This document shows positions 1-64,000 of a stretch of DNA of 64,000 nt, one piece after another (within the stretch, counting starts at the first letter, position 1; each line of letters starts with the position of its first letter). The stretch spans positions 1,731,003 through 1,795,002 of the forward strand of contig OZ241357.1 of the NCBI GenBank assembly GCA_965200265.1. Reading direction: 5' to 3'. Under the pieces are notes generated by a model. The model searched no databases. It was not told the origin of the DNA and saw nothing but the letters and a program-made list of their open reading frames with translations. Made by a program: the position numbers and the translations under genes. This stretch comes from Alphaproteobacteria bacterium (GTDB taxonomy: Bacteria > Pseudomonadota > Alphaproteobacteria > UBA2966).

Positions 1-3000
1 ATTTCCGCCTCTTGCGTGGCGACGTCGGCGTTCGGGTCGGTTTCCTTTGCGGTCTGGATGTGGTTTGCGAGGGTGGCGAGGCGCCGTTTCGTCTTTGCCG
101 GCGGCGTCGCGATGGGCGCGCGCTCCATGTCCGCCGAGAAGAACCTCATGTCGCCGCCGTCGAAGGGGTCGTCGAGGCAGGGCATGGAGAGGCGGAACCA
201 GAAATCCATGAGCCTGGAGTTCAGGAGGGCGAGAAGGCAGGCGTCGTCGCCGGGAACGATGTAGCAGGTATTGCCGACCAGACGGCCCTCACGGTCGAGC
301 ACGGCCCGCATTTCTGTTCCGATGTCGGGATAGACGATCTTCGGACGGGCGAATGCTTCGTGATAGGCGATGTTTGTCTGAAGCTCGAACCATTCGTAGC
401 TGCCCGGCGCTCGCCCTCGTCTGTCGTTGCGCTTCACCTTCGGCTCCAGGTCGGCGCGGAAGCGTGACAGATGCCGTTCGATGGCCGGGTAGTCCCCGAT
501 GTTCGTGCCCCGGCGGGTGAAGATGACGTACAGCCCCCGCCAATCCGCGCGCCAGCGGCGGACATCGCGGCCACGCAGCCAGGGCTTGATGAGATCAGCG
601 CCGTTCGGGTCCTCGTCGAGCAGCGCCGCGCGGGTATCAGCGTCGATGACGAAGGCGGCGTTCAGACCCGTCTTGATGCCGTAATAAATCTTCTCCGTCA
701 GATACTCCCGCAGCGGCGTTCCGGCGGCCTCGATCCTGGCCCGCAACTTCAGCAATTCCGGGGCCGCCAGGGTCCAGCCCGAATCCGGCAAGTCGGCAAC
801 CTTCATCGGAAACCCGTTCTCGTCCATGAACGCGCCAAGACCAGCCGCGCCGTCCACGCCGCGCACGGTGGCGGCGCGGAACTCGCCGTGGCCACCGCCC
901 TTGCGCGCCAGCAGCACCAGAGGCCGGACCGTCGCGTCGAACGCGCCCGTGCGCCCGAAATCGAGGATGGCGAGCGGCGGCGCCTCCCGCTTCAGGAACT
1001 CGCGCAACGGCCTGCCGTAATCGGCGCGCATGAACTTGTTGGAAGCGATGAAGCAGAGGGTTCCGCCGTCGGCCAGGAGGTCCGCGCCCTTGCGGAAGAA
1101 GTAGGTGTAGACGTCCGCCGCTCCCCGGTGGAACGCCCCGAACGCCGCCGCGAGCCGCGCCTTGCCGGCGATCTTCTCACCCCGGATGTAGGGCGGGTTG
1201 CCGATGACGACGTCGAATCCGCCCGGCGCGCCGAACATGTATTCCGGGTCGAACCATTCGGCGCGGGCGTTCTGGTCGTAAGGGTCCCAGCGGGCGACGG
1301 CCTCAGCGGCGTCGTGACCAAAGCCCAGGTTCTCCAATTCGCGGGCGAGCTCGGCCCGGAGCCTTTCGTCTTCCTCGCGCAGCCGGCGCTTGGTTTCCCG
1401 CGCGCCGGCGTTGAAGTAACGCTCGCGCACGTCCCGCAGGCGGTCTTCGATGGCCTTCACGGCGTCGTTGCCGAGCGTCCCTTGCGCCTCCTCGACGCCC
1501 AGCCCGATCAGCGCGTCGGCGGCGACGAAGCGGGTCTCCAGGTTGGGCAGCGGCTTGATGCCGAGGTTGGGCGCCTCCCGGTCCGGCTCCTGCTCGATGG
1601 CGAGCGAGACGAAGAAGCGCAGCTTGGCGATCTGGCAGGCGATGGGCTGGACGTCGACGCCGTAGATGCCGTTCTGGATCAGGTACAGCTTGCGCCCGAA
1701 ATCCGATTGCCGATACCTCTCGAACGTGTCGTTGATCTCCCGGAGCTCGTCCTCGCGCGCGTCCCGGTCGCCGCCGTCGAAGGCGGCGCCCGCCCGCGCC
1801 TTCGCCCGCTCCTTCTGAAACGCCTCCCACAGCGCGTTGTCCGGGTCCAGCCGCCGCAGCGCCAGCGTGAGCGTCTGCAGGACGCCCATCGGGAAGGCCC
1901 CGGACCCCGCCGCCGGGTCGAGCACCCGCAGGCCGGCGATGGCGCGCACCAGCGACGCCGCCTCCTCCGGCTCGAAGAAGTCGCCGGCGTCGGCCCTGGC
2001 GCTCTCCCAATCCAGCAGGTAAAGCAGCCGGGCGCGCCAGAAGTCGCCGCCGGCGACGGTCGGGCTGGCGCACTCCGCCAGGGCTTCCGCCAGCGCCTCG
2101 CGGACCATGTAGTCGACGACCGCCCGCGGCGTGTAGTAGGAGCCGGTGGCCTTGCGCGCCGTCTCCCGCGTCTCCGGGTTGTAGGCCGCCAGCAGGTTCT
2201 CGAACGCCCGGCCCAGCAGCTCCGGGTCGAGCGCCACCTCCCGGTCGAGCGGCGTGTTCTCCTCGACCGTGAACTTGTAGCGCCGGAACAGCGGGAACAG
2301 GCCGCGTTCCGGGTCGAGGAACAGCCGCGCCGGGACCTCCAGGCCCTTGCCCTGGGCCGGATTGTCGGTGAAGGCGTCGATGCGCCGCCCGCCCTCCTGC
2401 TTGCCGGCGAAGTCGTCCAGGCAGTCGAACAGCCCGCCGTTGACGAAGGGAACGGCCTTCAGCGTCTCGACGAAGCCGTCCGGGTCGGACAGCAGATCGC
2501 GGTAGCGGTATCTGGCGAAGTCGCGGTGGCCGCCCGGGTTCCGCCCGCTGAAGGCGCGCCTGTCGACCTCGGTGTTGAGGGTGGCGAAGAACAGGTTCTG
2601 GAGCACGGCGCGGTAGTAGTCCGTGCCATCCAGCGCGTAGCCCTTGAGCGCCGCGCGGGCGAAGCCGTCCTCGAACAACGCCTCCGGGATCAATCCCTTC
2701 TCCTTCATGAACCAGACGAAGAGAAGGCGCGTGATCAGGCGGATGACGTGGCGTTCGGTCGAACCCTCCCCGGCGCCGTCGTCGGGAAAGCGGCACGCCT
2801 TCGCCGCCCGCTCGAACCACGCGAACAACTCGCGATAGAAGCGCCGGTTGAGTTCCTCGATGTCGAGCGTCCGCTCCCACGCCGCGTGCAAATCGTCGAA
2901 GTCGCGGACGCCGTGGGCCTCGATCAGGCGCGGCAGCGCGAGGTTGGCGAGGACGTCGACGTGCGCCCGGTGCGGGTCGGCGGCGCGCACGTCCTTGATC

Positions 3001-3491
3001 AGGGTCACGCGCTCCAGCACGTCGCGGTCCGGCTCGCGCCTGTGGGCGCGGCGGTGGACGACGGCCAGCGTCACGGCCGCGCCGTGACGGAACAGGACGA
3101 TGACCGGCATGGCGAAGCCGAGATTGGCGGCGCGCGCCATCTCCGCCAGTTCGGTCCGGCTCCAGGGGCGGTCCTCGAGGTCGGCGGCCACGAACAGGAA
3201 CGACCTGGCGCGCCCGCGGTCGAAGTCCTGGAACAGGCCCGGACGGTCGCCGATCTCCTCGCCGGTGACCTGGAAGACGATGTCGGCCGAGCGCCAGGCG
3301 CCGAGCAGCTTGCGCCGCCGCGCCGTCAGGGGCCTCCTCTCCTCCAGCAGGGCCACGAACGCATCGACGCCGCCCACGTCCTCCGTCCGCTCACTGCTAT
3401 AGCCGAGCGCGCCCAGCAGCGCCGCGGCGCCTTCGCGCGGCGGGCGTCCCGGCGCCAGGCCGGCCAGGGCTTGCTTCACGGAATCGCGCAT
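1..3491 (-). CDS. Eco57I/PglX-family N6-adenine DNA methyltransferase with TaqI_C-like target-recognition domain (type IIG RM-like). 3' end truncated at window start.
   Basis: Reverse-strand ORF from ATG at 3491 (MRDSVKQALAGLAPGRPPREG...). SAM-binding motif I DPAAGSGAF around 1900 and catalytic NPPY around 1190 (motif I before IV). C-terminal region TaqI_C-like (YYGIKTGLNAAFVID...WFEL). No stop codon before position 1, so it is absent from the ORF track. The antisense +ORF 471..4874 is an artefact over this region. Confidence 0.8.
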   Translation of the reverse strand, partial: MRDSVKQALAGLAPGRPPREGAAALLGALGYSSERTEDVGGVDAFVALLEERRPLTARRRKLLGAWRSADIVFQVTGEEIGDRPGLFQDFDRGRARSFLFVAADLEDRPWSRTELAEMARAANLGFAMPVIVLFRHGAAVTLAVVHRRAHRREPDRDVLERVTLIKDVRAADPHRAHVDVLANLALPRLIEAHGVRDFDDLHAAWERTLDIEELNRRFYRELFAWFERAAKACRFPDDGAGEGSTERHVIRLITRLLFVWFMKEKGLIPEALFEDGFARAALKGYALDGTDYYRAVLQNLFFATLNTEVDRRAFSGRNPGGHRDFARYRYRDLLSDPDGFVETLKAVPFVNGGLFDCLDDFAGKQEGGRRIDAFTDNPAQGKGLEVPARLFLDPERGLFPLFRRYKFTVEENTPLDREVALDPELLGRAFENLLAAYNPETRETARKATGSYYTPRAVVDYMVREALAEALAECASPTVAGGDFWRARLLYLLDWESARADAGDFFEPEEAASLVRAIAGLRVLDPAAGSGAFPMGVLQTLTLALRRLDPDNALWEAFQKERAKARAGAAFDGGDRDAREDELREINDTFERYRQSDFGRKLYLIQNGIYGVDVQPIACQIAKLRFFVSLAIEQEPDREAPNLGIKPLPNLETRFVAADALIGLGVEEAQGTLGNDAVKAIEDRLRDVRERYFNAGARETKRRLREEDERLRAELARELENLGFGHDAAEAVARWDPYDQNARAEWFDPEYMFGAPGGFDVVIGNPPYIRGEKIAGKARLAAAFGAFHRGAADVYTYFFRKGADLLADGGTLCFIASNKFMRADYGRPLREFLKREAPPLAILDFGRTGAFDATVRPLVLLARKGGGHGEFRAATVRGVDGAAGLGAFMDENGFPMKVADLPDSGWTLAAPELLKLRARIEAAGTPLREYLTEKIYYGIKTGLNAAFVIDADTRAALLDEDPNGADLIKPWLRGRDVRRWRADWRGLYVIFTRRGTNIGDYPAIERHLSRFRADLEPKVKRNDRRGRAPGSYEWFELQTNIAYHEAFARPKIVYPDIGTEMRAVLDREGRLVGNTCYIVPGDDACLLALLNSRLMDFWFRLSMPCLDDPFDGGDMRFFSADMERAPIATPPAKTKRRLATLANHIQTAKETDPNADVATQEAE

Positions 3492-3537
3492 CGGATCGGG
3501 GGCGGAGTGTACCGACCGGCGGCGGCCGCGGTCCATC

Positions 3538-3618
3538 CTGGCCGGTGGCCGGTGGCCAGTGGCCAGTTGCCGGCACCTGCCGGCACCGATCACCGGCAAC
3601 CGGCAACCGTCCACGGCG
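3538..3618. repeat. REP-like hairpin element made of 7-bp repeats (CCGGTGG/CCAGTGG ... CCACCGG/CCACTGG) around a CCGGCACCGATCACCGG centre
   Basis: Read directly in the sequence. Same family as the copies at 8664, 26314 and 19589. It lies in the divergent intergenic region between the MTase and rnd. Confidence 0.7.
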
Positions 3619-3695
3619 GGCGCGGGCGGGGGAATCCCTCTATGCTGCCGCGGCGCCGCGAGGCGTCGACCCGCAACAGGAACGGCGATCCGGTC

Positions 3696-4874
3696 ATGGC
3701 CGCGAACCTGGTGAGCAACACCCCGGAACTGATCTCCGCCTGCCGGCGGCTCCGCGCCGCCGACTATGTCGCGGTCGATACCGAATTCATCCGCGACAAC
3801 ACCTACTGGCCCCGGCTCTGCCTCGTGCAGGTCGCCGGCGAGGCCGGGGCGCTCGCGATCGACCCGCTCGGCGCCGACCTCGACCTGAAGCCCTTTCTCG
3901 AGCTGCTGACGGACGAGAGCGTGCTCAAGGTGTTCCACGCCGCGCGCCAGGACGTCGAGATCTTCCACTTGCTGGGGGCCATGCCGGCGCCGCTCTTCGA
4001 TACGCAACTCGCCGCGATGGTCTGCGGTTTCGGCGACGCCGCGGGATACGAGACCCTCGTCAAGCGCCTGCTCGGCCATGCCGTCGACAAGTCGTCCCGG
4101 CTTTCCGACTGGTCCCGCCGCCCCCTGAGCGAACGGCAGATCCGATACGCCCTCGACGACGTGGTCCATCTTCGCGGCGTCTACGCCGAGCTCGCCCGGC
4201 GGCTGCGGGACTCGGGACGCGAACGATGGCTCGCCGAGGAACTCGCCCTCCTCACCGACCCGGAGACCTACGCCAACCCGCCGGAAGAGGCCTGGCGGCG
4301 GATCAGGAGCCGGAGCGCCAAGCCGCGCCACATGGCCGTCCTGCGGGAGCTCGCGGCCTGGCGCGAGCGCGCGGCGCAAGCGCGGGACCGCCCGCGAAAC
4401 CGCGTGCTCCGCGACGAGGCCCTGGCGGAAATCGCGGCGCATCCGCCGAGGAGCGCGGCCGACCTGAAGCGGATGCGCGGCCTCCCGAAGGGCCTGCCGA
4501 CCCGGGCCGACGGCGAAACGATCGCGCGCATCGTGGCGGACGTCATGGCGCTGCCGGAAGGAGACCTTCCCCGGCCGGAGGCCCGGTCGCGCCCGAACAA
4601 GGGCAAGGCGCCGCTCGTCGAACTGCTCAAGGTGCTCCTCAAGGCGAAATGCGAGGAACACGGCGTGGCCCCGAAGCTGGTGGCGACGGGCGACGACCTC
4701 GAACGCATCGCGGCCGGCGACAAGCACGGGATCCCGTCGCTGACGGGATGGCGCCGCGGGCTTTTCGGCGAGGACGCGCTGCGGCTGACGCGGGGCGAGG
4801 TCGCGCTGACGGCCGATTCGCGCGGCATCCGGCTGATCGGCGCGGCCCCGCCGGACGGCGGCGGCCCGGCATGA
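3696..4874 (+). CDS. rnd: Ribonuclease D (3'-5' exonuclease plus HRDC domain)
   Basis: MAANLVSNTPELISACRRLRAADYVAVDTEFIRDNTYWPRLCLVQVA... is a DEDDy exonuclease motif region, with an HRDC-like C-terminus. The ATG at 3696 is the C-terminal third of track ORF 471..4874. Confidence 0.9.
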   Translation: MAANLVSNTPELISACRRLRAADYVAVDTEFIRDNTYWPRLCLVQVAGEAGALAIDPLGADLDLKPFLELLTDESVLKVFHAARQDVEIFHLLGAMPAPLFDTQLAAMVCGFGDAAGYETLVKRLLGHAVDKSSRLSDWSRRPLSERQIRYALDDVVHLRGVYAELARRLRDSGRERWLAEELALLTDPETYANPPEEAWRRIRSRSAKPRHMAVLRELAAWRERAAQARDRPRNRVLRDEALAEIAAHPPRSAADLKRMRGLPKGLPTRADGETIARIVADVMALPEGDLPRPEARSRPNKGKAPLVELLKVLLKAKCEEHGVAPKLVATGDDLERIAAGDKHGIPSLTGWRRGLFGEDALRLTRGEVALTADSRGIRLIGAAPPDGGGPA

Positions 4875-4898
4875 CGGACGCCGCGGCGCGCCGGCGGC

Positions 4899-6434
4899 CT
4901 ACGCGCCGGCCTCGATCCGGCGCCGCGGCGCCAGATTCAGGCATCGCGCGACGGACGCGAGCCGCCTGTCGACGAGTTCGCTGTAAAGGCAGGAGTCCTC
5001 GGGGCGCATGTGGAGCACCGCCTCGCCGGCGGCCCGCTCCAGCCGGGTGCGCGCGAGAACGCCGGGAGCGCCGCCGGAGAGCGTGAGCCCGAGACGGAGC
5101 GCAACCCCGACGAGCTTCGCCCGTTCGGCCGTCGCCAGGTCGACGAGGGTTCGCGCGGGCTCCGTGACCGGCGCGTCGCCGGCGCCGTGATGCCGCGCGT
5201 GAACGGCCAGCGCGACGAACGCGCGCCCGGCGTGATCTATCCCGACGACGGGCGCCCGCAACACCTCCTCGAAGGCCTGCGCCGCGCGGTAGCCGGGGTG
5301 CGCGCGCCAGGCGACGTCGGACAGCAGACAGGCCGCCAGGCGCAACCGGCGGTCTTCCGGGCCTTCCTCCCCGAACAGGGGCGCCATCCACGCCGCCAGT
5401 TCGTCGCCCGTATCCCCGAACCGCGAGGCGCGCGCCGCGAACGCCCGGCACCGGTCGATCAGCGGGTCCGCGGCCCGGACCTCCTCCGGCAGGCGCTCGT
5501 GCAGCAGGCCCTCGCGGAGCCCGCCGGCCAGGAACATGACCCGTCCGGGCCGCAGGCGGCGCAGGACCCGGGAGAGGACGGCGGCGGCGGCGGGGAGCGA
5601 CTCCAGCCGGCGCTGGTTCACGCCCTCGATTCTCGCCAGGGAGTCGGCGCCGAGGCCGGAGATCAGGTCCGCCAGGGCGGCCGCCTCCTCCCGCGCGATC
5701 TCGTACTGGTGGACGATACGCAGCGGATAGTCGCGCCGCGCCATGTGGATGCGCGCCAGCGAGCGCCACGCGCCGCCGACGGCGTAGAAATCCTTCTTCC
5801 GCGCCTTCCCGAGCCAGGCCACCTTGTCGAGGGCGCGGTCGGCGGCGGCGATGCGCTTGCCGGGCGCGAGACCGGTCAGGCGCAGCGCGCCCAGAGGCAG
5901 CGTCACGCCGTCCCCCGCGGCGCCCGACTCCAGCCTCACCAGTTCGAGGCTGCCGCCCCCCAGGTCGCCCATGACGCCATCGGCGCGGGAGAGCGCCGAC
6001 GTGGCGCCCAGGGCCGACAGGCGCGCCTCCTCCGCCCCGGACAGGACGCGCACCTCCAGACCGCAGGCGTCGCGCGCGCGGGCGACGAACGCCGGCCCGT
6101 CGGCCGCCTCGCGCACGGCCGCGGTCGCCACCGCCTCGGGGACGCCGGCGCCGAGCTCCCGCGATAGGGCGACGAACCGCCCGATCGTGGAAAGGGCGAG
6201 GTCGACGCCGCCCGCGTGCAGCGCGCCGGTCTCGGCGAGGTCGCGGCCGATGCCGCACAGGACGCGCTCGTTGAAGACCGGCAGGGGCGCGCGCACCAGG
6301 CCTTCGAAGACGACCAGCCGGACGGAGTTCGACCCGACGTCGATGACGGCCCGCCGCCGCCGCGCGCCGGCGATGCCGGATCGCGGGTGGCGGACGCGGG
6401 CCTCGGGCGCCGGGTCAATCGCCGTCGAGGACAA
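4899..6434 (-). CDS. ppx: Exopolyphosphatase (Ppx/GppA family)
   Basis: N-terminal [16 protein letters not shown] Ppx/GppA signature, about 511 aa. The start may be an internal codon; the gene overlaps the ppk 3' end by 20 nt (operon). Confidence 0.85.
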
Positions 6435-8601
6435 GGTGCGGGTCGGGGGCGGACGTCTCCAGCGCCTTGCCGCGCCCGGAAAGACTGGGATTGGTCATGA
6501 AGTAGGTATGCGCCGAAAACGCCTCGTCGTCCAGTTCCGATCTCGCATAGGTCCCGTCGGGCTGGAGCGTCCAGCTCTGGGCCTTGTCCTTGAAGTTGGC
6601 GACCATGATCTGATCGAGGACCTGCTCGTGAACCGTCGGGTTCTCCAGCGGGGTCAGCAGCTCGACCCGCCAGTCGAAGTTTCTCGGCATCCAGTCGGCG
6701 GACGAGATGAAGACCCGGGCGCCGGGCGACGGCAGGCCGCGGCCGGCGCCGAAGCAGACGATGCGGGAGTGCTCCAGAAAGCGGCCGATCACGCTCTTCA
6801 CGCGGATGTTGTCCGAAAGGCCGGGCACGCCGGGGCGCAGGCAGCAGATGCCGCGCACGACGAGGTCGATCTGCACGCCGGCCCGGCTCGCCCGGTAGAG
6901 GGCGTCGATGATCTTCCCGTCCACCAGGGAGTTCATCTTCGCCCAGATCTCGGCCGGACGGCCCGCCTTGGCGTGGGCTATTTCCCGGTCCACCATGTCG
7001 ATCAGCGTGCCGCGCAGGTTCTGGGGCGAGTTCACGAGCCGCTCCAGATGGCGGGGCGGGGCGGTTCCCGTCATGTAGTTGAAGATGTCGGCGGCATCGC
7101 GGCCGATGGCCGGGTCGGAGGTGAAGAACGAGAGGTCCGTGTACACCCTGGCGGTGACCGGGTGGTAGTTCCCGGTGCCCAGATGCACGTAGGTCTCGAG
7201 GCCGTCCTTCTCGCGCCGGACGACGAGCGAGACCTTGGCGTGCGTCTTCAGCGAGACGAAGCCGTACACGACCTGCACGCCGGCGCGCTCGAGGTTCCGC
7301 GCCCAGCGCAGGTTGGCCTCCTCGTCGAACCGCGCCTTGAGCTCGACCAGGGCGGTCACGGACTTGCCGGATTCGGCCGCGTCGATCAGCGCCGCGACGA
7401 TCGGCGAATCATCGCTGGTGCGATAGAGGGTCTGCTTGACGGCGATCACGTCGGGGTCCGCCGCCGCCTGTTCGACGAACTGCACGACGACGTCGAAGCT
7501 CTCGTAGGGATGATGGACCACGAAGTCCTTCTCCCGGATCGCGGCGAACAGGTTCCCCCCGGCTTCCCTGACGCGCTCCGGGTAGCGCGGACTGTAGGGC
7601 GTGAACAGCAGTTCGGCGCGCTGGCCGAGGATGAGCTCGCTGGTGTCTCCGAGGCCGAGAATCCCGTCGACCACCGTCACCGCGTCATCCGGCGCCCCGA
7701 TCTCCGCGGCGACGAACCGGCGCAGGTCCTCGGGCATTCCCGAATCGACGAACAGCAGCGTCACGCTGCCCCGGCGGCGGCGCTTGATCGCCGATTCGTA
7801 GAACCGGATCAGATCCTCCGATTCGTCCTCGATCTGTATGTCCGAATCGCGCAGGACCCGCACCAGCCCTTCGCCCGCGACGTCGTAGCCGGGGAGGAGC
7901 TGGTCGACGAACATCCGCACGATGTTCTCGAGCGAGAGGAAGCGGGCGGCGTCGCCGGGCAGCCGGAAGAACCGATCGACCTGATGCGACAGCGGGATCA
8001 GGGCCTGCAGCACGTGGCCGTCGCTCCGGCGGGACAGCTGAAGCACCATCGCGAAGCCGCGGTTCGGAAGGAACGGAAAGGGATGGGCCGGGTCGACCGC
8101 GATCGGCGTGAGCACGGGAAACACGCGCTCGAGAAAGAGGCGGCCGATGAACTCCCTGTCCGCGTCCGTCAGATCGGCGGTATCGAGCACGACGATGCCG
8201 GTCTCGCGGAGCCGCTGCCGGAGCGCCGACCAGACGCGCGCCTGGTCGGCCATCAGCCTGTTGGCGCGGGTGTTGATCTCGGTCAGCTGCTCTTCCGGAG
8301 ACAGCCCGTCCTGGCTGAGCTCGTGGACGCCGGCCGCGATCTGGCCGCGGATGCCGGCCACGCGAACGGTGTAGAACTCGTCCAGGTTGACCGCCGAGAT
8401 CGACAGGAACCGGAGCCGCTCCAGCAGCGGGTGGGACGGGTTCTCGGCCTCCTCGAGGACCCGTTCGTTGAACGACAGCCACGACAGCTCGCGGTTGATG
8501 TAGCGCTCGCTCGACCGGAGCGGCGCCTCGTCGCGGCCGTCCCCGCCGGCCGCCGCGTCCCGGTCCGTCGTCTCGCGAGGTCGCGTCTCGGCGATCGTCA
8601 C
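6415..8601 (-). CDS. ppk: Polyphosphate kinase 1
   Basis: [22 protein letters not shown]... and the PPK1 domain series. The likely start is GTG at 8601, preceded by GGAGGAGG. The first ~47 residues of the track ORF (8742..8602) lie over the REP element and are not coding. Confidence 0.9.
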
Positions 8602-8663
8602 GTGGCCTCCTCCGATTTCCCCGCACCGCGCCGGCGGGCGGATGCCCGGCATGGTAGCAGATG

Positions 8664-8763
8664 CGCCGGTGGCCGGTTGCCGGTGGCCGGTGGCCGGTTG
8701 CCAGTGGCCGGTGGCCAGTTGCCAGTGGCCGGCACCGATCACCGGTCACCGGCCACCGGCCAC
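8664..8763. repeat. REP-like 7-mer-array hairpin element
   Basis: ...gccggtggccggttgccggtggccggtggccggttgccagtggccggtggccagttgccagtggccggcaccgatcaccggtcaccggccaccggccactg. Divergent intergenic region between ppk and the FAD monooxygenase. Confidence 0.7.
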
Positions 8764-8887
8764 TGATAACAAGGCCGCGATGCCGGCGGGACGGAGTTTG
8801 ACCCCGAACGGCCGGCCGCATATTACGGCGGGCACGCCGGGCGCGCGCCGCGTCCGGCCGCCGCCGAAACCGATCCGGACGAGGGCG

Positions 8888-9982
8888 ATGCCCCTTTCCC
8901 GTCACGCCGAAATCGCCGGCGCCGGATTCGCCGGCCTGACCGCGGCCGCGGCGCTGGCCCGGCGCGGGTGGTCGGTGCGCGTGCACGAGAAAGGCCCCGA
9001 GGTTCGCGCGTTCGGCGCCGGGATCTGGATCTGGACGAACGGCTGGCGCGTCCTCAAGGCGGTAGGCGCCTACGCGCGGGCGCGCGAGGACGGCTACGAA
9101 AGCCCCTCGATCGAGAGATACGACCACAACGGCAGGCTACTCATGCCGCCGGTCCGGTTCGCCGACCACGGCGCCCGGATGATCGCCGTCGTCCGGCAGA
9201 AGCTGATCGAGGCCCTGCTCGAGACGTGCCTCGAGGCGGGCGTCGACGTCGTCACGGATTCGGAGGTGTCGGGCGCCTCCGAGGACGGCGAACTGAAAAC
9301 CGCCGCCGGCGGGACGTTTCCCGCGGACCTCGTGATCGGCGCCGACGGCGTCAACTCCGCCGTCCGCGATTCGCTGAAGCTGACCCGGCGCCGCAACCGC
9401 CTCGCCTACGGCGGCTCCCGGCTGCTCATCCCGCGCACCGGGGAAGAGATGGCGGACGCGACGGACCGGGTCCTGACCTACGTCAACGGGGAAAGAAGGC
9501 TGCTGTACACGCCCTGCGGGCGGACGCTGACCTATCTCTGCTTCACCGTCCGCCCCGACGACGCGGAGGGCCGCGCCGTTCCGGTCAGAAAGAAGGCGTG
9601 GATCGAGTCGTTCCCGATGCTGGAACACGTCCTGGAGCGCGTGGGGACCGACGGCCGCTGGGACCGCTACGAGGTGATACGGCTCAAGCGCTGGACGCGC
9701 GGGCGGGTCGCCATCGTCGGCGACGCGGCTCACGCCATGGCGCCCTCGCTCGGGCAGGGCGGCGGGTGCGCGATGATGAACGCCCTGTCCCTGGCCGCCG
9801 CCGCCGGAGACGCGGCCGACGTTCCCGGCGCCCTCGCGGCGTGGGAGGAGCGGGAGCGGCCGCTGACCGAACGGGCGCAGCACGTCTCCTCGATGTTTTC
9901 GGGCCAGCGGACGGACTGGCGGCGGCGCGGCATATTCGAAACGGCCCGTCACCGGCCGACGGGCGCCGAGGGCATCGACTGA
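8888..9982 (+). CDS. FAD-dependent aromatic-ring monooxygenase (class A flavoprotein hydroxylase, salicylate/3-hydroxybenzoate hydroxylase-like)
   Basis: HAEIAGAGFAGLTAAAALARRGWSVRVHE (dinucleotide-binding GxGxxG), DLVIGADGVNSAVR, and the GDAAHAMAPSLGQGGGCAMMNA motif. Paralogue of 16442..17644. Confidence 0.85.
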   Translation: MPLSRHAEIAGAGFAGLTAAAALARRGWSVRVHEKGPEVRAFGAGIWIWTNGWRVLKAVGAYARAREDGYESPSIERYDHNGRLLMPPVRFADHGARMIAVVRQKLIEALLETCLEAGVDVVTDSEVSGASEDGELKTAAGGTFPADLVIGADGVNSAVRDSLKLTRRRNRLAYGGSRLLIPRTGEEMADATDRVLTYVNGERRLLYTPCGRTLTYLCFTVRPDDAEGRAVPVRKKAWIESFPMLEHVLERVGTDGRWDRYEVIRLKRWTRGRVAIVGDAAHAMAPSLGQGGGCAMMNALSLAAAAGDAADVPGALAAWEERERPLTERAQHVSSMFSGQRTDWRRRGIFETARHRPTGAEGID

Positions 9983-10022
9983 GCGCCCGTCCCGGAATAC
10001 GCCGTCCCGGCGGGGAACGCGC

Positions 10023-11472
10023 TCACTCGGCGGCGCGGGCGAAGCCTTTCCCGGCGCCGCGCTTCGTCTTCGCCTTCCCGGCCGTCGCCTTCCTGACCAT
10101 CCATTCCGGCTTGCGCGTGGCCTCGGTGCGGACGAACTCCTGCGTCGCCGTGCGCGGATCGGACCAGATTCTCTGCGGCTTTTCCCAGCGGTGGATGCGA
10201 GGCTGCGGCAGCGGAGTCGTGGTATCCACGATCTCGCCGTCCTTCATGACGACGTCGAGACGCTCCTTGTCCTGAAGGACCGTGATGTCGGCCAACGGAT
10301 CGCCGTCGACCACCAGCACGTCGGCGTACTTCCCCTCCTCCAGGGTGCCGATCCTGTCCTCCATGCCGAGCGCGAACGCGGCGTTCCTGGTGCCGGTCTG
10401 GATGGCCTCCATGGCGCTCATGCCGAGCACGTCCTGCATGATCTCGAGTTCGCGGGCGTGCCACTCGCCGTAGGGCACGCTGCTCTGGCCCGAGTCGGAC
10501 CCGGCCATCATCGTCACGCCGGCCCGGTGGGCGCGGGACAGGTTCCTGTGGGCGGCGTCCAGCTCCCGCTTGAGGCCCTCCAGGATCGGCGCGGGACACC
10601 CGAGATCGGGACCCCACTCGACGACGTTGGCGAGCAGGACCAGCGTCGGGTTGATGGGGGTTCCGGTCTCCAGGAAGGCGTCGACGTCCTCCTCCTCGAT
10701 GTACGAGGCGTGAATGATCCAGTCGAACCCCGCCTCGACGGCATCGCGGGCCGCCCGCCGGCCGCGCGCGTGGATGGTGCAGCGCTTGCCGAGAAGGTGG
10801 GTGATCTCCGACACGGCCTTGAGATCGTCGAGCGTCAGGCTGCCGCCCATCCCGCCTTCGCTGCGCAGCACGTCGCCGTCGCCCGAGACCTTGATGACGT
10901 CGACGCTGTCCCGGACCTGCCGGCGCACCTCCTTCACCAGTTCGTCGCGGGTGTTGCACATCACCGAGAACGCGGAAACGGGATGCTCGACCCACGTCGG
11001 GAACACGCTGCCGATGCCGTTGTAGGTCGTGAGGTACTGGGACGCGACCTTCATGCGGGGACCCTCGATCATGCCCGCGTTCACCGCGTCGCGCAGGGCC
11101 GTGGCCACCCGCCAGGTGCCGCCGGGGTCGACCAGGCTGGTGACTCCGGCGCGCAGCACCTTGCGGATGTTGAGCGCGCCGCGCAGGGCCCTGTACTCGC
11201 CCGAGGCGTAGAGGTTGAGCTCCTCGGCCGACGTGACGTCGCCATACGACGTGTGGACGTGCACGTCGATCATGCCCGGCATGACGGTCTTTCCCGTCGC
11301 GTCGATCGTCCGGCAGGCGTTTCCGCACACCTTGGCGGCGTGCGCCTTCACGGCCTCCTCCCTGCCGATCCTGGCGATGCGGCCGTCCTCGATGAACAGG
11401 GCCGTCTTCTTCTTCGGCTTGGAACCGGTCGCATCGAGGACAGATCCGCCGGTGATGAGATAGCGCGTCATG
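10023..11472 (-). CDS. Amidohydrolase-family metal-dependent hydrolase (imidazolonepropionase / prolidase-like fold)
   Basis: MTRYLITGGSVLDATG...MPGMIDVHVH (metal-binding HxH), ...IHASY..., GSDSGQSSVPYGEWHARELE. The start ATG at 11472 was chosen over the track's 11702. The C-terminus is Lys/Arg-rich. Confidence 0.75.
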
Positions 11473-11643
11473 TCACGGGTCCTTCCGTCAATTGCGGCGC
11501 CGGCGGGCGCAACCCGGCGGCGCGGCGTGTTGAACGAACCGGAGGACGGATAGTATACAATCGGAACCGCCGGACGAAACGCCGGCGCGGACGCGGGCCG
11601 GACTCCCCGCGCCGCATTGTTCGAGGGGAAACGGGAGGGCGCG

Positions 11644-12057
11644 ATGCCGGGCGACGGGAAGGTGACGATCGAACTGATGGAAGAGATCAACGCGGCGTTC
11701 AACAGCCGCGATGCGGACCGCGTCGCGTCCTATTTCGCGGAAGACGGCGTCTTCGCCACCGCCCGCGGACCCGACCCCTGGGGCCACCGCGTACAGGGCC
11801 GCGACAACATCCGCGACTTCGTGGCCAGGCGGTTCGAGGTGGTGCCCGACATGAAATGGGAGCACGACTACAAGTACGTGACCGAAAATCGGGCGGTCAC
11901 CGTATGGACCGTCACCGGCAAGAGCGCCGGGGGAGAGACGTTCAACTACCGGGGCTGCGACCTGTACGACTTCAAGGACGGCAAGATCACCTACAAGGAC
12001 ACGTTCTGGAAGATCGTCGACCCCGACGACCTGGGCGGGCTGCCGGCTTCGGAGTAG
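11644..12057 (+). CDS. SnoaL-like / NTF2-fold protein (ketosteroid-isomerase-like)
   Basis: [38 protein letters not shown]... is the typical SnoaL_2 pattern. RBS GGGAGG. Confidence 0.6.
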
Positions 12058-12139
12058 CGGAGTCCGGGCGCCGGTCCCGGCCCCGCGGGATCATGCCTCC
12101 GCCGGCGGGGCGAGCGGGCGGCCCTCCGCGCCCCGGACG

Positions 12140-13405
12140 ATGCGCCCCGATGCTCCCCGGTCGACCGCGCCGGAAAGGCGGCCCGTGCCCGTAACGGTCC
12201 GCGCCGAGCGCTTGTCGAAGGTGTTCGGCGATTCGCCCGGCGCCGCGCTGGACATGCTCGGCGGCGGCGCGTCGAAGGACGAGATACTGCGGGAGACGGG
12301 CAACGTCGTCGCGGTCTCCGAGGCCGGCTTCGACATCGAAGAGGGCGAGATCTTCATGGTCATGGGTTTGTCGGGGTCCGGCAAATCGACGCTCGTCCGC
12401 TGTCTCAACCGCCTCATCGAACCCACCGCCGGCGCCGTGCTCATCGACGGCGAGAACATCCTCGCCGCCGACGAGGGCCGCGTGCGGGAGCTGAGGCGGA
12501 CGAAGATGTCGATGGTGTTCCAGCACTTCGCCCTGTTCCCCCACAAGTCCGTCAGGGAAAACGCGGAGTTCGGGCTCAAGATCCGGGGCGCCGCGCCCGC
12601 CGAGCGGGGCGCGGCGGCGCTGGAGACCCTGCGCCTCGTCGGCCTGGAGGACTGGGCGGAGCACTACCCCGCCAGCCTGAGCGGCGGGATGCAGCAACGG
12701 GTCGGCCTCGCGCGGGCGCTGGCCACGGACCCCGGCATCCTGCTGATGGACGAGGCGTTCAGCGCCCTGGACCCCCTCATCCGGCGGGACATGCAGGACG
12801 AACTGCTCGACCTTCAGCGCAAGGTCCGCAAGACCATCGTCTTCATCACGCACGACTTCCACGAGGCGCTGAAGCTGGGCGACCGCATCGCCATGATGCG
12901 CGACGGAAAGATCGTCCAGATCGGGCCGCCCGAGGAGATCGTCTCCCGGCCCGCCGACGACTACGTCGCCGACTTCACCCGCGACGTCGACCGGGGCCGC
13001 GTCTTCTCCTGCGCCTCGATCATGCGGCAGGTGCCGCCGCTGCGGCTCGGCGAGGACACGCTCGATGACGCCGTGACGCGGATGCGGCGGGAATCCCGCG
13101 ACGCGCTCCACGCGGTCGACGGCGACGGCAGGCCGCGGGGGCTCGCCCGCGCCGGCGCGGTCGCCAGGTCCGTCCAGGCCGGCGAAACGGAGCTCGCCGG
13201 CGCGCTGGTGGACGGGTTCCCGACGACCCCGGAGACCGCGAGGATCGCCGACCTCTACGCGATGTGCGGCGACGGCCTCCCGATCGCGGTCGTGGACTCC
13301 CGCGGCGCCTACGCGGGCGTGCTCATGCCGCTCGACGTCCTGACCAAGCTCACGCCGGACGCGCCGGACGCGCCGGACCCCGGCGCCGCGCGGCCGCGGC
13401 CATGA
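12140..13405 (+). CDS. proV: Glycine betaine/proline-type ABC transporter ATP-binding protein with tandem CBS domains (ProV/OpuAA family)
   Basis: Walker [25 protein letters not shown] signature, Walker [13 protein letters not shown]-terminal CBS region. Confidence 0.85.
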
Positions 13406-14379
13406 ACGACCCTTCCGATCTCTTCCTGCTGCCGCTGGAGGACTGGATACAGACGGCCGTGGAATGGGTGGTCGCCAACTGGCGCCCGGTCTTCCAGGCA
13501 ATCCGCTGGCCCATCTCCTACACGCTCGACGGGCTGGAGGCGGCGCTCCAGGGAATCCCCTACCTCGTGGTCGTGGCCGCGATGTTCGCCGTCGCGTGGC
13601 GCGCCGCCGGCTGGCGCACCGGCGCCTTCAGCCTCGCCGCCATGCTGTTCATCGGGTTCCTGGGCCTGTGGGACAAGGCGATGACGACGCTCGCCATCGT
13701 CTTCACGGCGGTCGTGTTCTGCGTGATCGTCGGCCTGCCGCTCGGAATCCTGGCGGGCAGAAGCGACCGGTTCTGGTCGTGGCTGAGGCCGGTCCTGGAC
13801 GTGATGCAGACCACGCCGTCCTTCGTCTACCTCGTTCCCGTGGTGATGCTGTTCGGCATCGGCACCGTTCCGGGCGTCATCGCCACGATCATATTCTCCC
13901 TGCCGCCGCTCATCCGCCTGACCAACCTGGGGCTCCGGCAGGTGCGGACCGAGGTGGTGGAGGCCGGCCTGGCGTTCGGGTCGACCCGCTGGCAGCTGCT
14001 GAAGGAGGTGCAGTTCCCCCTGGCCCTCCCCACCATCATGGCGGGGCTCAACCAGACGCTTCTGCTGGCGATGGTCATGAGCGTCATCGCCGCCATGATC
14101 GGCGCCGAAGGTCTGGGACTCACCGTGTTGCGGGGGATCGGCAGGCTCGACGTCGGCCTGGCGGCGATCGGCGGCATCAGCATCGCGCTGCTGGCCATCA
14201 TCCTCGACCGGGTGACCCAGGCGCTGGGCCAGGCGCGGCGGGACGGCCCGCCGATCGAGCGCCGGAGCTGGCTGGCGATGGTGTTCGGCTCGCGTCCGCG
14301 GCCCGGCGAAAGCCCGGCGGCGGGCGGGAGCGACTCCTTCCGGGAGCCCTCCGGGCGGTTCTCCAGGGGCGGGGGGTGA
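13402..14379 (+). CDS. proW: Glycine betaine/proline-type ABC transporter permease (ProW/OpuAB family)
   Basis: Multi-TM protein with the EAA-loop region ([39 protein letters not shown]). ATGA start/stop overlap with proV. Confidence 0.85.
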
Positions 14380-14474
14380 GCGGCTTGACTCGCGAAAGGC
14401 GACTCGCGGACAATCCCCTTTCACGATCACGCACCACGCACACACGATCGCACGTGCGAAACGGGGAGGCGGGA

Positions 14475-15503
14475 ATGAACATCAGCCTGCGCAACGTCGG
14501 CATCGTCGCCGGACTCGCATTGTTCGCCCTGGCGGCGCCGGCGGCGGAATCCGCCGCCGCCGAGAAGTCGGCCAAGCCGGCCCGGGCCACCTGGGACACG
14601 TTCTGGTTCGGCGAACGGATTCTGAAGATCGGCCTGGAGCGCCTCGGCTATACCGTCGCGGAGCCGAAGACGCTCAACAACCCGGCGCGCTATCCCGCCG
14701 TCGCGCAAGGCGACGTCGATTACGAGACGGACGCCGTGATCCCGAACGCCAGCGCCTTCATCGAGAAGGTCAAGGCCGACGTCGAACTGGTCGGGCCGCT
14801 CATGAATCCGGGCTCCATCCAGGGTTATCTGATCGACAGGAAGACGGCGGAGGCCCACGGCATAACGAGCCTCGAGGACCTCAAGAAAGACGACGTCCGG
14901 AAGCTCTTCGACGGCGACGGCGACGGCAAGGCGGACCTGATCGGCTGCAATCCCGGCTGGAACTGCGAGAAGTTCATCAACCACCACATCGGCGCCTACG
15001 GGCTGGCCGACCACGTGAAGCACGTGCAGGGCGAGTACAACGTGCTGGTCGGAGATACGGTCGGCCGGTTGAAGCGCGGGGACTCCGTGCTCCTCTACGC
15101 CTGGTATCCGAACACCGCCACCATCCAGATGACGCCGGGCGAGGACCTGGTCTGGATCACGGTGCCCTACACCGACCTTCCGGACGGCGGCAAGGCCGAC
15201 ACGACGCAGGAGGGGCTGAAGTCCTGCGCCGCCGGCGCCGGGGCGTCGTGCAACCTCGGCTGGGCCGCGACCCAGTACTACGTCGCCGCGAACAGGAAGT
15301 GGCTGGCCGCGAACCCCCAGGCCCGGAAGCTGTTCGAGCTGGTCAAGGTCGGCCTCGAGGACCGGGTGACCCAGAACCTGGCCATGAAGAACGGCGAGGA
15401 CTCCGAAGCGGACCTGACGCGCCACGCGGAGCAGTGGATCGCCAACAACAAGGCCGCGTTCGACGGCTGGGTGGAAGAGGCCCGCAAGGCCGGCAGCTAC
15501 TAG
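14475..15503 (+). CDS. proX: Quaternary-amine (betaine-type) ABC transporter substrate-binding protein (ProX/OpuAC family)
   Basis: Signal peptide MNISLRNVGIVAGLALFALAAPAAESA, then an OpuAC-like fold (GCNPGWNCEKFINHHI, YAWYPNTA). Confidence 0.8.
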   Translation: MNISLRNVGIVAGLALFALAAPAAESAAAEKSAKPARATWDTFWFGERILKIGLERLGYTVAEPKTLNNPARYPAVAQGDVDYETDAVIPNASAFIEKVKADVELVGPLMNPGSIQGYLIDRKTAEAHGITSLEDLKKDDVRKLFDGDGDGKADLIGCNPGWNCEKFINHHIGAYGLADHVKHVQGEYNVLVGDTVGRLKRGDSVLLYAWYPNTATIQMTPGEDLVWITVPYTDLPDGGKADTTQEGLKSCAAGAGASCNLGWAATQYYVAANRKWLAANPQARKLFELVKVGLEDRVTQNLAMKNGEDSEADLTRHAEQWIANNKAAFDGWVEEARKAGSY

Positions 15504-15506
15504 CGG

Positions 15507-15540
15507 GCAGCGGGTAGCGGGCCGTTTCGCGCCCGCAACC
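15507..15540 (+). terminator. GC-rich hairpin downstream of proX (GCGGGCcgtttcGCGCCCGC)
   Basis: Inverted repeat immediately after the proX stop codon. There is no T-tract, as is common in high-GC genomes. Confidence 0.35.
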
Positions 15541-15598
15541 CCGTCCGTGGCGGCCGCCTCCCGCGCCGGGACGCCGCAGGCCGAAGGACGTTCGCTTC

Positions 15599-16411
15599 AT
15601 GCCGCTCGAGGAACGGGACATCGAATTCGAGGGGACGACCGTTCACGTCTGGGAGGGCGGAAGCGGCTTCCCGGTCCTGATGCTGCACGGATCGGGGGCC
15701 GGCGCCTCGATCTTCTCCAACTTCGAGCGTGTTCTCGAGCCTCTCGGCGAACGCTACCGGATACTGGCCGCGGACCTCGTCGGCTTCGGCCAATCGGGGC
15801 TGAAGCCGGAGATGCCGTACTTCGACGTCGAGATGTGGCTGCGTCAGGGGCTGCGCCTGGCGGAACTGCTTCCCGACGGGCCGATCGGCGTCATCGGGCA
15901 CTCGCTCTCCGGGGCGTTCGCGCTCAAGCTCGCCGCCCGAACCGGCCGGATCGCCAAGGTCATGGCCACCGGCACCATGGGGGCCAGCTTCGAGGTCCCC
16001 GAGGCGCGCAACCGCGCGTGGACCTACCCGGAAACGGACGAGGCCATCCGCGGCGTCGCCGAGCACATGGTCGTCGACAAGTCGATCGTCACCGACCGTC
16101 ACGTCGCCCACCGCAAGGCGATCCTGACCCGGCCCGGCTATCGCGAGTACTTCAGGGCGATGTTCGAGAAGGACCGGCAGCATTTCGTCGACGCCTCGGC
16201 CGTGACCCCGGACGAACTCTCCCGGATCGGCTGCGACGTCCTGTTCGTGCACGGCCGGCAGGACGCGTCGTTCCCGCCGGACAAGACGACGCTGGTCCTC
16301 GCCCGGGCGATCCCGACTTCCGACGTCGTCCTGCTGTCCCGGTGCGGGCACAACGTCGCCTACGAACAGCCCGCGAAATTCCTGCGCGCCTGCGAGATGC
16401 TCTTTGGATAG
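15599..16411 (+). CDS. Alpha/beta-fold hydrolase (meta-cleavage-product hydrolase / MhpC-BphD-like)
   Basis: Nucleophile elbow GHSLSG, LMLHGSGAGAS oxyanion region, C-terminal catalytic His (CGHNVAYEQP). Confidence 0.8.
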   Translation: MPLEERDIEFEGTTVHVWEGGSGFPVLMLHGSGAGASIFSNFERVLEPLGERYRILAADLVGFGQSGLKPEMPYFDVEMWLRQGLRLAELLPDGPIGVIGHSLSGAFALKLAARTGRIAKVMATGTMGASFEVPEARNRAWTYPETDEAIRGVAEHMVVDKSIVTDRHVAHRKAILTRPGYREYFRAMFEKDRQHFVDASAVTPDELSRIGCDVLFVHGRQDASFPPDKTTLVLARAIPTSDVVLLSRCGHNVAYEQPAKFLRACEMLFG

Positions 16412-16441
16412 GCCGTTTCCCGAGGCGCCGGGCGCCGGCGC

Positions 16442-17644
16442 ATGACCCGGCACGCGGAGATCGCCGGCGCCGGCTTCTCCGGCCTCGCGATGGCCGCCGC
16501 GCTGGCCCGGCGCGGGTGGTCGGTGCGCGTCCACGAGCGGTCTGCCGAGGTGCGGGCGTTCGGCGCCGGGATCTGGACGTGGGAGAACGGCGTCCGCGCG
16601 CTCGCCAGCATCGAGGCCGCCGACGACGCCTTCGCCGACTGCATCCCGCCGCCCCGATACCTCGAACGGGACGCCGGGCAGCGCATCATCCGGTCGCTGC
16701 CCTTCCCGCCGCCACGCAGCGCCAGCGGCGTCCGCATGTTCTGCATCACGCGGCAGCAGCTCCTCATGGCCATTCACGGCGCGGCGATGCGGGCGGGGGT
16801 GGAGGTCGCCGTCAATTCCGAGGTCGTTTCCGCGCGGCCCGAAGGCGCACTCGAAACCGCCGACGGAAGGACCTTGCGGGCGGACCTCGTCGTCGGCGCG
16901 GACGGGGTCAATTCCCGGGTCCGCGATTCCCTCGGCCTGCTGCGAAGCCGCCGCCGGCACGCGGACGGGGGGATCCGGGTGCTGGTGGCGCACGAGGGAG
17001 GCTACGGCGACACCGAGGAAGGGAGCCTGCTGCGCTCGTGGTGGAGCGGCCGGCGGCGGTTGCTGTACACGCCGTGCACGAGCGACGTCTTCTACATGTG
17101 CTTCACGGGACGGGCGCGGGACGGCCAAGCGTCGCGGGTTCCCCTGCACAAGGAGTCGTGGATCCGCCATTTCCCGTTCATGGAATCGATGATCGACCGC
17201 GTGGGCGAGGAGCAGCGCTACGACGTCTTCGAAACGGTGAAGTCCAAGCGCTGGCGCGCCGGCCGGGCGGCGATCATCGGCGACGCCGGCCACGCCATGG
17301 TTCCGGGGCTCGGCCAGGGGTGCGGCATGGCCATCTGCAACGCCCTGTCGCTGGCCGGCCATCTGGCCGATCACCGGGACGTCGAGCGCGCGCTCGACGA
17401 ATGGGAAACGCGCTGGCGCCCGATCACGGAGCACGCCCAGCTCTGGTCCCGGATCAGCTGGCCGCTGACGCAGATCCCGGTCGGCGTCGCCCGCTGGGCC
17501 TTCCGGACTCCGGCGGTTCACGACTGGGTGGCGGCCCAGCGCAGCAAGCCTTCCCGCGTCATGCCCCACGGCAGCGAGAACGACCCGCGCTGGCTCCCGC
17601 GGGACGCGGCCGCGCCGATCGCAACGCCGGGCGGGAAGCCATGA
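16442..17644 (+). CDS. FAD-dependent aromatic-ring monooxygenase, paralogue of 8888..9982
   Basis: MTRHAEIAGAGFSGLAMAAALARRGWSVRVHE..., DLVVGADGVNSRVR, GDAGHAMVPGLGQGCGMAICNA. The N-terminal 30 aa are nearly identical to the paralogue. Confidence 0.85.
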   Translation: MTRHAEIAGAGFSGLAMAAALARRGWSVRVHERSAEVRAFGAGIWTWENGVRALASIEAADDAFADCIPPPRYLERDAGQRIIRSLPFPPPRSASGVRMFCITRQQLLMAIHGAAMRAGVEVAVNSEVVSARPEGALETADGRTLRADLVVGADGVNSRVRDSLGLLRSRRRHADGGIRVLVAHEGGYGDTEEGSLLRSWWSGRRRLLYTPCTSDVFYMCFTGRARDGQASRVPLHKESWIRHFPFMESMIDRVGEEQRYDVFETVKSKRWRAGRAAIIGDAGHAMVPGLGQGCGMAICNALSLAGHLADHRDVERALDEWETRWRPITEHAQLWSRISWPLTQIPVGVARWAFRTPAVHDWVAAQRSKPSRVMPHGSENDPRWLPRDAAAPIATPGGKP

Positions 17645-19191
17645 AGAAAACGCCGCTGTTCGACATCCATGTGGCGTCGGCGAGACGCATGGTCAACCTC
17701 AAGGGCTTCGCCCGCCCCGTCGAGTACGCGGGCCACGCCGAGGAGCACCGGGCCATCCGGGAACGGGTCAGCCTGTGCGACGTGTCCCACATGGGCGAGA
17801 TCGAAATCAGCGGTCCGGACGCGCCGGCGCTGGTGGACAGGCTGATCACGAACGACGCCGCCCGCCTCGACGCGGGCCAGGCCCTCTACACCGTCATGTG
17901 CGATGAACGCGGCCACGTCATCGACGATCTGGTCTGCCTCCGCCTGGCGGAAGACCGGTTCCTCTGGGTCGTCAACGTCACCAGGACCGACGAGGACCAT
18001 CGCTGGGTCCTGAAGCACGCCCAGGGCCTCGATACGCACGTCCGCGACCGGTCGGCGGAACTCGCCCTCCTCGCCCTCCAGGGGCCGTATTCGAGCGAGG
18101 TCCTGCAAAAGGTCGTCGCGGCCGACCTTTCGGGAATGGCCTACTACCGGCTGGCGGAAACCACCGTCACGACCGACGAGACGGAGGCCCCCTGCATCGT
18201 CAGCCGCACCGGATACACCGGCGAACGGGGATACGAGATCTGCGTTTCCCGGGACTTCGCCCCGTCCGTGTGGCGGGCGCTGATGCGCGCCGGGCGTCCC
18301 CTGGGCATCGCGCCGCACGGGGTCGCCGCCCGCGAGAGCGCGCGCACCGAAGCCGGCTACCTGCTCAACGGCAACGACATCGACGACCGGACCTACCCCC
18401 ACGAGGTCGGTCTCGGCTGGGTGGTGAAGCCGCACAAGGACTTCATCGGGCGCGACGCGCTGGCCGCCGTCGCCGAAGGGGGAGCGCCGCGGAAGCTGGT
18501 GGGGCTGGAGATGGCGGGACGGGTCACGATCCGCCACGGATACCCCGTCTTCAGGGACGGCGAGCGGATCGGGCGGGTCACGAGCGGCCCGCTGTCTCCC
18601 GACCTGGTGGGCGGCGCCGCGAGCCTGGGGCTGGGATTGGTCGCCAGCGCCCACGCCGGGGACGGCGGCGTCCTCCAGATCGGCGTGCGCGGCGCGCGCC
18701 ACGATGCGCGAATCGTCCCCTACCCCTTCCGGGAACGGCGGGTGCGCGACGACGCCAGGGTGGACACCCTGTCTCCCTGCGGGCTGCGCTACGGCGAGGA
18801 TCATTTGTGGGTCGGGGCGGAGTCCGACGGCCGGGCCACGATCGGGCTCACCGACTTCGGACAGCGGTATCTGGGGGAAGCGCTGTCGGCGGTGCTGCCG
18901 GTGCCGGGCGACCGCATCGTGCGGGGATCGCCGTTCGGCTGGCTCGACGCCTACCGCAGGCCCTTCGACCTGATCGCGCCGGTGTCGGGGACGGTCGTGG
19001 CGGTGAACGCGGCCGCGGTCGAACGACCGGGCGACGTCAACCGCTATCCCTACGCGCGCGACGGCCTGATCCGGATCGAACCCGACGATGCCGGGGAGAT
19101 CCCGGCGCTCGCCGGGTTCGCCGCCTACACCGAGACCACGCGCCGGCTCGAGCGCTACGACTCCTGGTCCCGGGACCTCAGGCTGACCTGA
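17641..19191 (+). CDS. gcvT: Aminomethyltransferase (GcvT-type, folate-dependent) fused to a C-terminal GcvH-like domain that lacks the lipoyl-lysine
   Basis: The N-terminal ~360 aa align closely with GcvT (TPLFDIHVASARRMVNLKGF...CDVSHMGEIEISG..., GYTGERGYEI). The C-terminal ~150 aa align with the genome's own GcvH (LRYGEDHLWV..GLTDFGQRYLGE..), but ESVKAAS is replaced by LDAYRRP, so there is no lipoylatable Lys. Start overlaps the preceding stop (ATGA). Confidence 0.8.
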   Translation: MKKTPLFDIHVASARRMVNLKGFARPVEYAGHAEEHRAIRERVSLCDVSHMGEIEISGPDAPALVDRLITNDAARLDAGQALYTVMCDERGHVIDDLVCLRLAEDRFLWVVNVTRTDEDHRWVLKHAQGLDTHVRDRSAELALLALQGPYSSEVLQKVVAADLSGMAYYRLAETTVTTDETEAPCIVSRTGYTGERGYEICVSRDFAPSVWRALMRAGRPLGIAPHGVAARESARTEAGYLLNGNDIDDRTYPHEVGLGWVVKPHKDFIGRDALAAVAEGGAPRKLVGLEMAGRVTIRHGYPVFRDGERIGRVTSGPLSPDLVGGAASLGLGLVASAHAGDGGVLQIGVRGARHDARIVPYPFRERRVRDDARVDTLSPCGLRYGEDHLWVGAESDGRATIGLTDFGQRYLGEALSAVLPVPGDRIVRGSPFGWLDAYRRPFDLIAPVSGTVVAVNAAAVERPGDVNRYPYARDGLIRIEPDDAGEIPALAGFAAYTETTRRLERYDSWSRDLRLT

Positions 19192-19248
19192 ACGTCCATC
19201 TGTTCTCCCCTCGGGGCGCCACTCGGACCTTCGCGAGACACGGCCGAG

Positions 19249-19760
19249 GGTGTGCAAGGTGTGCAATTCGACGCACCGGGTCCGCCCTCCATACGGTGTG
19301 CAAGGTGTGCCATTCCGGGCGCGATCCGGACCTCCGCGGAATGCGCCCGACGGTGTGCAAGCTGTGCAATTCGACGCGCCGGGTCCGCCCTCCATACGGT
19401 GTGCAAGCTGTGCCATTCCGGGTACGGCCCGGACCTCCGCAGGATGCGCCCCACGGTGTGCAAGGTGTGCAAGTCGGCGCGCCGGGCACACCCCCCATAC
19501 GGTGTGCAATGTGTGCCATTCCGGGCGCGGCCCGGACTTCCGCGAGATGCGCCCGACGGTGTGCAAGGTGTGCAAGTCGGCGCACCGTGCCGCGACTGGC
19601 GACTGGCGACTGGCGACTGGCCACCGGCGACCGACCTTAGTGTGCAACGTGTGCCATTCCGGGCGCGGCCCAGACTTCCGCGGAATGCGCCCCCACGGTG
19701 TGCAAGGTGTGCAAGTCGGCGCGCCGCGTCCCGCTCGCCGTTCCCGGCGCCGGGCGGGTT
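19249..19760. repeat. Composite tandem repeat array (about 104-bp dimer unit, roughly 4.5 copies). Each half-unit begins GGTGTGCAAGGTGTGC(A/C)A. Unit B carries the hairpin CATTCCG...CGGAATG.
   Basis: Read directly. Half-units start near 19249, 19295, 19352, 19399, 19455, 19501, 19558, 19639 and 19698. It sits in the convergent intergenic region between the gcvT fusion (+) and the SDR gene (-). Confidence 0.8.
19589..19636. repeat. GCGACTG heptamer microsatellite / REP-like insertion inside the tandem-repeat array
   Basis: gccgcgactggcgactggcgactggcgactggccaccggcgaccgacc shows the same 7-mer logic as the other REP-like elements. Confidence 0.6.
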
Positions 19761-19781
19761 TCACGGACGCCGGGGCCGCCG

Positions 19782-20561
19782 TCAGAACAGCGCCGGATTC
19801 AGCCCGCCGTCCAGCAGAATGCTCTGGGCCGTGATGTAGCCCGCCCTGTCGCCGCACAGGAACGCGCAGGCTTCGCCGAATTCCTCCGGCGCGCCGAACC
19901 GGCCGACCGGGATGCGCGCGATCCGGCGCTCCGCGGCCGCTTCCGGACTCACCCCCTCGCGCCTGGCGACGGCCTCGGTCGTGGCGCGAAGGCGATCGGT
20001 AAGGATCTCTCCGGGAAGCAGGTTGTTGATCGTCACGTTGTGCCGGGCGACTTCACGGGCGATGGTGCCGACCGCGCCCGTGAGGCCCGCCCTCGCGCCG
20101 TTCGACAGCACCAGGATGTCGACGGGCGCCTTCACGGAACCGGACGTGACGTTGACGATGCGGCCCCATCGGCGCGCGATCATGCCGTCGACCGTCGCCT
20201 GGATCAGGGCGATGGCCGTCAGCATGTTGGCGTCCAGCGCCGCGATCCAGTCCTCGCGCGTGAAATCCCGAAAGTTGCCGGGCGGCGGACCTCCGGCGTT
20301 GTTGATCAGGATGTCCGGCTCGGGACACGCGCCCAGCGCCGCCTCGCGCCCTTCCTCGGTCGTGACGTCGCCGACGACGGCCGTGACCTGCGCCGCCGTC
20401 GCGGCCCGGATCTCCGCGGCGGTCGCCTCGACGGTTTCCGGGGTGCGGCCGGTGACGGTCACGTCGACGCCTTCCCGCGCCAGCGAGAACGCGCAGGCCC
20501 TGCCGAGGCCGCGACTCGAGGCGCACACGAGCGCCTTCCTTCCCGCGATACCGAGATCCAT
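19782..20561 (-). CDS. SDR-family oxidoreductase (3-oxoacyl-ACP reductase-like)
   Basis: N-terminal GRKALVCASSRGLGRA (TGxxxGxG), the NNAG motif, and the classical SDR active-site region. Confidence 0.85.
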   Translation of the reverse strand: MDLGIAGRKALVCASSRGLGRACAFSLAREGVDVTVTGRTPETVEATAAEIRAATAAQVTAVVGDVTTEEGREAALGACPEPDILINNAGGPPPGNFRDFTREDWIAALDANMLTAIALIQATVDGMIARRWGRIVNVTSGSVKAPVDILVLSNGARAGLTGAVGTIAREVARHNVTINNLLPGEILTDRLRATTEAVARREGVSPEAAAERRIARIPVGRFGAPEEFGEACAFLCGDRAGYITAQSILLDGGLNPALF

Positions 20562-20563
20562 GC

Positions 20564-21244
20564 CTAATCTCCTTCCAGGTCCTGACGAAGGGCCAGTATC
20601 CGGCGCGCGAGCGGAACCGTTATCTCCCGCCGGTCGGCGAGCGAACGCGCGTCGAGCGCCGCGACGATATCACGGGCGGCGCGGAACGAACGCTCCATGT
20701 GGCGCACCAGATACGTCACGACCGCGTTTCCGACCCGCAGCTGCCGGTCGGCGAGCAGCTTGACCAGAACCGCCGCGAGCAGCGCGTCGTCCGGCGGCCC
20801 GACGGCGACCGCTCCCAGCGCGTTGACGCGGGAGCGAAGATCGGGCAGGTCCACGTCCCAGGACCGGGGCGGACGCCGGCTCGTCAGCAACAGGCTTCCG
20901 CCGCGCTCGACCGCGGCGTTGTAGGTATGGAGAAGGCCCCGCGCGTCGACGCCCGAATCGACGTCCTCGACGACCAGATCGGCGGGCCGCGCGTAGGCGC
21001 CCGCCGCCGTCACCGCGGACGCCGGCGCGACGCCGGCGCCGGAATGCGCCCGGAAGACGTGCGCCAGATGCGTCTTCCCGCACCCGGCGGGACCGTGCAC
21101 GACGAGCCCGCGGCCGGGCCAGCGGGGCCAGCGGTCGAGCCAGGCCACCGCGTCCGAGTTGCACGGGGCGACGAGGAAATCGTCCCGGCACAGGGCCGGC
21201 CGCCGGGCGAGGTCCAGGGCGAGCTGCGCCCCGGCCCGGCTCAA
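20564..21244 (-). CDS. hda: DnaA-regulatory inactivator Hda/HdaA (DnaA-related AAA+ protein)
   Basis: ...LVAPCNSDAVAWLDRWPRWPGRGLVVHGPAGCGKTHLAHVF... (Walker A), about 226 aa. The probable TTG start overlaps the upstream gene's stop (TTGA). Confidence 0.7.
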   Translation of the reverse strand: MSRAGAQLALDLARRPALCRDDFLVAPCNSDAVAWLDRWPRWPGRGLVVHGPAGCGKTHLAHVFRAHSGAGVAPASAVTAAGAYARPADLVVEDVDSGVDARGLLHTYNAAVERGGSLLLTSRRPPRSWDVDLPDLRSRVNALGAVAVGPPDDALLAAVLVKLLADRQLRVGNAVVTYLVRHMERSFRAARDIVAALDARSLADRREITVPLARRILALRQDLEGD

Positions 21245-22311
21245 GGCTCGCCCCGCTTCTCTTCCAGGAAATAACCGCTCCGGCGGTAGCGCTCGACCCA
21301 GAAGCGGACGAAGACCCCGATCACCGCGGCCGCGGGCACGGCCACGAGGATCCCGACGATCCCGAACAGGGCACCCCCCGCCATGAGCGCGAATATGACC
21401 CAGACCGGATGGAGCCCGATCCGTTCGCCGACGAGGCTGGGCGTCAGATAGAACCCGTCCAGGGTCTGTCCGATCACGAACACCAGGGCGACGAGACCCA
21501 GGGGCAGCGGATCGAACCCGAACTGCACCAGCGCCACGACGAACGCGGTTCCGAAACCGATGATGGCGCCGACGTAGGGTATGAACGCGAGCAATCCGGC
21601 GCCGAGGCCGATGAGCAGGCCGAACTCCAGCCCGACCAGCGACCATCCGACGGCGAAGATCACGCCCAGAACGAGGGCGACCGTGCCCTGGCCGCGAATG
21701 AAGCCCGACAGCGCCCGGTCGACGAGGCGCATCTGCTCGCGGATCGTCTCCAGGCTCCGCCGGGGCAGGAGGGCGTCGACCCGGGCGACGACACGGTCCC
21801 AATCGCGGATCAGGTAGAAGGCCACGACCGGCGTGATGAAGAGCAGCGAGAGGAAGTTGAAGAGAACGATCCCTCCGCGCCAGATGCCCGCCAGCGCCGC
21901 GATCCAGGCGGCCGACCCTTCCGCCAGCCTCGTCACGATGCCCCGCGCCTTTTCGAGGTCGGCGGCGTCCAGACCGGGAATCCGGCCCTCCAGAACGAGA
22001 AGGGCCAGCTTGCGAATCCGTTCCGCGTACTCGGGGAGCCGCTCCAGAAAGCCCGTGGTCTGGGCCTCCAGCGGCGGAAACAGGACGAGGATGGACAGGA
22101 TCGCGAGCACGAAGAACCCGCCGACGATCGTCGTCGTCGCGAGCGTCCGCGAAAGGCCGGCCGCCTCCAGGCGATCCGCCGCCGGGTCGAGCAGATAGGC
22201 GATCGCGAACCCGACGACGAACGGCAGCAGAATGGTCCGCAGGAGATAGAGGAGAAGCACGGCCACGGCGATTCCCGCAGCCCAGACGAGGAGTCGGTCG
22301 TACCGGATCAT
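21241..22311 (-). CDS. AI-2E family transporter (PerM/YdiK, UPF0118) membrane protein
   Basis: 356 aa, 8 predicted TM segments, characteristic AI-2E topology. Confidence 0.8.
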   Translation of the reverse strand: MIRYDRLLVWAAGIAVAVLLLYLLRTILLPFVVGFAIAYLLDPAADRLEAAGLSRTLATTTIVGGFFVLAILSILVLFPPLEAQTTGFLERLPEYAERIRKLALLVLEGRIPGLDAADLEKARGIVTRLAEGSAAWIAALAGIWRGGIVLFNFLSLLFITPVVAFYLIRDWDRVVARVDALLPRRSLETIREQMRLVDRALSGFIRGQGTVALVLGVIFAVGWSLVGLEFGLLIGLGAGLLAFIPYVGAIIGFGTAFVVALVQFGFDPLPLGLVALVFVIGQTLDGFYLTPSLVGERIGLHPVWVIFALMAGGALFGIVGILVAVPAAAVIGVFVRFWVERYRRSGYFLEEKRGEP

Positions 22312-22850
22312 CGAGCCCGCTCCATGCCGCTGTCCCGGACCCAGTTGACCAGGTATCGGGCGCCCGACAGGGCGGTGGTCGCCGCGACGGCGTATATCAG
22401 CACCGTGGCCAGCACCTCCAGCCCCACCCGGAACGCGACGTCCCCCAGCACCGTCGCCGCCAGGGAAATCTGCAGGACCGTGTTGATCTTGCTGATGAAC
22501 AGGGGCGTCGGCCGCATGGGTTGGGACATGGTGTACGCGAGCAACGCCCCGCCGACGATCAGGAGGTCGCGGGACACCACGAGGATGACCAGCCAGACGG
22601 GCAGGATCTCCTGATAGCCGAGCGTGATGTATATCGACACGAGGAGCGTCTTGTCGGCGATGGGGTCGAGAAACCTGCCGATTTCGGTATCCATCCCGAA
22701 CTGCTTGGCGAGGTAGCCGTCGACGGCGTCGGACACCCCGGCGAGCACGAAGACCACGAACGCGCCGACGTATGCTTCCTGCAACAGCAGCCAGACGATG
22801 ACGGGAACGGCGAGGAGGCGTCCCAGGGACAGGGCGTTCGGGAGATTCAC
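22308..22850 (-). CDS. pgsA: CDP-diacylglycerol--glycerol-3-phosphate 3-phosphatidyltransferase
   Basis: NLPNALSLGRLLAVPVIVWLL...GAFVVFVLAGVSDAVDGYLAKQFGMDTEIGRFLDPIADK is the CDP-alcohol phosphatidyltransferase motif D-G-x2-A-R-x8-G-x3-D-x3-D. GTG start at 22850 overlaps the upstream stop (GTGA). Confidence 0.85.
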   Translation of the reverse strand: MNLPNALSLGRLLAVPVIVWLLLQEAYVGAFVVFVLAGVSDAVDGYLAKQFGMDTEIGRFLDPIADKTLLVSIYITLGYQEILPVWLVILVVSRDLLIVGGALLAYTMSQPMRPTPLFISKINTVLQISLAATVLGDVAFRVGLEVLATVLIYAVAATTALSGARYLVNWVRDSGMERAR

Positions 22851-24015
22851 TTGCCCGCGGCCCGCCTCTCGCCGGCCGTCGCGTCCGGCCTCCCGCGCGC
22901 GCGCAGGACCCAGGACCCGTTCTCCTCCACCAGATCGAGGTCGCGCTGCGCGAGGGCCACGGCCAGCTGCCGCGTCGATCCGAAATGGCGCAGCACCACC
23001 CGCGCCGCCTCCCGGTTTATCTCGACCATCTCCACCCCGCCGACCTCGGGCGCCAGGGACAGCCGGGATCGAACCTCCGTCCAGTCGGCGAGGCCCGAGA
23101 GCGGCACGCTCGCGTCGAGCACGCCCTCGTCCTCGAAGCGCAGGAGCATCAGGTGCTTCCAGTCGTCCTCGATCCGCGACGCGGCCTCGTCGGCGGCCCT
23201 CTTCAGGAGCGCGTCGACCATCGTCCGGGACGCGCCGCGGAAGCTCCCCACCGGCGTCGATCCGCTCTCCGATCCGTGCCGATGCAGGGTGACGGAAAGG
23301 CGCGGAACGCCGGTGGCGAGATCGTGGCGCAGGACGGCGTGGGCGACCAGCACGTCCGCGACCCCGTATCTCCGCGCGACCGCCGCCAGCGCCGTTTCGT
23401 CGCCGGCGACGGCCTGCTCCGCGCCGATGGCCGCGACGTCGGCCAGGTCGCCGAACGGCATGACGAACGGCACCGCCGATTCCACTTCCGCCCGCGTCCG
23501 CCAGGCCGCCCGCCAGGGATTCGGGTCGTCCCACAGGTTGCGGGCACCGGCCGCCTCGTACACCGGCAACACGAGCAGCGGCTTGCCCGGCGTCTCGCCG
23601 AACGGAATCCCGCTCCCCCGAAGCAGGGTCCTGACCCGATCCCTCCTGAAGCTCACCGTCAGGCCGGCCAGATACCGGTTCGGCGAGGTCTTTTCCCCCT
23701 CGATCTCGATTCCCCGGACCAGCTCGGCGATCGCGGCGTCCTCGAGCCTCGGTATCCGCGGATAATACGCACGCGAGGTGAGGCGGCGAATCAGGCGGTC
23801 CAGGGCCTCCCGCTGTCCCGACGCGAGGGCGATCCCGCGCGCCGCGATGGCCGTCTCCGCGACCGCGTCGACGCGGATGCCGGCGACGGAATAGAAGTCG
23901 GCGGACCGCGCCCGGGCCGTCGGATCCTCGGCGAAGGCGGCCACGTGCGGAACCATGCAGAGGACCATGCAGACAGGGGCGATTCGAATCGCCCCGCCGC
24001 CCACGGCGGGGATCA
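22847..24015 (-). CDS. DUF2066-family secreted protein (conserved alphaproteobacterial partner of pgsA)
   Basis: About 390 aa. With start 24015 the N-terminus MIPAVGGGAIRIAPVCMVLCMVPHVAAFA/EDP reads as a Sec signal peptide. Alternative starts at 23960 or 23948 would place the 20-bp palindrome in the 5' UTR. The track start 24118 is probably too long. Confidence 0.5.
23968..23987. promoter_or_regulatory. 20-bp perfect palindrome GGGGCGATTCGAATCGCCCC upstream of purM (candidate operator)
   Basis: Read directly. It lies 50-70 bp upstream of the purM ATG in the divergent DUF2066/purM control region. Confidence 0.4.
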
Positions 24016-24037
24016 TTGCAAACGGGCCCGGATTCGC

Positions 24038-25166
24038 TATGTTCGACGGACGCCGCGGCAGAATACCTGGGATCGAGGCCGCCATCAACAAGAACGCCCG
24101 GACCCCGGCCCCTTCCACGAACGCCTACCGCGCCGCCGGCGTCGACGTCGATGCCGGCGACCGGTTCGTGCGCGGGATCGCGCCTCTCGCCGCGGCCACG
24201 CGAAGGCCCGGCGGCGACGCCGAAATCGGCGGTTTCGGGGCCTTCTTCGACCTCGGGAGCGCCGGCTACGAGGATCCGATCCTCGTCGCCGCGACGGACG
24301 GCGTCGGCACGAAGCTGCTGATCGCGCGCGACGTCGGCCGGCATCGCGCGGTGGGCCGGGACGTGGTCGCCATGTGCGTGAACGACCTCGTCGTCCACGG
24401 CGCCGAGCCGCTCTTCTTCCTGGACTATCTGGCGATGGGAGAGCTCGACGCGGTCGCCGGGAAAGCCGTCGTCGAGGGCATCGCGGACGCCTGCGTCGAA
24501 GCCGGCTGCGCCCTCGCCGGGGGCGAAACGGCCGAACTGCCCGGCCTCTACCCGCCGTCCGGGTACGACCTGGCGGGGTTCGCCGTCGGCGCGGTCGAAC
24601 GCGGGATGCTGGTCACCGGCGAACACGTGCGGCCCGGCGACGCCGTTCTCGGTCTCGCCTCGAACGGGCTCCACTCGAACGGGTTTTCCCTCGTCAGATC
24701 GATCGTTTCCCGGCTGTCCCTGAGCTACGCCGATCCCGCGCCCTTCGAACCCGGACGGCCTCTCGGGCGCGCGCTCCTCGAACCCACGCGGCTCTACGTC
24801 GGCTCCTGTCTCGCCGCGGCCCGGTCGCGCCTCGTCCATGCCCTGGCGCACGTCACCGGGGGCGGGCTGGCCGGCAATCTCGCCCGCGTGCTGCCCGGCG
24901 ACGTCCGCGCCGAGATCGACGCCGCGTCGTGGCCCGTGCCGCCGGTGTTCCGGTGGCTCGTGAACGAGGGCGGCGTGCCGCCGGACGACGCCCTCCGAAC
25001 CTTCAACATGGGCATCGGCATGGCCGTCGTCGCCGCCGCCGGACGCGCGGAGGAAACCATCCGGCTCCTCGCCGACCGGGGCGAAACGGTCTTCCGAATC
25101 GGCGCCGTCGCGGACAGGACGGGAGAAGGCCCGAGCGTCGCGATCGAGGGAGACCTCGGATTGTGA
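24038..25166 (+). CDS. purM: Phosphoribosylformylglycinamidine cyclo-ligase (AIR synthetase)
   Basis: AYRAAGVDVDAGDRFV..., ATDGVGTKLLIA, LASNGLHSNGFSL. Confidence 0.9.
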
Positions 25167-25816
25167 CCCTGCGGGTCGGAGTCCTGATCTCGGGGCGCGG
25201 CGCCAACCTCCAGGCGCTGATCGACGCCTGCGCGGCGCCGGCGTATCCCGCCGAGATCGCGGTCGTGATCTCGAACGAGCCCGAGGCCAGGGGCCTGACG
25301 CGCGCGCGCGACGCAGGGATCCCGGCGGAGATCGTCGAGCATCGCGCGTTCGCGGACCGGTCGGCGTTCGAGGACGCGCTCACCGGCGCCCTCCGGCGCG
25401 CCGGCGTCGAACTGGTGTGCGCCGCCGGCTTCATGCGCGTCCTGACCGGGACCTTCCTCGACGTCTGGCGCGACCGCGTCGTCAACGTCCACCCGTCCCT
25501 GTTGCCCGCGTTCAGAGGCTTGGGAACCCACGAACGGGCCATCCGGGCGGGGGTCCGGTTCAGCGGCTGCACGGTCCATTTCATCCGCGCCGACCTGGAC
25601 GCGGGACCCGTCATCGTTCAGTCCGCCGTACCGGTGCTTCCGTCCGACACCCCCGACGACCTCGCCGCGCGCGTGCTCGAAAGCGAGCGCCGGTGCCTGC
25701 CCCTGGCCGTGCGCTGGATCGCCGAGGGACGGGTGCGCGTCGTCGACGAAATCGTCCACGTCGACGGCGCCGGCGGCCCCGCGGGCGCGTCGATCAACCC
25801 CCCGGACGCGCGCTAA
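25165..25816 (+). CDS. purN: Phosphoribosylglycinamide formyltransferase
   Basis: [20 protein letters not shown]..., [12 protein letters not shown]..., [18 protein letters not shown] start overlaps the purM stop. Confidence 0.9.
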
Positions 25817-26235
25817 CCGACGATCTCCTCTTCCCCGAAGAAGAAGGCGATCTCGTCCGCCGCCGTGCCCGGCGAGTCCGAACCGTGCACGCTGTTGGCT
25901 TCGATGGACTCGGCGAATTGCGCGCGGATCGTGCCGGGCGCGGCTTCCTCGGGGTTCGTCGCGCCCATGACGTCCCGGTTGCGCCGGATCGCGTCGTCGC
26001 CTTCCAGAACCTGAACCACGACCGGTCCCGACGTCATGAAGGCGCACAGCGCGTCGAAGAAGGGGCGCTCCCGGTGAACGGCGTAGAATCCCTCGGCGCG
26101 CTCCCGCGTGAGCCGGATCCGCTTCTGGGCGACGATGCACAGCCCGGCCCCCTCGAACTCGGCGTTGATGCGGCCCGTCAGATTGCGCCGGGTCGCGTCG
26201 GGCTTGATGATGGAAAGGGTGCGCTCGAGCGCCAT
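25813..26235 (-). CDS. ndk: Nucleoside diphosphate kinase
   Basis: [14 protein letters not shown]...NSVHGSDS (active-site His). Confidence 0.95.
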
Positions 26236-26313
26236 GAACGGCCGTCCTGTCGAAGCGGCGAATGGCGCGCCTTATAGCCGGAGCCCGGCGGCGCCGCAAC
26301 CGGCCCTGGGAGC

Positions 26314-26393
26314 GCCGGTGGCCGGTGATCAGTGACCGGTGGCCAGTTGCCAGTTGCCAGCACCGATCACCGGCCACTGGCCACTGGCCACTG
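26314..26393. repeat. REP-like 7-mer-array hairpin element
   Basis: gccggtggccggtgatcagtgaccggtggccagttgccagttgccagcaccgatcaccggccactggccactggccactg, located between the gcvP 3' end and the ndk 5' end. Confidence 0.7.
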
Positions 26394-26411
26394 AAAGCCC
26401 GGCGCTCCCGG

Positions 26412-29309
<2,898 letters not shown>

Positions 29310-29338
29310 CTTCCTTCTCCCTCGCAGGCGAACGCGCG

Positions 29339-29728
29339 TCACGGCCCGGATCGGTCCGGGTCCTTCACGAACGCCGCGTACTGGTCCGCGTCCATCAGCC
29401 CGTCGAGCTCGCCGGGGTCGCTGATCCTGATCTTGACGAACCAGCCGCTTCCCTCGGCGTCCCGGTTGACCTGCGCCGGGTCGTCGCCGAGGGCCTCGTT
29501 GACCTCGACGATCTCGCCGCTCACGGGGGCGTAGACCTCGCTGGCGGCCTTGACCGACTCCACGACCGCCGCCTCGGCGCCCTTCGAGACCGACTCGCCG
29601 ATTCCGGGAAGGTCGACGTAGACCACGTCGCCGAGTTGCTCCTGCGCGTAATCGCTGACCCCGACGGTCGCCACCTCGCCCTCGAGGCGGATCCATTCGT
29701 GGTCCCTGGTGTATCTGAGATCGCTCAT
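29339..29728 (-). CDS. gcvH: Glycine cleavage system H protein (lipoyl carrier)
   Basis: [41 protein letters not shown]...[21 protein letters not shown], with the lipoyl-Lys present. Confidence 0.95.
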
Positions 29729-29884
29729 CGTCCGTTTCTCCCGTATCCGTGGCGCGCCGGGCCGCCGCCGACCGGAACCCGCGCGGCGGCAGCGCCCGAC
29801 CGCCGGCGCGCGGACCTCTCCAGACGCCGCGCGGCGTCCGCCCATCGGTCGCACATGCGTTGACGTTCAAGGAAGGAGTCTCTC

Positions 29885-30140
29885 ATGGCGACCTCGCGAC
29901 AGGGCTCTCCGCCGATGCAGCGGAGCCTGCCCCCTCTGTCGCTGGACCTGAGAGATTGACCGGCGCGCATCGGGCCACGCGGACCCTGCCGGTTTTCCCC
30001 TTCGGTGGAAGCCGCGCCGGCATCCGCCGCGACTCCGCTTTCCAGAGCGCCGTCCCCCCGCGGTCCTTTCGCCTGAGAGTTTCCGGGGCGGTTGCTCCTT
30101 CGGCGCCGGCTCCCGGAGGAACCGGCCTCTCCCGCGGGGA
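29885..30140 (-). ncRNA. Glycine riboswitch (tandem aptamers) in the gcvH-gcvP leader
   Basis: Reverse complement reads ...CGGGAGAGgccggttcctccgggagccggcgCCGAAGGAGCAAccgccccggaaaCTCTCAGGCGAAAGGACcg (aptamer 1), then CTCTGGAAAGcgg...CCACCGAAGGGGAAAAccgg...CTCTCAGGtccagcGACAGAGG (aptamer 2). This matches the conserved glycine-riboswitch cores. Confidence 0.8.
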
Positions 30141-30228
30141 TCGTCCGGCTGTAGCCGCGATGATAGGCGGCGCCCAGCCCCTGTCAACCGCCGGACGCGG
30201 CGGCCGGGGCCACCCTCGTCACCGGCCG

Positions 30229-31421
30229 CCTTCAACGTCACCTCGGCGCTGGGCCGAGGGATATGACGATCACACGCTTGTTGCCCGGCGATACGACGCC
30301 CTTCAACGTCACCTCGGCACTTGGCCGAGGGATACCGGGCTCAACTGCCACACCCCCATCCACATCCCCTCCCTTCAACGTCACCTCGGCGCTCGGCCGA
30401 GGGATACAACGCACGGGCGCGCCCGGCGATATCGGACGCCATCCTTCAACGTCACCTCGGCGCTTGGCCGAGGGATATTCGGTAGCGGCGCGTGCCGTCG
30501 CCCAGGACTTCGGCCCTTCAACGTCACCTCGGCGTTTGGCCGAGGGATACGCAGGTCGATGCCCGGATCGATGCGGCGATTCCGGCCCTTCAACGTCACC
30601 TCGGCGCTTGGCCGAGGGATACGCGGGCGGCGGGGTGGCCGCCGAGATCGTCGTCGACCTCCTTCAACGTCACCTCGGCGCTTGGCCGAGGGATACGACT
30701 CGACGCTAGCGGACGTCGCCTGCGCCGACGGCCTTCAACGTCACCTCGGCGCTGGGCCGAGGGATACCGTTCGAGGCCGCCCGGTCCGGGTCCGGGTACA
30801 GCGCCCTTCAACGTCACCTCGGCGCTGGGCCGAGGGATACCGCCCACCGGCCCGAAGAACGACGCCGCCAGCGCGACCCTTCAACGTCACCTCGGCGCTT
30901 GGCCGAGGGATACTCACCGCGCAGTCGCCGATCGAGGCGGCGGAGATCAGCCTTCAACGTCACCTCGGCGCTTGGCCGAGGGATACGCAGCGCCGGGTGC
31001 GTGATCTCGACCCCCGACAGGACCTTCAACGTCACCTCGGCGCTGGGCCGAGGGATACCCGGGCCTTGTCGTTCAGCGCCGCGTGCCACTCGAACCTTCA
31101 ACGTCACCTCGGCGCTGGGCCGAGGGATACCGCGCAGGCGCTGGCGATCGGCGACGTCGTGCCCCACCCTTCAACGTCACCTCGGCGCTGGGCCGAGGGA
31201 TACGCCCTCGTTGATCGCCTCGCGCTTGTCGGCGCGGGCGTCCTTCAACGTCACCTCGGCGCTGGGCCGAGGGATACTGTCGTCCGTGTGACGCGGTGGC
31301 GGCGCAGGCCGGACCTTCAACGTCACCTCGGCGCTGGGCCGAGGGATACCCCGTCGACACCGGCCTCCTCCAGCGCCTTGAGCGCCCTTCAACGTCACCT
31401 CGGCGCTGGGCCGAGGGATAC
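30229..31421 (-). CRISPR. CRISPR array of 17 repeats and 16 spacers. 36-bp repeat GTATCCCTCGGCCCAGCGCCGAGGTGACGTTGAAGG (transcribed strand), spacers 35-39 bp.
   Basis: Plus-strand repeat CCTTCAACGTCACCTCGGCGCTGGGCCGAGGGATAC, period 71-73 bp. Internal 7-bp stem CCTCGGC/GCCGAGG with single-base loop polymorphism (ctGggcc / ctTggcc / ctCggcc / ttTggcc). The 5'...TTGAAGG 3' end and the adjacent minus-strand cas genes fix the transcription direction. Confidence 0.95.
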
Positions 31422-31556
31422 GGCGGCCTCGCGGGCCGTTGATTCGAGACGGATATTTCCCCTGATTTCGAGAGCCTCCCCGTTCCTCGCGTTTCACGCT
31501 TTCCGCGGGATCGGCCGCGAGCGCGCAAGCCGTTGATCCGACGCCCGGTTTCGCGA
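31422..31556 (-). promoter_or_regulatory. CRISPR leader
   Basis: 135-bp non-coding, comparatively AT-richer segment between the csb2 stop and the first repeat (...gattcgagacggatatttcccctgatttcgagag...). Confidence 0.6.
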
Positions 31557-33008
31557 TCACGAACCTTCCCGAGTCCGCCAGCCGCCGCCGGCCCGCGCCC
31601 AGTCCTCGATTCTCGTCGGCAGGAACAGTCCGAGCCCGTATCCGATGCCCGCGCCGAGCAGGACCGGCCCCGCCACCGGCTCCTTCCATCGAATGGACAT
31701 GTGCTGACACGGATAGCCCGCCAGGTGACGGGGCCGGTCGTACCGGGACGGCATGTCGCTCCCGCGCAACCGGCCGGCGGGCTCCATGGTCGCGCTTTCC
31801 AGCATCGCCTCGGGGATACCCGCGCGCCGCAACAGCCGCCGCACCGAGCGTTCCGGCCGCGGCCGGCCGCGCCGGTGGTCGCGCCCCCACAGCACGACCG
31901 GCGTCGCCGTCGTCCATGCCTGCGCCTCTCCGTAATATCGGGCGAGTATCCGGTCGGCGCCCGCGATCGGCGTCAGCATCCCGGCTGGCTCCGTCTGCCC
32001 TTCGGGGATCAGTTCCGCTCCGATCAAGCGGTGCAGCACGCCGAGCCAGTCGTCCTCCTCGACGCTCTCCGGCGCCGTCAGCATGACCCTCCTGATGCGG
32101 CCGTCGGCGTGTTCGTGCCCGACGTTGGGCAGGGGATGGACCCGTATTCTCCGTTCGCCCCCGTGTCCCATCAATTCGGAGATCGTCCTCTCCGCCAGAC
32201 CCGCGCGCCGCGCCGCGCCGCCGATCGCGTGACGCGCCATGGCCGCGACCGCCATCGCCCGCGTTCCCTCGAACGAGAGCGGCCGCTCGTCCATGTCCTT
32301 CAACGCGAACGCCTCGCACCGGATCGGCGGCAGGTCCTGTTCCGACATGTAGCCCTCCTGCCGATGGTCCGGCTCCGGCACCCCGGCCACCCCCCCGTCC
32401 GGCCCGATACGGCCGCGGAATCGGCAGTATCGCTTTTCGAGAACGTCGAACGCCCCCGGGTAGGGGACGTTCAGCCGACGTTGCCCCGTCGGCGACTGCG
32501 TGTACGCGACCCCCGGCGGACGCGCCGGCCGGTCCGCGAGTTCGAGGCGCGCGACGGCGGAGTCGATTCCGTGCCCGACCGCCGAAACCGACTCGACGAT
32601 CTCCTTCAACGCCCCGAGATGGCGTTCCGTCTCCGTGTCGGCGTCCCACTGGTAGGTCACCGCGCCATCGAGGCTGCGCGGACGCCGGACCCGGGGCGTC
32701 GTCGCTTCTCGGGCTTTCTTGAAAGCGTCCGCGCGCTTGCCTTTGGCGAAGAGATCAAGCATCCGGTCGCCGTCATTGTTCGGAACGAACGACCTCACCG
32801 GCGCTCGGTCCTCGGCTTCCGGCGCATGGATCGTCGGCGGGTCGAGCCTTTCGAGATGCCGCATGGCCGCTTCCAATGCCCGGTCGCCGCGCCGATGCAC
32901 GGCGTACCCCGCGATCATCGCCTGATAGAGCCGGAGCGGCGAAGGCGGCCACTCGGCGCCGTGATAGGTACGGTCGAGCCAGTCGACGGTCACGCGAAGC
33001 GTCGGCAT
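31557..33008 (-). CDS. csb2: Type I-G/I-U Cas5-Cas6 fusion (Csb2 / GSU0054 family)
   Basis: 484 aa starting MPTLRVTVDWLDRTYHGAEWPPSPLRLYQAMIAGY..., the Csb2 N-terminal signature (EWPPSP). RBS GGAGAAGAAAGGG. The first 203 codons of track ORF 31557..33617 are out-of-frame junk. Confidence 0.65.
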   Translation of the reverse strand: MPTLRVTVDWLDRTYHGAEWPPSPLRLYQAMIAGYAVHRRGDRALEAAMRHLERLDPPTIHAPEAEDRAPVRSFVPNNDGDRMLDLFAKGKRADAFKKAREATTPRVRRPRSLDGAVTYQWDADTETERHLGALKEIVESVSAVGHGIDSAVARLELADRPARPPGVAYTQSPTGQRRLNVPYPGAFDVLEKRYCRFRGRIGPDGGVAGVPEPDHRQEGYMSEQDLPPIRCEAFALKDMDERPLSFEGTRAMAVAAMARHAIGGAARRAGLAERTISELMGHGGERRIRVHPLPNVGHEHADGRIRRVMLTAPESVEEDDWLGVLHRLIGAELIPEGQTEPAGMLTPIAGADRILARYYGEAQAWTTATPVVLWGRDHRRGRPRPERSVRRLLRRAGIPEAMLESATMEPAGRLRGSDMPSRYDRPRHLAGYPCQHMSIRWKEPVAGPVLLGAGIGYGLGLFLPTRIEDWARAGGGWRTREGS

Positions 33009-33013
33009 CGGCC

Positions 33014-34152
33014 CTACCCTTTCTTCTCCTCGAACATCGCCATCGCCTTGGCAATCTTGAACTCGTGATCCTTCGGTTCGCCGCCGAGTGCAACGCCGGC
33101 CGTTTCGGACCACTTCTTCGCAATCTCGTCGACCTCTTCGAGAACGGCGCTCTCGTCGACCTCGATCGACCGCCGCTCGCCGCCCCTGGTGACCGCCCGC
33201 CATTCGGCCGGCGCGGCGGGCACGAGGGAACATCCCGACCGGAGATCGTAGTCCCCGCCGCCGACCAGCAGCCCGCCCAACGCCAAGCCGAGCAGGTAGT
33301 TCGGCAGAACGTCGCTCCCGTCGTCGGTCCGGTATTTCCTGATGGCGTTCAGCAGAATCGAGGCCGAGTGGACGATCTCGCCATGCGCCAGGATTCCTCC
33401 GCGTGCGCCGTCGTCGTCCGTCGCCGGCGTCGGAGCTAAGCCGACCCCCGCGGCGCCACCTTTCTTCCTGCTCCAGATCTTTTCGTCTATGCCGAGTTCC
33501 TCCCGCTTGAAAGCTCCCGAGTATTGGGCCGACCGCGTGAAGACCGAGACGTCGTGGGCGCGGATCTCCGATCGAACGACCCGGGGAATCTTCACCTGCG
33601 TGTCGCGGGAGTCCCACGCTCCGTAGACCAACGACGTGGGAGCGGCTTTGGCGAGAGGCACCGGTTTTCCCCTCTCAAAGTCCCGCATCCACTCGCGAAT
33701 GTCGTCGGCGAGGTCCGTGGCGCGTATCGAGGCATCGACGATGCGATGGGGCAGTTTCGTCAGTTCGACTCGGTGATCGCCTGCCTGTACCGCGTGTTGC
33801 GGAACGACGCCGGCGAGCCCGTCCGTGAACGCCGCTTCCATCCGGTTGGCCTGCGACTGGTCCGGGGTCGTCGGGGCCGGGCGGCGGCGGGTGAACGCCG
33901 CTTCCATACGGTTGGCCTGCGACTGGACCGAGTCGAGATCGCAGACGAGCACGCCATCCTTCGTTTCGTTGACGGTGTAGGGCGTATCGTGACGGTGTAT
34001 CCCCGTCTTCTCCGGAGCAGGATAGGTCGGTGGGAAGATCGGCACGCCGGGGCCGTCTATCGATTCCAGCTTCCGCTTGAACGTCAAGGCGACGACCTCC
34101 CGGTCGGCCACAAGACTCTCGATCAGCTTCCCGTTCCCGGTCGCTTTCGACA
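33014..34152 (-). CDS. cas7: Type I-G/I-U Cas7 (Csb1 / GSU0053 family)
   Basis: 379 aa from MSKATGNGKLIESLVADREVVALTFKRKLESIDGPGVPIFPPTYP..., RBS AAGGAGAA. Contains an in-frame 66-bp tandem duplication (QSQANRMEAAFT x2). Confidence 0.65.
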
Positions 34153-34193
34153 TGGAAAAGTTCTCCTTGTTCGGTGAATCCGCGAAAACGACC

Positions 34194-34973
34194 TTATGCC
34201 GAATCCGCGCGGCGGAGCACCGTGTTTTCCCCCGACTTCCCGGTTTTCGAGACGAACAACCCATCCGTCGAGTAGACGCCTGGTCCGTGATCGCCGAACG
34301 CGGCAATCGCAACCGCCATGGACGACGGGCGCCACAGGCGGTAACGGAATCCGCCCTCCCTGCTTCCCTGAACGGGAAAAGCCTGGAGGCCGACCGAGGC
34401 GAGAAGTCCCACCCAAGGCCGGCACGACATCTTGATCCCATGCTCGTTGAGGCTGAAACCCATTTCCAGGGCGTTCCAAGTGCAGTCCGTATCGACGTTG
34501 AAGATGGCTCTGCGTTCGGGCTTTCCCTTGACGTCAGGTGGCGCCCTGTGGATCGTCCAATCGGACGGATTCGAATCCCCGACGGCACTGAACAGGTTCT
34601 CGTGAACCGTCAACGCGGATTGATTCCCCGCCCATATCCTGAGCTCCGGGTTCAATCCCCAAGCCTTCAATTTCTCGTCGCCCTTCTTCCTCTTACCCTC
34701 CCGGCTCGGGTCCGTCTTCTTGAGGACTTCCCCACCGTCCATCCACCAATCGAGTTCGACGCCGGCGAAACGAAGGCCGTCCGCCGTCTCTTCGGGCGAC
34801 GCCTTCGCCAGGCGCTCGAACGGCGCCGAGAGATCCGGCGCGACGAAGCGGCGCCGGTGGCCGTCCCGCTCGAAACCGGTTTCCGCCGCCCGGTCCTCGC
34901 GCCACGCGAGATGCGCCAGCCCGGCGCAGGCGAAGACCTCTCCGGGATTGCGGGGATCGATGACCCACTCCAT
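34194..34973 (-). CDS. csb3: Csb3-like small type I-G/I-U cascade subunit (Cas8u-equivalent position)
   Basis: 260 aa, MEWVIDPRNPGEVFACAGLAHLAW..., lying between cas3 and cas7 as in Csb-variant I-U loci. The assignment rests on position and recalled family features only. Confidence 0.45.
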   Translation of the reverse strand: MEWVIDPRNPGEVFACAGLAHLAWREDRAAETGFERDGHRRRFVAPDLSAPFERLAKASPEETADGLRFAGVELDWWMDGGEVLKKTDPSREGKRKKGDEKLKAWGLNPELRIWAGNQSALTVHENLFSAVGDSNPSDWTIHRAPPDVKGKPERRAIFNVDTDCTWNALEMGFSLNEHGIKMSCRPWVGLLASVGLQAFPVQGSREGGFRYRLWRPSSMAVAIAAFGDHGPGVYSTDGLFVSKTGKSGENTVLRRADSA

Positions 34974-34980
34974 CGCGCCC

Positions 34981-37605
34981 TCACGCCTCGCCGCGGCTCG
35001 GCGCGCGCGACGCATGGGCGTCCGCCGCCTTCAGAAGGGCCTCCAGCCATGCGAGACGCCACGGCCCGTACTTCGCCTGGAGGCGCACGAAGCGATTCGC
35101 GGCTTCGACGGCGAGTTTCCGGTTCAACTCGACCGGAACGTCCGGGTCCCACTGCCGGGGATGGGGGAAGCCGGGCCGCGCCCAGCCGTGGTGCGCGGCG
35201 ATCAGGTGCAGAGCAAGGTCGCGATTCGGCGCGTCCACCGGAATCTCCCGTTCCGCTTCGACGAGGGAGCCGAACTCGTGGCGGTAGCCGCCGAGCATCC
35301 ACGAGCGCAGCCGCCCCTTCGTCGATTTCGCGAGAGGCGGCCCGTCCGCCGGCGCGCCGGCCGCCCGCTGCCACACATGCCTCGCCTTTCCCCGGTCGTG
35401 CCAGCAGCCGGCGGCCTCCAGCGCCGCGGTCTCGGCATCGGTGAGCGAAAGCGCCGCGCCGATCCGGCGCGCCGCGTCGCCGACCAGCGCGCAATGTTCG
35501 TCGACGGTCTGGGTCGAGGCGCCGAGCCAGGTCGTCTCGCCTTCGCCCGCCTGGAGCGTGGGGTCGGGGCGGCGAAGCGCATAGACCAGAAAGCGCTCCC
35601 CGGCGTCGTCTTCGCCCTCGTCAGGCAACGGGATGCGGAGTTCGACGGCCTTCTTCAGCCAGTCGGGACGCGGCGCCGCGCTTTCGTCTTCCGCTTCTTC
35701 CGCCTCCTCCCCGTCTTCCCTTTCCTCCCCGCCGGGAGCCGGCTCCCTGTAACGGTATCGATCGTCGCCGTCGCCGACGTCGGAAACCTCGCCCTTCGCG
35801 GTACTTGAAGGAAGGCCGGAAGGCTCCAGACCGCCCGCCGTCGCCGGCAGAACGACGGTCGCGTAGCCGAGCGGGGGGATTTCGGCCTCGCTTTTCACGG
35901 CCTTCGTCAGCACGTCGCCGCCGGGCTCGATCACGATCAGAGGCAGTCCATCGTCATCTCTCCATCTCCGCACCGCCGCCTTGATCACGTTTCGCGCCTC
36001 CGACGCCGGCACGCGCGCGACCTCGTCGGCGCTCGGGCGGAAGAAGGCGAGCACCTCCCCGGCGACGCCCTCGCCAAGCCGCACCAGACCGGCGACCTCC
36101 CGCTCCCGGCGCCACAGGAGAAAGCTCTCGGGCGTCTCCGGGTCCTCCGACACGCCGCGCAGGTAGACGGAAACGGGCGGAAGCCGGAGCGCCGCCGACG
36201 TCGCCGCAAACGCCTCGACGACCTCCGCGTGAAGCCGCGCCGGCCGGGACGACGGCGCGGAGCACGTTTCGAGGGCCGATTTGTCGATGCCCTTCAGAGT
36301 CGCGGGGGAAAGGTCGGGAAGGCCCCGGAGCACCTCGAGCGTCTTCGCGCGGGCCGCGTCGAGCTTTTTGCCACGTGTCGTCGGCGGCTTGCCGTCGTCC
36401 GGTGTCTCCTCTTCCTTCCTCGTGTGGACGACCGCGACTTCCGCCTCGACGCGCCCCGACCGGTTCACCCGGCCGACGCGCTGAATCATGGAGTCGAGGG
36501 TGGCGAGGTCCATGACGGCATGATCGGCGTCGAGATCGACTCCGACTTCGCCGGCGGACGTCATCACGAGGTAGACCGCAGGAGCGCCGGCATCGCGGTC
36601 GCGGTCGCGGTCCGGGCGGAAGCGCCGCCACACCGCACCCGCCGCCAGCCCGGCGCGCTCCTTTCCGCGGAGCGTACCCGTCAGCAGGGCGACACGCTCC
36701 GCGCCGCCGGCGCCCAGCTTCTTCGTCAGCTTGTCCGCGATCTTCCCGGCGGCCTCGACGGTTCCGACGAATACGGCGACGGAACCAGCCTGGTGGGCGG
36801 CGGCCAGTTCGCAGATACGGTCGATACGATTGCGGTCGGCGGGCTTCTCGACCGGATGGAATTGCGGCGTCTTGACCGCGCGCAGGCGGCGGCGGACCTC
36901 GGGGTTCTCTTCGTCCTTCGCGGAGAGGGAAAACACCGCCGACGCCTTCGCGCCGGTCGCCGAAAGCGTCATGGTTCGGAACTTCGGGTGGCCCTGTATC
37001 CCCTCGACGGCACGGAGGAAGGCGTCCATCGCCGGCGACAGATGCGCCTCGTCGAGCATGACGATGCTGTCGTGGCCCAGCAGGCCGGCGTGCATCGGCC
37101 GGCGCGACCGCCCGTCTCCGTAACCGGAGAACAGGACGCGGGAGCCGATCATGTCGACGGTGCCGACGACGACCGCCGGCCTGGCGGGATCGACCCGCCA
37201 CTCCCCGTCGTCGGCCATGCCGCCGCGCAGGACGCCGAGTTGGACGGGGCGGTCGGGCGAGAGCCGCGCGAACGCCGAACACCGGTCGAATGCGTCGGCG
37301 AGCGCAGGCAGCTCGACGATGCGCTCGATCCACGCCCGGATCGCCTCGGCCGTCTGATCGACGATGGCGCGCCTGTCGACCACGTAGACGACCCGCGCCG
37401 GGAGCGCCGGGTTCCGGACCCGCGCGAGCAGGAAGAGCAGGACGCAGAGGGTCTTGCCGAGCCCGGTCGGGACGTCCACGGCTTCGGGGACGTCCCCTTC
37501 GACGAACTTCCCGTACATGCGCCGCTGCCAGGGATAGGGATCGGACCCGACGATCTCCCGGAACCAGGGGACGGCGATTTCAGCGCCGCGCCGCGCGTCG
37601 GTCAC
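34981..37605 (-). CDS. cas3: Cas3 helicase-nuclease with C-terminal HD domain (type I-G/I-U architecture)
   Basis: N-terminal DEAD/DEAH helicase (VPTGLGKTL Walker A, MLDEAH). C-terminal HD nuclease motifs (CWHDRGK, HLIAAHHGW). GTG start at 37605 with RBS GGAGGG. Confidence 0.85.
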   Translation of the reverse strand: MTDARRGAEIAVPWFREIVGSDPYPWQRRMYGKFVEGDVPEAVDVPTGLGKTLCVLLFLLARVRNPALPARVVYVVDRRAIVDQTAEAIRAWIERIVELPALADAFDRCSAFARLSPDRPVQLGVLRGGMADDGEWRVDPARPAVVVGTVDMIGSRVLFSGYGDGRSRRPMHAGLLGHDSIVMLDEAHLSPAMDAFLRAVEGIQGHPKFRTMTLSATGAKASAVFSLSAKDEENPEVRRRLRAVKTPQFHPVEKPADRNRIDRICELAAAHQAGSVAVFVGTVEAAGKIADKLTKKLGAGGAERVALLTGTLRGKERAGLAAGAVWRRFRPDRDRDRDAGAPAVYLVMTSAGEVGVDLDADHAVMDLATLDSMIQRVGRVNRSGRVEAEVAVVHTRKEEETPDDGKPPTTRGKKLDAARAKTLEVLRGLPDLSPATLKGIDKSALETCSAPSSRPARLHAEVVEAFAATSAALRLPPVSVYLRGVSEDPETPESFLLWRREREVAGLVRLGEGVAGEVLAFFRPSADEVARVPASEARNVIKAAVRRWRDDDGLPLIVIEPGGDVLTKAVKSEAEIPPLGYATVVLPATAGGLEPSGLPSSTAKGEVSDVGDGDDRYRYREPAPGGEEREDGEEAEEAEDESAAPRPDWLKKAVELRIPLPDEGEDDAGERFLVYALRRPDPTLQAGEGETTWLGASTQTVDEHCALVGDAARRIGAALSLTDAETAALEAAGCWHDRGKARHVWQRAAGAPADGPPLAKSTKGRLRSWMLGGYRHEFGSLVEAEREIPVDAPNRDLALHLIAAHHGWARPGFPHPRQWDPDVPVELNRKLAVEAANRFVRLQAKYGPWRLAWLEALLKAADAHASRAPSRGEA

Positions 37606-37642
37606 GATGGCTCGCCCTCCCGGCGCGGAACACGAAAGGGAT

Positions 37643-38185
37643 TCAGCGGCCGGACCGGTTGTATTCGAGTTGCTCCGGCGTGAGCTGGAAACCGATCAGG
37701 ACCTGATGACGCCGGCCCGCGTCCGGCCCCGAAACCGGGATCCGCTGGGTCACGACCTCCTCGACCGCGACCCTTCGGCTTCCCGCCGGGAACCCGGCGC
37801 GGCTCTCGAACGTCTCCTTGGCGATCACCCGCCCCTCCGGGTCCACGACGGCGGCGAAAAACTCGACGGACGCCGCGTCGACGTCCGCCTCGGGACCTCG
37901 CGTCGAGACGATCTCGAAGGCCGTCTCCACCTCCACCGACCCGCCGCCGTAGTCGCAGGTCGACCGCAAGTTCGAGATGTCGGCCGCGACGGCGACGTCG
38001 GCGACGCCGCGGCCCGGACCGGGCTTGAACAGGACCAGGCGTTCACCATCGGCCAGAACGGCGACGTCCGGGCACGACGACGAGGCGCCCGGATCGCGAG
38101 AGCCGCACGCGCCCGACGCGAGAAGGACGGCCAGCGCCAGCGCCCCGACGCCAGCCTTGCCGCCGGCCTTGCGCGACGGCGTCAT
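37643..38185 (-). CDS. Predicted lipoprotein of unknown function
   Basis: [29 protein letters not shown] is a lipobox (LASGAC). No recognisable domain. Confidence 0.5.
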
Positions 38186-38225
38186 CGCCTCCCGGCCCTC
38201 GCCGGCGCGCCCGTCACGGGGACCG

Positions 38226-38465
38226 TCACAGGGAATTGTGGGTTCCATCGCAGTACGGTTCGTTCCCCGTCCGCTTGCAGCCGCAGAAGAAGACGGTCTT
38301 GCTCTCCCCGGCCTCCAGGATCACCGGGGTGAACTCCGTCGTGCTGTGCGATCCGTCGCAGTACGGCTGCCTGCCGCTCAGACCGCAGCGGCACCACGCA
38401 TACCGCTTCCCCTGCTCTATCTCCTCGGCGTAGGGAGCCTTTTGCGCGACAACGGGTTCCGACAT
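38226..38465 (-). CDS. CDGSH iron-sulfur domain protein (two CDGSH motifs)
   Basis: [17 protein letters not shown] and [17 protein letters not shown]. Confidence 0.8.
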
Positions 38466-38648
38466 GCCTTCACCGCCCTTCCGTCCCGGTTGCGTTCGCG
38501 GTCCGCGGCGTCCCCGGGGACGTCGACGGCGCCGTTCCGCCTATCTAATACCGATGGTCCGGCGCGGAGTCGAGCCGTATATGGCCCGGGCCGCCGCACG
38601 TCTCGTCAGGCCGGCGGCCTTCGGTTAGACTCCGCTGCGATTCTCGAC

Positions 38649-39593
38649 ATGAACAAGCCGTCCCTCCGAATCCTGCTGGCCAGTCCCCGCGGCTTCTGCG
38701 CCGGGGTCGACCGGGCGATCCTGATCGTGGAAAAGGCGCTGGAGGTCCACGGCGCGCCGGTGTACGTGCGCCACGAGATCGTCCACAACCGGACGGTCGT
38801 GGAAGGCCTGGAGGCGCGCGGCGTGGTGTTCGTGGACGAGCTCGACGAGGTCCCGGAGGAGGCGGTCGTCGTCTTCTCCGCCCACGGCGTGCCCAAATCG
38901 GTCCCGGAGGAGGCCCGCCGCCGGGGGCTGACCTTTCACGACGCCACCTGCCCCCTGGTCGGCAAGGTCCACGCCGAGGCCAGGCGCCATCACGCCGCCG
39001 GGCGCCGGATCATCCTCGTCGGCCACGCCGGCCACCCGGAAGTCGTCGGCGCCATGGGGCAGCTTCCCGACGGCGCCGTCCTCCTGGTCGAGACGGTGGC
39101 GGACGCCGAGGCCGTCGACGTGGGGGATGCCGGCGGCCTGGCCTTCGTCACGCAGACGACGCTGTCGGTCGACGAAACGGCGGACATCGTGGCCGCCCTC
39201 CGCCGGCGTTTCCCCGACATCGCCGGGCCGCGGTCCGAGGACATCTGCTACGCCACGACGAACCGCCAGACGGCGGTCAAGCGGATCGCCGGATCCTGCG
39301 ACGCCTTCCTGGTGGTCGGCGCGCCCAACTCCTCCAACTCCCTGCGCCTGAAGGAGACCGCCCGCCGCCACGGCTGCGCGCGCGCGGCGCTCATCCAGCG
39401 GGCCGGCGACATCGACTGGAGCATGTTCGACGGCGTGCGGACGCTCGGCGTCACCGCCGGCGCGTCGGCGCCGGAGCTTCTCGTCACCGAGGTGATCGAG
39501 GCCTGCCGGCGGCGCTACGAGGTCTCGATCCACGAGGCGCCGGTCGCGCGCGAGGACGTCAGCTTCAAGCTCCCGCGCGCCCTCGACGTCTGA
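38649..39593 (+). CDS. ispH: 4-hydroxy-3-methylbut-2-enyl diphosphate reductase
   Basis: [24 protein letters not shown]..., ...HDATCPLV..., ...YATTNRQ (conserved Cys ligands). Confidence 0.95.
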
Positions 39594-39610
39594 TCCGCCG
39601 CTCCGCGCTC

Positions 39611-40573
39611 ATGGCCGTCTACACCGAAGTCAGCGACGACGACCTCGAACGGTTCGTCGCCGGGTACGACATCGGGAAGGTCACCGCGTTCAAGGGGATC
39701 GCGGAAGGCGTCGAGAACTCCAACTACCTGCTGCAGACGGAGTCGGGGACGTACATCCTCACCGTCTACGAGAAGCGGGTGAGGCGCGAGGACCTCCCGT
39801 TCTTCCTGGCGCTGATGGACCATCTGGCGGCGGCCGGCATCCCCTGTCCGACGCCGATCCACGGACGGGACGGCGACGCCCTGCGCACGCTCTCGGGCAA
39901 GCCGGCCGCGGTCGTGAGCTTTCTCGACGGCGTGTGGCCCAAGGGGCGGTCGCCCAGGCACTGCGCCGGGCTCGGCGAGGCGGTCGCCCGTATGCATATG
40001 GCCGGCGCCGAGTTCCCGATGCGGCGGGAAAACGACCTGCGCGTCGAGGCGTGGCGCCCCTTGTTCGAGTCCTGCCGCGCCGGGGCGGACGACGTCATGC
40101 CCGGACTGGCGGCCGGGATCTCGCGGGAGCTCGACCATCTCGAACGGTCGTGGCCGGAGGCGCTGCCGGAAGGCGTGATCCACGCGGACCTGTTTCCGGA
40201 CAACGTGTTCTTTCTCGGCGGCGAGCTCACGGGAATCATCGACTTCTACTTCGCCTGCAACGACTGGTTCGCCTACGAGATCGCGATCTGCCTCAACGCC
40301 TGGTGCTTCGAACCCGATCATCAGTTCAACGTCACCAAGGCGAGGAGCCTGCTGTCGGCGTACCGGCGCGTGCGGCCGTTTTCGGACAAGGAGCTCGCGG
40401 CGCTTCCCCTGCTGGCCCGCGGCGCCGCCATGCGCTTTCTGCTGACCCGGCTGTACGACTGGCTCAACCGGGTCGACGGCGCCCTGGTGAGGCCGAAGGA
40501 TCCGGTCGAATACGCCGCCAAGCTGAAGTTCCACCAGGGGGTGACCGGGCCGGGCGCCTACGGGCTGGATTGA
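39611..40573 (+). CDS. thrB: Homoserine kinase, type II (APH-fold ThrB)
   Basis: MAVYTEVSDDDLERFVAGYDIGKV...ENSNYLLQT..., VIHADLFPDNVFF (Brenner motif), in the conserved ispH-thrB-rnhA context. Confidence 0.85.
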   Translation: MAVYTEVSDDDLERFVAGYDIGKVTAFKGIAEGVENSNYLLQTESGTYILTVYEKRVRREDLPFFLALMDHLAAAGIPCPTPIHGRDGDALRTLSGKPAAVVSFLDGVWPKGRSPRHCAGLGEAVARMHMAGAEFPMRRENDLRVEAWRPLFESCRAGADDVMPGLAAGISRELDHLERSWPEALPEGVIHADLFPDNVFFLGGELTGIIDFYFACNDWFAYEIAICLNAWCFEPDHQFNVTKARSLLSAYRRVRPFSDKELAALPLLARGAAMRFLLTRLYDWLNRVDGALVRPKDPVEYAAKLKFHQGVTGPGAYGLD

Positions 40574-40579
40574 TCGTCC

Positions 40580-41020
40580 GTGTCCGCCGATTTCGTCGAC
40601 ATCTACACCGACGGCGCCTGCTCGGGGAATCCCGGACCGGGGGGCTGGGGGGCGCTCCTCGTCTGGCGCGGGCGCGAGCGGGAGCTCTGCGGCGGCGAAC
40701 GCGACACCACCAACAACCGCATGGAGTTGACGGCCGCCATCCGGGCCCTCGAGGCGCTCGACCGGCCGAGCCGGGTGCGGCTGCACACCGACAGCGTCTA
40801 CCTGCGCGACGGGATCACCCGGTGGATCCGGCGCTGGAAGGCGAACGGCTGGAGGACGGCGTCCAGGAAACCGGTGAAGAACGTCGACCTGTGGCGGCGC
40901 CTCGATGCGGCCGCCGCGGGCCACGACCTCCGGTGGCGCTGGATCAAGGGACATTCCGGCCACCCGGGCAACGAACGCGCCGACCGGCTGGCCCGCGACG
41001 GCATGGCGCGCGACGGTTGA
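40580..41020 (+). CDS. rnhA: Ribonuclease HI
   Basis: [21 protein letters not shown]..., [34 protein letters not shown] (DEDD catalytic residues). Confidence 0.9.
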
Positions 41021-41123
41021 CCAAGCCGCGACATGCCACCACAAAGGCCCGAGGGCGCTCTCGACGAACAAGCGACACGACGACATGCAGCCGATTCCGC
41101 GAAGCCGACGGCGCGTCCACGCG

Positions 41124-42014
41124 ATGTCCGATCCATATCCAATAATGGAGGTGCGCCCGGAATGGGTCCTGCTGCCCGAGGAAATGGGGAGCAAGACGAA
41201 GCTCTGGTATTCGCCTCAAGAAGATCAGGAGGCCCATTGGCTTTTCAAACACCCCAGGGAAGGAACGGGCGAGCATTGGGCGGAGAAGATCGCGGCGGAG
41301 GTCGCCTCCATCCTCGGAATCGCGCACGCGAAGGTCGAGCTCGCGCGGTTTCAGGGAAACCGCGGGTCGGCGACGGAATCGTTCGTCAGTCCGGGGGAAA
41401 CGTTGGATCACGGCAATCAGGTGTTGGAGAGAGTCCTTCGGGACTACGATCCCGAGAAGACATTCCGTCAGTTCAGCCATACCCTGGAGAACATATGGCG
41501 GGCGATCGACGATGTTTTCGTCGAGCCGGCAGCCCGAGAATCCGCGAGGTTCCGTTTCGCGGAGTATCTGGTTCTGGATGCCCTGATCGGAAACACGGAC
41601 CGACACCACGAGAACTGGGGCATACTGCGCGGACGCGCCGACGACCGGGAGAGCCTCATGGCGCCCTCGTTCGATCACGCATCCTCGTTGGGGCGGGAGC
41701 TTTCGGATGAGCGCCGCGACAGGCTCTTGGCCGAGAGCCGCGTGGGGGACTACGCCGAGAGAGGACGTGGCGCGATCTACTGGTCGGCGAACGAGCCACA
41801 CGGCCCCAGCCCGCTGGAACTGGCGCGGCGCGCGTCTCGACGCCATCCGGAGCTCTTCCGTCCGGCATTGACGAAACTCGAAAGACTGGACGAAGGCGCA
41901 ATGAACGGCCTCGTGGATCGCGTGCCCGCCTGCTGGATGACCCCCTCAAGCCGCGAGTTCGCGGTCGCGTTGATGCGCTACAATCTCGAACAGCTGGAAG
42001 GGCTCGTCCGATGA
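41124..42014 (+). CDS. HipA-homologous Ser/Thr kinase, HipT-like (kinase core only, lacks the HipA N-subdomain-1)
   Basis: 296 aa. Gly-rich loop EEMGSKTK, catalytic loop LIGNTDRHHENWG (D/H/N), Mg-binding APSFDHASS (the HipA APxYD motif). Confidence 0.75.
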   Translation: MSDPYPIMEVRPEWVLLPEEMGSKTKLWYSPQEDQEAHWLFKHPREGTGEHWAEKIAAEVASILGIAHAKVELARFQGNRGSATESFVSPGETLDHGNQVLERVLRDYDPEKTFRQFSHTLENIWRAIDDVFVEPAARESARFRFAEYLVLDALIGNTDRHHENWGILRGRADDRESLMAPSFDHASSLGRELSDERRDRLLAESRVGDYAERGRGAIYWSANEPHGPSPLELARRASRRHPELFRPALTKLERLDEGAMNGLVDRVPACWMTPSSREFAVALMRYNLEQLEGLVR

Positions 42015-51062: not shown

Positions 51063-51917
51063 CTACCCCTGAAGCGCCGTGGCGTTCCAGCTCGCCCACC
51101 AGTAGACGAAGGTGAACAGGAAAAGCCACACGACGTCGACGAAGTGCCAGTACCACGCCGCCGCCTCGAAGCCGAAGTGGTGATCCGGCTTGAAGTGGCC
51201 CTTGTAGGCGCGAATCAGGCAGACCGTCAGGAAGCCCGTCCCGATGATGACGTGCGCGCCGTGGAAGCCGGTCGCCATGTAGAACGTCGAGCCGAAGATC
51301 CCGCCGTCGATGGTGAACGAGGCGTGCATGTACTCGTATGCCTGGACGCCCGTGAACGCGACGCCGAGGAGGATGGTGAGCCACAGGCCGCGGATCATGT
51401 TGTCGCGGTCGCCTTCCTTGAGCGCGTGATGCGCCCACGTGACGGTCGTTCCCGAGGTCAGGAGGATGATGGTGTTGAGAAACGGCAGCGACCAGGGGTT
51501 GAACGGCGTCACGCTGGTCGGCGGCCACTGGCCCCCGGTGTACTCGGCCCGGCCGATCATCTCCATGCTGTTCTCGCTGCCGCCGGGATAGAGCGAGGCG
51601 TCGAAGAAGGCCCAGAACCAGGCGACGAAGAACATCACCTCGGACGCGATGAACAGCACCATGCCGTAGCGCAGTCCGATCTGGACGACCGGCGTGTGGT
51701 CGCCGCGAACCTCGCCCTCGTCGACGACGTCCCGCCACCAGCAGATCATGGTGTAGGCCAGGATCGCCGCGCCGATCACCAGCACCCACGGCGTCATGCC
51801 GTGCATGTAGAAGATCAGGCCGAACGCCGTCACGAGCGCGCCGACGGCCCCCACCGCGGGCCACGGACTCGGATCCACGAGATGGTAGCTGTGTCCTCTT
51901 GCGTGCGTGTCAGCCAT
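51063..51917 (-). CDS. ctaE: Cytochrome c oxidase subunit III
   Basis: HSYHLVDPSPWP...WWRDV...HHFGFEAAAWYWHFVDVVW. Confidence 0.95.
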   Translation of the reverse strand: MADTHARGHSYHLVDPSPWPAVGAVGALVTAFGLIFYMHGMTPWVLVIGAAILAYTMICWWRDVVDEGEVRGDHTPVVQIGLRYGMVLFIASEVMFFVAWFWAFFDASLYPGGSENSMEMIGRAEYTGGQWPPTSVTPFNPWSLPFLNTIILLTSGTTVTWAHHALKEGDRDNMIRGLWLTILLGVAFTGVQAYEYMHASFTIDGGIFGSTFYMATGFHGAHVIIGTGFLTVCLIRAYKGHFKPDHHFGFEAAAWYWHFVDVVWLFLFTFVYWWASWNATALQG

Positions 51918-52521
51918 CTTTCCTGTTCACTCCCGAGCTTTCGATTCGATGCGCGGCGGCGCCGTCGCCTTCCCCGTCGTCTTCCCCGTCCATCCCGGCG
52001 TCGAAGAACGTATAGGACAAGGTGATCGTCTTCACGTCGGACACGCCCGGATCGTCGAGGATCGCGGGATCGATGAAGAACGACACCGGCATCTCCGCGC
52101 GCTCGCCCGCCGCCAGGACCTGGCGTTCGAAGCAGAAGCAGTCGATCTTGTCGAAATACGGCCCCGCCTTGTGCGGCGTGACGTTGAAGGTCGCCGTTCC
52201 GGCGATGGCGTATCCGGCCTCGTTGCGCGCCTCGTAGAACGCGAGCGTCTCCTCGCCGAGCCGCACCGTCACCTCGCGCCGGAGCGGGCGGAAGCGCCAC
52301 GGCAGCCCGCCGGACGTGTCGGCGTTGAACCGGACGGTCATCAGCCGCCCGTCCACGGGGCCCGGCGCGGCGGCCGCTGTCCGCGTGGCGCCGCCGTACC
52401 CCGTCACCTGGCAGAACAGCTCGTAGAGCGGCACGGCCGCGTAGGCCATGCCGACCATGCCGGCGGCCACGCCGGCCAGCGCCATCGCCGTCCGCCGGTT
52501 CCTGCGTCTCGACTCCGCCAT
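51910..52521 (-). CDS. ctaG: Cytochrome c oxidase assembly protein CtaG/Cox11
   Basis: AVPLYELFCQVTGYGG...CFCF copper-binding motif (KIDCFCFERQ). Confidence 0.9.
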   Translation of the reverse strand: MAESRRRNRRTAMALAGVAAGMVGMAYAAVPLYELFCQVTGYGGATRTAAAAPGPVDGRLMTVRFNADTSGGLPWRFRPLRREVTVRLGEETLAFYEARNEAGYAIAGTATFNVTPHKAGPYFDKIDCFCFERQVLAAGERAEMPVSFFIDPAILDDPGVSDVKTITLSYTFFDAGMDGEDDGEGDGAAAHRIESSGVNRKDG

Positions 52522-52643
52522 CAGCCGCCCATCTTCAGCTTGACGATGGTGAGAACGTAGAAAAGGAAGACCAGGCCGCAGAGCACGGCGCCCAACAGGA
52601 CGTTCCGGCCGCGGCGGCGCCTATGTTCCTCCGACGGCGGCAT
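52521..52643 (-). CDS. Small membrane ORF (40 aa) between ctaB and ctaG
   Basis: MPPSEEHRRRRGRNVLLGAVLCGLVFLFYVLTIVKLKMGG. ATG at 52643, stop overlapping the ctaG start (ATGA). Below the ORF-track size cutoff. A small ORF at this position is a recurring feature of alphaproteobacterial cta clusters. Confidence 0.45.
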   Translation of the reverse strand: MPPSEEHRRRRGRNVLLGAVLCGLVFLFYVLTIVKLKMGG

Positions 52644-52644
52644 G

Positions 52645-53556
52645 TCATCCCGGCGGACCCGTCGAGCCGTCGACCACGAGCAGGGCGAAGATCGAGAACA
52701 GGTAGACGATGGAAAATCCGAAGAGGCGGCGCGCCGAGCCCTCGTCCCGCGCGGTTCGCACCCTGATCGCGCCGGCCACGAACAGGGCGCCCAGCGCCGC
52801 CGCGCCGGCGGCGTAGACGGGCCCGGCGAAGCCGAGCACCGTCGGCATCAGGGTCACCGGCGGCAGGATCGCGCTGTAGAGCAGGATCCGGCGGCGCGTC
52901 TCCTCGAGGCCGGCCACGACCGGCAGCATGGGTATCCCGGCGCGCGCGTATTCCGCCGACCGGCAGAGGGCCAGGGCCCAGAAATGGGGCGGCGTCCACA
53001 GGAAGACGATCGCGAACAGGATCAACGGCTCGACCGCCACCTCGCCGGTCACCGCCACCCAGCCGATCAGCGGCGGAAACGCGCCGGCGGCGCCGCCGAT
53101 CACGATGTTCTGCGGCGTCCGGCGCTTGAGCCAGATCGTGTAGACGAACACGTAGAAGGCGATGGCGGCGGCGAGGAGCGCGGCCGCCGGGACGTTGACC
53201 GCGAGGCCCATCAGCGCCACCGACGCGACCGCCAGCGTCACGCCGAAGCCCAGCGCGTCGCCCCCGGCGATCCGCCCCTGGGGAACGGGCCGCGCGCGGG
53301 TGCGCTGCATGACGGCGTCGATGTCGGCGTCGTACCACATGTTGACGGCCCCCGCCGCGCCGGCCCCGACGGCGATGCAGAGCACGGCGATTCCGGCGAG
53401 CACGGGATGCAGGGCGCCGGGCGCCGCCAGCAGGCCCGCGAGGCCGGTGAACGCGACGAGCGACATGACCCGCGGCTTCAGCAGCGCCACGTAGTCCGCG
53501 GCGCCCGACTCCGACCCGGCGATCCCCGGACGGAGGTACGCGCTGCCGGCGGTCAT
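52645..53556 (-). CDS. ctaB: Protoheme IX farnesyltransferase (heme O synthase)
   Basis: [13 protein letters not shown]...[22 protein letters not shown] is the UbiA-family motif; multi-TM. Confidence 0.9.
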
Positions 53557-53595
53557 GGCCCGGTGCGCCGGTCGGCGCGGGCCTTGCCTCGCCGC

Positions 53596-56060
<2,465 letters not shown>

Positions 56061-56352
56061 CGCCAATCCCGTCTCCTCGTTGCGGGACCCCGGGCGCCGG
56101 TCCAGCCACGTGGCCGAACGGCCGCCGGTTGCCCGGACCCGGACACGATCGCCGGCACGGCGCGGCGCGGGCACGGGTCCAAGCGGGCGGTCTCCGGCCG
56201 CTTCCGCAGCGCGCCGACCCGCCGACCGGCCAGCCCGCGAATCGGCCCGGAGGGTACACCAGGGAGGGCGCCGGCGGCAAGACCGCGAAACCGAAAATCG
56301 CGTCGATCTTTCGGCGTTCCTCCGGGCGCCCGGTCCGGGCGCCCGGCCGCGG

Positions 56353-56709
56353 CTACGGAAACAGCTTGAGGGCGGCGACGATCAGGCCGCCGACGGCGAT
56401 GACCAGCCCGCCGAGGCGAAGCATCGACTTGTCCGCCACGGCGTCGATCTTCTCATCGAGACGGACGATCTTCGCATCGAGACGGGTGATCTTCGCATCG
56501 AGACGGGTTTCAAGATTGGCGACCCCGGTCTTGAGGTTGGCGATGTCGGTCTTGATATCGGCTACGTCGGCCTTGCTGGCGACGCCTTCCGCAACGGCGT
56601 CGCGGACGGCCTCGGCGTGCGCTTCGGCCTGGACGTCGTCCACACCGGCCGCTTTCAGCCGCCGCGCGAAGGCGAGCGTATCGAATCCGGGCGTCCCCGT
56701 CGCGGTCAT
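56353..56709 (-). CDS. DUF1640-like coiled-coil protein with C-terminal TM anchor (copy A)
   Basis: MTATGTPGFDTLAFARRLKAAGVDDVQAEAHAEAVRDAVAEGVASKADVADIKTDIANLKT...SMLRLGGLVIAVGGLIVAALKLFP. Confidence 0.55.
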   Translation of the reverse strand: MTATGTPGFDTLAFARRLKAAGVDDVQAEAHAEAVRDAVAEGVASKADVADIKTDIANLKTGVANLETRLDAKITRLDAKIVRLDEKIDAVADKSMLRLGGLVIAVGGLIVAALKLFP

Positions 56710-56833
56710 GGCGGCACGATAGACCGGCCCGGCCCCGGCCACAAGCGCAAGGAGAGGGCGCCGCGCCCGGTCAAGATGCAGGGCAATCGCATCCGGAAAT
56801 TCCGGGTGGCCCTGCGATAGCCGGCGGCCGCGG

Positions 56834-57148
56834 CTACGGAAACAGCTTGAGGGCGGCGACGACCAGGCCGCCGACGGCGATGACCAGCCCGCCGAGGCGA
56901 AGCATCGACTTGTCCGCCACGGCGTCGATCTTCGCATCGAGACGGGCGATCTTCGCATTGAGACGGGTTTCAAGATTGACGACCTCGGTCTTGAGATCGG
57001 CTATGTCGGCCTTGCTGGCGACGCCTTCCGCAACGGCGTCGCGGACGGCTTCGGCGTGCGCTTCGGCCTGGATTTCGTCCACACCGGCCGCTTTCAGCCG
57101 CCGCGCGAAGGCGAGCGTATCGAATCCGGGCGTCCCCGTCGCAGTCAT
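56834..57148 (-). CDS. DUF1640-like coiled-coil membrane-anchored protein (copy B)
   Basis: Same N- and C-termini as copy A with a shorter coiled-coil segment. Confidence 0.55.
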   Translation of the reverse strand: MTATGTPGFDTLAFARRLKAAGVDEIQAEAHAEAVRDAVAEGVASKADIADLKTEVVNLETRLNAKIARLDAKIDAVADKSMLRLGGLVIAVGGLVVAALKLFP

Positions 57149-57273
57149 GGCGACACGATAGACCGGCCCGGCCCCGGCCACAAGCGCAAGGAGAAGGCGC
57201 CGCGCCCGGTCAAGACGCAGGGCAACCGCATCCGGAAATTCCGGGGGGGCCTTGCGGTAGCCGGCGGCCGCGG

Positions 57274-57627
57274 CTACGGAAACAGCTTGAGGGCGGCGAC
57301 GATCAGGCCGCCGACGGCGATGACCAACCCGCCGAGGCGAAGCATCGACTTGTCCGCCACGGCGTCGATCTTCGCATCGAGACGGGCGAACTTCGCATCG
57401 AGACGGGTTTCAAGATTGGCGACCTCGATCTTGAGATTGGCGACCTCGATCTTGAGATCGGCGACATCGGTCTTGAGATCGGCGACATCGGTCTTGAGAT
57501 CGGCGATGTCGGTCTTGAGATTGGCAATGTCGGTCTTGATATCGGCTACGTCGGCCTTGCTGGCGACGCCTTCCGCAACGGCGTCGCGGACGGCTTCGGC
57601 GTGCGCTTCGGCCTGGATTTCGTCCAC
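57274..57627 (-). pseudogene. DUF1640-like copy C, 5'-truncated by a deletion between GCCGCGC direct repeats. Carries a 7x 21-bp intragenic VNTR.
   Basis: Relative to copies A and B it lacks the ATG and the first ~20 codons. An ORF remains only from an in-frame GTG (VDEIQAEAHA...). The coiled coil is expanded by (D/T)(I/V)A(D/N)LK(T/I) heptads encoded by 21-bp tandem repeats at 57400-57560. Confidence 0.45.
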
Positions 57628-57747
57628 ACCGGCCGCTTTCAGGCGCCGCGCCCGGTCAAGACGCAGGGCAATCGCATCCGGAAATTCCGGGGGGCCCTGC
57701 GACAGCCGGCGGCCGCGGCACGGTATCGAGAACGGAGCGCCCGAGAA

Positions 57748-57921
57748 TCATCCGGTCGCACGCGCCCAGGCCACCGCATCGGCCACGTCGGTCTCCGTGA
57801 TGCCGGGCCCGGCCAGCTTGGCGCGCACCGCGTCGGCGCGGTTCACGCGCACCGGAGTCAGCACGATCCGTCCGTTCTCCTCGGTCACGTCGAGATACTC
57901 GCTCCCCTCGACGGCGGACAT
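57748..57921 (-). CDS. Small ORF (57 aa) resembling the C-terminal half of a MazE/AbrB-fold protein, 2 nt downstream of the giant adhesin gene
   Basis: MSAVEGSEYLDVTEENGRIVLTPVRVNRADAVRAKLAGPGITETDVADAVAWARATG, compared with MazE ...[33 protein letters not shown]. Confidence 0.3.
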   Translation of the reverse strand: MSAVEGSEYLDVTEENGRIVLTPVRVNRADAVRAKLAGPGITETDVADAVAWARATG

Positions 57922-57923
57922 CG

Positions 57924-60900
57924 TTACCACCTCAGTCGCAGTTCGAGGCCGGCGCCGTGTTCGGGGGTGGCGGTGCCTTCCTTGCGTTCGGCCTGGAGGC
58001 CCACCGCCACGTCCGGGCCGAACGCGAACCGCGTCCCCAGGCGGTAGCGGCGCTCGCCGTCGTTCCCGTAGCCGACCCCGGCATGGGGCGTCGCCAGGCC
58101 GGACCCCTCCCAGAACCCGATCCCGTACCCCACCTCCGCCTCCAGATGCACCGTGTCGGCAGCGGCATCGGCGGTGGCGCCCGGCGACGCGCGGCCCGTC
58201 ATCCCTTCGTCCCACAGCCGCGCAAGCCCGCTCTCCGACGCCCCCCAGCGCGGCGACAGCGCCAGCGACAGGCCCCGGCCCCCGGACCCCGGCGACAGGC
58301 GCGCCGTGCCCGACACGCCCCATTCCTCCACGTCGCCCTGATGGGCCACCAGCGCCCGCCCCCGCGCCTCCACCGACAGGCCACGCGACGGCAGCGTCCA
58401 CTCCACGCCGCCGCCCAGCTCCATCCCCGCGCCCGTCTCCCCGTCGCCGCCGTCCCAGCGCGCGCCCACCTCCAGCGACGGCGTGAACGCGCCGCCGCCC
58501 GCCAGCGCCCACGTCCGCCGCGCCTCCGCCGCCAGACGCACCCGCCGCGTGTCCACCGACACCTCCGCCAGCGCCAGCCCGTTGTCGTCCACCGAATACC
58601 GCGTCGCCTCCCCCGACCCCTTCACCGACACCACCAGGCCGTTCGCCGACACCACCGGAACCGAGCCGCCCACCGCGACGCCCACGAACGCGCTGTCGCC
58701 CTTCTGAACCCCGAAACGCTCCACGAACTCCGTGTCCGCGATCTCGATCTCGCCCTCGCCGTAGCCCAGCGCACCCCACAGCCGCGAGCCGTCGGCGCCG
58801 GACCAGCCCAGATACGGATGCACCGCCGCGAGACGGCTCACGTGGACGCCCGTCACCGCCTCGTCGCCGCTGCGGTCCGTGTACTCGATCTCGCCCTCGA
58901 TCCACGACGCCGCAAGGCCGCCCCGCAGACCCTCGCCCAGCAGCGCGTCCATGCCCACGTGCGCCGCGAACAGATCGCCCGACCAGTCCAGCGACCCCTT
59001 GTCCAGCGCCAGCGAACGCCGGCTCCCGCCGCCCCACACCACCGCCGAGGAGCCGGAGCCGGAACCGCCGACGCCGCCATCGGCACCGCTGCCGGACCCG
59101 CCGCCACTGCCGCCATCGCCGCCCAGCGCCACCGCGAACGTCCGCCCCTCCACGACATCGCGCCACGTCACCCCGGACTTGTCCTGCATCCCCTCCCGCG
59201 CCTTCAGCGCCGAGGCCAGCGTGTCCGCCATCCCCGAACCCGCGCCCGAGGACTCGAGACGCCCCGTCACCGCTTCCACCACGCTCCCCCACGTCGCCCG
59301 CGACAGCTCCGGCAGAACCGACCGGTTCACCGCCGCATAGCGCGCACGCGCCTTCTTCAGGGTCGACACCACCTCGATGGTGAACTCCAGCACGTCCTGC
59401 TGTTCTGGGTCGATGTCGTCCGTCGCCGTCCAGGTGTAGCGCCTCTCCGCGAACTCCTCCGTCGGCGTCCCCGACAGAACCCGCGTCGCATCGTCGAACC
59501 TCAGCCCCGGCGGCAGGACCAGCGGCCGCGGACCCAACTCGTGGCTCGTGCTGTCGCCGCCTTGCGCCTCTCGCAGCGTCACCGGCGGATCAATGGCCTC
59601 GTCCACCGTGAACACCATCGCCGTCAGGGTGTAGTCGAACTCCGGAACCGTGTCCTTGTACCCCACCGCGAACGGCGAGAACGACGCCACGTCGGCGGCG
59701 CACACCCGTGTGCCCTCGTCGCGCGATCCCCCCGGCAGCGGCGCTCCGTCGTGCAACAGGATCAGCGTCCGGCCCCGCGCCGCCGTCCGCAGGGCGTCCG
59801 TCACCCGCAGGCACAGCCGCTGCACGGCCACCGCCGGAGAGACGTCAATGTCCACCGCCACCCGCGCCTCTTCCGGCCCAAGGCTCCACCCGCTTTCCGC
59901 CTCCGCCGCCGCGCGGCCCCCGGACAGCGCCGCCACCGTCACCGTCACCGGGCGGTCGAGATTCCGCGGCAGCTGGAACTCCACCACGTCCTCGCTAACG
60001 CTCTCCTCCACCGTCTGCGTGACGAGGTGGCCGTTCACGTTGTAGGTCGTCTCCCCCGCCGCGCCATCCGTCACGATCCCGGTATCGCCGTCCTCGTCCA
60101 CCGCCACGGTCAACGTCCCCGTCACCCCGCCGTAACCGCCGCCCGATACCGTGTGCGTCAGCGACGCCGTGTCGGCAAGGTCGTCCTCGTCCGCTTCCGC
60201 GGTCACCGTCACCGTCTGCGGCGCGTTCCAGGCCGACACCGCAAAGGTCAGACGACGGGGATCGACGCTCACATCGTCGTTGTCGCTCGTCACCGCCACC
60301 GTCACCGGCCCCGTGGGCTGCGAGGTCAGTTCCACCGTGTAGCCGGCACCGCCGCCGGCCACATCCACCGCCACCACGCCGGCGGTCGTGCCGGCGGCAA
60401 TCAACAGCAACCCCTTCTCGTCGATGTCCCTGATGGTCAGCGTCGCGGCCGTCACGGTCATGGTCATCGAATCCGCCGTGGCGCGGGAGTTCCCCGGGTT
60501 CCCCATCGCCGAAACCCTCACCATCTTGTTCGGCGTATCCACGGTGTCGTGATTCGCCGTGATCGTCACCACGCCGCCGCTCGATATGCTCCCCGCCGCG
60601 ATCGTCAGCGTCGCCGCCGTGCTCAGCGTGAAGTCGCCCGCAACCGCCGGCGACACCGGCGAAGCCGTCACCGTCACCGTGGTGTCCGCGCTCGACGGGT
60701 GCGACAGCCGCGCCGTCACCGTCGATACCCCGCCGTCCTCCGTAACCGACGACGGCGCCAGCGCCAGCGTCACCCCCGGCGCGTCGTCGTCGTCCGTCGT
60801 CGTCACGTCAACGTTCTCGTCGATGCCGTCGTAGTTGCCGTCGCCGCCGCTCATCGGGTCGAGCCGCACCTGCCACGGCACGTTGCCGTCGTCGACGTCG

Positions 60901-63900
60901 TCGTCCACCCCCGTCACCGTCACCGTCCGCGCCGCGTTCCAGTTCCCCGTCGTGAACGTCAGCGACGACGGCGAGACCGTGCCCTCACCCGTATCCCGGC
61001 TCGAAACCGCCACCGTCACCGCCGCCGACGGCCGCGTCAGCAGCGCCACCGTGAACGTCGCCGTACCTCCCGCCTCCGTCACCGTCAGCCCGGTCGCCCC
61101 CACCAGGTCGAGGCCGAACTCGTCGTCGCGGATCGTCAGCGTCGCGACCGACGGGTCCGACACCCCGTGGCCCCCCGCCGCCGTCGCCGACACGCTCACG
61201 CGCTTGTTCCCATCCGCATCGTTGTTGTCGACCCCCGTCACCGTCACCAGGCCCGCGCTCGTCGTCGATCCCGCCGCGATCGTCAGCGTGTTCCCCGTCC
61301 GCGTGAAGTTGCCCGCAACCGCCGGCGCCACCGCCGTCGTCGCCACCGTCAGCGTCGCCGCCTGCGTCGCCGGATGCGACAGCCGCGCCGTCACCGTCGA
61401 GATGCCCCCGTTCTCCGAGATCGCCGACGGGTTCAGCACCAGCGCCGCCGTCGCCGTCGCATCGTCGTCGGTGATCGTCAGCGTCACGGCCGGCGGCGCC
61501 GCCACCCCGTTGCCGCCCGCCGCCATCGCCGTCACCGTCACCTGCTTGTCCGCGTCGGTCCCGGTGTCCACGTTGTTGTCGACGCCCGTCACCGTCACCG
61601 TCCCGGCGCTGGTCGTCGACCCCGCGGCGATGGTCAGCGTCGTCGCCGTGCTCAGGGTGAAGTCGCCCGCAACCGCGTTCGTCGAGGCCACCGCCGCGGC
61701 AGCGACCGTCACCGTCGTCGCCGCGCTCGACGGACCCGACAGCGTCGCCGTCACCGACGACACCCCGCCGTTCTCCGAAATCGACGCCGGCCCCAGCACC
61801 AGCGCCACCGTCGGCAGCGTCTCGTCGTCGGTCAAGGTCAGCGCCGCGCCCGTCACCGCGCCCGCCCCCTGGCCGTTCGCCAAGGTTCCCGTCACCGTCA
61901 CGCTGCGCCCCGCGGTCCCCTGGTGGACGTCGTCGTCCACGCCCGCGACCGTCGCCGTGTCCGAGGCCGCCGTGGTGGACCCCGCGGCGATGACGATGGT
62001 GGCGTCCGTACCCGCCGTGTAGGCCCCGGAAACCGACGTCACCGTCACCGTCGACGGCTCGCTCGACGGGCCCGACAGCGTCGCCGTCACCGTCGCGATG
62101 CCGCCGTTCTCCGAAACCGACGCCGGGTTCAGCGCCAGCGTCGCCCCCGGCGCCGACTCGTCGTCCTCCAGCGTCAGCGTCGCCCCCGTCACCGTCATCG
62201 TCGTCGAATCGGCCACCGCCCGGGCGTTGGCCGCCGTCGCCGTCACCGTCGCCGTCCGGTTCGGCTCGTCCGTCGTGTTGTCCACCGCCGTCACCAGCAC
62301 CGTGTCCGTGGGCGCCGCTGTCGCCTCCGCCGGGATGACGATGGTGGCGTCCGAACCCACCGTGAAGGCCCCGGAGACCGCCGCCACCGTCAGCGTCGTC
62401 GCCGCCCCCGACCCGTGCGAAAGCCGCGCCGTCACCGTCGCCAGCCCGCCGTTCTCCGCCACCGACGACGGCGACAGCGCCATCGTCACCGTCGGCGGGC
62501 CGTCGTCGTCCGTCGTGGTCACGTCCACGTTCACGTCGTCGAGGCCGTTGTAGTTGCTGTCGCCGCTGCTCGACGTATCCAGGCGCACCTGCCACGTCAC
62601 CGTCCCGTCGTCGATGCTGTCCTGAACCCCCGTCACCGTCACCGTCTGCGCCGTGCTCCAGTCCCCCGTCGTGAAGGTCAGCGTCGGCGGCGACACCGTC
62701 CCCTCGCTCGTATCCCGGCTCGTCACCGCCACCGTCACCTCCGCTGTCGGCTGCGTGTTCAGCCGCACCGTGAAGGTGGCCGTCCCGCCCGCCTCCGTCG
62801 CCTGGCCGCTCACCGCGCTCTCCGACAGCCCGAACTCGTCGTCGCGCAGGATCAGCGTCGCGGCGGACGGGTTCGACACCCCCCGGCCCCCCGCCGCCGT
62901 CGCCGACACCGTCACCTGCCTGTTCCCCGTGGCATCGTTGTTGTCGACGCCCGTCACCGTCACCAGGCCCGTGCTCGTCGTCGCGTTCGCCGCGATGGTC
63001 AGCGTGGTGGTCGAACTCAGCGTGAAGTCCATCGCATCCGCCGGCGAAACCGCAGTCGCCGCCACCGTCAGCGTCGCCGCCTCGGTGGTCGGATGCGACA
63101 GCCGCGCCGTCACCGTCGAGACCCCGCGGTCCTCCAGAATCGTCGACGGGTCCAGCACAAGCGTCGCCGTCGCGTCGTCGTCGTTGGTCAGCGTCAGCGC
63201 GGCGAGACCCGGGTTCTGTATGCCGTTGCCGCCCGTCGCCGTCGCCGAAAGCCGCAACAGCTTGTTGGCCGCGTCCACGTTGTTGTCGACGCCCGTCACC
63301 GTCACCAGCCCCGTGCTGGTCCGCGAACCCGCCGCGATGGTCAGCGTCGTCCCCGACTGCGTGAAGTCGCCCGCCACCGCCCCCGACGACGCCACCGCCG
63401 TCACCGTCACCGTCACCGTCGTCGCCTCGCTCGACTTGCCCGAAAGCCCCGCCAGCTGCGCCGTCACCGTGGCGATGCCGCCGTTCTCCGAGATCGAACC
63501 GGAAAGGGGGTCGATCAACAGCGACGCCGTCGGCAGGTTCTCGTCGTCGGTGATCGTCAGCGACGCGCCGGTCACCGAACCCGCTCCCTGGCCGTTGGTC
63601 AGCGCCGCCGTCACCGTCGCCGAACGCCCCGCGTTCCCGTGGTGGAGGTCGTCGTCCACCACCCTGATCGTCGCCGTGTCCGTCGCGTTCGTCGTCGCAC
63701 CCGCGGCGATGACGATGGTCGCGTCCGTTCCCGCCGTGTAGGCCCCGGAGACCGCCGTCACCGTCACCGTCGACGGCTCGCTCGACGGATGCGACAAGGT
63801 CGCCGTCACCGTCGAGACGCCGCTGGGCTCCGCGATCGACGCCGGGTTCAGCGCCAGCGTCACCCCCGGCCCCGCGTCGTCGTCGGCGATCGCCAGCGTC

Positions 63901-64000
63901 ACGCCGGGCGGGTCGTTGGTCAGGTTGAGGCTGTCGGAGGCCGTTCCCGAGACCGTCACCGACTTGTTCGGCGCGTCGGTGGTGTTGTCCACCGCCGTCA
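57924..64000 (-). CDS. Giant Calx-beta-repeat adhesin with C-terminal autotransporter-type beta-barrel. 5' end beyond the window.
   Basis: More than 2,000 aa in-window. About 100-aa repeats ending ...TLTI(T/R)DDE/ATLTLEDDE (Calx-beta-like VTVTIxDDD signature), with recurring ...GLVTVTGVDNNVD.... The C-terminal ~300 aa are Gly/Ser-rich with alternating hydrophobics, ending ...GAGLELRLRW (terminal aromatic residue typical of autotransporter/OMP barrels). Confidence 0.7.
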   Translation of the reverse strand, partial: TAVDNTTDAPNKSVTVSGTASDSLNLTNDPPGVTLAIADDDAGPGVTLALNPASIAEPSGVSTVTATLSHPSSEPSTVTVTAVSGAYTAGTDATIVIAAGATTNATDTATIRVVDDDLHHGNAGRSATVTAALTNGQGAGSVTGASLTITDDENLPTASLLIDPLSGSISENGGIATVTAQLAGLSGKSSEATTVTVTVTAVASSGAVAGDFTQSGTTLTIAAGSRTSTGLVTVTGVDNNVDAANKLLRLSATATGGNGIQNPGLAALTLTNDDDATATLVLDPSTILEDRGVSTVTARLSHPTTEAATLTVAATAVSPADAMDFTLSSTTTLTIAANATTSTGLVTVTGVDNNDATGNRQVTVSATAAGGRGVSNPSAATLILRDDEFGLSESAVSGQATEAGGTATFTVRLNTQPTAEVTVAVTSRDTSEGTVSPPTLTFTTGDWSTAQTVTVTGVQDSIDDGTVTWQVRLDTSSSGDSNYNGLDDVNVDVTTTDDDGPPTVTMALSPSSVAENGGLATVTARLSHGSGAATTLTVAAVSGAFTVGSDATIVIPAEATAAPTDTVLVTAVDNTTDEPNRTATVTATAANARAVADSTTMTVTGATLTLEDDESAPGATLALNPASVSENGGIATVTATLSGPSSEPSTVTVTSVSGAYTAGTDATIVIAAGSTTAASDTATVAGVDDDVHQGTAGRSVTVTGTLANGQGAGAVTGAALTLTDDETLPTVALVLGPASISENGGVSSVTATLSGPSSAATTVTVAAAAVASTNAVAGDFTLSTATTLTIAAGSTTSAGTVTVTGVDNNVDTGTDADKQVTVTAMAAGGNGVAAPPAVTLTITDDDATATAALVLNPSAISENGGISTVTARLSHPATQAATLTVATTAVAPAVAGNFTRTGNTLTIAAGSTTSAGLVTVTGVDNNDADGNKRVSVSATAAGGHGVSDPSVATLTIRDDEFGLDLVGATGLTVTEAGGTATFTVALLTRPSAAVTVAVSSRDTGEGTVSPSSLTFTTGNWNAARTVTVTGVDDDVDDGNVPWQVRLDPMSGGDGNYDGIDENVDVTTTDDDDAPGVTLALAPSSVTEDGGVSTVTARLSHPSSADTTVTVTASPVSPAVAGDFTLSTAATLTIAAGSISSGGVVTITANHDTVDTPNKMVRVSAMGNPGNSRATADSMTMTVTAATLTIRDIDEKGLLLIAAGTTAGVVAVDVAGGGAGYTVELTSQPTGPVTVAVTSDNDDVSVDPRRLTFAVSAWNAPQTVTVTAEADEDDLADTASLTHTVSGGGYGGVTGTLTVAVDEDGDTGIVTDGAAGETTYNVNGHLVTQTVEESVSEDVVEFQLPRNLDRPVTVTVAALSGGRAAAEAESGWSLGPEEARVAVDIDVSPAVAVQRLCLRVTDALRTAARGRTLILLHDGAPLPGGSRDEGTRVCAADVASFSPFAVGYKDTVPEFDYTLTAMVFTVDEAIDPPVTLREAQGGDSTSHELGPRPLVLPPGLRFDDATRVLSGTPTEEFAERRYTWTATDDIDPEQQDVLEFTIEVVSTLKKARARYAAVNRSVLPELSRATWGSVVEAVTGRLESSGAGSGMADTLASALKAREGMQDKSGVTWRDVVEGRTFAVALGGDGGSGGGSGSGADGGVGGSGSGSSAVVWGGGSRRSLALDKGSLDWSGDLFAAHVGMDALLGEGLRGGLAASWIEGEIEYTDRSGDEAVTGVHVSRLAAVHPYLGWSGADGSRLWGALGYGEGEIEIADTEFVERFGVQKGDSAFVGVAVGGSVPVVSANGLVVSVKGSGEATRYSVDDNGLALAEVSVDTRRVRLAAEARRTWALAGGGAFTPSLEVGARWDGGDGETGAGMELGGGVEWTLPSRGLSVEARGRALVAHQGDVEEWGVSGTARLSPGSGGRGLSLALSPRWGASESGLARLWDEGMTGRASPGATADAAADTVHLEAEVGYGIGFWEGSGLATPHAGVGYGNDGERRYRLGTRFAFGPDVAVGLQAERKEGTATPEHGAGLELRLRW

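Follow-up and report, generated by a model that had tools for sequence, protein, structure and literature searches.

A probable solo modification/specificity subunit of a PLD-SNF2-linked, Eco57I-like adenine methyltransferase family beside rnd

The type ISP enzymes (LlaGI, LlaBIII), which are cited in PMC12707154, unite a gamma-class adenine methyltransferase and a recognition domain with an SF2 motor and an Mrr-type nuclease in one polypeptide. The type IIG/IIL enzymes of the Eco57I family (BpuSI, 3S1S; DrdV, 7LO5; MmeI, 5HR4) are also single polypeptides, of ~1000-1200 aa, in which an N-terminal domain, a helical domain, a gamma-class N6-adenine methyltransferase and a C-terminal recognition domain follow one another. 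Their N-terminal domain is a catalytic PD-(D/E)xK domain, for which PMC3185434 gives PD-x15-ExK in BpuSI. In MANTIS, the N6-adenine methyltransferase MtsC provides both site recognition and self-marking and the PLD-SF2 helicase-like ATPase MtsD acts as the effector, and MtsA, a DUF499 AAA+ ATPase, and the small MtsB are required in addition (bioRxiv 10.64898/2026.09.23.753747; PMC12839542). BREX PglX/BrxX (8C45, 9EWZ) and DrmMI of class 1 DISARM are Eco57I-like adenine methyltransferases as well, with pglZ, brxC, drmA or drmB as companions and, in DISARM, the SNF2 helicase DrmD. CamA (7LNI) and M.BseCI (7QW5) are solitary adenine methyltransferases of ~580 aa with no adjacent nuclease gene. 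Finally, Milman et al. (2023; PMC9881135, Table 3) list a type II RM CDS homologous to Cj0031 that has a PLD + SNF helicase CDS immediately upstream, and also describe programmed inversions within the recognition domain. The literature searched contained that table entry and, as analogies only, PMC12839542 and the MANTIS preprint, but no biochemical characterisation of this two-gene family.

The gene described here lies at the edge of the 64-kb stretch of DNA that was analysed (the window). The initial annotation had reported a minus-strand ORF of more than 1,160 aa that starts at the ATG at 3491 and is open to the window edge, and the translation of the window sequence indeed showed no stop codon from 3491 to 3. 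The frame is missing from the mechanical ORF list because it runs off the window; the list instead shows, as had also been pointed out, a plus-strand ORF of 1467 aa (471..4874), in which an initial ~1050 aa, read antisense to the methyltransferase frame, precede the ~410 aa of RNase D at its end. A 98%-identical homologue with the same rnd-ppx-ppk synteny (P0001) has 1189 aa, and the window edge thus costs only ~26 codons and the stop. On the contig of P0001 (L070), which matches the last 400 nt of the window at 398 positions, the ORF continues for 26 codons and then reaches TGA, so that the early stop beyond the edge that would have marked a pseudogene does not occur there. A second in-frame ATG is located at 3536, 15 codons upstream of 3491, and the peptide between them is conserved in the orthologue L001; the start is either 3491, which is the family consensus, or 3536. 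As far as can be judged from its sequence, the gene is real and intact-looking, and not a pseudogene.

Table 1. Coordinates of the methyltransferase gene, its domains and its divergent neighbour in the window.
Feature	Position (nt)	Strand	Basis or remark
Methyltransferase CDS	1..3491 (1163 codons = nt 3-3491)	-	5' end whole, 3' end clipped by window edge
N-terminal alpha/beta domain, aa 1-195	2907..3491	-	family signature
Helical domain, aa 196-420	2232..2906	-	secondary structure; invariant columns RLITRLLFVWFMKEKGL, NLFFATLN, VPFVNGGLFD
Gamma-class N6-adenine methyltransferase catalytic domain, aa 421-870	882..2231	-	Pfam Eco57I, weak N6_Mtase; profile and Foldseek matches
Target recognition domain, aa 871-1110	162..881	-	Pfam TaqI_C aa 970-1102 = nt 186-584; aligns with CamA recognition domain
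C-terminal helical tail start, aa 1111-1163	3..161	-	P0001 sequence and model
Divergent intergenic region	3492..3641	.	between methyltransferase start (3491, or ATG 3536) and rnd start 3642
rnd (RNase D, 410 aa)	3642..4874	+	ORF translation; Pfam DNA_pol_A_exo1+HRDC on syntenic gene

The two motifs on which the assignment to the gamma-class N6-adenine methyltransferases had been based, motif I VLDPAAGSGAFPMG (DPAAGSGAF, aa 525-533, nt 1893-1919) and motif IV VVIGNPPYIRGE (NPPY, aa 764-767, nt 1191-1202), were both found, and both are invariant across 38 homologues. They are separated by a ~200-aa helical insert within the catalytic domain, which also contains GSYYTP at aa 450-455 (nt 2127-2144). 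The protein matched Pfam Eco57I (PF07669) at aa 607-851 (3.5e-32, 112.3 bits; cut-off 25.3) and, C-terminal to the methyltransferase domain, Pfam TaqI_C (PF12950; 3.2e-13, 50.4 bits; cut-off 26.5), in agreement with the TaqI_C-type recognition domain proposed earlier; the sequence quoted for that domain, KIYYGIKTGLNAAFVID, is present at aa 935-949. The order of motif I, motif IV and a C-terminal recognition domain is that of the gamma class and of the Eco57I enzymes. In profile searches the catalytic domain matched the CamA, BseCI, TaqI and PglX structures, and the best profile and fold matches of the methyltransferase and recognition half were CamA and M.BseCI (E 1.3e-39), with a Foldseek E of 7.5e-19 and a TM of 0.79 on target for CamA. 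CamA and M.BseCI resemble the window copy in standing alone, but they lack its ~420-aa N-terminal and helical domains and, as far as seen here, do not derive from a helicase-linked family. Over the full length, the fold matches were BrxX, MmeI, BpuSI and DrdV. The final helices of the tail (EIDLLVYTLYDLDERDVGIIEG) lie beyond the window edge, as judged from the P0001 sequence and model. These features suggest that the product is a SAM-dependent gamma-class DNA N6-adenine methyltransferase with its own TaqI_C-type recognition domain, which would read a short, probably asymmetric DNA site and methylate an adenine within it.

The N-terminal alpha/beta domain is characterised by the invariant residues Y31, F73, Q74, R112, R120, N123, R147, R148, D157 and H174-R-A-H177, all of which are present in the window protein. 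A family profile retrieved 1392 representatives with this domain at the N-terminus. At 50% identity the family falls into about 1400 clusters, and it is common in the uncultured lineages from which related loci predominantly come (Poribacteria, Entotheonella, Latescibacterota and Cloacimonadota). The window gene is an ordinary member of this family, which would form a distinct Eco57I-like sub-family marked by its unique N-terminal domain.

At 53 of the 69 related loci, tblastn revealed a gene for a ~1100-aa PLD(HKD)+SNF2 helicase-nuclease near the methyltransferase gene, and most of the loci without a nearby helicase were contig-end fragments. In most cases the two genes are co-oriented, with the partner gene immediately upstream of the methyltransferase gene, which it abuts or overlaps by a few nt. 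Its product contains the PLDc_2, RE_NgoFVII-type PLD, SNF2-rel_dom, ResIII and Helicase_C domains and matched the PADLOC model 'HKD+Snf2' (PDLC01075) at 1e-104 to 1e-124. All-against-all clustering of the flanking ORFs at the 69 loci revealed no other recurrent neighbour such as DUF499, DUF1998 or PglZ, the additional clusters being artefacts from other frames of the helicase gene in DNA of high GC content. This is the same gene pair as that in PMC9881135, and inverted partial copies of the recognition domain at four loci (L010, L015, L016 and L021) fit the inversions reported there. PGAP names the two products 'helicase-related protein' and 'hypothetical protein'. At L014 and L006, ORFs lie between the helicase and methyltransferase genes, many of which are spurious because the DNA is GC-rich. 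The plasmid collection contained distant matches only.

Unlike the published pair, the window copy has neither the helicase nor an inverted cassette. A tblastn search with two helicase queries detected no PLD-SNF2 helicase in L070 or anywhere in the 64-kb window, and tblastn likewise found none in L001, the 80% orthologue that also lies beside rnd, or in L005. The position that the PLD+SNF2 helicase gene fills in most relatives is occupied by rnd, the divergent upstream neighbour, and ppx and ppk are also found upstream in the window. The window copy, which carries the N-terminal domain of the family, is thus solo, the partner gene being absent from the window.

The explanation that we favour, with a probability of about 0.68, is that the gene encodes a ~1189-aa solo modification/specificity subunit of a two-gene, ATP-dependent RM-like family, which would function as an orphan m6A methyltransferase or possibly in trans with a partner encoded at another locus. 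In most genomes, the corresponding protein would be the modification and recognition subunit, with the gene for the PLD(HKD)-nuclease and SNF2-helicase directly upstream. Because the window copy stands alone, it would be an ordinary partner-less member of an RM family, and no part of BREX. It is predicted to be unable to cut DNA by itself, since there is no nuclease triad in its N-terminal domain and the nuclease of the family resides on the missing partner. Its role may be that of an orphan methyltransferase or of an extra specificity subunit for a PLD-SNF2 motor-nuclease whose gene lies at another place in the genome. The two-gene relatives resemble a type ISP enzyme that has been split, but their parts are divided between two genes and their nuclease is of the PLD type; the window copy corresponds to the methyltransferase and recognition half only. 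They also follow the logic of MANTIS / Gao_RL / BREX-related type 2, but no MtsA/MtsB-type genes recur beside the family, and in the window these genes are missing, as is the helicase. By analogy, the family looks like a counterpart of type ISP that is split and uses PLD, and like a minimal relative of MANTIS.

The two possible roles can be considered in the light of genomes that carry both kinds of copy. OY282368 and OZ251449 each have one solo and one helicase-linked methyltransferase paralogue, and in both genomes the two genes have in common a ~900-nt tract of 97-99% DNA identity, while the identity of their recognition domains is 18-38%. Between the solo and linked paralogues of one genome, the helical domain is 96-98% identical at the amino acid level, and the recognition domain is the most variable module (18-39% identity). 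It is the helical domain that gene conversion has homogenised between the paralogues of related genomes. The window gene is itself a mosaic, in that nt 1500-1950 of its CDS are 95-96% identical to linked copies and 71-87% identical to solo orthologues. In some genomes, one helicase gene has two complete methyltransferase paralogues lying within 5-20 kb of it. These observations accord with the favoured explanation. In the case of a trans-acting subunit, a single nuclease would serve several dispersed methyltransferase/recognition subunits, whose common docking region (CDS nt ~450-1350) would be kept compatible by gene conversion as the recognition domains diverge. That the solo gene is such an alternative specificity/modification subunit for a PLD-SNF2 motor-nuclease elsewhere in the chromosome is a tentative proposal, which we consider rather unlikely on present evidence. 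If it is true, the family would provide an ATP-dependent restriction system that is distributed and has multiple specificities, and whose two-component type is biochemically uncharacterised. In either case, solo and helicase-linked paralogues with conversion tracts provide a testable case of methyltransferases turning orphan or of one motor-nuclease gaining specificities.

The domain set had initially been read as that of a type IIG/IIL enzyme or of BREX PglX. The assignment to an RM-family methyltransferase held, and neither of the two specific identities was borne out. As an autonomous, single-chain type IIG/IIL enzyme, the protein would both cut and methylate its site by means of an N-terminal endonuclease. 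Its length, its domain order and its Eco57I and TaqI_C matches are all those of type IIG/IIL enzymes. However, a search of the N-terminal region for the PD-(D/E)xK motif, the check that had been proposed, revealed no D...(D/E)xK triad conserved across the family, and the domain has a weak restriction-enzyme-like fold at best; among PDB chains, searched with the full-length sequence and with the domain profile alone, the best match to it was an unrelated photosystem subunit (E 0.55). Among the type IIL (MmeI family) models, MmeI_Mtase alone was matched, with 17.1 bits where the cut-off is 27, and the Pfam models MmeI_N, MmeI_hel, MmeI_TRD and MmeI_C did not match the window protein. The family also differs from the type IIG/IIL enzymes in being normally encoded beside a separate PLD+SNF2 helicase-nuclease. 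An autonomous type IIG enzyme is thus improbable, as judged from these motif and profile searches.

A still less probable alternative is that the gene is a decaying remnant that lost its restriction partner and is drifting to a pseudogene or to a silent conversion donor for an active paralogue. The absence of the PLD-SNF2 partner, together with the conversion tracts and mosaicism that tie the window gene to helicase-linked paralogues, would fit such decay, and the dN/dS of the N-terminal domain is slightly higher in solo pairs (0.58 versus 0.36-0.41), a small difference that is not decisive, as the Nei-Gojobori estimate is crude at 70% GC. On the other hand, the full-length frame keeps every catalytic motif, and at the same rnd-adjacent site of a genome with only 80% identity, the orthologue is likewise intact. 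The overall dN/dS of the window gene, by a crude NG86 estimate, is 0.29 versus L070 and 0.43 versus L001, close to the 0.33-0.37 of linked pairs, and the gene is under purifying selection.

An assignment to BREX as PglX, or to another multi-gene system as its methyltransferase (DISARM DrmMI, MANTIS/BR MtsC or MADS Mad2), is largely refuted. The weak partial matches to the PglX, DrmMI and Mad2 models, the similar length and architecture of PglX/BrxX and DrmMI, the full-length fold alignment with BrxX/PglX structures (E 1e-13 to 2e-14) and the likeness of the relatives' partner to DrmD and MtsD in domain content (bioRxiv 10.64898/2026.09.23.753747) all speak for it. However, the NCBIfam PglX models BREX_1/2/6_MTaseX scored 59.7, 35.3 and 27.4 bits, where their cut-offs are 400, 900 and 500, and the MAD2 model scored 22.5 bits, with a cut-off of 720. 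DrmMI matched a partial stretch at 1.9e-28, compared with 9.4e-110 for the IIG model, and the relatives' helicase, an SNF2 protein like DrmD, reached 157 bits with the DrmD model, whose cut-off is 610. The leftward extension proposed for finding pglZ/brxL was carried out on the syntenic L070, and no pglZ, brxC, brxL, drmA, drmB or DUF499 gene was present in its 10 kb downstream or upstream within the window. Nor was a DUF1998 or DrmA gene found nearby, either among the neighbours in L070 and the window or in the clustering of the 69 loci. DUF499 was searched among the L070 neighbours, and the other loci were judged by neighbour clustering rather than with MtsA/MtsB models; the PLD-SNF2 gene was the only recurrent neighbour among the 69 loci, which differs from the four-gene MANTIS operon. 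With scores far below the cut-offs, and with pglZ, brxC and brxL absent from these 10 kb of L070, the gene is not BREX PglX. The gene would best be annotated as a DNA adenine methyltransferase whose family nuclease (PLD-SNF2) is separately encoded and missing here, not as BREX PglX, and the label 'type IIG restriction enzyme' should be used with reservation.

A new two-gene unit with the MazG/MazG_C gene that lies 48 nt downstream on the near-identical contig L070 is very improbable and was rejected: the two genes are co-stranded with a 47-nt gap and the MazG_C match is strong (6e-78), but this gene occurs at none of the other 69 loci, L001 has Cas13a and L005 an ABC-type ATPase at the orthologous site, and the MazG_C gene lies inside an island of 41-54% GC, compared with ~70% GC for the methyltransferase gene, and is thus a recent foreign insertion. 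The 10 kb downstream in L070 contain, besides MazG_C, small ORFs and genes for a C1 peptidase, M78+HTH, a PDC-M50A-like protein, aspS and RNR. On the other side of the methyltransferase gene, heptamer tandem repeats were detected by TRF at 3539-3609 in the intergenic region.

The minus-strand frame that opens at the ATG at window position 3491 proved real, running stop-free for 1163 codons to the window edge on translation. The initial annotation had attributed its absence from the automatic ORF list to the frame leaving the window; the list indeed gives instead a plus-strand ORF of 1467 aa (471..4874), of which the C-terminal ~410 aa, from ATG 3642, are RNase D (rnd) and the remainder is antisense to the methyltransferase. 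All three motifs quoted in that annotation were found in the translated frame, and its assignment to an Eco57I adenine methyltransferase with a TaqI_C-type recognition domain was borne out by both Pfam models. The family alignment begins at the 3491 methionine. A second in-frame ATG lies 15 codons upstream, and the peptide that it adds, MDRGRRRSVHSAPDP, is conserved in L001, a locus with an orthologue of the window gene, as MDRDRRRPIQSAPDP, with a similar peptide in the solo locus L005; the true start (3491 or 3536) is therefore uncertain.

Features of the window methyltransferase and of related loci
Feature	Sequence	Coordinates	Strand	Details
Motif I, DPAAGSGAF	window protein	aa 525-533	minus	translation
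Motif IV, NPPY	window protein	aa 764-767	minus	translation
YYGIKTGLNAAFVID	window protein	aa 935-949	minus	translation
Eco57I domain	window protein	aa 607-851		Pfam 112 bits, cut-off 25.3
TaqI_C domain	window protein	aa 970-1102		Pfam 50 bits, cut-off 26.5
Second in-frame ATG	window	3534-3536		
Heptamer tandem repeats	window	3539-3609, 8665-8763, 19603-19624, 26332-26391		units such as TGGCCGG, ACCGGCA, GCCGGTG, e.g. CCGGCAACTGGCCACTGGCCAC
MazG/MazG_C gene	L070	47 nt downstream of methyltransferase	same as methyltransferase	392 aa
Papain-like peptidase, M78 + HTH (CapP/CapH-like), PDC-M50A-like gene	L070	16150-20432		before aspS
CRISPR array	L001 (OY282368.1, alphaproteobacterial MAG)	13714-13957	minus	4 repeats, 66-nt spacing; directly downstream of methyltransferase orthologue
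Cas13a gene	L001	13993-17532	minus	1179 aa; NCBIfam cas13A_C2c2 775 bits, cut-off 150
PLD-SNF2 ORF with PemK/MazF toxin domain	L015 (Latescibacterota)	7011-9998		toxin domain aa 883-985, Pfam 1.2e-26
Inverted partial recognition-domain copy	L010	13611-14342	minus	
Inverted partial recognition-domain copy	L015	13692-14417	minus	
Inverted partial recognition-domain copy	L016	13586-14179	minus	
Inverted partial recognition-domain copy	L021	13565-14303	minus	

The family profile matched the solved methyltransferases CamA and M.BseCI (E 1e-39), followed by PglX/BrxX and TaqI. The full-protein AlphaFold2 model (pLDDT 69.6) resembled CamA (TM 0.79 on target) and, over its full length, matched BrxX, MmeI, BpuSI and DrdV more loosely. 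By these profile and structural matches, the C-terminal two thirds are a gamma-class N6-adenine DNA methyltransferase of conventional type that carries its own recognition domain.

In most relatives of the window gene, this methyltransferase has a partner. Among 69 related loci, retrieved by scanning one genome per species, clustering of the flanking ORFs yielded a single recurrent neighbour, in 54 loci, and tblastn with two helicase proteins as queries confirmed it in 53, most of the remaining loci being short contig fragments. The neighbour, ~1100 aa, mostly lies on the same strand immediately upstream, adjoining the methyltransferase start or running a few nucleotides into it. It carries PLD/HKD (PLDc_2, NgoFVII-type nuclease PLD), SNF2-rel_dom, ResIII and Helicase_C domains and hits the PADLOC 'HKD+Snf2' model at 1e-104 to 1e-124, scoring far under the cut-offs of DrmD and other named helicases. 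As a rule, the family is thus a unit of two genes, one for a fusion of PLD nuclease and SNF2 motor and one for a methyltransferase with a recognition domain. In L015, the toxin domain replaces the usual C-terminal region of the helicase, as a candidate fusion or two adjacent genes.

The window copy, by contrast with these linked relatives, is solo: tblastn found no PLD-SNF2 helicase in the whole 64-kb window, in L070 (the syntenic contig), in L001, whose gene is 80% identical to that of the window and also lies beside rnd, or in L005. PLD-SNF2, BREX, DISARM and MANTIS companions are all locally absent at the window gene. The closest relatives, L001-L021, are mostly from MAGs of Poribacteria, Entotheonella, Latescibacterota, Binatia and uncultured Alpha- and Gammaproteobacteria, a set typical of marine sponge symbionts, so the window may stem from such a community.

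These results indicate that the window gene belongs, without a partner, to a two-gene, restriction-modification-like family that is known in outline but uncharacterised. Its protein, an intact adenine methyltransferase that carries its own recognition domain, would recognise a short DNA site and methylate adenine, and would not cut DNA alone. In the linked relatives, on the model of type ISP enzymes and of MtsC/MtsD of MANTIS, the methyltransferase would target the ATP-driven PLD nuclease to unmethylated sites. The window copy would then be an orphan or an extra specificity subunit acting in trans. We give this solo-subunit reading as a whole a probability of about 0.68; its trans-acting version is doubtful.

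An autonomous type IIG enzyme is the alternative that survives best. The best PADLOC models were those labelled type IIG REase-MTase (9.4e-110), with the DrmMI and PglX models far weaker. The initial annotation had proposed looking for a PD-(D/E)xK motif in the first 250 aa, and a canonical active site was not found there. Across 35 aligned family members (~32-98% identical to the window protein), Y31, F73, Q74, R112, R120, N123, P129, R147, R148, D157 and H174-R-A-H177 are invariant or nearly so; the acidic positions 70 and 104, possible members of a nuclease triad, vary, E79 is replaced by N in five members, and ExK is lacking from the N-terminal domain. Because of these variable acidic positions and the lack of ExK, the domain is at most a diverged restriction-enzyme-like fold without a canonical active site. 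An unconventional one is possible, since conservation is high at D157, E160 and K166. A type IIG enzyme of the canonical form is unlikely, and an autonomous one improbable. The profile of this domain matched 1392 of 1.84 billion cluster representatives at E <= 0.001 and 1082 at E <= 1e-10. Among the 150 matches listed, it is N-terminal in every case, and most of the larger proteins have ~1160-1380 aa; this is a discrete sub-family.

A decaying remnant is less probable again. The database protein P0001 (1189 aa) is 98% identical to the window protein, and the neighbours on its contig, L070, match those of the window (rnd, ppx, ppk, FAD monooxygenase, amidohydrolase and ABC transporter). Of the last 400 window nucleotides, 398 are identical in L070, whose ORF continues for another 26 codons to a TGA; all that the edge cuts off is therefore the final two helices. 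The frame can be aligned over its full length with 38 homologues (52-98% identity), in which motifs I and IV are invariant, and crude Nei-Gojobori dN/dS values are 0.29 against L070 and 0.43 against L001. Nothing here indicates the pseudogene that had been considered, and the gene appears not to be one.

Membership in BREX or another multi-gene system has very little in its favour. The window protein scores 27-60 bits with the PglX NCBIfam models (cut-offs 400-900) and 22.5 with the MAD2 model (cut-off 720), and no pglZ, brxC or brxL was found among the downstream genes in L070, where the leftward extension could be read. The methyltransferase family call of the initial annotation was right; of the two kinds that it named, type IIG/IIL enzymes and BREX PglX, BREX is excluded.

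A functional unit with the MazG_C gene that follows in L070 is scarcely credible. The region at 13.0-16.0 kb, mostly MazG but taking in the final ~570 nt of the methyltransferase gene (stop 13570) and two small ORFs, has 41-54% GC vs ~70% in the methyltransferase gene and in the chromosome, and none of the other 69 loci has the MazG_C gene. The gene is therefore a recent insertion and was rejected as a partner. It is followed by small ORFs, a papain-like peptidase, a CapP/CapH-like pair of M78 peptidase and HTH, a PDC-M50A-like gene, aspS and a ribonucleotide reductase gene; the stretch before aspS (13000-16000 and 16150-20432) is defence-island-like. The downstream cargo varies at orthologous and paralogous solo sites, with a CRISPR array and Cas13a in L001 and an ABC-type ATPase in L005; this site behaves as a variable defence island.

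The genomes OY282368 and OZ251449 each hold a solo copy (L001 and L005) and a copy linked to a helicase (L009 and L004). Within each genome, identity between the two paralogues is 96-98% in the helical domain and only 18-38% in the recognition domain. The pairs L001/L009 and L005/L004 share a ~900-nt tract (CDS nt ~450-1350) of 97-99% DNA identity with flanks of 55-90%, which indicates gene conversion between solo and linked paralogues of one genome. The window gene, too, is a mosaic: its segment at CDS nt 1500-1950 (window nt ~1540-1990) is 95-96% identical to the linked L009/L004 and only 71-87% to solo orthologues, and the window lineage therefore exchanged sequence with a linked paralogue. 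In L008, L028 and L054, two full methyltransferase paralogues lie within 5-20 kb of one helicase. The inverted copies correspond to the end of the recognition domain (query aa ~934-1183) and lie just downstream of the methyltransferase gene, with a tyrosine-recombinase-like ORF nearby in L010, L015 and L021. They fit the programmed inversions of the recognition domain that Milman et al. (PMC9881135) reported for such genes; no such cassette was found in the window or L070.

In the literature searched, the methyltransferase/PLD-SNF2 pair appears only as table entries in Milman et al.; it is not described in a 2025 review of restriction-modification biology, and a RefSeq plasmid example is named only 'helicase-related protein' and 'hypothetical protein'. 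MANTIS (bioRxiv 10.64898/2026.09.23.753747) and the BREX-related systems of Rakesh & Krishnan 2026 have a similar PLD-helicase effector but are centred on a DUF499 ATPase, which is absent here. The result is modest for the window; experiments on the family and on the dynamics of its solo and linked paralogues would be worthwhile.

The window also carries heptamer tandem repeats at the two sites examined, the methyltransferase/rnd and ppk/monooxygenase divergent intergenic regions, and at two further sites, with 10 matches at <=3 mismatches vs 0 expected. These repeats yield odd 18-letter peptides at the starts of automatic ORFs.

Follow-up and report, generated by a model that had tools for sequence, protein, structure and literature searches.

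The cyanobacterial STRR heptamers CCCCAGT, TTGGTCA and CAACAGT were reportedly described by Mazel et al. in 1990. Heptanucleotide repeats are the most abundant class of long SSRs (LSSRs) and are ascribed to slippage, as far as the work of Mrazek, Guo and Shah (2007) is represented in PMC4679880. In Xanthomonas, GGGAATC heptamers are found at ~190 loci per genome, with 70-75 convergent inverted pairs per genome, and the arrays vary in length between species and keep their type (Rehm et al. 2015, PMC4692102). Geobacter metallireducens has GGACCGG x4 at 49 loci and also MTYCTGA x5 sites (PMC2700814). The TAACTGA repeats of marine Beggiatoaceae, Cyanobacteria and Bacteroidetes come in sets of 2-6 direct copies that end a few nt from start codons, 169 of 170 being direct (MacGregor 2015, PMC4679880). 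REPs are 20-40-bp palindromes with a GTAG/CGTC tag, usually present in more than 100 copies per genome and linked to a RAYT (PMC2817692, PMC3116915, PMC3733652). Paired inverted heptamer arrays have already been described, in Xanthomonas and Geobacter; the class is poorly understood, and the elements treated here are a local example of it.

The window is a 64-kb stretch of the 3.55-Mb chromosome of an uncultured alphaproteobacterium; together with ~7 kb of flank on the conspecific contig L010 it makes up the species sequence covered, in which we found three paired elements (E1-E3) and one single array. E1-E3 are a lineage-private family of heptamer-built hairpins of 80-100 nt, intergenic, non-coding and restricted to the species. 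They are three of the four copies of the original prediction, far beyond chance as repeats, and lie within a few bases of where it had put them. The features are as follows.

3538..3618, no strand assigned: E1, between an Eco57I-type methyltransferase gene and rnd
3542-3569: E1 left arm, 4 units CCRGTKG
3568-3587: E1 10-nt tandem duplication, TGCCGGCACC x2
3580-3596: E1 core, CCGGCACCGATCACCGG
3590-3610: E1 right arm, CACCGGC AACCGGC AACCGTC
8664..8766, no strand assigned: E2, between ppk and a FAD-monooxygenase gene
8666-8728: E2 left arm, 9 units
8729-8745: E2 core
8739-8766: E2 right arm, 4 units
19589..19636, plus strand: fourth locus, solitary array (GCGACTG)x5.7 (array 19592-19631) ending in GCCACCGGCGACC
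26308..26409, no strand assigned: E3, between gcvP and ndk
26308-26318 and 26399-26409: E3 outer stem, GGGAGCGCCGG/CCGGCGCTCCC, beyond the heptamers
26315-26356: E3 left arm, 6 units, two mirroring the core
26357-26373: E3 core, CCAGCACCGATCACCGG
26367-26394: E3 right arm, 4 units

The layout common to E1-E3 is (CCRGTKG)n, then CCRG-CACCGAT-CACCGG, then (CACYGGY)n. Written in heptamer register, E1 reads CCGGTGG CCGGTGG CCAGTGG CCAGTTG, CCGGCACC-TG-CCGG, CACCGAT CACCGGC AACCGGC AACCGTC; E2 has nine CCRGTKG units, CCGG and CACCGAT CACCGGT CACCGGC CACCGGC CACTGAT; and E3 reads CCGGTGG CCGGTGA TCAGTGA CCGGTGG CCAGTTG CCAGTTG, CCAG, CACCGAT CACCGGC CACTGGC CACTGGC CACTGAA. What had been taken for a near-palindromic core is in fact a leftover of the left arm, CCRG, followed by two fixed units of the right arm (CACCGAT, CACCGG), and it makes up the hairpin apex; E1 and E2 have this 17-mer exactly, E3 with one mismatch. 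TRF reported period-7 arrays at all loci, and the two-unit pattern CCRGTKGCCRGTKG (at most one mismatch) gave 23 matches where 0.57 were expected, all but one of them within the four loci. Each element has 4-9 tandem heptamers in one arm and 3-5 in the other (in E2, 9 versus 4-5), with inter-array gaps of 7-17 nt and inverted repeats of 21-38 nt that are 79-91 % complementary. With arms so unequal and imperfectly complementary, the hairpin itself may not be what is under selection, a point against the heptamer-family explanation. The element ends are CTGG/CCGG...CCGTCCAC in E1, GCG/CCGG...CACTGATAAC in E2 and GGGAGCG...CGCTCCC in E3.

Folded as single-stranded DNA, E2 reaches -47.3 kcal/mol (z = -5.9) and E3 -38.4 kcal/mol (z = -4.5), and as RNA of the gcvP-sense strand E3 reaches -84.8 kcal/mol (z = -5.7), in keeping with the long hairpins predicted for them. 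E1 of the window, which carries the 10-nt duplication, forms no single long hairpin (z = -1.9); the E1 allele of L010, without this duplication, folds cleanly (z = -4.1). The fourth locus lacks core, inverted arm and hairpin alike (z = +0.2), so it does not stand as a copy of the element. Its unit is a right-arm variant in the ACTG register, and CAGTCGC units are mixed with CAGTTGC units in arrays elsewhere (L066, L099, L132); the fourth array is related to E1-E3 at class level only. It lies between a gcvT-H fusion gene (17641-19191, plus) and an SDR gene (19782-20528, minus), inside a 103-bp tandem array as had been noted, where it takes the place of one unit's 17-19-nt spacer.

All four loci fall between called genes, and the neighbours of E1-E3, housekeeping genes, are those that the original prediction had named; the peptides that it quoted from spurious ORFs in the elements are likewise correct. 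E1 lies between the methyltransferase start at 3491 (minus) and the rnd ATG at 3696 (plus), 47 and 78 nt from edge to start codon, and E2 between the ppk GTG start at 8601 (minus) and the FAD-monooxygenase ATG at 8888 (plus), 62 and 122 nt away, a range of ~47-122 nt overall. E3 begins 2 nt past the gcvP stop codon (26412-26414, minus) and stops ~70 nt before the ndk ATG (26235, minus). In the promoter-region alignment the ppk-proximal end of E2 adjoins a conserved GATCTG-N-TAMCAT block, a putative -10, and E2 itself sits where relatives have the ppk -35 region. No sigma-70 consensus was found at the E1-E3 loci, and none of the three has a terminator-like site (GC-rich stem-loop plus U/T run); the sequence after the E3 hairpin is CAGGGCCGGUUGCGG, with no U-tract.

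The same elements occupy the same sites on conspecific metagenome contigs from three independent assemblies. E2 is 35 nt (5 units) shorter in L010 than in the window, and E1 there has differing units besides lacking the duplication. E3 is identical in L001; in L293 it has one extra heptamer (+7 nt) and three substitutions, two of which exchange G.U for G-C, or the reverse, within the predicted stem. Allele differences of exactly 7 nt (E3) or 35 nt (E2) point to slippage in heptamer steps.

By comparison, ~120 kb of sequence from relatives with 88-97 % Ppk identity (L008, L009, L011/L012, L013, L294, L295, L296) contains no CAGT-type array, where ~7.5 would be expected at the density of the window. 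At the E1 and E2 sites the flanks of the 97 % lineage align, and between them is unalignable, non-folding sequence (z = -0.4 and -1.2); the relatives have 70-100 nt of unrelated sequence there and not an empty site. This different sequence would fit insertion, replacement, rapid in-situ divergence or gene conversion alike. A MITE should have left target-site duplications and an empty site in relatives; neither was found for E1-E3, which have no flanking direct repeats, and we rejected this candidate. A search of 185,579 species-representative genomes with the core-plus-arm signature gave six chance matches, all outside heptamer arrays, and the four of these that we read look like ordinary unique sequence. 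The core CCRG-CACCGAT-CACCGG is also absent from the arrays at 120 metagenome loci. The claim that the elements are species-specific was supported, the proposed comparison of orthologous intergenic regions showing presence in the conspecifics and absence from the relatives at the E1 and E2 sites.

Arrays of CAGT-type units in general are widespread: metagenomes gave more than 120 loci and viral contigs 67, many of them inverted pairs whose loops are short or long. The pairs are polar: (NNNCAGT)n comes first and (ACTGNNN)n second in 56 unique pairs versus 3 of the opposite order (28 contigs versus 2), and E1-E3 agree with this CAGT-first majority. That the polarity is fixed across many organisms suggests that a process, or a binding factor, with a direction of its own is at work. 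Similar arrays follow almost every early gene in the genome of a Mu-like phage, and the contigs L146, L187 and L190 of such phages have the common loop AAAGGC[AC]AAA; genome-specific loops of this kind parallel the private core of E1-E3. Against three control heptamers of matched composition, the excess of the unit in viral contigs is ~2-fold (67 versus 23, 27 and 42), so small that the wider 'family' may largely mirror the general abundance of heptamer arrays.

It is conceivable, though doubtful, that E1-E3 are one GC-rich branch of a single polar superfamily, 5'-(NNN[C/G]AGT)n-loop-(ACT[G/C]NNN)n-3', present in many phyla and maintained by a dedicated directional mechanism. STRR1-like units of cyanobacteria, the TAACTGA repeats and the intergenic hairpins seen in certain Mu-like phages would fall within it as well. 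The 56:3 polarity and the fixed AGT/ACT register would then reflect that mechanism and not generic slippage. Candidates for it are an HUH-type nuclease that recognises both hairpin and sequence, and the addition of repeats to 3' break ends with subsequent end joining; each genome-specific loop would record a burst of spread of its own.

We give a probability of roughly 60 % to the reading that E1-E3 are a species-restricted dispersed hairpin family within the known bacterial class of heptanucleotide LSSR inverted pairs, the words 'dispersed family' being based on three loci. An ancestral copy would have spread to several intergenic sites of the lineage, by some copy mechanism, and such spread would explain the private apex common to the three loci. 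Once an element is established, its arms grow and shrink by slipped-strand mispairing in 7-nt steps and gather unit variants, each arm independently. The elements are probably mostly selfish or neutral, with local side effects. At the ppk promoter E2 may have displaced the -35 region, and E1 would lie within the divergent promoter region of rnd and the methyltransferase gene. E3 would give the gcvP transcript a very stable 3'-terminal stem-loop, which could serve as a REP-like protector of the mRNA end or as a partial, U-tract-less terminator before ndk.

The original prediction had assigned the elements to the REP/BIME type, that is, miniature palindromes moved as single-stranded DNA hairpins by a RAYT (an IS200/IS605-like Y1 enzyme) encoded elsewhere in the genome, with the arrays as a later product of slippage in a head that contains GT[A/G/T]G. 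Such elements would be intergenic, hairpin-forming, multi-copy and strain-variable with a common core, as E1-E3 are; GTGG or GTTG in each unit, and GTAG in the related arrays L098, L046 and L056, recall the GTAG tag cleaved by the E. coli RAYT (PMC3733652), and fixed polarity would suit a strand- and end-specific nuclease. We nevertheless judge this origin unlikely. The elements are 80-100 nt long versus 20-40 bp for REPs, their arms are tandem arrays of unequal length, and they have no terminal GTAG or CGTC (E1 and E3 at neither end). There is one left-array/right-array pair per locus with no BIME-like alternation, and arrays after almost every early gene of a Mu-like phage are atypical of REPs. 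Nor did a Pfam scan of 40 called genes (~1-52.5 kb of the window, 10 further called genes lying outside the scan) find a Y1_Tnp/RAYT, another transposase or any other mobilising enzyme. Absence of a transposase and of target-site duplications speaks for a local origin of each locus, in which an array made by slippage acquires its inverted arm by intramolecular template switching and the common core results from convergence or gene conversion. Indels in whole units, the solitary array of a variant unit at the fourth locus, and the frequency of heptamer arrays of many unrelated units (seen in our control heptamers and in what PMC4679880 relays of Mrazek 2007) point the same way. Yet three loci 5-18 kb apart have the same ordered apex, CCRG-CACCGAT-CACCGG, which does not follow from the repeat unit and which no array in any other genome examined has. 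Other genomes also have specific loops common to many copies, and simple template switching does not predict the 56:3 polarity bias, so that a purely local origin is improbable.

Selection of head-to-head binding sites for a DNA- or RNA-binding protein, such as a global regulator or nucleoid protein acting on ppk, rnd and ndk, would account for the conserved trinucleotide register (AGT/ACT), the fixed head-to-head polarity, the position of E1 and E2 in divergent promoter regions and the replacement of the ppk -35 region, and heptamer families of Geobacter and Beggiatoaceae have been read as regulator sites in the literature. We find this very unlikely for E1-E3. Close relatives lack them, though their genes are the same and their promoters otherwise conserved; the elements drift freely between strains in unit number and sequence; they adjoin genes of no shared function; and we found no candidate for the binding protein. 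That the elements are collapsed or chimeric palindromes from long-read assembly is scarcely credible: low-complexity palindromes are prone to error and long-read assemblers produced some of the related contigs, but four assemblies made independently from different samples have the same elements at the same loci, with biologically sensible whole-unit differences, and similar elements are present in short-read JGI assemblies.

As a dispersed family of inverted heptamer pairs, E1-E3 resemble the Xanthomonas GGGAATC arrays (PMC4692102) in being mostly intergenic, lineage-restricted tandem 7-nt units with close opposite-strand arrays, possible stem-loops or cruciforms, and repeat numbers that differ between related genomes while single or paired type is kept. 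All three have at least three tandem units in convergent complementary arrays, and their unit number varies while locus and type persist; the fourth locus has no convergent complementary array. Unlike the Xanthomonas arrays, they have a private common apex, number three or four loci here as against ~190 per genome, and have divergent genes on either side of two of the three, a setting in which Xanthomonas arrays are under-represented. Their unit CCRGTKG also has no G3 tracts, and no G-quadruplex is expected. The G4-forming Xanthomonas/Nostoc GGGNATC family was rejected as a match, the units CCGGTGG, CCAGTGG and CCAGTTG having at most GG and unit counts being 3-9 and not four.

The elements have in common with REPs, beyond the likenesses weighed above, a plausible effect on mRNA 3'-end protection or partial termination (E3 after gcvP), but they are composites of 7-nt tandem units. 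GC-rich tandem heptamers in a genome-specific multicopy family, some drawn as strand-switching pairs, also characterise Geobacter metallireducens, which differs in its fixed 4 or 5 units, in having them within genes as well as between, and in its unit sequences. TAACTGA is closely related to CAACTGG/CCACTGG, both are patchy with no known transfer mechanism, and (TCAGTTA)n units are mixed with (GCCAGTT)n in L016, L044 and L075. A role as TAACTGA-type translational repeats was rejected, E1-E3 being inverted pairs of which E1 and E2 lie 47-122 nt from start codons and E3 past a stop codon. With the LSSR and STRR repeats E1-E3 share the 7-nt period, non-coding position, slippage-type length variation and sporadic phylogenetic spread. 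The CAGT register of their class is also that of STRR1 and STRR3, and the metagenome locus L078 has (ACTGGGG)n, the reverse complement of CCCCAGT, mixed with (ACTGGCA)n. LSSR and STRR repeats are described as direct arrays, whereas E1-E3 are defined by an inverted pair and a conserved apex.

Three intergenic elements, E1, E2 and E3, share a common plan in which an array of CCRGTKG heptamers is followed by a junction and then by an array of 3-5 complementary units (CACYGGY or AACCGGC). The junction consists of CCRG and two fixed units, CACCGAT and CACCGG, which together make a 17-nt 'core' with no mismatches in E1 and E2 and one in E3; this apex signature can be written as CCRGCACCGATCACCGG. 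The original prediction described the core as near-palindromic, and it is instead the opening part of the right arm. All four claimed loci were read directly; the claim of four copies of one architecture stands for E1, E2 and E3 and falls for a fourth locus at 19589-19636, a solitary array where core, inverted arm and fold are all absent. Tandem Repeats Finder reported period-7 arrays at each of the four loci, and a two-unit pattern with one mismatch allowed occurred 23 times in the window, 22 of them within these loci, against 0.57 expected from shuffles.

Heptamer arrays of the window and their neighbours
3538-3618: E1, left arm of 4 CCRGTKG units as read in the sequence; between an Eco57I-type methyltransferase gene starting at 3491 (minus strand) and rnd at 3696 (plus strand)
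8664-8766: E2, left arm of 9 CCRGTKG units as read in the sequence; between ppk, starting at 8601 (minus strand), and a FAD monooxygenase gene at 8888 (plus strand)
26314-26394 (heptamers) or 26308-26409 (with outer stem): E3, left arm of 6 CCRGTKG units as read in the sequence; beginning 2 nt past the stop codon of gcvP and ending ~70 nt short of the ndk start, everything on the minus strand
19592-19631: fourth locus, (GCGACTG)x5.7; between convergent gcvT-H and SDR genes

Genes were called by codon-position GC and then scanned against Pfam, the 40 scanned genes covering about 1-52.5 kb. The flanking genes named earlier were confirmed in this way, and the peptides quoted from spurious ORFs in the elements also proved correct. 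The architecture and the intergenic location are established. The window has 70% GC, and in such a genome the elements are an annotation hazard, with spurious long ORFs starting or ending inside E1-E3.

No other close inverted repeats in the whole 64-kb window are as strong as those of E2 and E3. Folding of the single-stranded DNA gave -47.3 kcal/mol (z = -5.9) for E2 and -38.4 kcal/mol (z = -4.5) for E3. As RNA of the gcvP-sense strand, E3 is predicted to reach -84.8 kcal/mol (z = -5.7), which puts a -85 kcal/mol stem-loop directly behind gcvP; in this RNA fold a non-heptamer outer stem, GGGAGCGCCGG/CCGGCGCTCCC, lengthens the hairpin to a structure spanning 26308-26409. The window's allele of E1, which contains a 10-nt tandem duplication (TGCCGGCACC), gave no single hairpin (z = -1.9); a conspecific allele without the duplication forms a clean hairpin whose apex is the core (z = -4.1).

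The elements recur at their orthologous positions in conspecific metagenome contigs from other samples, and the chance that E1-E3 are an artefact is close to nil. E3 is identical in L001 (identical Ndk); in L293 (GcvP 99% identical) it differs by exactly one extra heptamer and three substitutions, two of which swap a G.U for a G-C pair, or the reverse, within the predicted stem. In L010 (Ppk 100% identical) E2 is shorter by 35 nt, or five units, with the core CCGGCGCCGATCACCGG, and E1 differs in its unit variants and in having no 10-nt duplication. The whole-heptamer differences in L293 and L010 show that the arms change in 7-nt steps, as expected from slipped-strand mispairing. Both the persistence at orthologous sites and the whole-unit length changes are established, and these hypervariable sites could serve strain typing of this uncultured alphaproteobacterium.

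Absence from relatives is likewise established. We found no arrays of the E1-E3 type in ~120 kb of non-redundant sequence from contigs with Ppk 88-97% or GcvP 85-91% identical (L008, L009, L011/L012, L013, L294, L295 and L296), where ~7.5 would be expected at the window's density. In the lineage with 97% identical Ppk, the DNA on either side of the E1 and E2 sites aligns well, and what lies between is unrelated sequence of similar length; comparison with this lineage revealed no clean empty site or target-site duplication at either site. A conserved structural position with some hairpin in every relative was rejected because the replacement sequences in L011 fold no better than shuffles. The nearest named relatives by Ppk (Oleomonas, Zavarzinia and Ferrovibrio) are 67-68% identical.

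A variable defence island lies beside E1. In the 97% Ppk lineage, a Cas13a gene (PF28192/PF28350) is found just past the Eco57I-type methyltransferase gene (L011 19024-22187; L012 19090-22187; L294 16621-19224), and in L010, from the window's species, AAA_21/DUF4435, GMT-wHTH and DUF5131 genes occupy that position. A tie between E1 and the methyltransferase was considered, as the heptamer unit holds CCGG and GGCC, and was dismissed as coincidence, E2 and E3 having no such neighbour.

The sequence upstream of ppk suggests what E2 has displaced. A block, GATCTG-N-TA(A/C)CATG (8610-8660), is kept in all close relatives, lying ~40-60 nt upstream of ppk in L011, L013 and L295, and is likely a -10 element. 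E2 adjoins this block at the position of the relatives' -35-like hexamer, TTCRTG. The window's species lacks that hexamer and has the beginning of E2 there. On this predicted promoter structure, E2 would occupy the place of the relatives' ppk -35 region and would illustrate cleanly, in nature, how an inverted heptamer array has recently replaced promoter-proximal DNA. Scans for consensus sigma-70 promoters and U-tract terminators at E1-E3 gave no match.

At gathering threshold, Rfam found only a tandem glycine riboswitch in the window and no match at the elements. The riboswitch (29934-30144, minus strand; two aptamers, 69.7 and 39.1 bits) lies ahead of gcvH-gcvP; gcvT is located apart, in a gcvT-gcvH fusion gene (17641-19191). 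Directly upstream of the riboswitch-gcvH-gcvP operon is a CRISPR array (30230-31421) of 17 repeats of ~36 nt (CTTCAACGTCACCTCGGCGCTKGGCCGAGGGATAC) with ~72-nt spacing, and the minus-strand genes beside it (31557-37605) match Cas_GSU0054, Cas_GSU0053 and a Cas3-like helicase, in a type I-U/I-G-like arrangement. Further along are an adjacent gene pair matching HipA_C (kinase-like) and a HIRAN domain (41145-42757), which may act in defence or as toxin and antitoxin, three small minus-strand ORFs (82-117 aa; 56353-57627) with 21-nt (7-residue) periodic repeats, and then a highly repetitive ORF of >2,000 codons (57924-63992) that runs up to the window's right end.

The fourth-locus array stands in place of the short spacer in one copy of a 103-bp tandem repeat; a hidden left arm was looked for there and not found. 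The tandem repeat (~4.5 copies, 19224-19715, two GGTGTGCAAGGTGTGC motifs per unit) takes up the 590 nt that separate gcvT-H from the convergent SDR gene. In L013 these genes lie just 39 nt apart and in L296 52 nt, so the whole tandem array is lineage-specific.

We scanned 185,579 species-representative genomes, a collection apparently without the window's species, with a core-plus-arm pattern, CCRGCACCGATCACCGGNNACNGG. This yielded six isolated matches, none beside a heptamer array; the four that were read (L002, L003, L006 and L007) look like ordinary unique sequence, probably protein-coding. With so few matches, all outside arrays, the apex-defined family is private to the window's species.

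The arm unit occurs more widely. Three CCRGTKG units occurred at 67 loci in IMG/VR and at least 120 in JGI metagenomes (contig GC 33-78%), and many of the loci listed are inverted pairs like E1-E3, with loops of 1 to ~150 nt. In IMG/VR, three control heptamers matched for composition were present at 23, 27 and 42 loci, so CCRGTKG is only ~2-fold enriched there and heptamer arrays are generally common, which weakens the idea that this unit is uniquely enriched. One of these controls, (GCCAGAC)n...(GTCTGGC)n, proved to be a related CCAG-type family whose arrays also come in pairs, again with CCAG first.

Units among the matches listed form a continuum in a fixed CAGT/ACTG register (CAGTTGC, CAGTGGC, CGGTGGC, CAGTCGC). 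The last of these is the fourth-locus unit and is mixed with CAGTTGC in L066, L099 and L132; the continuum also takes in CAGTTAT (reverse complement, the published TAACTGA) and ACTGGGG (reverse complement, CCCCAGT). For unique pairs among the matches listed, the CAGT array comes first in 56 and the reverse holds in 3 (28 contigs versus 2), and the window's three pairs are CAGT-first too. Loops in other genomes are genome-specific and common to many copies, such as AAAGGC[AC]AAA in L146, L187 and L190. These contigs are from a Mu-like phage with a Gam-like protein and a MuA-like transposase (L146 52-7691), and the hairpin (NTCAGTR)n-AAAGGC[AC]AAA-(YACTGAN)n follows almost every early gene; its loops look like a second heptamer family (GCAAAAG/GCAAAGG). 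Two metagenome loci, L046 (5378-5540) and L075 (10312-10412), have non-complementary arms, (GCCAGTT)n and then (TCGTCAC)n, an ACTC-register unit, so that arm units can diverge or be recruited independently with register and polarity kept.

We favour, at a probability of about 0.6, the reading that E1-E3 form a family of dispersed non-coding hairpins restricted to this lineage, of the inverted-pair kind built from heptamer long simple-sequence repeats (LSSRs). That all three share a private apex, much as copies in other genomes share loops of their own, points to spread by a copy mechanism. The elements may be mostly neutral or selfish, with possible local consequences for gcvP/ndk transcripts and for the promoter regions of ppk and rnd. 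Purely local slippage with template switching would account for the 7-nt steps and leaves the shared apex to be explained; we consider it unlikely. Arrays of regulator binding sites would suit the place of E2 upstream of ppk and are more improbable still.

The original prediction assigned the elements to a REP/BIME-type family. What defines a REP is a 20-40-bp palindrome tagged with GTAG or CGTC, present in high copy number and associated with a RAYT (PMC3733652; PMC2817692). E1-E3 have neither such a palindrome nor either tag, and Pfam identified no transposase among the 40 called genes scanned (about 1-52.5 kb). True RAYT-driven REPs rank level with local slippage, as an outside chance. E1-E3 should not be filed as REP/BIME, although they may well work like REPs once transcribed, E3 for instance as a 3'-end stem-loop.

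That E1-E3 belong to a single superfamily of polar (NNNCAGT)n-loop-(ACTGNNN)n hairpins, spread across phyla and produced by a dedicated directional mechanism, is doubtful, if slightly less so than either of those alternatives. If the near-uniform polarity across many unrelated genomes and a Mu-like phage is true genome-wide, it would make an old curiosity a testable mechanistic question, namely why heptamer repeats are so common in bacteria.

Literature full-text searches with the verbatim repeat strings matched only unrelated primers. Heptanucleotides are the most abundant LSSRs in many bacteria, for which polymerase slippage is blamed (Mrazek et al. 2007, as summarized in PMC4679880). The TAACTGA repeats have a closely related unit, although they are direct and abut start codons whereas E1-E3 are inverted pairs. 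Geobacter metallireducens has genome-specific heptanucleotide families (PMC2700814). Xanthomonas genomes have about 190 GGGAATC heptamers each, including 70-75 convergent inverted pairs that can form stem-loops or cruciforms, and the number of repeats varies across species while the type is preserved (PMC4692102). E1-E3 are a fresh example of this already known, poorly understood kind.

Follow-up and report, generated by a model that had tools for sequence, protein, structure and literature searches.

Closest described systems

Several described systems resemble parts of the locus analysed here. MHPCO (2-methyl-3-hydroxypyridine-5-carboxylate oxygenase; mlr6788 of Mesorhizobium loti, structures 3ALJ and 3GMB) belongs to vitamin B6 (pyridoxine) degradation pathway I, and its gene presumably adjoins that of AAMS hydrolase in the M. 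loti cluster. The trigonelline (tgn, Acinetobacter baylyi) and homarine (homABCDER) clusters degrade pyridinium-carboxylate betaines, and their pathways combine two-component flavin oxygenases (TgnAB, HomAB) with a peptidase and an aldehyde dehydrogenase; ring opening reportedly gives N-methylformamido-type products, which are then hydrolysed. The homarine cluster of Cobetia carries a predicted glycine betaine transporter (PMC13236597). The remaining comparisons are with E. coli ProU (ProVWX), with the meta-cleavage C-C hydrolases (CumD, BphD, HsaD) and with the glycine cleavage proteins GcvT and GcvH.

The locus lies within a 64-kb stretch of DNA (the window) from an uncultured high-GC alphaproteobacterium. 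The best reading of it, in line with the original prediction of a catabolic island, is a cluster dedicated to the catabolism of a heteroaromatic compound that is probably zwitterionic, as judged by its MHPCO homologues, in-line transporter and non-canonical ProX. With intermediate confidence, we take positions 8888-17644 to form an accessory catabolic cluster that does not include the GcvT-H gene downstream. Trigonelline-like compounds had been named among the possible substrates; no match of the island to the known trigonelline or homarine clusters was found. Its monooxygenases are of the single-component class A type, an Amidohydro_1 enzyme accompanies them, and a dehydrogenase is absent.

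Organization of the locus

The predicted gene list is borne out by GC3 frame analysis, used for the gene calls, and by Pfam and NCBIfam profile scans, used for family assignment (Table 1). The stretch 15599-19191 is indeed tightly spaced with an overlap; it holds three genes, not four as first described, of which the first two are 30 nt apart and the last two overlap by ATGA. The SnoaL, ProVWX, hydrolase and MO2 genes follow one another collinearly, no gap exceeding ~128 nt, and ProV and ProW overlap by 4 nt.

Table 1. Features of the locus (window coordinates).
Feature	Position	Strand	Remarks
MO1, class A flavin monooxygenase, MHPCO family	8888-9982	+	364 aa; Pfam FAD_binding_3
Amidohydro_1 metallo-amidohydrolase	10023-11471	-	482 aa; Pfam PF01979
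Conserved promoter and putative operator, 5' of SnoaL	11530-11561	+	operator role inferred
SnoaL/NTF2-like small protein	11644-12057	+	137 aa; Pfam SnoaL_2, SnoaL
ProV-type ABC ATPase	12140 or 12185 (start uncertain) to 13405	+	TIGR01186
ProW-type permease	13402-14379	+	Pfam BPD_transp_1
ProX-type periplasmic binding protein, V65/A69 subfamily	14475-15503	+	signal peptide; Pfam OpuAC; NF008334
Serine alpha/beta hydrolase	15599-16411	+	similarity to meta-cleavage-product hydrolases
MO2, class A flavin monooxygenase, MHPCO family	16442-17644	+	400 aa; MHPCO match
GcvT + GcvH-like domain fusion (GcvT-H)	17641-19191	+	516 aa; GCV_T, GCV_T_C, GCV_H domains

Housekeeping genes flank the island. Its composition does not deviate (GC 0.68-0.72 versus 0.70 in the whole window), and no tRNA genes were found within the 64 kb. 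Purifying selection acts on all genes, with dN/dS of 0.04-0.23 for every one of them (0.14-0.17 for MO1, 0.04-0.11 for the amidohydrolase). Vertical inheritance in a clade of uncultured, high-GC Alphaproteobacteria, with repeated losses, would account for its distribution.

Flavin monooxygenases

Both monooxygenases align with MHPCO over nearly their whole length. MO1 scores 262 bits against the MHPCO structures (E 7e-77) and 88 bits against its second-best PDB match; the corresponding values for MO2 are 260 bits (E 3e-76) and 71 bits. Beyond the FAD-binding N-terminus the identity to MHPCO is ~38%. Equivalents of R181, R211 and Y223, invariant in the 43 MHPCO-family members compared, are conserved in both proteins together with those of C217 and P295, whereas Y82 is kept only in MO2 (Ile in MO1) and Y270 only in MO1 (Phe in MO2). 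Many MAGs of Alphaproteobacteria encode homologues of MO2 at 57-62% identity.

The near-identical N-termini of MO1 and MO2 had been read as a sign of recent duplication. The two proteins are 51% identical overall and 79% over the first ~53 residues, but N-terminal identity reaches 72-79% in every within-family pair tested, including MO1 and MO2 against homologues from two other genomes, L005 and L028, at 77-79% (60-68% against MHPCO itself), and thus reflects conservation of the FAD-binding segment. In a neighbour-joining tree MO1 branches outside the entire MO2 clade, which likewise speaks against a recent duplication.

What ring might these enzymes attack? HpxO-like model scores are 113-137 bits, flavin-dependent imidazoleacetate monooxygenases exist, and the substrate may be an imidazole-type ring; no imidazoleacetate monooxygenase structure is found among the PDB matches. 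Class A flavin monooxygenases require an activated, previously hydroxylated ring, and the absence among the island genes of an enzyme to activate or hydroxylate an unactivated pyridinium counts against the function proposed below. On chemical grounds, MHPCO-type opening of N-methyl-5-hydroxynicotinate would yield the tgn intermediate MFMS.

Hydrolases and the SnoaL-like protein

The amidohydrolase scores 248 bits against NF051886 (cut-off 500) and resembles carboxypeptidase and ochratoxin-amidase types, with PDB matches of ~150 bits to Cc2672 and to ochratoxin amidohydrolases. The serine hydrolase has its best structural relatives among the meta-cleavage C-C hydrolases (138 bits to CumD) and shares their Ser/Asp/His triad. 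However, where these enzymes have Asn preceding the nucleophilic Ser, the island subfamily has His (in 119 of 120 homologues), and the Trp that follows their catalytic His is exchanged for Asn, Ser or Gly. The original assignment to the meta-cleavage type thus holds for overall similarity and fails at the hallmark residues. Judged by its sequence, the protein is related to these hydrolases yet belongs to a distinct subfamily, and NCBIfam equivalog scores are far below threshold (96 against 400, 68 against 462). PDB matches of the SnoaL-like protein are weak. Equivalog cut-offs are not attained by any of the enzymes, so every activity assigned here is an extrapolation from 33-42% identity.

Other MAGs also group the monooxygenase and SnoaL genes with those of the amidohydrolase and the hydrolase (L005, L006, L010 and L027 for the SnoaL gene with the other three), and the amidohydrolase adjoins the hydrolase again in L005, L006, L010, L037 and L038. 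In one of these settings three Mo-hydroxylases of the xanthine-dehydrogenase family are also encoded, along with CoxD/E-like accessory genes. In Pigmentiphaga the hydrolase-amidohydrolase pair is accompanied by an FAH-family gene and one for a Rieske oxygenase, and in Rhizobium puerariae by GntR, FAH and FGase genes. The R. puerariae module contains no oxygenase, and ring-fission products are therefore not necessarily what the two hydrolases act on.

The ProVWX transporter

The transporter has the three-gene architecture of E. coli ProU but is embedded in a catabolic operon. ProV scores 396 bits against TIGR01186 (cut-off 327), ProW 358 against NF008196 (cut-off 439) and ProX 352 against NF008334 (cut-off 215); against the E. 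coli ProX structure 1R9L it reaches 216 bits. ProX retains W140, C142 and W188, and in the window, L004 and L039 it carries Val for W65 and Ala for H69, both reportedly ligand contacts in E. coli ProX. The 24 closest of 120 homologues are of this V/A type. By these residues ProX is placed in a non-canonical subfamily that lacks two glycine-betaine contacts; since it passes the NCBI ProX equivalog threshold, glycine betaine or proline betaine could still be its ligand. In two other lineages the genes immediately preceding V/A-subfamily ProVWX encode a luciferase-like monooxygenase and a hydroxylase with fused Fe-S and Mo parts. The MOP-type Mo enzymes beside V/A-type ProX could be aldehyde oxidoreductases instead of heterocycle hydroxylases.

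GcvT-H

Unlike separate GcvT and GcvH, the last protein holds both parts in one chain. Its T part passes TIGR00528 and NF001567 (364 bits, cut-off 300), and its H-like part matches PF01597. Here, and in 118 of 121 family members, Arg stands at the position of the lipoyl-Lys, within a conserved motif W-x-D-S/T-Y-R-R/K, and the domain is predicted to be non-lipoylatable. The fusion occurs across several phyla. In relatives its gene is flanked by ppk on one side and SDR-hda-purMN-ndk on the other, whether the island is present or not: the synteny is kept in the island-free L001, L002 (which retains a monooxygenase pseudogene remnant), L034 and L035. The 4-nt overlap with MO2 probably entails co-transcription in the window, but it is secondary and follows the loss of an FAH-family gene, which, with intergenic gaps, separates the two genes in the fuller relative L039; in L004 the gap is 34 nt. 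Deletion would have placed this core gene at the end of the transcription unit. A tandem glycine riboswitch-gcvH-gcvP operon lies 7 kb away in the window and has no gcvT, so the T protein would be encoded elsewhere.

Proposed function and alternatives

Our proposal, held with middling confidence, is that the cluster imports a zwitterionic N-heteroaromatic of the hydroxypyridine or pyridinium-betaine type, opens its ring oxidatively and hydrolyses the products. For substrate class, reaction order and ring opening we infer the following course. The ProU-type ABC importer, with its binding protein devoid of two canonical glycine-betaine contacts, would take up a hydroxypyridine-carboxylate or pyridinium-betaine-type compound. 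One or both MHPCO-family oxygenases would hydroxylate and open the ring with NAD(P)H and O2, giving a product of the N-acyl enamine type, from which the serine hydrolase and the metallo-amidohydrolase, paired in other genomes, would cut off acyl and amide fragments. The SnoaL-like protein may carry out an isomerisation or dehydration step. In relatives an FAH-family enzyme is added.

The reading first put forward was degradation of a quaternary amine or N-methylated heteroaromatic, with GcvT-H as the THF-dependent N-demethylase. The overlap of GcvT-H with MO2, an H-like domain that may set it apart from a classical T protein and allow a free substrate, and a DMGDH-like FAD+GcvT enzyme next to the hydrolase-amidohydrolase-SnoaL genes in L010 are consistent with this. 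However, GcvT-H exceeds the GcvT cut-offs and stays far under those of DmdA, Tdm, LigM and DesA, and it keeps its place at 66-88% identity in the island-free L001, L034 and L035. The FAH gene and gaps in L039, the 34-nt gap in L004 and the T protein implied elsewhere by the gcvH-gcvP operon also weigh against this reading, which we consider quite unlikely; GcvT-H is a core gene. It is somewhat less doubtful, though still improbable, that ProVWX takes up glycine or proline betaine as an ordinary osmoprotectant and that the neighbouring enzymes use a non-betaine, such as a hydroxypyridine or vitamin-B6-type compound. The above-threshold ProX and ProV scores favour this, as do enzyme modules without ProVWX (L005, L006, L010) or with other transporters (L007, L037, L038). 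On the other side, ProVWX shares its strand with SnoaL and the hydrolase, which enclose it, and lies downstream of a single conserved promoter/operator, the W65V/H69A pair is conserved and defines a subfamily, and that subfamily adjoins oxidoreductases in unrelated bacteria too.

Pathway I of vitamin B6 degradation, as in M. loti, would account for MHPCO as the top match of both monooxygenases and for a serine hydrolase gene adjoining MO2, as AAMS hydrolase does MHPCO. Against it stand the low identity beyond the N-terminus, the absence of AAMS hydrolase from the hydrolase PDB matches listed at E<=2e-5 (the island enzyme is not its orthologue) and the betaine-type importer. Neither the region nor the other window genes scanned include pyridoxine oxidase, pyridoxal dehydrogenase, lactonase, pyridoxic acid dehydrogenase or decarboxylase. 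We regard the pathway as very unlikely. SnoaL-like proteins and class A flavin monooxygenases, both present here, are common in secondary-metabolite clusters, and the genes might tailor such a product. MHPCO-like pyridine hydroxylases occur in karnamicin biosynthesis (PMC9838390). But the island and its surroundings contain neither PKS nor NRPS genes nor any others that would form a scaffold, the flanks are housekeeping genes, the ABC system is of importer type with a periplasmic binding protein, and partners elsewhere are catabolic (FAH, Rieske oxygenase, Mo-hydroxylases); we hold biosynthesis to be extremely improbable.

Promoter and operator

Under the catabolic reading, transcription would start from a conserved promoter, TTGAAC (11530-11535) followed after a 17-nt spacer by TATACA, whose -10 region would overlap a GntR/FCD-type operator. 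The putative operator is the near-palindrome ATAGTATACAAT (11550-11561), which overlaps TATACA. The window shares this 12-mer unchanged with L003, L004 and the distant L039, while the surrounding spacer has diverged. GTATAC occurs once in the 64 kb, and the chance expectation for the 12-mer is 0.07. The cognate regulator gene may have been lost from the window's copy of the locus; in L039 a GntR/FCD regulator gene adjoins the element.

Gene Content of the Region

A GC content of ~70% across the 64 kb fills raw ORF lists with spurious frames. Genes were called from codon-position GC profiles and start-codon inspection, and families were assigned with Pfam and NCBIfam. The gene list and family assignments of the original prediction are upheld, except that the four genes it counted in 15599-19191 are three, which are 30 nt apart at one junction and overlap by ATGA at the other. 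The island (8888-17644) is an uncharacterised, ordinary-looking accessory catabolic cluster assembled from known enzyme families. Its interest lies in the pairing of oxygenases related to MHPCO, the pyridine-ring-opening 2-methyl-3-hydroxypyridine-5-carboxylate oxygenase of M. loti, with an apparently re-specified ProX subfamily and, as an aside, in the widespread GcvT-pseudo-H fusion family that adjoins it.

Features of the island and its surroundings
Feature	Position	Strand	Remark
Large ORF	3-4727	-	Runs off window end; Eco57I-type methylase, N6_Mtase and TaqI_C specificity domains
ppx	4899-6434	-	
ppk	6415 to ~8652	-	
Heptamer array (GCCGGTG)x9.7	8665-8732		Just past ppk start
MO1 (flavin monooxygenase)	8888-9982	+	
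Amidohydrolase	10023-11471	-	
Promoter-like TTGAAC	11530-11535		Followed by 17-nt spacer and TATACA
Near-palindromic 12-mer ATAGTATACAAT	11550-11561		Overlaps TATACA
SnoaL-like	11644-12057	+	
ProV	12140 or 12185 to 13405	+	
ProW	13402-14379	+	
ProX	14475-15503	+	
Alpha/beta hydrolase	15599-16411	+	
MO2 (flavin monooxygenase)	16442-17644	+	
GcvT + GcvH-domain fusion (GcvT-H)	17641-19191	+	
Tandem array, GGTGTGCAAGGTGTGCAA / GTGTGCCATTCCGGGCGCGGCCCGGAC	19211-19733		Between gcvTH and SDR; 103-nt period, 3.5 copies plus partial copies
Heptamer array (GCGACTG)x5.7	19592-19631		
SDR	19782-20561	-	
gcvP	26412-29342	-	Same operon as gcvH
Canonical gcvH	29339-29728	-	ESVKA motif
Tandem glycine riboswitch	29934-30144	-	Precedes gcvH
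CRISPR array and cas genes	30229-31425 and 31557-37605	-	Directly upstream of glycine riboswitch; ~15 repeats, unit CCTTCAACGTCACCTCGGCGCTGGGCCGAGGGATAC, period ~72 nt
Repeat-rich ORFs	56373-57559 and 57924-63992	-	21-nt tandem-repeat runs inside three small ORFs, plus a 2022-aa ORF

The Flavin Monooxygenases

MO1 and MO2 both carry the FAD_binding_3 domain (Pfam PF01494), with the GxGxxG and GDAxH motifs seen in the alignment. In the PDB, both match MHPCO at 260-262 bits (E ~1e-76), and the next solved families (tropone monooxygenase, NicC, HpxO and salicylate hydroxylase) score 71-88 bits. By this wide margin, MHPCO is the closest characterised relative of the two enzymes. In vitamin B6 degradation, this flavoenzyme oxygenates the pyridine ring and breaks it open. 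Structural and mutant work on MHPCO points to Y82, R181, R211, Y223 and Y270 as active-site positions. In the family alignment, R181, R211 and Y223 do not vary, nor do C217 and P295; position 82 is Ile in MO1 and Tyr in MO2, and position 270 is Tyr in MO1 and Phe in MO2. A literature search on MHPCO returned nothing useful on homologues or N-methyl substrates.

Are the two genes the outcome of a recent duplication, as originally proposed? They share 51% identity overall, with 79% over the first ~53 residues and 46% over the remainder. Either protein reaches 72-79% in the N-terminal segment against any family member from other genomes, and 60-68% against M. loti MHPCO. Equal N-terminal identity across family pairs marks a conserved FAD-binding segment and bears no trace of recent duplication; gene conversion at the N-termini is ruled out on the same ground, any two family members being equally identical there. 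In a neighbour-joining tree rooted on MHPCO, MO1 falls outside the clade of MO2 and all 40-odd homologues from other MAGs. The recent duplication is thus abandoned, and MO1 and MO2 are old paralogues within the MHPCO family.

This family is expanded in a group of Alphaproteobacteria/Rhodospirillales MAGs. In many of them, tandem pairs of MO2-like genes lie directly behind a Dpp/Opp-type ABC importer (comparison loci L007, L009, L011-L020, L023 and L025, around locus position 8800-12400), and the MAG CBDHDJ... holds at least four MO2-like copies at separate loci. On plasmids, a search with MO2 found relatives at ~40% identity only, with generic annotation, and neither the MO2 nor the ProX plasmid search gave a link to rhizobial trigonelline loci.

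The ProVWX Transporter

The transporter comprises an ATPase (ProV; TIGR01186, 396 against a cut-off of 327), a permease and an OpuAC-type binding protein. ProX passes its family model (NF008334, 352 against 215), and ProW stays under its own cut-off (358 against 439). Island ProX scores 216 bits against E. coli ProX, in which the Trp cage W65/W140/W188 and H69 contact the betaine. By a hand count on that alignment, W65 is replaced by Val and H69 by Ala, while W140, C142 and W188 are kept; the orthologues in two other island carriers (L004 and L039) are the same. Among 120 ProX homologues, the 24 closest (at least ~51% identity) are of this V/A type and 79 more distant ones have the canonical W65/H69.

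Two further V/A-type operons were inspected, one in a Thiotrichales MAG (three assemblies, L040-L042; 3883-10026) and one in L043 (2811-12889). In both, ProVWX is located directly downstream of a fused Fe-S/Mo hydroxylase (~945 aa) and beside a luciferase-like monooxygenase; L043 has in addition a flavin reductase, a 4-OT-type tautomerase, a PcaD-like hydrolase and a LysR regulator. The V/A subfamily therefore lies beside oxidoreductase genes, flavin oxygenases included, in three unrelated contexts, which argues against a purely osmoprotective role. The island transporter does not appear to be a standard glycine betaine system. The operons of L040-L043 may represent another aromatic-betaine or aldehyde-betaine catabolic cluster, in which the Mo enzymes next to ProX could be aldehyde oxidoreductases. 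If the island does couple MHPCO-type ring-opening enzymes to such a ProX, V65/A69 would be a sequence signature for ProU-like transporters that are automatically annotated as glycine betaine systems and probably carry something else. Plasmid matches to ProX reach at most ~43% identity, and the annotated records name them ProX.

The Hydrolytic Genes and Their Recurrence

The description of the alpha/beta hydrolase as meta-cleavage-type stands in part. The fold, the intact Ser/Asp/His triad and the closest match, the meta-cleavage hydrolase CumD (138 bits), agree with it, but the finer features do not. The hallmarks of MCP C-C hydrolases are an Asn before the nucleophilic Ser and a Trp after the catalytic His; the island protein has GHS and HN. 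Among 120 homologues, His precedes the nucleophile in 119 and the catalytic His is followed by Ser, Gly or Asn, never by Trp. The protein also stays under all MCP equivalog cut-offs in NCBIfam. The amidohydrolase (Amidohydro_1) has 9kov (‘trum-mut’) as its best PDB match (154 bits), with Cc2672-type carboxypeptidases and ochratoxin amidohydrolases at ~135-147 bits.

The two genes recur together. L005, L006 and L010 have them side by side, and SnoaL and an MO2-like gene are close by. In Rhizobium puerariae the pair is accompanied by a GntR gene (45% identical to that of L039), an FAH gene (53%), an FGase-family gene and an amino-acid ABC system, and in a Pigmentiphaga MAG by RidA, a Rieske oxygenase alpha/beta pair, TctC and FAH. 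L027 has the amidohydrolase (60% identical), a monooxygenase and SnoaL among three xanthine-dehydrogenase-family Mo-hydroxylases, together with CoxD/E-like accessory genes, GntR and an MFS transporter, a classic setting of N-heterocycle degradation. Such contexts suggest that the hydrolytic genes form a lower module, which is joined to varied oxygenases and varied importers. NCBIfam scans of the partner genes in the other loci yielded no equivalog-level names. In L010 (2937-9131), a DMGDH-like FAD+GcvT protein (842 aa) adjoins the hydrolase-amidohydrolase-SnoaL genes, and ~1 kb upstream of the MO2-like gene there is an EgtD-like histidine methyltransferase.

The GcvT-H Fusion

The fusion had been read as a GcvT-like demethylase of the island, a reading that does not stand. 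It has GCV_T and GCV_T_C domains and passes the GcvT models (NF001567, 364 against 300; TIGR00528, 301 against 236), but falls far under the NCBIfam cut-offs of the THF-dependent small-molecule demethylases DmdA (151 against 410), Tdm (251 against 1100), DesA (78 against 800) and LigM (70 against 580). Furthermore, it occupies the same position in the island-less loci L001 (88% identical), L002 (77%) and L034/L035 (66%), with ppx-ppk upstream and SDR-hda-AI-2E-CDP-OH transferase-DUF2066-purM-purN-ndk downstream. Its conserved neighbourhood marks GcvT-H as a core neighbour rather than an island gene.

No identical copy was found on exact look-up. A homologue search reaches a large family with the 516-aa GcvT-GcvH architecture and conserved length that spans several phyla, with hosts in Alphaproteobacteria, Burkholderiales, Methylomirabilota and a Thermanaeromonas species; a literature search found no description of the fusion. 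Canonical GcvH, including the stand-alone gcvH product of the window, has its lipoyl-lysine in ESVKA, whereas the H-like domain of the fusion has Arg at this position in 118 of 121 family members (homologues P0001-P0120 included), within the motif W-x-D-S/T-Y-R-R/K, and is thus not lipoylatable. The 516-aa proteins could be a lipoate-independent, THF-dependent enzyme family rather than classical T proteins. The riboswitch-gcvH-gcvP operon of the window (26412-30144) contains no gcvT. GcvT-H may be the T protein of housekeeping glycine cleavage or a THF enzyme that needs no lipoate; either way, its tie to the island is positional only.

History and Control of the Island

The island is carried by L003 (a 98% relative), by the MAG chromosome L004 (GcvT-H 88%, island proteins 87-95% identical) and by L039 (a 70% relative). 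In L039 the order is SDR224(-), MO1, amidohydrolase(-), GntR/FCD regulator(-), SnoaL, ProVWX, hydrolase, MO2, FAH-family gene and GcvT-H. Neither the regulator nor the FAH gene has left a trace in the window; set against the fuller L039, this makes the MO2/gcvTH overlap a by-product of deletion. Gene adjacency and start/stop overlap are therefore poor evidence of pathway membership, GcvT-H having joined the operon by deletion. L002 retains, directly upstream of gcvTH, ~57 N-terminal and ~75 C-terminal codons of MO2 joined together, so the island was ancestral in the clade and later deleted, not inserted. When the window is compared with L004 and L039, dN/dS is 0.04-0.23 throughout the island genes, similar to the flanking ppk (0.12, its value against L039 being set aside as an alignment artefact) and SDR (0.08 and 0.21). 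Such values show purifying selection and, with the synteny, indicate a functional, vertically inherited island.

A horizontally acquired island would be expected to show deviant composition, or mobility genes or a tRNA at its borders. Here, island and flanks have equal GC, no tRNA gene lies in the window, no extra ORFs occur at the island borders, and divergence from L039 is that of the flanking core genes (protein identity 72-84% for island and 70-84% for flanking genes, with comparable dS); the L002 remnant speaks against it as well. Insertion by a mobile element was considered because two heptamer arrays, mutually inverted, bracket the island and gcvTH, the left one marking the point where homology to L001 stops. 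It is rejected since the right-hand array does not match the deletion junctions of either L001 or L002, and since L002 kept the MO remnant. At the position of the tandem array between gcvTH and SDR, L001, L002 and L004 have 20-53 bp only.

The divergent spacer between the amidohydrolase and SnoaL measures 172 nt. The window, L003, L004 and L039 share the 12-mer within it without a single difference, and the remaining spacer has diverged. GTATAC occurs at one site only in 64 kb, and 0.07 copies of the 12-mer would be expected by chance. In L039 the GntR/FCD gene adjoins the site, and L027 has a related site at the start of its GntR gene. We infer that the 12-mer, which extends into the -10 region, serves as the operator of a repressor. 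Under its control would be SnoaL-ProVWX-hydrolase-MO2, transcription here running on into gcvTH, and perhaps the divergent amidohydrolase gene too. Consensus scans for promoters and terminators gave counts at chance level.

A Possible Route for Aromatic Betaines

Trigonelline and homarine are aromatic betaines, abundant as marine and plant metabolites, whose bacterial degradation routes were found only recently. Both known routes use two-component flavin oxygenases, whereas the island encodes single-component MHPCO-type flavoenzymes. In the pathway proposed for the island, a zwitterionic N-heteroaromatic substrate would be imported, MO1 and/or MO2 would hydroxylate and open the ring by analogy with MHPCO acting on 3-hydroxypyridine carboxylates, and the serine hydrolase and amidohydrolase would dismantle the resulting N-acyl enamine or amide products. 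SnoaL, joined by FAH in relatives, may serve isomerisation and C-C or decarboxylation steps. In purely chemical terms, N-methyl-5-hydroxynicotinate opened in the manner of MHPCO would yield MFMS, an intermediate of the trigonelline pathway, which makes a hydroxylated pyridinium betaine an attractive candidate; for a pyridinium that is not yet hydroxylated, the island encodes no activating enzyme. It is possible that the ring attacked is of the imidazole type.

Could the island instead belong to a known system? MHPCO itself would suggest the vitamin B6 degradation pathway I. However, the hydrolase does not resemble AAMS hydrolase, which is absent among its best 60 PDB matches, down to E=2e-5, and the upstream pathway genes are missing: the finding region and the other window genes scanned include no oxidase, dehydrogenases, lactonase or decarboxylase of that pathway. 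The trigonelline (tgn) cluster draws on enzyme families other than those of the island. A homarine-type operon is rejected because its gene families differ, its content including a two-component flavin oxygenase pair and an aldehyde dehydrogenase (PMC13236597). Pfam and NCBIfam detect no such domains in 8888-19191. MHPCO-type enzymes coupled to a ProX variant without two glycine betaine contacts would, if truly linked, imply another substrate or another route. Tentatively, and with the odds against it, the island might represent a third, undescribed route for a pyridinium-type or other N-heteroaromatic betaine, distinct from Tgn and Hom, that relies on MHPCO-type ring-opening flavoenzymes and a re-specified ProX and is widespread in uncultured marine or host-associated Alphaproteobacteria. 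Candidate substrates would include a hydroxylated trigonelline- or homarine-like compound and a 3-hydroxypyridinium.

Other Features of the Window

The cas genes beside the CRISPR array are of GSU0053/GSU0054 type with a Cas3-like helicase, a type I-U/I-G-like system. From its domains, the large ORF at the window start is a type IIG/IIL-like fused restriction-modification enzyme. The 2022-aa ORF, with internal repeats of 360 nt and a strongly negative GC skew, probably encodes a repetitive surface or secreted protein.

What the first reader, a model, noticed from the sequence alone, without database searches (positions are those of the whole stretch)
17641..19191. GcvT aminomethyltransferase fused to a lipoyl-lysine-less GcvH-like domain, encoded away from gcvHP
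The N-terminal 360 aa are a close GcvT homolog (TPLFDIHVASARRMVNLKGF...DVSHMGEIEISG). The C-terminal 150 aa align residue-for-residue with the organism's own GcvH (29339-29728). The lipoylation motif ESVKAAS is replaced by LDAYRRP, and this domain contains essentially no lysine, so it cannot carry the aminomethyl-lipoyl arm. The riboswitch-controlled gcv operon at 29.3-30.1 kb is gcvH-gcvP only, with no gcvT. This fusion may therefore be the cell's only T-protein, with a built-in decoy or docking H-domain. Alternatively it is a dedicated folate-dependent demethylase of the catabolic island it sits in.
Basis: partly seen in the sequence, partly recalled or inferred. Interest (0 to 1): 0.65.

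Follow-up and report, generated by a model that had tools for sequence, protein, structure and literature searches.

The report
GcvT fused to lysine-less GcvH domain
This gene encodes a glycine-cleavage T-protein permanently fused to an H-protein-like domain that has lost its lipoyl-lysine; it belongs to a widespread, conserved and apparently unstudied enzyme family, and in this bacterial lineage the normal gcvT gene has vanished from the glycine-cleavage operon.

Summary
ORF 17641-19191 (+) encodes 516 aa: GCV_T, GCV_T_C, an 18-aa linker, a GCV_H-like domain and a conserved 16-aa tail. The H-like domain has Arg where the lipoyl-lysine should be.

It is not a one-off. More than 119 protein clusters share this architecture, from Alpha- and Betaproteobacteria, Methylomirabilota and Firmicutes. 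The lipoyl column is R in 116, H in 3 and never K, inside a new conserved motif W-x-D-x-Y-R-[RK]-x-F-D. The aminomethyl-cavity residues of real H-proteins are also replaced.

The T module passes curated GcvT thresholds and keeps the catalytic residues. About ten otherwise invariant GcvT positions have changed, several in the H-interacting N-terminal arm.

The evidence on function conflicts:
- In the window's lineage, gcvT is cleanly missing from a conserved riboswitch-gcvT-gcvH-gcvP operon. gcvH and gcvP stay intact, which suggests displacement by the fusion.
- Thermanaeromonas sp. C210 carries the fusion plus a complete canonical gcvT-H-PA-PB operon.
- The fusion is not linked to gcvH or gcvP in any of 25 other loci.

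The flanking catabolic cassette is a variable insertion, not the gene's conserved context.

Verdict: a new variant of a known kind. Whether it serves lipoyl-GcvH or a free C1 donor is unresolved.

The parts
17641..19191 (+). Whole fusion ORF, 516 aa plus stop. The start ATG overlaps the stop of the upstream monooxygenase gene (ATGA).
   Evidence: The N-terminus MK(K/H)TPL is conserved in homologues.
17659..18423 (+). GCV_T folate-binding domain (residues 7-261). Keeps Y83, D96, N112, E199 and R231. Family-specific changes are L20, R25, H32, C46, W109, V228, A229, E232, S233 and N243.
18490..18729 (+). GCV_T_C barrel domain (residues 284-363), including invariant R298. By my recollection this corresponds to E. 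coli/human mature R292.
18730..18783 (+). 18-residue linker (residues 364-381). T376, S378 and P379 are conserved. Modelled with pLDDT above 90.
18784..19140 (+). GcvH-like domain H' (residues 382-500). It has the H-protein fold but no carrier features.
   Evidence: PF01597, 72.8 bits. (below the GcvH equivalog cutoffs). (1htp, TMt 0.90, rmsd 1.7 A)..
18940..18969 (+). Hairpin motif WLDAYRRPFD, which replaces the lipoylation motif. R439 (18955-18957) sits at the lipoyl-lysine position.
19141..19188 (+). Conserved C-terminal tail (residues 501-516). Y506 and W509 are invariant; R514 and the terminal T516 are nearly invariant. The last 5 residues have low pLDDT.
16442..17644 (+). FAD-dependent monooxygenase, the last gene of the variable cassette. 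It is translationally coupled to the fusion in this window.
10023..16411 (.). Variable catabolic and transport cassette (limits are stop-to-stop ORFs). It holds an amidohydrolase (10023-11729, -), a SnoaL-like gene (11554-12057, +), an ABC ATPase (11882-13405, +), a permease (13069-14379, +), a ProX-type betaine-binding protein (about 14421-15503, +) and an alpha/beta hydrolase (15599-16411, +).
   Evidence: ProX equivalog, 351.7 against a 215 cutoff. Present only in the window and L011.
6415..8745 (-). ppk (polyphosphate kinase). This is the conserved upstream neighbour of the fusion in the alphaproteobacterial lineage.
19782..20561 (-). SDR gene, the conserved convergent downstream neighbour. 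It is followed by hda, an AI-2E transporter, a CDP-OH transferase, DUF2066, purM, purN and ndk.
29339..29728 (-). Canonical stand-alone gcvH with intact DHEW and [16 protein letters not shown] motifs.
26412..29309 (-). gcvP (965 aa).
29934..30144 (-). Tandem glycine riboswitch upstream of gcvH. No gcvT lies between it and gcvH.

Best explanation
The gene encodes a self-contained 'T-H prime' enzyme that descends from an adjacent gcvT-gcvH gene pair.

Proposed mechanism:
- The T module is a catalytically competent, tetrahydrofolate-dependent C1 (aminomethyl/methylene) transferase that produces 5,10-methylene-THF.
- The fused H' domain is no longer a carrier. It is a permanently docked structural and specificity module.
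- H' sits where a real H-protein would dock, against T domains 1 and 3.
- It presents a conserved Tyr-Arg-[Arg/Lys] hairpin tip to the active-site funnel in place of the lipoyl-lysine arm.
- The enzyme therefore probably takes its C1 unit from a free donor, possibly an anionic one, and not from lipoyl-GcvH. The donor has not been identified.

Shown here:
- the domain architecture;
- loss of the lysine and of the aminomethyl cavity;
- the new conserved hairpin motif;
- retention of the T catalytic and folate-site residues;
- a remodelled N-terminal arm in the T module;
- a confident rigid two-module model;
- variable, often folate- or catabolism-linked gene neighbourhoods;
- coexistence with a full canonical glycine cleavage system in one genome.

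Inferred, not shown:
- the docking site of H';
- the exclusion of real GcvH;
- the nature of the donor;
- the product.

This reading is only slightly ahead of the rival that the fusion is this lineage's replacement T-protein.
For: 1. H' has lost every carrier feature, yet it is under selection for something new.
- The lipoyl column is R in 116 clusters, H in 3 and K in 0 of 119.
- D436 is present in 118 of 119 and Y438 in all 119; W434 and F442 are strongly conserved.
- The E. coli H cavity residues E14, S67 and Y70, which hold the aminomethyl group (PMC7733448), are replaced by V/L, F and V/I. D68 is kept.

2. The conserved parts of H' are the parts that touch T in the native complex.
- The most conserved H' elements are helix alpha-1 (D405, F406, Q408, R409, L411, G412) and the hairpin/beta-7 region.
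- These are the H elements that T domains 1 and 3 act on (PMC7733448).
- The linker is only 18 aa and leaves directly from T domain 3.

3. The AF2 model has pLDDT 89.9 and pTM 0.89, with linker and hairpin above 90. This indicates a fixed inter-module interface.

4. Positions that are 80-100% conserved in 46 canonical GcvTs are changed and then frozen in the fusion family.
- The changes are F20L, M25R, I32H, F46C, L109W, L228V, G229A, D232E, T233S and Y243N.
- Several lie in the N-terminal region, which is described as essential for the T-H interaction (PMC7733448).

5. Thermanaeromonas sp. C210 has the fusion in an IS66-flanked module of MFS transporter, fusion and carbamoylase. It also has a complete gcvT-gcvH-gcvPA-gcvPB-lplA operon.

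6. None of 25 other fusion loci has gcvH or gcvP within 10 kb. None of 16 loci scanned has a glycine riboswitch.

7. Neighbours recur from folate and C1 metabolism or catabolism.
- FolD is immediately adjacent in L022 and L024.
- L024 also has a DMGDH-like oxidase.
- Amidohydrolases or M20 hydrolases with transporters occur in L001, L020, L023 and the window.
- RidA occurs in L005 and L016.
Against: - The T module passes the curated GcvT equivalog thresholds (TIGR00528 301 against 235.85; NF001567 364 against 300) and keeps all core catalytic and folate residues. Nothing in the sequence forbids ordinary T activity.
- In the window's lineage gcvT has been cleanly deleted from the conserved riboswitch-gcvT-gcvH-gcvP operon, while gcvH and gcvP remain intact and conserved. 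That pattern is hard to explain unless some T activity exists, and the fusion is the only candidate seen.
- The docking site of H' could not be read from the model, because no coordinates are returned.
- No substrate is identified, and the neighbourhoods are heterogeneous. Many of them plausibly yield glycine.
Confidence: 0.4

Rival explanations
1. Xenologous displacement. [quoted passage not shown] The lysine-less H' is a built-in stabiliser or docking module that binds somewhere other than the lipoyl-arm entrance, for example near the opening for the folate tail, or that swings away. After the lineage acquired this Thermotoga/Firmicutes-type gene, the native gcvT was lost from the operon.
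For: - All four members with GcvP at least 74% identical (the window, L078, L079, L081) have riboswitch-gcvH-gcvP. L080 and L082 (68-69% identical) have gcvT in the same syntenic slot.
- L078 and the fusion locus L012 lie on the same 3,666,911-bp chromosome.
- GcvH keeps every canonical motif and is 73-90% identical within the gcvT-less clade.
- The fusion is a core syntenic gene in the order ppk / fusion / SDR-hda...purMN-ndk.
- The T module passes the GcvT equivalog cutoffs and keeps the catalytic residues.
- The native alpha-type GcvT is only 36% identical to the T module, while T. maritima GcvT matches at E 7e-87. This is consistent with horizontal replacement.
- Many neighbouring genes could feed glycine: a ProX-type betaine binding protein, a DMGDH-like oxidase, and carbamoylase or N-acyl-amino-acid amidohydrolases.
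Against: - A covalently tethered H mimic at the native site would compete with real GcvH.
- The hairpin tip is invariant, which argues that it is buried in an interface or active site.
- The H-interacting N-terminal arm and other universal GcvT invariants are altered.
- The fusion coexists with a full canonical glycine cleavage system in Thermanaeromonas.
- It is never linked to gcvH or gcvP elsewhere and has no glycine riboswitch.
- A relocated canonical gcvT in these genomes has not been excluded.
Confidence: 0.35
2. Dedicated folate-dependent demethylase of the adjacent cassette (betaine-type ABC importer, hydrolases, FAD monooxygenase). The monooxygenase or a hydrolase would generate an N-methyl or iminium intermediate, and the T module would capture its C1 unit.
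For: - The start codon overlaps the monooxygenase stop (ATGA), so in this window the gene is co-transcribed with the cassette.
- The cassette's binding protein is a ProX equivalog.
- L024 places the fusion after a DMGDH-like oxidase, a hydrolase and FolD.
Against: - The cassette is present only in the window and L011. L012 has ppk directly upstream, L013 only SnoaL, and L014 and L008 have other small genes.
- The fusion is conserved in more than 119 clusters across phyla with unrelated neighbours.
- HMM scores for DmdA, LigM and DesA are far below their cutoffs.
Confidence: 0.08
3. Non-catalytic or regulatory protein. The T fold would be used for folate sensing or Fe-S repair, as in YgfZ and Iba57, and the H-like domain would act as an interaction module. 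A canonical gcvT would lie elsewhere in the genome.
For: - T-fold proteins with THF-independent roles exist; Iba57 and YgfZ appear among the structural matches.
- Lysine-less H-like domains occur in many other architectures.
Against: - All core GcvT catalytic and folate residues are invariant (D96, N112, E199, R231, R298).
- The folate-binding domain shows 75% mean pairwise identity across phyla.
- FolD adjacency in two lineages suggests a real methylene-THF product.
Confidence: 0.07

Closest known systems
Glycine cleavage T-protein (GcvT/AMT), Thermotoga maritima and Bacillus subtilis type (PDB 1WOO, 1YX2)
   Same: - About 42-45% identity over residues 1-369, E 7e-87.
- Same three-domain fold, TMt 0.91.
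- Passes TIGR00528 and NF001567.
- The catalytic Asp and the folate-site residues are conserved.
   Different: - Carries a C-terminal H-like domain and a conserved tail.
- About ten positions that are invariant in canonical GcvT are replaced, including the F-x-G-W-x-M-P arm and FDVSHMG changing to CDVSHMG.
- Not linked to gcvH or gcvP and has no glycine riboswitch.
E. coli T-protein:H-protein complex (PDB 3A8I/3A8J/3A8K)
   Same: The fusion covalently joins the two partners of this non-covalent complex. The H elements that contact T (alpha-1 and the hairpin/beta-7) are the most conserved parts of H'.
   Different: There is no lipoyl-lysine arm: an Arg occupies its position. Whether H' occupies the same site could not be measured here.
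Glycine cleavage H-protein (GcvH, PF01597/TIGR00527)
   Same: - Same fold (1htp, TMt 0.90, rmsd 1.7 A).
- 31% identity to the window's own GcvH.
- Retains the H-x-W, D-F-x-Q, LG(D/E), PVSG and N..P-Y motifs.
   Different: - The lipoyl Lys is Arg.
- The cavity residues E14, S67 and Y70 are hydrophobic.
- It scores below the NCBIfam GcvH cutoffs.
- It is fused, not free.
Lysine-less GcvH-like proteins (NCBIfam TIGR03077 'not_gcvH') and other H-like domains lacking the lysine
   Same: These also have the H-protein fold without the lipoyl-lysine. Such domains turn up in several unrelated architectures (P0246, P0247, P0253, P0264).
   Different: - The score against TIGR03077 is 24.4 against a 144 cutoff.
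- The D-x-Y-R-[RK] motif and the fusion to GcvT are specific to this family.
GcvT-fold enzymes that capture C1 units from non-H-protein donors: DmdA, LigM/DesA, DMGDH/DMGO, SoxA and TMAO demethylase Tdm
   Same: They share the THF-binding T fold. They set the precedent that the fold can take C1 units from small molecules or from a fused partner domain.
   Different: - All score well below their family cutoffs.
- The partner here is an H-protein relic, not an oxidase or demethylase domain.
- The T module is much closer to true GcvT than to any of these.

Membership tests
GcvT (glycine cleavage system aminomethyltransferase) | Sequence scores above the curated family thresholds (TIGR00528 equivalog, NF001567). 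| tested here: met
   TIGR00528 scores 301.1 against 235.85 and NF001567 scores 364 against 300. The alphaproteobacterial model NF010093 fails at 254.2 against 459.
GcvT (glycine cleavage system aminomethyltransferase) | Three-domain cloverleaf T fold. | tested here: met
   AF2 model with pLDDT 89.9. Foldseek matches 1WOO, 1WOS and 1YX2 with TMt 0.91-0.92.
GcvT (glycine cleavage system aminomethyltransferase) | Catalytic Asp and folate-site residues (Tm D96, N112, E195/E199, R227/R231; Ec R292). The roles of these residues are from my own knowledge of the T-protein structures. | tested here: met
   D96, N112, E199, R231 and R298 are invariant in 119 family members and shared with 46 canonical GcvTs.
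GcvT (glycine cleavage system aminomethyltransferase) | Canonical N-terminal arm and other universal invariants (F-x-G-W-x-M-P, FDVSHMG, GARD, LYG). | tested here: not met
   F20L, M25R, I32H, F46C, D232E and Y243N are fixed in the fusion family, while the canonical residues are 91-100% conserved in 46 canonical GcvTs.
GcvT (glycine cleavage system aminomethyltransferase) | Uses aminomethyl-lipoyl-H-protein as the C1 donor. | not testable with these tools
   This needs an enzyme assay or genetic complementation. The indirect evidence conflicts.
GcvT (glycine cleavage system aminomethyltransferase) | Genomic association with gcvH or gcvP, or glycine-responsive control. This is typical of the family but not strictly defining. 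| tested here: not met
   No gcvH or gcvP lies within 10 kb in the other fusion loci. No glycine riboswitch was found in 16 loci. In the window gcvHP lies 7 kb away on the opposite strand.
GcvH (glycine cleavage H-protein) | H-protein fold and a Pfam PF01597 match. | tested here: met
   PF01597 scores 72.8 bits against 22.2. 1htp matches with TMt 0.90 and rmsd 1.7 A.
GcvH (glycine cleavage H-protein) | Lipoyl-lysine at the tip of the hairpin (E-S-V-K-A). | tested here: not met
   R439 occupies this position in the window. Across the family the column is R in 116, H in 3 and K in 0 of 119.
GcvH (glycine cleavage H-protein) | Aminomethyl-protecting cavity residues (Ec E12, E14, S67, Y70; PMC7733448). 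| tested here: not met
   E14 is V/L, S67 is F and Y70 is V/I. The E12 column is variable. D68 is kept.
GcvH (glycine cleavage H-protein) | Curated NCBIfam thresholds (TIGR00527, NF002270). | tested here: not met
   72.9 against 115.85 and 77.7 against 117.
THF-dependent small-molecule demethylases (DmdA, LigM, DesA) | Family HMM score above the cutoff. | tested here: not met
   DmdA scores 150.8 against 410, LigM 69.8 against 580 and DesA 77.7 against 800.
Oxidase-linked T-domain enzymes (DMGDH/DMGO, SoxA, Tdm) | T domain fused to, or complexed with, an FAD or other substrate-oxidising domain. | tested here: not met
   No such domain is present in the 516-aa protein. SoxA scores 181 against 1164 and Tdm 251 against 1100.
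TIGR03077 'not_gcvH' lysine-less H-like proteins | Family HMM score above the cutoff. | tested here: not met
   24.4 against 144.05.

The most novel reading that the evidence does not exclude
The family is an H-protein-independent aminomethyltransferase of the glycine-cleavage type. The swinging lipoyl arm has been replaced by a fixed Tyr-Arg-[Arg/Lys] pseudo-lipoyl hairpin on a permanently docked H relic. This converts the T-H complex into a single-chain enzyme that moves a methylene or aminomethyl unit from a free, so far unknown donor onto tetrahydrofolate. Candidate donors are an S-CH2-N or O3S-CH2-N type compound, or a formaldehyde adduct. That would be a new catalytic activity in one-carbon metabolism, currently hidden under the annotation 'GcvT'.
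Probability: 0.35. Interest if true: 0.75.

Novelty: new variant of a known kind. Interest (0 to 1): 0.55.

Why it matters
The glycine cleavage system is the textbook case of a swinging-arm carrier (H) that shuttles between enzymes. This is a natural, widespread and strongly conserved protein in which the T enzyme is welded to an H domain that can no longer carry anything.

There are two possible outcomes, and both matter.
- If the fusion still serves lipoyl-GcvH, it shows that T can work with a second, non-carrier H bound. It would also document a clean xenologous displacement of gcvT inside a riboswitch-controlled operon.
- If it does not, it defines a new THF-dependent C1-transfer activity, and hundreds of 'GcvT' annotations are wrong.

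Either outcome bears on metabolic reconstructions of glycine and one-carbon flux in uncultured Alpha- and Betaproteobacteria, and on engineering of the reductive glycine pathway. The question can be settled with standard assays.

Tried and rejected
- **Artefact check.** I asked whether the fusion was an assembly or frameshift artefact. Rejected: more than 119 independent clusters have the same length and domains.
- **More distant fusions.** I asked whether the 'fusions' at 36-45% identity in the genome scan (Moorella, Halanaerobiales and others) were real. They are not: they are ordinary adjacent gcvT and gcvH genes joined by tblastn. The same holds for all plasmid hits.
- **Glycine riboswitch upstream of the fusion.** None was found in 16 loci.
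- **gcvT remnants.** None was found in the gap of the gcvT-less operons or elsewhere in the window.
- **Neighbour clustering.** All-against-all ORF clustering of neighbours was too noisy in these high-G+C loci because of shadow ORFs. I replaced it with targeted tblastn and Pfam/NCBIfam scans.
- **Docking geometry of H'.** The structure tool returns no coordinates and there is no single-chain T-H entry in the PDB, so I could not superpose the model on 3A8I.
- **Unavailable resources.** The primary paper on the ET-EH complex (JBC 2010) is not held, so its residue-level statements rest on my memory and on PMC7733448.
- **Literature.** Searches for a T-H fusion found nothing.
- **Second gcvT in the window's lineage.** A direct genome-wide search was not possible with the capped tools. 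I used the last homologue search on the Thermanaeromonas co-occurrence test instead, and it was conclusive.
- **Lipoylation of the neighbouring K440.** I considered whether the Lys at position 440, present in 49 of 119 members, could be lipoylated. Rejected as a family feature because it is Arg in 69 members, including the window.

Full report
**1. The observation**

ORF 17641-19191 (+) encodes 516 aa. Pfam finds three domains:
- GCV_T at residues 7-261 (E 6.6e-84);
- GCV_T_C at residues 284-363;
- GCV_H at residues 382-500 (E 2.9e-20).

The C-terminal part aligns with the window's own GcvH (29339-29728, -) at 31% identity over 124 residues with a single gap, E 4e-19. The lipoylation motif VESVKAAS faces LDAYRRPF, so R439 occupies the lipoyl-lysine position. 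Residues 364-516 have no lysine and 21 arginines.

A tandem glycine riboswitch at 29934-30144 (-) directly precedes gcvH and gcvP (26412-29309), with no gcvT between them. The start ATG overlaps the stop of the upstream FAD-monooxygenase gene as ATGA.

**2. It is a family, not an accident**

A search of 5.8 billion proteins returned more than 120 clusters. All are about 516 aa, have the same three Pfam domains and are 54-98% identical to the window's protein. Public names, where given, say only 'GcvT' or 'aminomethyltransferase'.

The family occurs in uncultured Alphaproteobacteria, Burkholderiales and other Betaproteobacteria, Hyphomicrobiales, Filomicrobium, Methylomirabilota, a Desulfosporosinus MAG and Thermanaeromonas sp. 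C210.

Weaker 'fusions' at 36-45% identity in the genome scan and on plasmids are ordinary adjacent gcvT and gcvH genes. This shows what the fusion descends from.

The T module is closest to the Thermotoga/Bacillus type of GcvT (1WOO, E 7e-87). It is only 36% identical to the native alphaproteobacterial GcvT of a sister lineage. It passes TIGR00528 and NF001567 but fails the alphaproteobacterial model NF010093.

**3. The H-like domain is a conserved non-carrier**

In 119 aligned members the lipoyl column is R in 116, H in 3 and never K. It sits inside a new, strongly conserved motif W-x-D-[STA]-Y-R-[RK]-x-F-D.

E. coli H residues E12, E14, S67, D68 and Y70 hold and release the aminomethyl group (PMC7733448). 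In the fusion family E14 is V/L, S67 is F and Y70 is V/I. The E12 column is variable, and only D68 is kept. The window's real GcvH keeps all of these residues.

H' fails the curated GcvH thresholds but has the H fold (1htp, TMt 0.90, rmsd 1.7 A). It evolves faster than the folate-binding domain (51% against 75% mean pairwise identity), yet 20 of its 119 columns are at least 95% conserved. These cluster in helix alpha-1 and the hairpin/beta-7, which are the elements that T domains 1 and 3 act on in the native complex.

Lysine-less H-like domains exist in other architectures too. The fusion to GcvT and this motif are specific to the family.

**4. The T module is competent but altered**

D96, N112, E199, R231 and R298 and many other residues are shared with 46 canonical GcvTs. 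Positions that are 80-100% conserved in those canonical proteins are replaced and then frozen in the fusion family: I18, L20, R25, H32, C46, W109, V228, A229, E232, S233 and N243.

Several of these lie in the N-terminal region, which the literature describes as essential for the interaction with H-protein.

The AF2 model is confident (pLDDT 89.9, pTM 0.89), with linker and hairpin above 90. This implies a fixed interface between the two modules. Residues 17-28 and 512-516 have low confidence. The tool returns no coordinates, so I could not measure where H' docks.

**5. Genomic context in the window's lineage**

In six related loci the conserved order is ppk(-) / fusion(+) / SDR(-), hda, AI-2E transporter, CDP-OH transferase, DUF2066, purM, purN, ndk.

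The 'catabolic island' comprises an amidohydrolase, a SnoaL-like gene, a ProVWX-type importer whose binding protein is a ProX equivalog, an alpha/beta hydrolase and an FAD monooxygenase. It lies between ppk and the fusion only in the window and L011.
- L012 has ppk directly upstream of the fusion.
- L013 has only the SnoaL gene between them.
- L014 and L008 have other small genes there.

The fusion is therefore a core gene beside a variable slot, not a component of the island. In this window it is nevertheless co-transcribed with the island.

**6. Evidence that it replaced gcvT**

The gcvP neighbourhoods of relatives show one conserved synteny: lytB, zf-CDGSH, a hypothetical gene, the riboswitch, the gcv genes and then the atp genes.
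- L080 and L082 (GcvP 68-69% identical to the window's) have riboswitch-gcvT-gcvH-gcvP.
- L078 (91%), L079 (79%) and L081 (74%), like the window, have riboswitch-gcvH-gcvP.
- In the gcvT-less operons no trace of gcvT remains.

L078 lies on the same 3,666,911-bp chromosome as fusion locus L012. GcvH and GcvP remain intact and conserved in the gcvT-less clade, so some T activity must exist there.

**7. Evidence that the family is not simply 'the' T-protein**

- Thermanaeromonas sp. C210 (GCA_013167955.1) carries the fusion on contig BLWF01000003.1, in an IS66-flanked module of MFS transporter, fusion and carbamoylase-family amidase.
- The same genome has a complete canonical gcvT-gcvH-gcvPA-gcvPB-lplA operon on contig BLWF01000001.1.
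- No other fusion locus has gcvH or gcvP within 10 kb.
- None of 16 loci scanned has a glycine riboswitch.

Contexts elsewhere vary:
- FolD is immediately adjacent in L022 and L024. L024 also has a DMGDH-like oxidase and a hydrolase.
- L020 has an amidohydrolase and an MFS transporter.
- L023 has a cytosine-deaminase-like amidohydrolase.
- L005 and L016 have RidA.
- In about ten betaproteobacterial loci there is a divergent histidine kinase with a sigma-54 regulator, followed by panB, a cNMP-binding protein, TauE and a short GCV_T protein.

**8. Weighing the two readings**

Two readings remain close.

I rank first, at about 0.40, a self-contained T-H' enzyme. In this reading the H relic sits at the native H site, caps the funnel with a Tyr-Arg-[Arg/Lys] tip and adapts the T module to a donor that is not bound to H-protein. 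Methylene-THF would be the product, which fits the adjacency of FolD.

I rank second, at about 0.35, xenologous displacement: the fusion is this lineage's T-protein and works with free lipoyl-GcvH. The gcvT deletion is the strongest single fact for this rival. Against it stand the invariant hairpin tip, the remodelled H-binding arm, the coexistence with a full glycine cleavage system and the lack of any gcv linkage.

A role dedicated to the cassette (about 0.08) and a non-catalytic role (about 0.07) are unlikely.

**9. Novelty**

I found no paper that describes a GcvT-GcvH fusion or this motif, and no solved single-chain T-H structure. The parts are well known. The arrangement, the conserved replacement of the swinging arm and the apparent displacement of gcvT are not. 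I class it as a new variant of a known kind, of moderate to high interest, and decidable with a genome search, one structural superposition and standard T-protein assays.

Noticed in passing
window 30229-31425 and 31557-37695 (-): A CRISPR array of about 16-17 repeats of about 36 nt (CCTTCAACGTCACCTCGGCGCTTGGCCGAGGGATAC, period about 72). Next to it are the cas genes Cas_GSU0054 (31557-33617), Cas_GSU0053 (33014-34588) and a Cas3 helicase (34981-37695), a type I-U/I-G-like set. The locus sits between the gcvH riboswitch and lytB, where relatives have zf-CDGSH and a hypothetical gene.
   Followed up: partly
window 19211-19733: The intergenic space between the convergent fusion and SDR genes holds an array of composite direct repeats. 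Units of 43-53 nt alternate with a 103-nt period and share the core GGTGTGCAAGGTGTGCAA/CC. No inverted repeat was reported. Their function is unknown.
   Followed up: partly
window 25813-30144, compared with L078-L082: In relatives gcvHP is followed by the atpF/atpE/atpB genes and lies about 2 Mb from the fusion. In this window gcvP abuts ndk instead, so a rearrangement has brought the gcvT-less gcvHP operon to within 7 kb of the fusion gene.
   Followed up: partly
L001 200-2531 and 13480-15811: In Thermanaeromonas sp. C210, IS66-family element copies (TnpB_IS66 plus DDE_Tnp_IS66) lie on both flanks of the MFS-fusion-carbamoylase region. Further transposase genes and a CRISPR array lie nearby. 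This looks like a mobile composite unit.
   Followed up: no
L002 4656-9975, L003 5569-9890, L004 1968-9732 and about seven other betaproteobacterial loci: A conserved cluster lies divergent from the fusion: a histidine kinase, a response regulator (with a sigma-54 activator domain in L002 and L004), panB (just above the TIGR00222 cutoff), a cNMP-binding protein, a TauE-family permease and a short (about 300 aa) GCV_T-family protein that fails the GcvT cutoffs.
   Followed up: partly
P0247 (1391 aa), found with the H' query: A protein with three tandem lysine-less GcvH-like domains. Its C-terminal part looks by eye like an FAD-linked oxidase with cysteine-rich Fe-S motifs; I did not scan it. 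Tandem double lysine-less H-like proteins also exist (P0246, P0253, P0264, P0289).
   Followed up: no
L024 5635-9960: In a Hyphomicrobiales MAG the fusion is the last gene of a run: an 834-aa DAO-FAO_M-GCV_T-GCV_T_C oxidase (DMGDH/sarcosine-dehydrogenase type), an alpha/beta hydrolase and FolD. Two different T-fold proteins therefore sit in one apparent operon.
   Followed up: partly
window 3-4898 (-) and 57924-63998 (-): Two very long ORFs (about 1632 and 2025 codons) have coding-like GC3 and run to the window ends. I did not examine them.
   Followed up: no

Follow-up and report, generated by a model that had tools for sequence, protein, structure and literature searches.

A lineage-restricted, non-coding interspersed minisatellite family with a constant direct-repeat box in alphaproteobacterial intergenic regions

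Mosaic intergenic repeats are known from several bacteria, including BIME-2 in E. coli, NIME (composed of dRS3 and RS) in Neisseria, and RIME in Rhizobium. The constant motifs of BIME and NIME (REP and dRS3, respectively) are palindromes that occur in alternating or inverted orientation at hundreds of sites. Tandem arrays are also found on plasmids, such as sopC of F (12 units of 43 bp), incA of P1, and parC of R1, each of uniform length and located next to its cognate par or rep gene on a replicon. The array that we analyzed, which is part of a 64-kb stretch of alphaproteobacterial DNA (the window), shares with BIME-2, NIME, and RIME a short constant motif combined with a few families of variable modules, tandem amplification, an intergenic location, and a species- or lineage-specific distribution. 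It differs from BIME and NIME in that its box is a direct repeat, found in one orientation, at few known loci, and without solo copies in 220 kb. With plasmid iteron and centromere arrays it has in common tandem direct units of about 40–50 bp carrying a short conserved motif (protein-binding in the plasmids) and present in 9–21 copies, but it occupies ordinary chromosomal intergenic regions without par or rep genes and its length varies widely. MIRU-VNTR loci (mycobacterial interspersed repetitive units; Supply et al.; PMC3294723) are similar in consisting of 40–100-bp head-to-tail units, intergenic and at several loci per genome of a high-GC bacterium, with strain-dependent copy number and no demonstrated function. 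They differ in showing no sequence similarity to our units, in that they are not known to have an invariant bipartite box with a variable linker, and in that their units often carry short ORFs overlapping neighboring genes, while here two unit types alternate with a 103-bp higher-order period. Finally, BrickBuilt from Porphyromonas gingivalis, present in 19 copies per genome, consists of 23-nt units without spacers, has promoter activity, and is bounded by a leader and a tail subunit whose ends are small inverted repeats (PMC4596501). BrickBuilt is likewise a dispersed tandem array that is restricted to its species, invariably intergenic, furnished with characteristic end modules, and different from strain to strain (PMC4596501), but our array has neither inverted ends nor promoter-like sites in a sigma-70 scan, which is weak for alphaproteobacterial promoters.

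The first finding of this study is that the array is one locus of a lineage-restricted, interspersed, non-coding minisatellite family. It sits between two convergent genes, a gcvT–gcvH fusion (gcvTH) ending at 19191 on the plus strand and a short-chain dehydrogenase (SDR) gene ending at 19782 on the minus strand, and its first box lies 57 bp downstream of the gcvT–gcvH stop codon. An initial annotation of the window had described a tandem repeat in this convergent intergenic region, which is borne out by a TRF score of 532 (period 103, 3.5 copies, 87% matches, span 19224–19587) and by nine GTGTGCAA-NN-TGTGCMA boxes counted in 19249–19714, which start at 19250, 19296, 19353, 19399, 19456, 19502, 19559, 19640, and 19698. 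In the whole window, the pattern GTGTGCAANNTGTGCMA has these nine matches, on the plus strand only and all within the array, against a chance expectation of 0 (none seen in 100 shuffles). The box consensus is ACGG-TGTGCAA-NN-TGTGCMA-TTC, that is, two 7-bp direct half-sites 9 bp apart, and all units point in one orientation. Boxes are separated by GC-rich spacers, more variable than the box itself, of a few kinds: A (28 nt), B (39 nt), C, and a heptamer-microsatellite type. The GC content is 70%. The features are as follows.

17641..19191, plus strand: gcvT–gcvH fusion, left flanking gene, 516 aa (Pfam GCV_T, GCV_T_C, and GCV_H; translation; orthologue P0001 98% identical)
19207..19248, plus strand: left terminal module, a degenerate B-type spacer without a preceding box (aligns over 39 nt with the L034 array at its left end)
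19249..19294, plus strand: unit A1, 46 bp, box GGTGTGCAAGGTGTGCAA and 28-nt A spacer
19295..19351, plus strand: unit B1, 57 bp, box GGTGTGCAAGGTGTGCCA and 39-nt B spacer with a TCCGG..CCGGA hairpin
19352..19397, plus strand: unit A2, 46 bp, linker GC
19398..19454, plus strand: unit B2, 57 bp, linker GC
19455..19500, plus strand: unit A3, 46 bp
19501..19557, plus strand: unit B3, 57 bp, linker TG
19558..19638, plus strand: unit A4/H, 81 bp, box and A-spacer head, with a heptamer module in place of the C-rich tail
19592..19631, plus strand: heptamer microsatellite within the fourth A unit, GCGACTG in 5.7 copies (TRF)
19639..19696, plus strand: unit B4, 58 bp, box start AGTGTGCAA, linker CG
19697..19726, plus strand: right terminal module, last box and A-spacer head (GTCGGCGCGCCG)
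19727..19781, no strand: residual ordinary intergenic DNA, with a GC palindrome CCCGGCGCCGGG at 19743–19754 (comparison with L027)
19782..20561, minus strand: short-chain dehydrogenase, right flanking gene, 259 aa (Pfam adh_short and adh_short_C2)

This anatomy refines what had been proposed for the repeat. The dimeric organization stands, since A units of 46 bp alternate with B units of 57 bp, giving a higher-order period of 103 bp rather than the suggested 104; a B unit of 58 bp is seen only in B4. The limits first set at 19249–19760 need to be moved on both sides, as the array begins at about 19207 and ends at 19726, where ordinary intergenic DNA similar to the entire 39-bp gap of the array-free sister species L027 takes over. 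The GCGACTG microsatellite that had been noticed interrupting one copy is indeed present, and beyond it lie one more B unit and the terminal box. A heptamer module of the A4/H type also occurs in L026, which has fewer GCGACTG copies than the window, and in L035 and L036; related heptamer arrays are found elsewhere in the window at 3543–3567, 8681–8726, and 26336–26360. The array is not a repeat protein, because its 103-bp period is not a multiple of three and the spurious ORFs that run across such arrays (e.g., P0121) contain no Pfam domain.

The unit is not confined to this place, as the initial annotation had allowed it might be, but is present at three loci at least. The second locus is the intergenic region between the co-directional genes lpxC and bamD (L032, L035, and L036), where the gaps measure 807, 883, and 774 bp and the arrays are 91–92% identical next to lpxC genes that are 98.7% identical. 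The third is the divergent intergenic region between a VG64-like gene and erpA (L034; P0132). Short arrays exist at further places (P0137–P0139 and P0141), and a diverged 46-bp family with the box TGTGCGG, reconstructed from P0140, is found in another lineage. At all three loci the first module is a B spacer that lacks a box and the last is a box followed by the A-spacer head, and linker and spacer variants are common to different loci. The original argument that the array is not a promoter, both flanking genes ending there, thus holds at the gcvTH locus only: the array strand lies between convergent genes there, is antisense to both co-directional neighbors at the lpxC locus, and is placed between divergent genes at the erpA locus. 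No gene is common to the neighborhoods of the three loci.

The family is rare. The sister arrays were found by a protein-database search with the spurious ORF of the repeat, which proved effective: the 13 matches among 1.84 billion representative proteins are spurious ORFs across arrays, which gene callers render as "hypothetical proteins" of 200–480 aa (P0121–P0133 and P0137–P0146). An exact-pattern scan for two boxes 20–50 bp apart (596 Gb species-representative genomes, JGI metagenomes, IMG/VR) returned no family member, its yield being 9-mer TGTGCAA microsatellites of no relation, coding repeats of the collagen-like type, and, in other phyla, a small number of unrelated box-plus-spacer arrays. 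In Fimbriimonadales, two TGTGCAA-NN-TGTGCAA pairs, unrelated and non-homologous to the present family, lie inside a primase-helicase gene and are suggestive of iterons there. The array has no match among plasmids and phages by blastn, nhmmer profiles of A, B, and C units detect no solo unit (no E < 0.3 outside arrays) in about 220 kb of the lineage, and our literature search found no paper on the box or heptamer sequences.

Another important finding is that array length is variable among strains and lineage-specific. At the gcvTH locus, the gap to the SDR gene is 590 bp with 9 boxes in the window; L026 has 14 boxes in 866 bp, with a single A–A adjacency, and L033 has 21 boxes in 1198 bp, with blocks duplicated internally. 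Where a scaffold stems from short reads, as is possible for the window and L026, its copies may have been collapsed or put in the wrong order. Identity among these three strains is 98% for gcvTH but only 83–89% for the aligned arrays, which contain large gaps (21–262 bp). The idea that the array is a hot spot of variation is therefore well founded, and box number is polymorphic at two loci (9, 14, and 21 at gcvTH; 11, 12, and 10 at lpxC). Relatives with 92.5%, 82%, and 80% gcvTH nucleotide identity are array-free, with gaps of merely 39, 8, and 52 bp. Divergence is much faster in the arrays than in the genes beside them. The empty sites in L027 and L028 are too strongly diverged from the array-bearing sites for insertion boundaries, and with them target-site duplications, to be placed.

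What is most constant in the family is the box. In 88 units, the 14 half-site positions contain only 2 variant cells out of 1232, compared with 41 of 176 (23%) for the 2-bp linker and 8–12% for the spacers, members of one type being ~88–92% alike. This makes the box roughly 50-fold less variable than the spacers, although these cell counts overstate the number of events because copies within one array are not independent. The linker is not simply unconstrained, since it is GG in 22 of 23 A units. Outside arrays, half-sites occur at chance level. Even the most decayed units (L026_7144 and L033_10572) have intact boxes, as would be expected if the box were recognized by a protein. To judge from this pattern of conservation, the box looks like a DNA-level protein-recognition site, which fits the earlier suggestion that the paired TGTGCAA half-sites may be a protein-binding module. 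Alternatively, box conservation could come in part from unit copying rather than selection.

Several known elements that resemble parts of the array were considered. TGTGCAA recalls the TGTGNAW of a reverse-complemented DnaA box, but only seven of nine positions agree even with the relaxed consensus. The minus strand of the B box (TGGCACA-NN-TTGCACA) resembles a sigma-54 promoter (TGGCAC-N5-TTGCW), but the spacing is 10 bp instead of the required 12, and there are no sigma-54 consensus matches even with one mismatch. TGTGCA also occurs in the TraR tra-box half-site ATGTGCAG, although the tra box, unlike ours, is palindromic; we regard this resemblance as a weak lead towards helix-turn-helix proteins of the LuxR/NarL type. 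A REP or REPIN is not compatible with a box that is direct rather than palindromic, in one orientation, and without dispersed solo copies in ~220 kb. Neither is a CRISPR array, as the constant box measures 18 bp and the spacers, rather than being unique, fall into two to four homologous families whose members are ~88–92% alike. The window does contain cas genes (31557–37605), which have their own array at 30229–31425 with an unrelated 36-nt repeat.

Taken together, we consider it probable that the array is an interspersed variable-number minisatellite, or mosaic repeat, whose length shifts through slippage or unequal recombination and which carries a protein box acting at the DNA level. It consists of non-coding tandem units of 46 and 57 bp, recurs at several loci, and is polymorphic in copy number, which are features of interspersed VNTRs. 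The near-identical boxes and units would be the substrate on which replication slippage or unequal recombination adds or removes whole units or blocks of units, and such gain and loss would explain why length and unit order differ among close strains. The box itself would serve in DNA as a sequence-specific recognition site for a protein, which may work for the host (in architecture or titration) or may merely promote the spread of the repeat. Most likely, the array is a tolerated, largely selfish or neutral element with no apparent host function, whose visible effect would be limited to length polymorphism and a long extra stretch 3' of the gcvTH stop codon.

A functional role was weighed as the main alternative. 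In this scenario, which we find rather unlikely, the array is kept as a dense binding platform (10–21 box pairs per locus) for a DNA-binding protein of the host or of a mobile element, and could be centromere-like as sopC of F, act by iteron titration or handcuffing as incA of P1, or organize the nucleoid. The invariance of the half-sites amid varying linkers and spacers is consistent with it, as are the joint CAA-to-CGG switch of both half-sites that sets the P0140 family apart, the 46 + 57 bp spacings that add up to 103 bp or about ten helical turns, and the Fimbriimonadales primase-helicase gene, a type of site where replicon iterons are often found. However, none of the three loci has a par, rep, or other DNA-binding gene next to it, the neighbors being gcvTH, SDR, hda, lpxC, bamD, erpA, and the like; the array is wholly absent from the sister species at the gcvTH locus; there is no DnaA box (TTWTNCACA has no match in the window) and no AT-rich unwinding element in this 70% GC sequence; and the very unstable copy number and unit order argue against a tuned function. 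The adjoining hda encodes an ordinary chromosomal Hda of 226 aa, and array-free relatives have hda too. A broader version, drawn by analogy and to our minds unlikely, is a satellite with a protein box, in which the arrays would be high-density chromosomal binding platforms for a lineage-specific DNA-binding protein. They would be analogous to CENP-B boxes in alpha-satellite or to sopC and incA iteron arrays. Such arrays might be a titration sink or decoy that captures a mobile element's replication initiator or partition protein, or might organize the nucleoid, and box and protein would co-evolve, with TGTGCAA in one lineage and TGTGCGG in another.

That the array is a non-autonomous mobile element appears decidedly unlikely to us. 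Here, the unit, a direct-repeat iteron pair beside a GC hairpin, would be the substrate of a trans-acting transposase or recombinase, of the HUH type or other, which would disperse arrays to new intergenic sites and amplify units in tandem, the box being kept for mobilization. The identical phase of the arrays at three unrelated loci, the linker and spacer variants these have in common, the array-free sister species, and the analogy with BrickBuilt, a minisatellite inside a MITE (PMC4596501), all speak for dispersal of this kind. Against it, there are no terminal inverted repeats (the best alignments between left and reverse-complemented right ends span 8–21 nt and are generically GC-rich), the ends have no leader or tail that is conserved apart from unit-like sequence, ~220 kb contain no solo units, and the scanned regions of the window encode neither a transposase nor a Y1/HUH protein. 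A MITE proper was rejected on the missing terminal inverted repeats and solo units in the same ~220 kb.

An RNA element is very improbable. The array would be transcribed, at this locus as the gcvTH 3' UTR, and function as a multi-copy small RNA, a sponge for a CsrA-like protein, or an anti-Shine–Dalgarno (CCUCC) decoy. On the plus strand, two hairpins are possible in B spacers, TCCGGGY-GCG-GCCCGGA (95% of cells paired) and CGC-RRRAU-GCG; most one-sided changes in the former are G-U compatible, and GGA and CCUCC motifs are frequent. Nevertheless, the RNA-structure module once envisaged for the repeat is not supported. The CATTCCG/CGGAATG hairpin proposed for unit B is perfectly complementary in B1 and B4 but not in B2 and B3, where, as in most family members, CAGGATG, CGAGATG, or CGGGATG takes the corresponding position. 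Rfam searches of the array region, even at E ≤ 10, and of the whole window gave only noise, the glycine riboswitch lying elsewhere; fold z-scores (−0.59 and +1.24) are no better than those of shuffles on either strand; and there are no compensatory pairs in the two local hairpins or in the proposed helix, and two in a third alternative, which is not above shuffles. The conserved part is the box, not the hairpins, and the GGA of the loop (CGC-GGGAU-GCG) is not conserved, several units having GAGA or GAAA instead, on which ground a CsrA sponge was rejected. Scans for sigma-70 promoters and intrinsic terminators found no sites, the former being weak for alphaproteobacterial and alternative-sigma promoters, and at the lpxC locus the array strand is antisense to both neighbors, its orientation being inconsistent from locus to locus. 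Finally, although 103-bp repeats at 85–90% identity are hard for short reads and the copy number in the window is the lowest of the three strains, a collapsed or expanded assembly artefact without biological reality is scarcely credible, given that at least five samples in independent assemblies have the same family, loci, and end structure, that three come from contigs with names (ctg..x_l) suggestive of a long-read assembler, and that the point variants which distinguish the units follow a consistent pattern.

We therefore return to the minisatellite with a recognition box as our preferred reading, which adds a new and very narrowly distributed family to the bacterial interspersed minisatellites. 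The variable arrays are a possible strain marker for an uncultured alphaproteobacterial lineage, and annotators should be warned that they masquerade as hypothetical proteins. If a specific binder exists, the arrays would be a natural multi-site platform for understanding how a chromosome tolerates or uses dense protein-binding satellites.

The array between gcvTH and the neighboring SDR gene is most likely an interspersed minisatellite, or "mosaic" repeat. This reading, which fits the facts, is based on tandem 46- and 57-bp units found at few loci and rapidly gained and lost, as units or as blocks, together with local homogenization, sister species without the array, and no coding or RNA signal. 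Its length would change via replication slippage and unequal recombination. The array lies in a convergent, 590-bp gap in the ordinary chromosome of a bacterium with 70% GC and, as the initial annotation stated, both flanking genes end at it:

Ends 19191, + strand: GcvT-GcvH fusion, 516 aa, left flank
Ends 19782, - strand: short-chain dehydrogenase (SDR), right flank

The sequence GTGTGCAANNTGTGCMA occurs nine times, always on the + strand, at 19250-19714; the rest of the 64-kb window has none, and its count in 100 dinucleotide-preserving shuffles was zero. Start-to-start distances between boxes (TGTGCAA-NN-TGTGCMA, two 7-bp half-sites with a 2-bp linker) are 46, 57, 46, 57, 46, 57, 81, and 58 bp, indicating that A-type (46 bp) and B-type (57 bp) units, each a box plus spacer, alternate. 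The fourth A unit has a heptamer run in place of its tail, and a degenerate B-type spacer without a box lies ahead of the first box (~19207-19248). Tandem Repeats Finder detects a period of 103 at 19224-19587 (3.5 copies, 87% matches, score 532) and a GCGACTG microsatellite of 5.7 copies at 19592-19631. Re-reading bore out the earlier description of the region's sequence, including interruption of one copy by GCGACTG, which is the run within the fourth A unit; the tandem A/B dimer also stands, but its period is 103 bp and not 104 bp. Since the period is no multiple of three, the array is not a coding repeat.

A GcvTH protein search, in which the nearest named relatives are uncultured Alphaproteobacteria, was followed by comparison of the encoding contigs. 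Long arrays are present in L026 (gcvTH DNA 98.3% identical, gap of 866 bp, 14 boxes), with the unit order A B A A B A B A B A B' H B A' (H, heptamer-microsatellite type) and a heptamer run shorter than that of the window, and in L033 (98.1%, 1198 bp, 21 boxes), which shows clear internal block duplications and no heptamer run. Gene order is the same in contigs L027, L028, L029, and L030/L031, with gaps of 39 bp (L027, gcvTH DNA 92.5%), 52 bp (L028, 80%), 39 bp (L029, GcvTH protein 88% identical), and 8 bp (L030/L031, 82%). Three long-array strains versus short gaps in relatives confine the array to one species-level lineage with widely different lengths between strains. Aligned arrays are 83-89% identical between strains, with large gaps (21-262 bp), the flanking gene being 98% identical. 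The suggestion of a variation hot-spot is upheld by gcvTH gaps of 590, 866, and 1198 bp in strains with ~98% identical gcvTH, copy numbers being possibly wrong in short-read scaffolds and the long-read status of L032-L034 being suggested by contig names only.

Occurrence of the units elsewhere, proposed earlier as a check, was found at the lpxC-bamD and VG64-like/erpA loci and in short arrays. Our query for sister arrays, a spurious 270-aa ORF called over the L026 array, retrieved 12 further "proteins", all without Pfam domains; P0122, P0125, P0127, and P0128 are more gcvTH-locus alleles. At the second locus, the array runs on one strand and both lpxC and bamD on the other (L032, L035, and L036, from three samples: gaps of 807, 883, and 774 bp, 10-12 boxes, lpxC 98.7% identical). 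The third (L034), between the divergent VG64-like and erpA genes, contains nine 46-bp "C" units with heptamer-bearing units on both sides, and has A/B units in another strain (P0132). When the spurious ORF of the window itself was searched exhaustively with phmmer against 1.84 billion representative proteins, there were only 13 matches, including short arrays of 2-4 boxes interspersed with heptamer repeats (P0137-P0139, P0141) and a diverged family (P0140). The 46-bp unit of the latter, GGTGTGCGGAYTGTGCGGATCGCCACGCCGGGTTCGACCCCCGAAG, reconstructed from three reading frames, equals the A consensus at 31 positions; six alleles of this family are known and, from their common flanking peptides, we infer that they probably occupy one locus. 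Public gene calls render the arrays as 50-480-aa "proteins" with periodic peptides VCKVC, GVQGV, or CARCA (P0121-P0133, P0137-P0146), which are annotation artifacts. Exact-pattern scans of public collections found no array of the box family, plasmid and phage records gave no match to it, and a literature search for the box and heptamer strings found no paper with either. The family is interspersed, yet rare and narrowly distributed.

The box is the sole feature beyond a neutral minisatellite. Conservation was counted over 88 units from seven arrays, units of one array not being independent observations. The half-sites (positions 2-9, 12-16, and 18 of GGTGTGCAA-NN-TGTGCMA) are ~50-fold less variable than the spacers, in which minor-allele cells amount to 8.2% (B) and 11.8% (A). 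Position 17 is dimorphic (A 47, C 41) and mostly follows unit type, with C in 31 of the 32 B units and A in 19 of the 23 A units. The two-position linker, variant in 41/176 cells, can vary freely in B units, which hold nearly all the variants (GG, GC, TG, CC, CG, GT). The box is preceded by AC and followed by TTC, both of them almost fixed, and boxes are still perfect next to the most decayed spacers (L026_7144, L033_10572). The earlier view of the paired TGTGCAA half-sites as modules holds in that they are the conserved part of the unit (2/1232 cells variant), whereas protein binding is only suggested by this pattern. Beyond the arrays TGTGCAA is at chance level (1 in the window versus ~3 expected from base composition), and profile searches found no solo units in ~220 kb of the lineage. 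All arrays start with a box-less B-type spacer and finish with a box followed by 11-14 nt from the start of an A spacer, which argues that the loci have a shared origin and are not independent; no inverted ends, conserved leader, or tail were found on array ends. The GGACTGCC variant is restricted to the lpxC locus, indicating local homogenization.

RNA-structure modules, raised by the initial annotation, fared poorly. An RNA family is rejected with zero Rfam matches, and minimum free energy z-scores (-0.59 on the + strand, +1.24 on the - strand) give no unusual structure. Three candidate B-unit helices (TCCGGGY/GCCCGGA with CGC/GCG, a longer alternative, and the previously proposed CATTCCG/CGGAATG) have 86-95% of cells paired with no compensatory changes above controls, which is no strong negative because unit copies are too alike. 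The CATTCCG/CGGAATG hairpin is perfectly complementary in B1 and B4 but not in B2 or B3, and conservation in the units falls on the box instead of the hairpins. A single-sense RNA is rejected, the array being convergent, antisense-co-directional, and divergent to its neighbors at the three loci. A promoter had been dismissed on the ground of convergence; that argument holds for this locus but does not extend to the co-directional or divergent loci. No sigma-70-like promoter or intrinsic terminator patterns were found in the array. B boxes on the minus strand (TGGCACA-NN-TTGCACA) are similar to both sigma-54 elements, but these are 10 bp apart, not 12 bp, and this promoter is rejected. CRISPR is rejected (constant part of 18 bp, mutually homologous spacers, a different real CRISPR repeat in the window), as are an origin (DnaA boxes absent) and hda as a plasmid-type initiator (same position in relatives without the array).

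A further repeat family in the window consists of palindromic heptamer elements with a left arm (GGCCGGT/GGCCAGT)n, a conserved center GCACCGATCACCGG, and a right arm (CACCGGC/CACTGGC)n. Pairing of the two arms gives long, imperfect hairpins in three gaps between genes (3539-3609, 8665-8763, 26314-26393). At several loci, box arrays contain versions with a single arm (window 19592-19631; L034 4900-4950, 5350-5395, 5445-5490), and heptamer copy number differs from strain to strain. Beyond the SDR gene lie hda (226 aa), an AI-2E transporter, a CDP-alcohol phosphatidyltransferase, DUF2066, purM, ndk, and gcvP-gcvH preceded by a tandem glycine riboswitch, with a CRISPR-Cas locus and cytochrome oxidase genes farther along. 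Other features of the window are:

3-4727, - strand: ORF of at least 1575 aa extending past the window edge, with Eco57I-type methylase, N6_Mtase, and TaqI_C specificity domains; a type IIG-like restriction-modification fusion
8888-17644: ~9 kb extra in this species versus L027/L030 1-5000 (ABC/OpuAC-type transporter, alpha/beta hydrolase, FAD oxidoreductase); in sister species ppk is immediately upstream of gcvTH
17641-19191: second GcvH domain, fused to GcvT
29934-30144, - strand: riboswitch with two aptamers that match Rfam RF00504 (69.7 and 39.1 bits), ahead of gcvH (29339-29728) and gcvP (26412-29342)
30229-31425: CRISPR array, ~16 repeats of ~36 nt (CCTTCAACGTCACCTCGGCGCTGGGCCGAGGGATAC), period ~72
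31557-33008 and 34981-37605, - strand: adjoining Cas_GSU0054-family protein and Cas3-like helicase; the locus (30229-37605), presumably a type I-U/I-G-like system, is unrelated to the box array
56373-57559 and 57924-63998, - strand: 21-bp coding repeat blocks; ORF of at least 2024 aa that contains 360-bp repeats and matches Calx-beta weakly, the product being probably a very large surface protein of repetitive sequence

A putative protein would recognize, sequence-specifically, two direct 7-bp half-sites 9 bp apart; in the diverged P0140 family both half-sites are altered in parallel. Such a protein might be one that the repeat needs in order to propagate, or else a DNA-binding protein of the host or of a mobile element. 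The similarity between TGTGCA and the half-site of the TraR operator is only a lead, and so are TGTGCAA pairs located within an unrelated bacterium's primase-helicase gene, a typical location of replicon iterons. Tandem units of a TGTGCAA-NN-TGTGCAA pair plus spacer, with 30-80-bp periods, occur in unrelated bacteria (Fimbriimonadales, Planctomycetota, metagenome contigs), which may be convergence or chance:

L002 4100-4215: two copies in the 3' portion of the gene for a 794-aa primase-helicase (Zn-ribbon, Toprim, AAA_25)
L003 1-430
L006 3100-3300 (= L014)
L011 9150-9500
L019

The closest system in behavior is MIRU-type VNTRs, and the closest in architecture are the BIME-2, NIME, and RIME mosaic intergenic repeats and the BrickBuilt minisatellite of Porphyromonas (PMC4596501). 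The F sopC and P1 incA iteron/centromere arrays are similar in unit design, but the box arrays have no adjacent cognate genes. The box family is outside all these families, by sequence and by defining features, and we rate it as new within a known class, that of lineage-specific interspersed tandem repeats.
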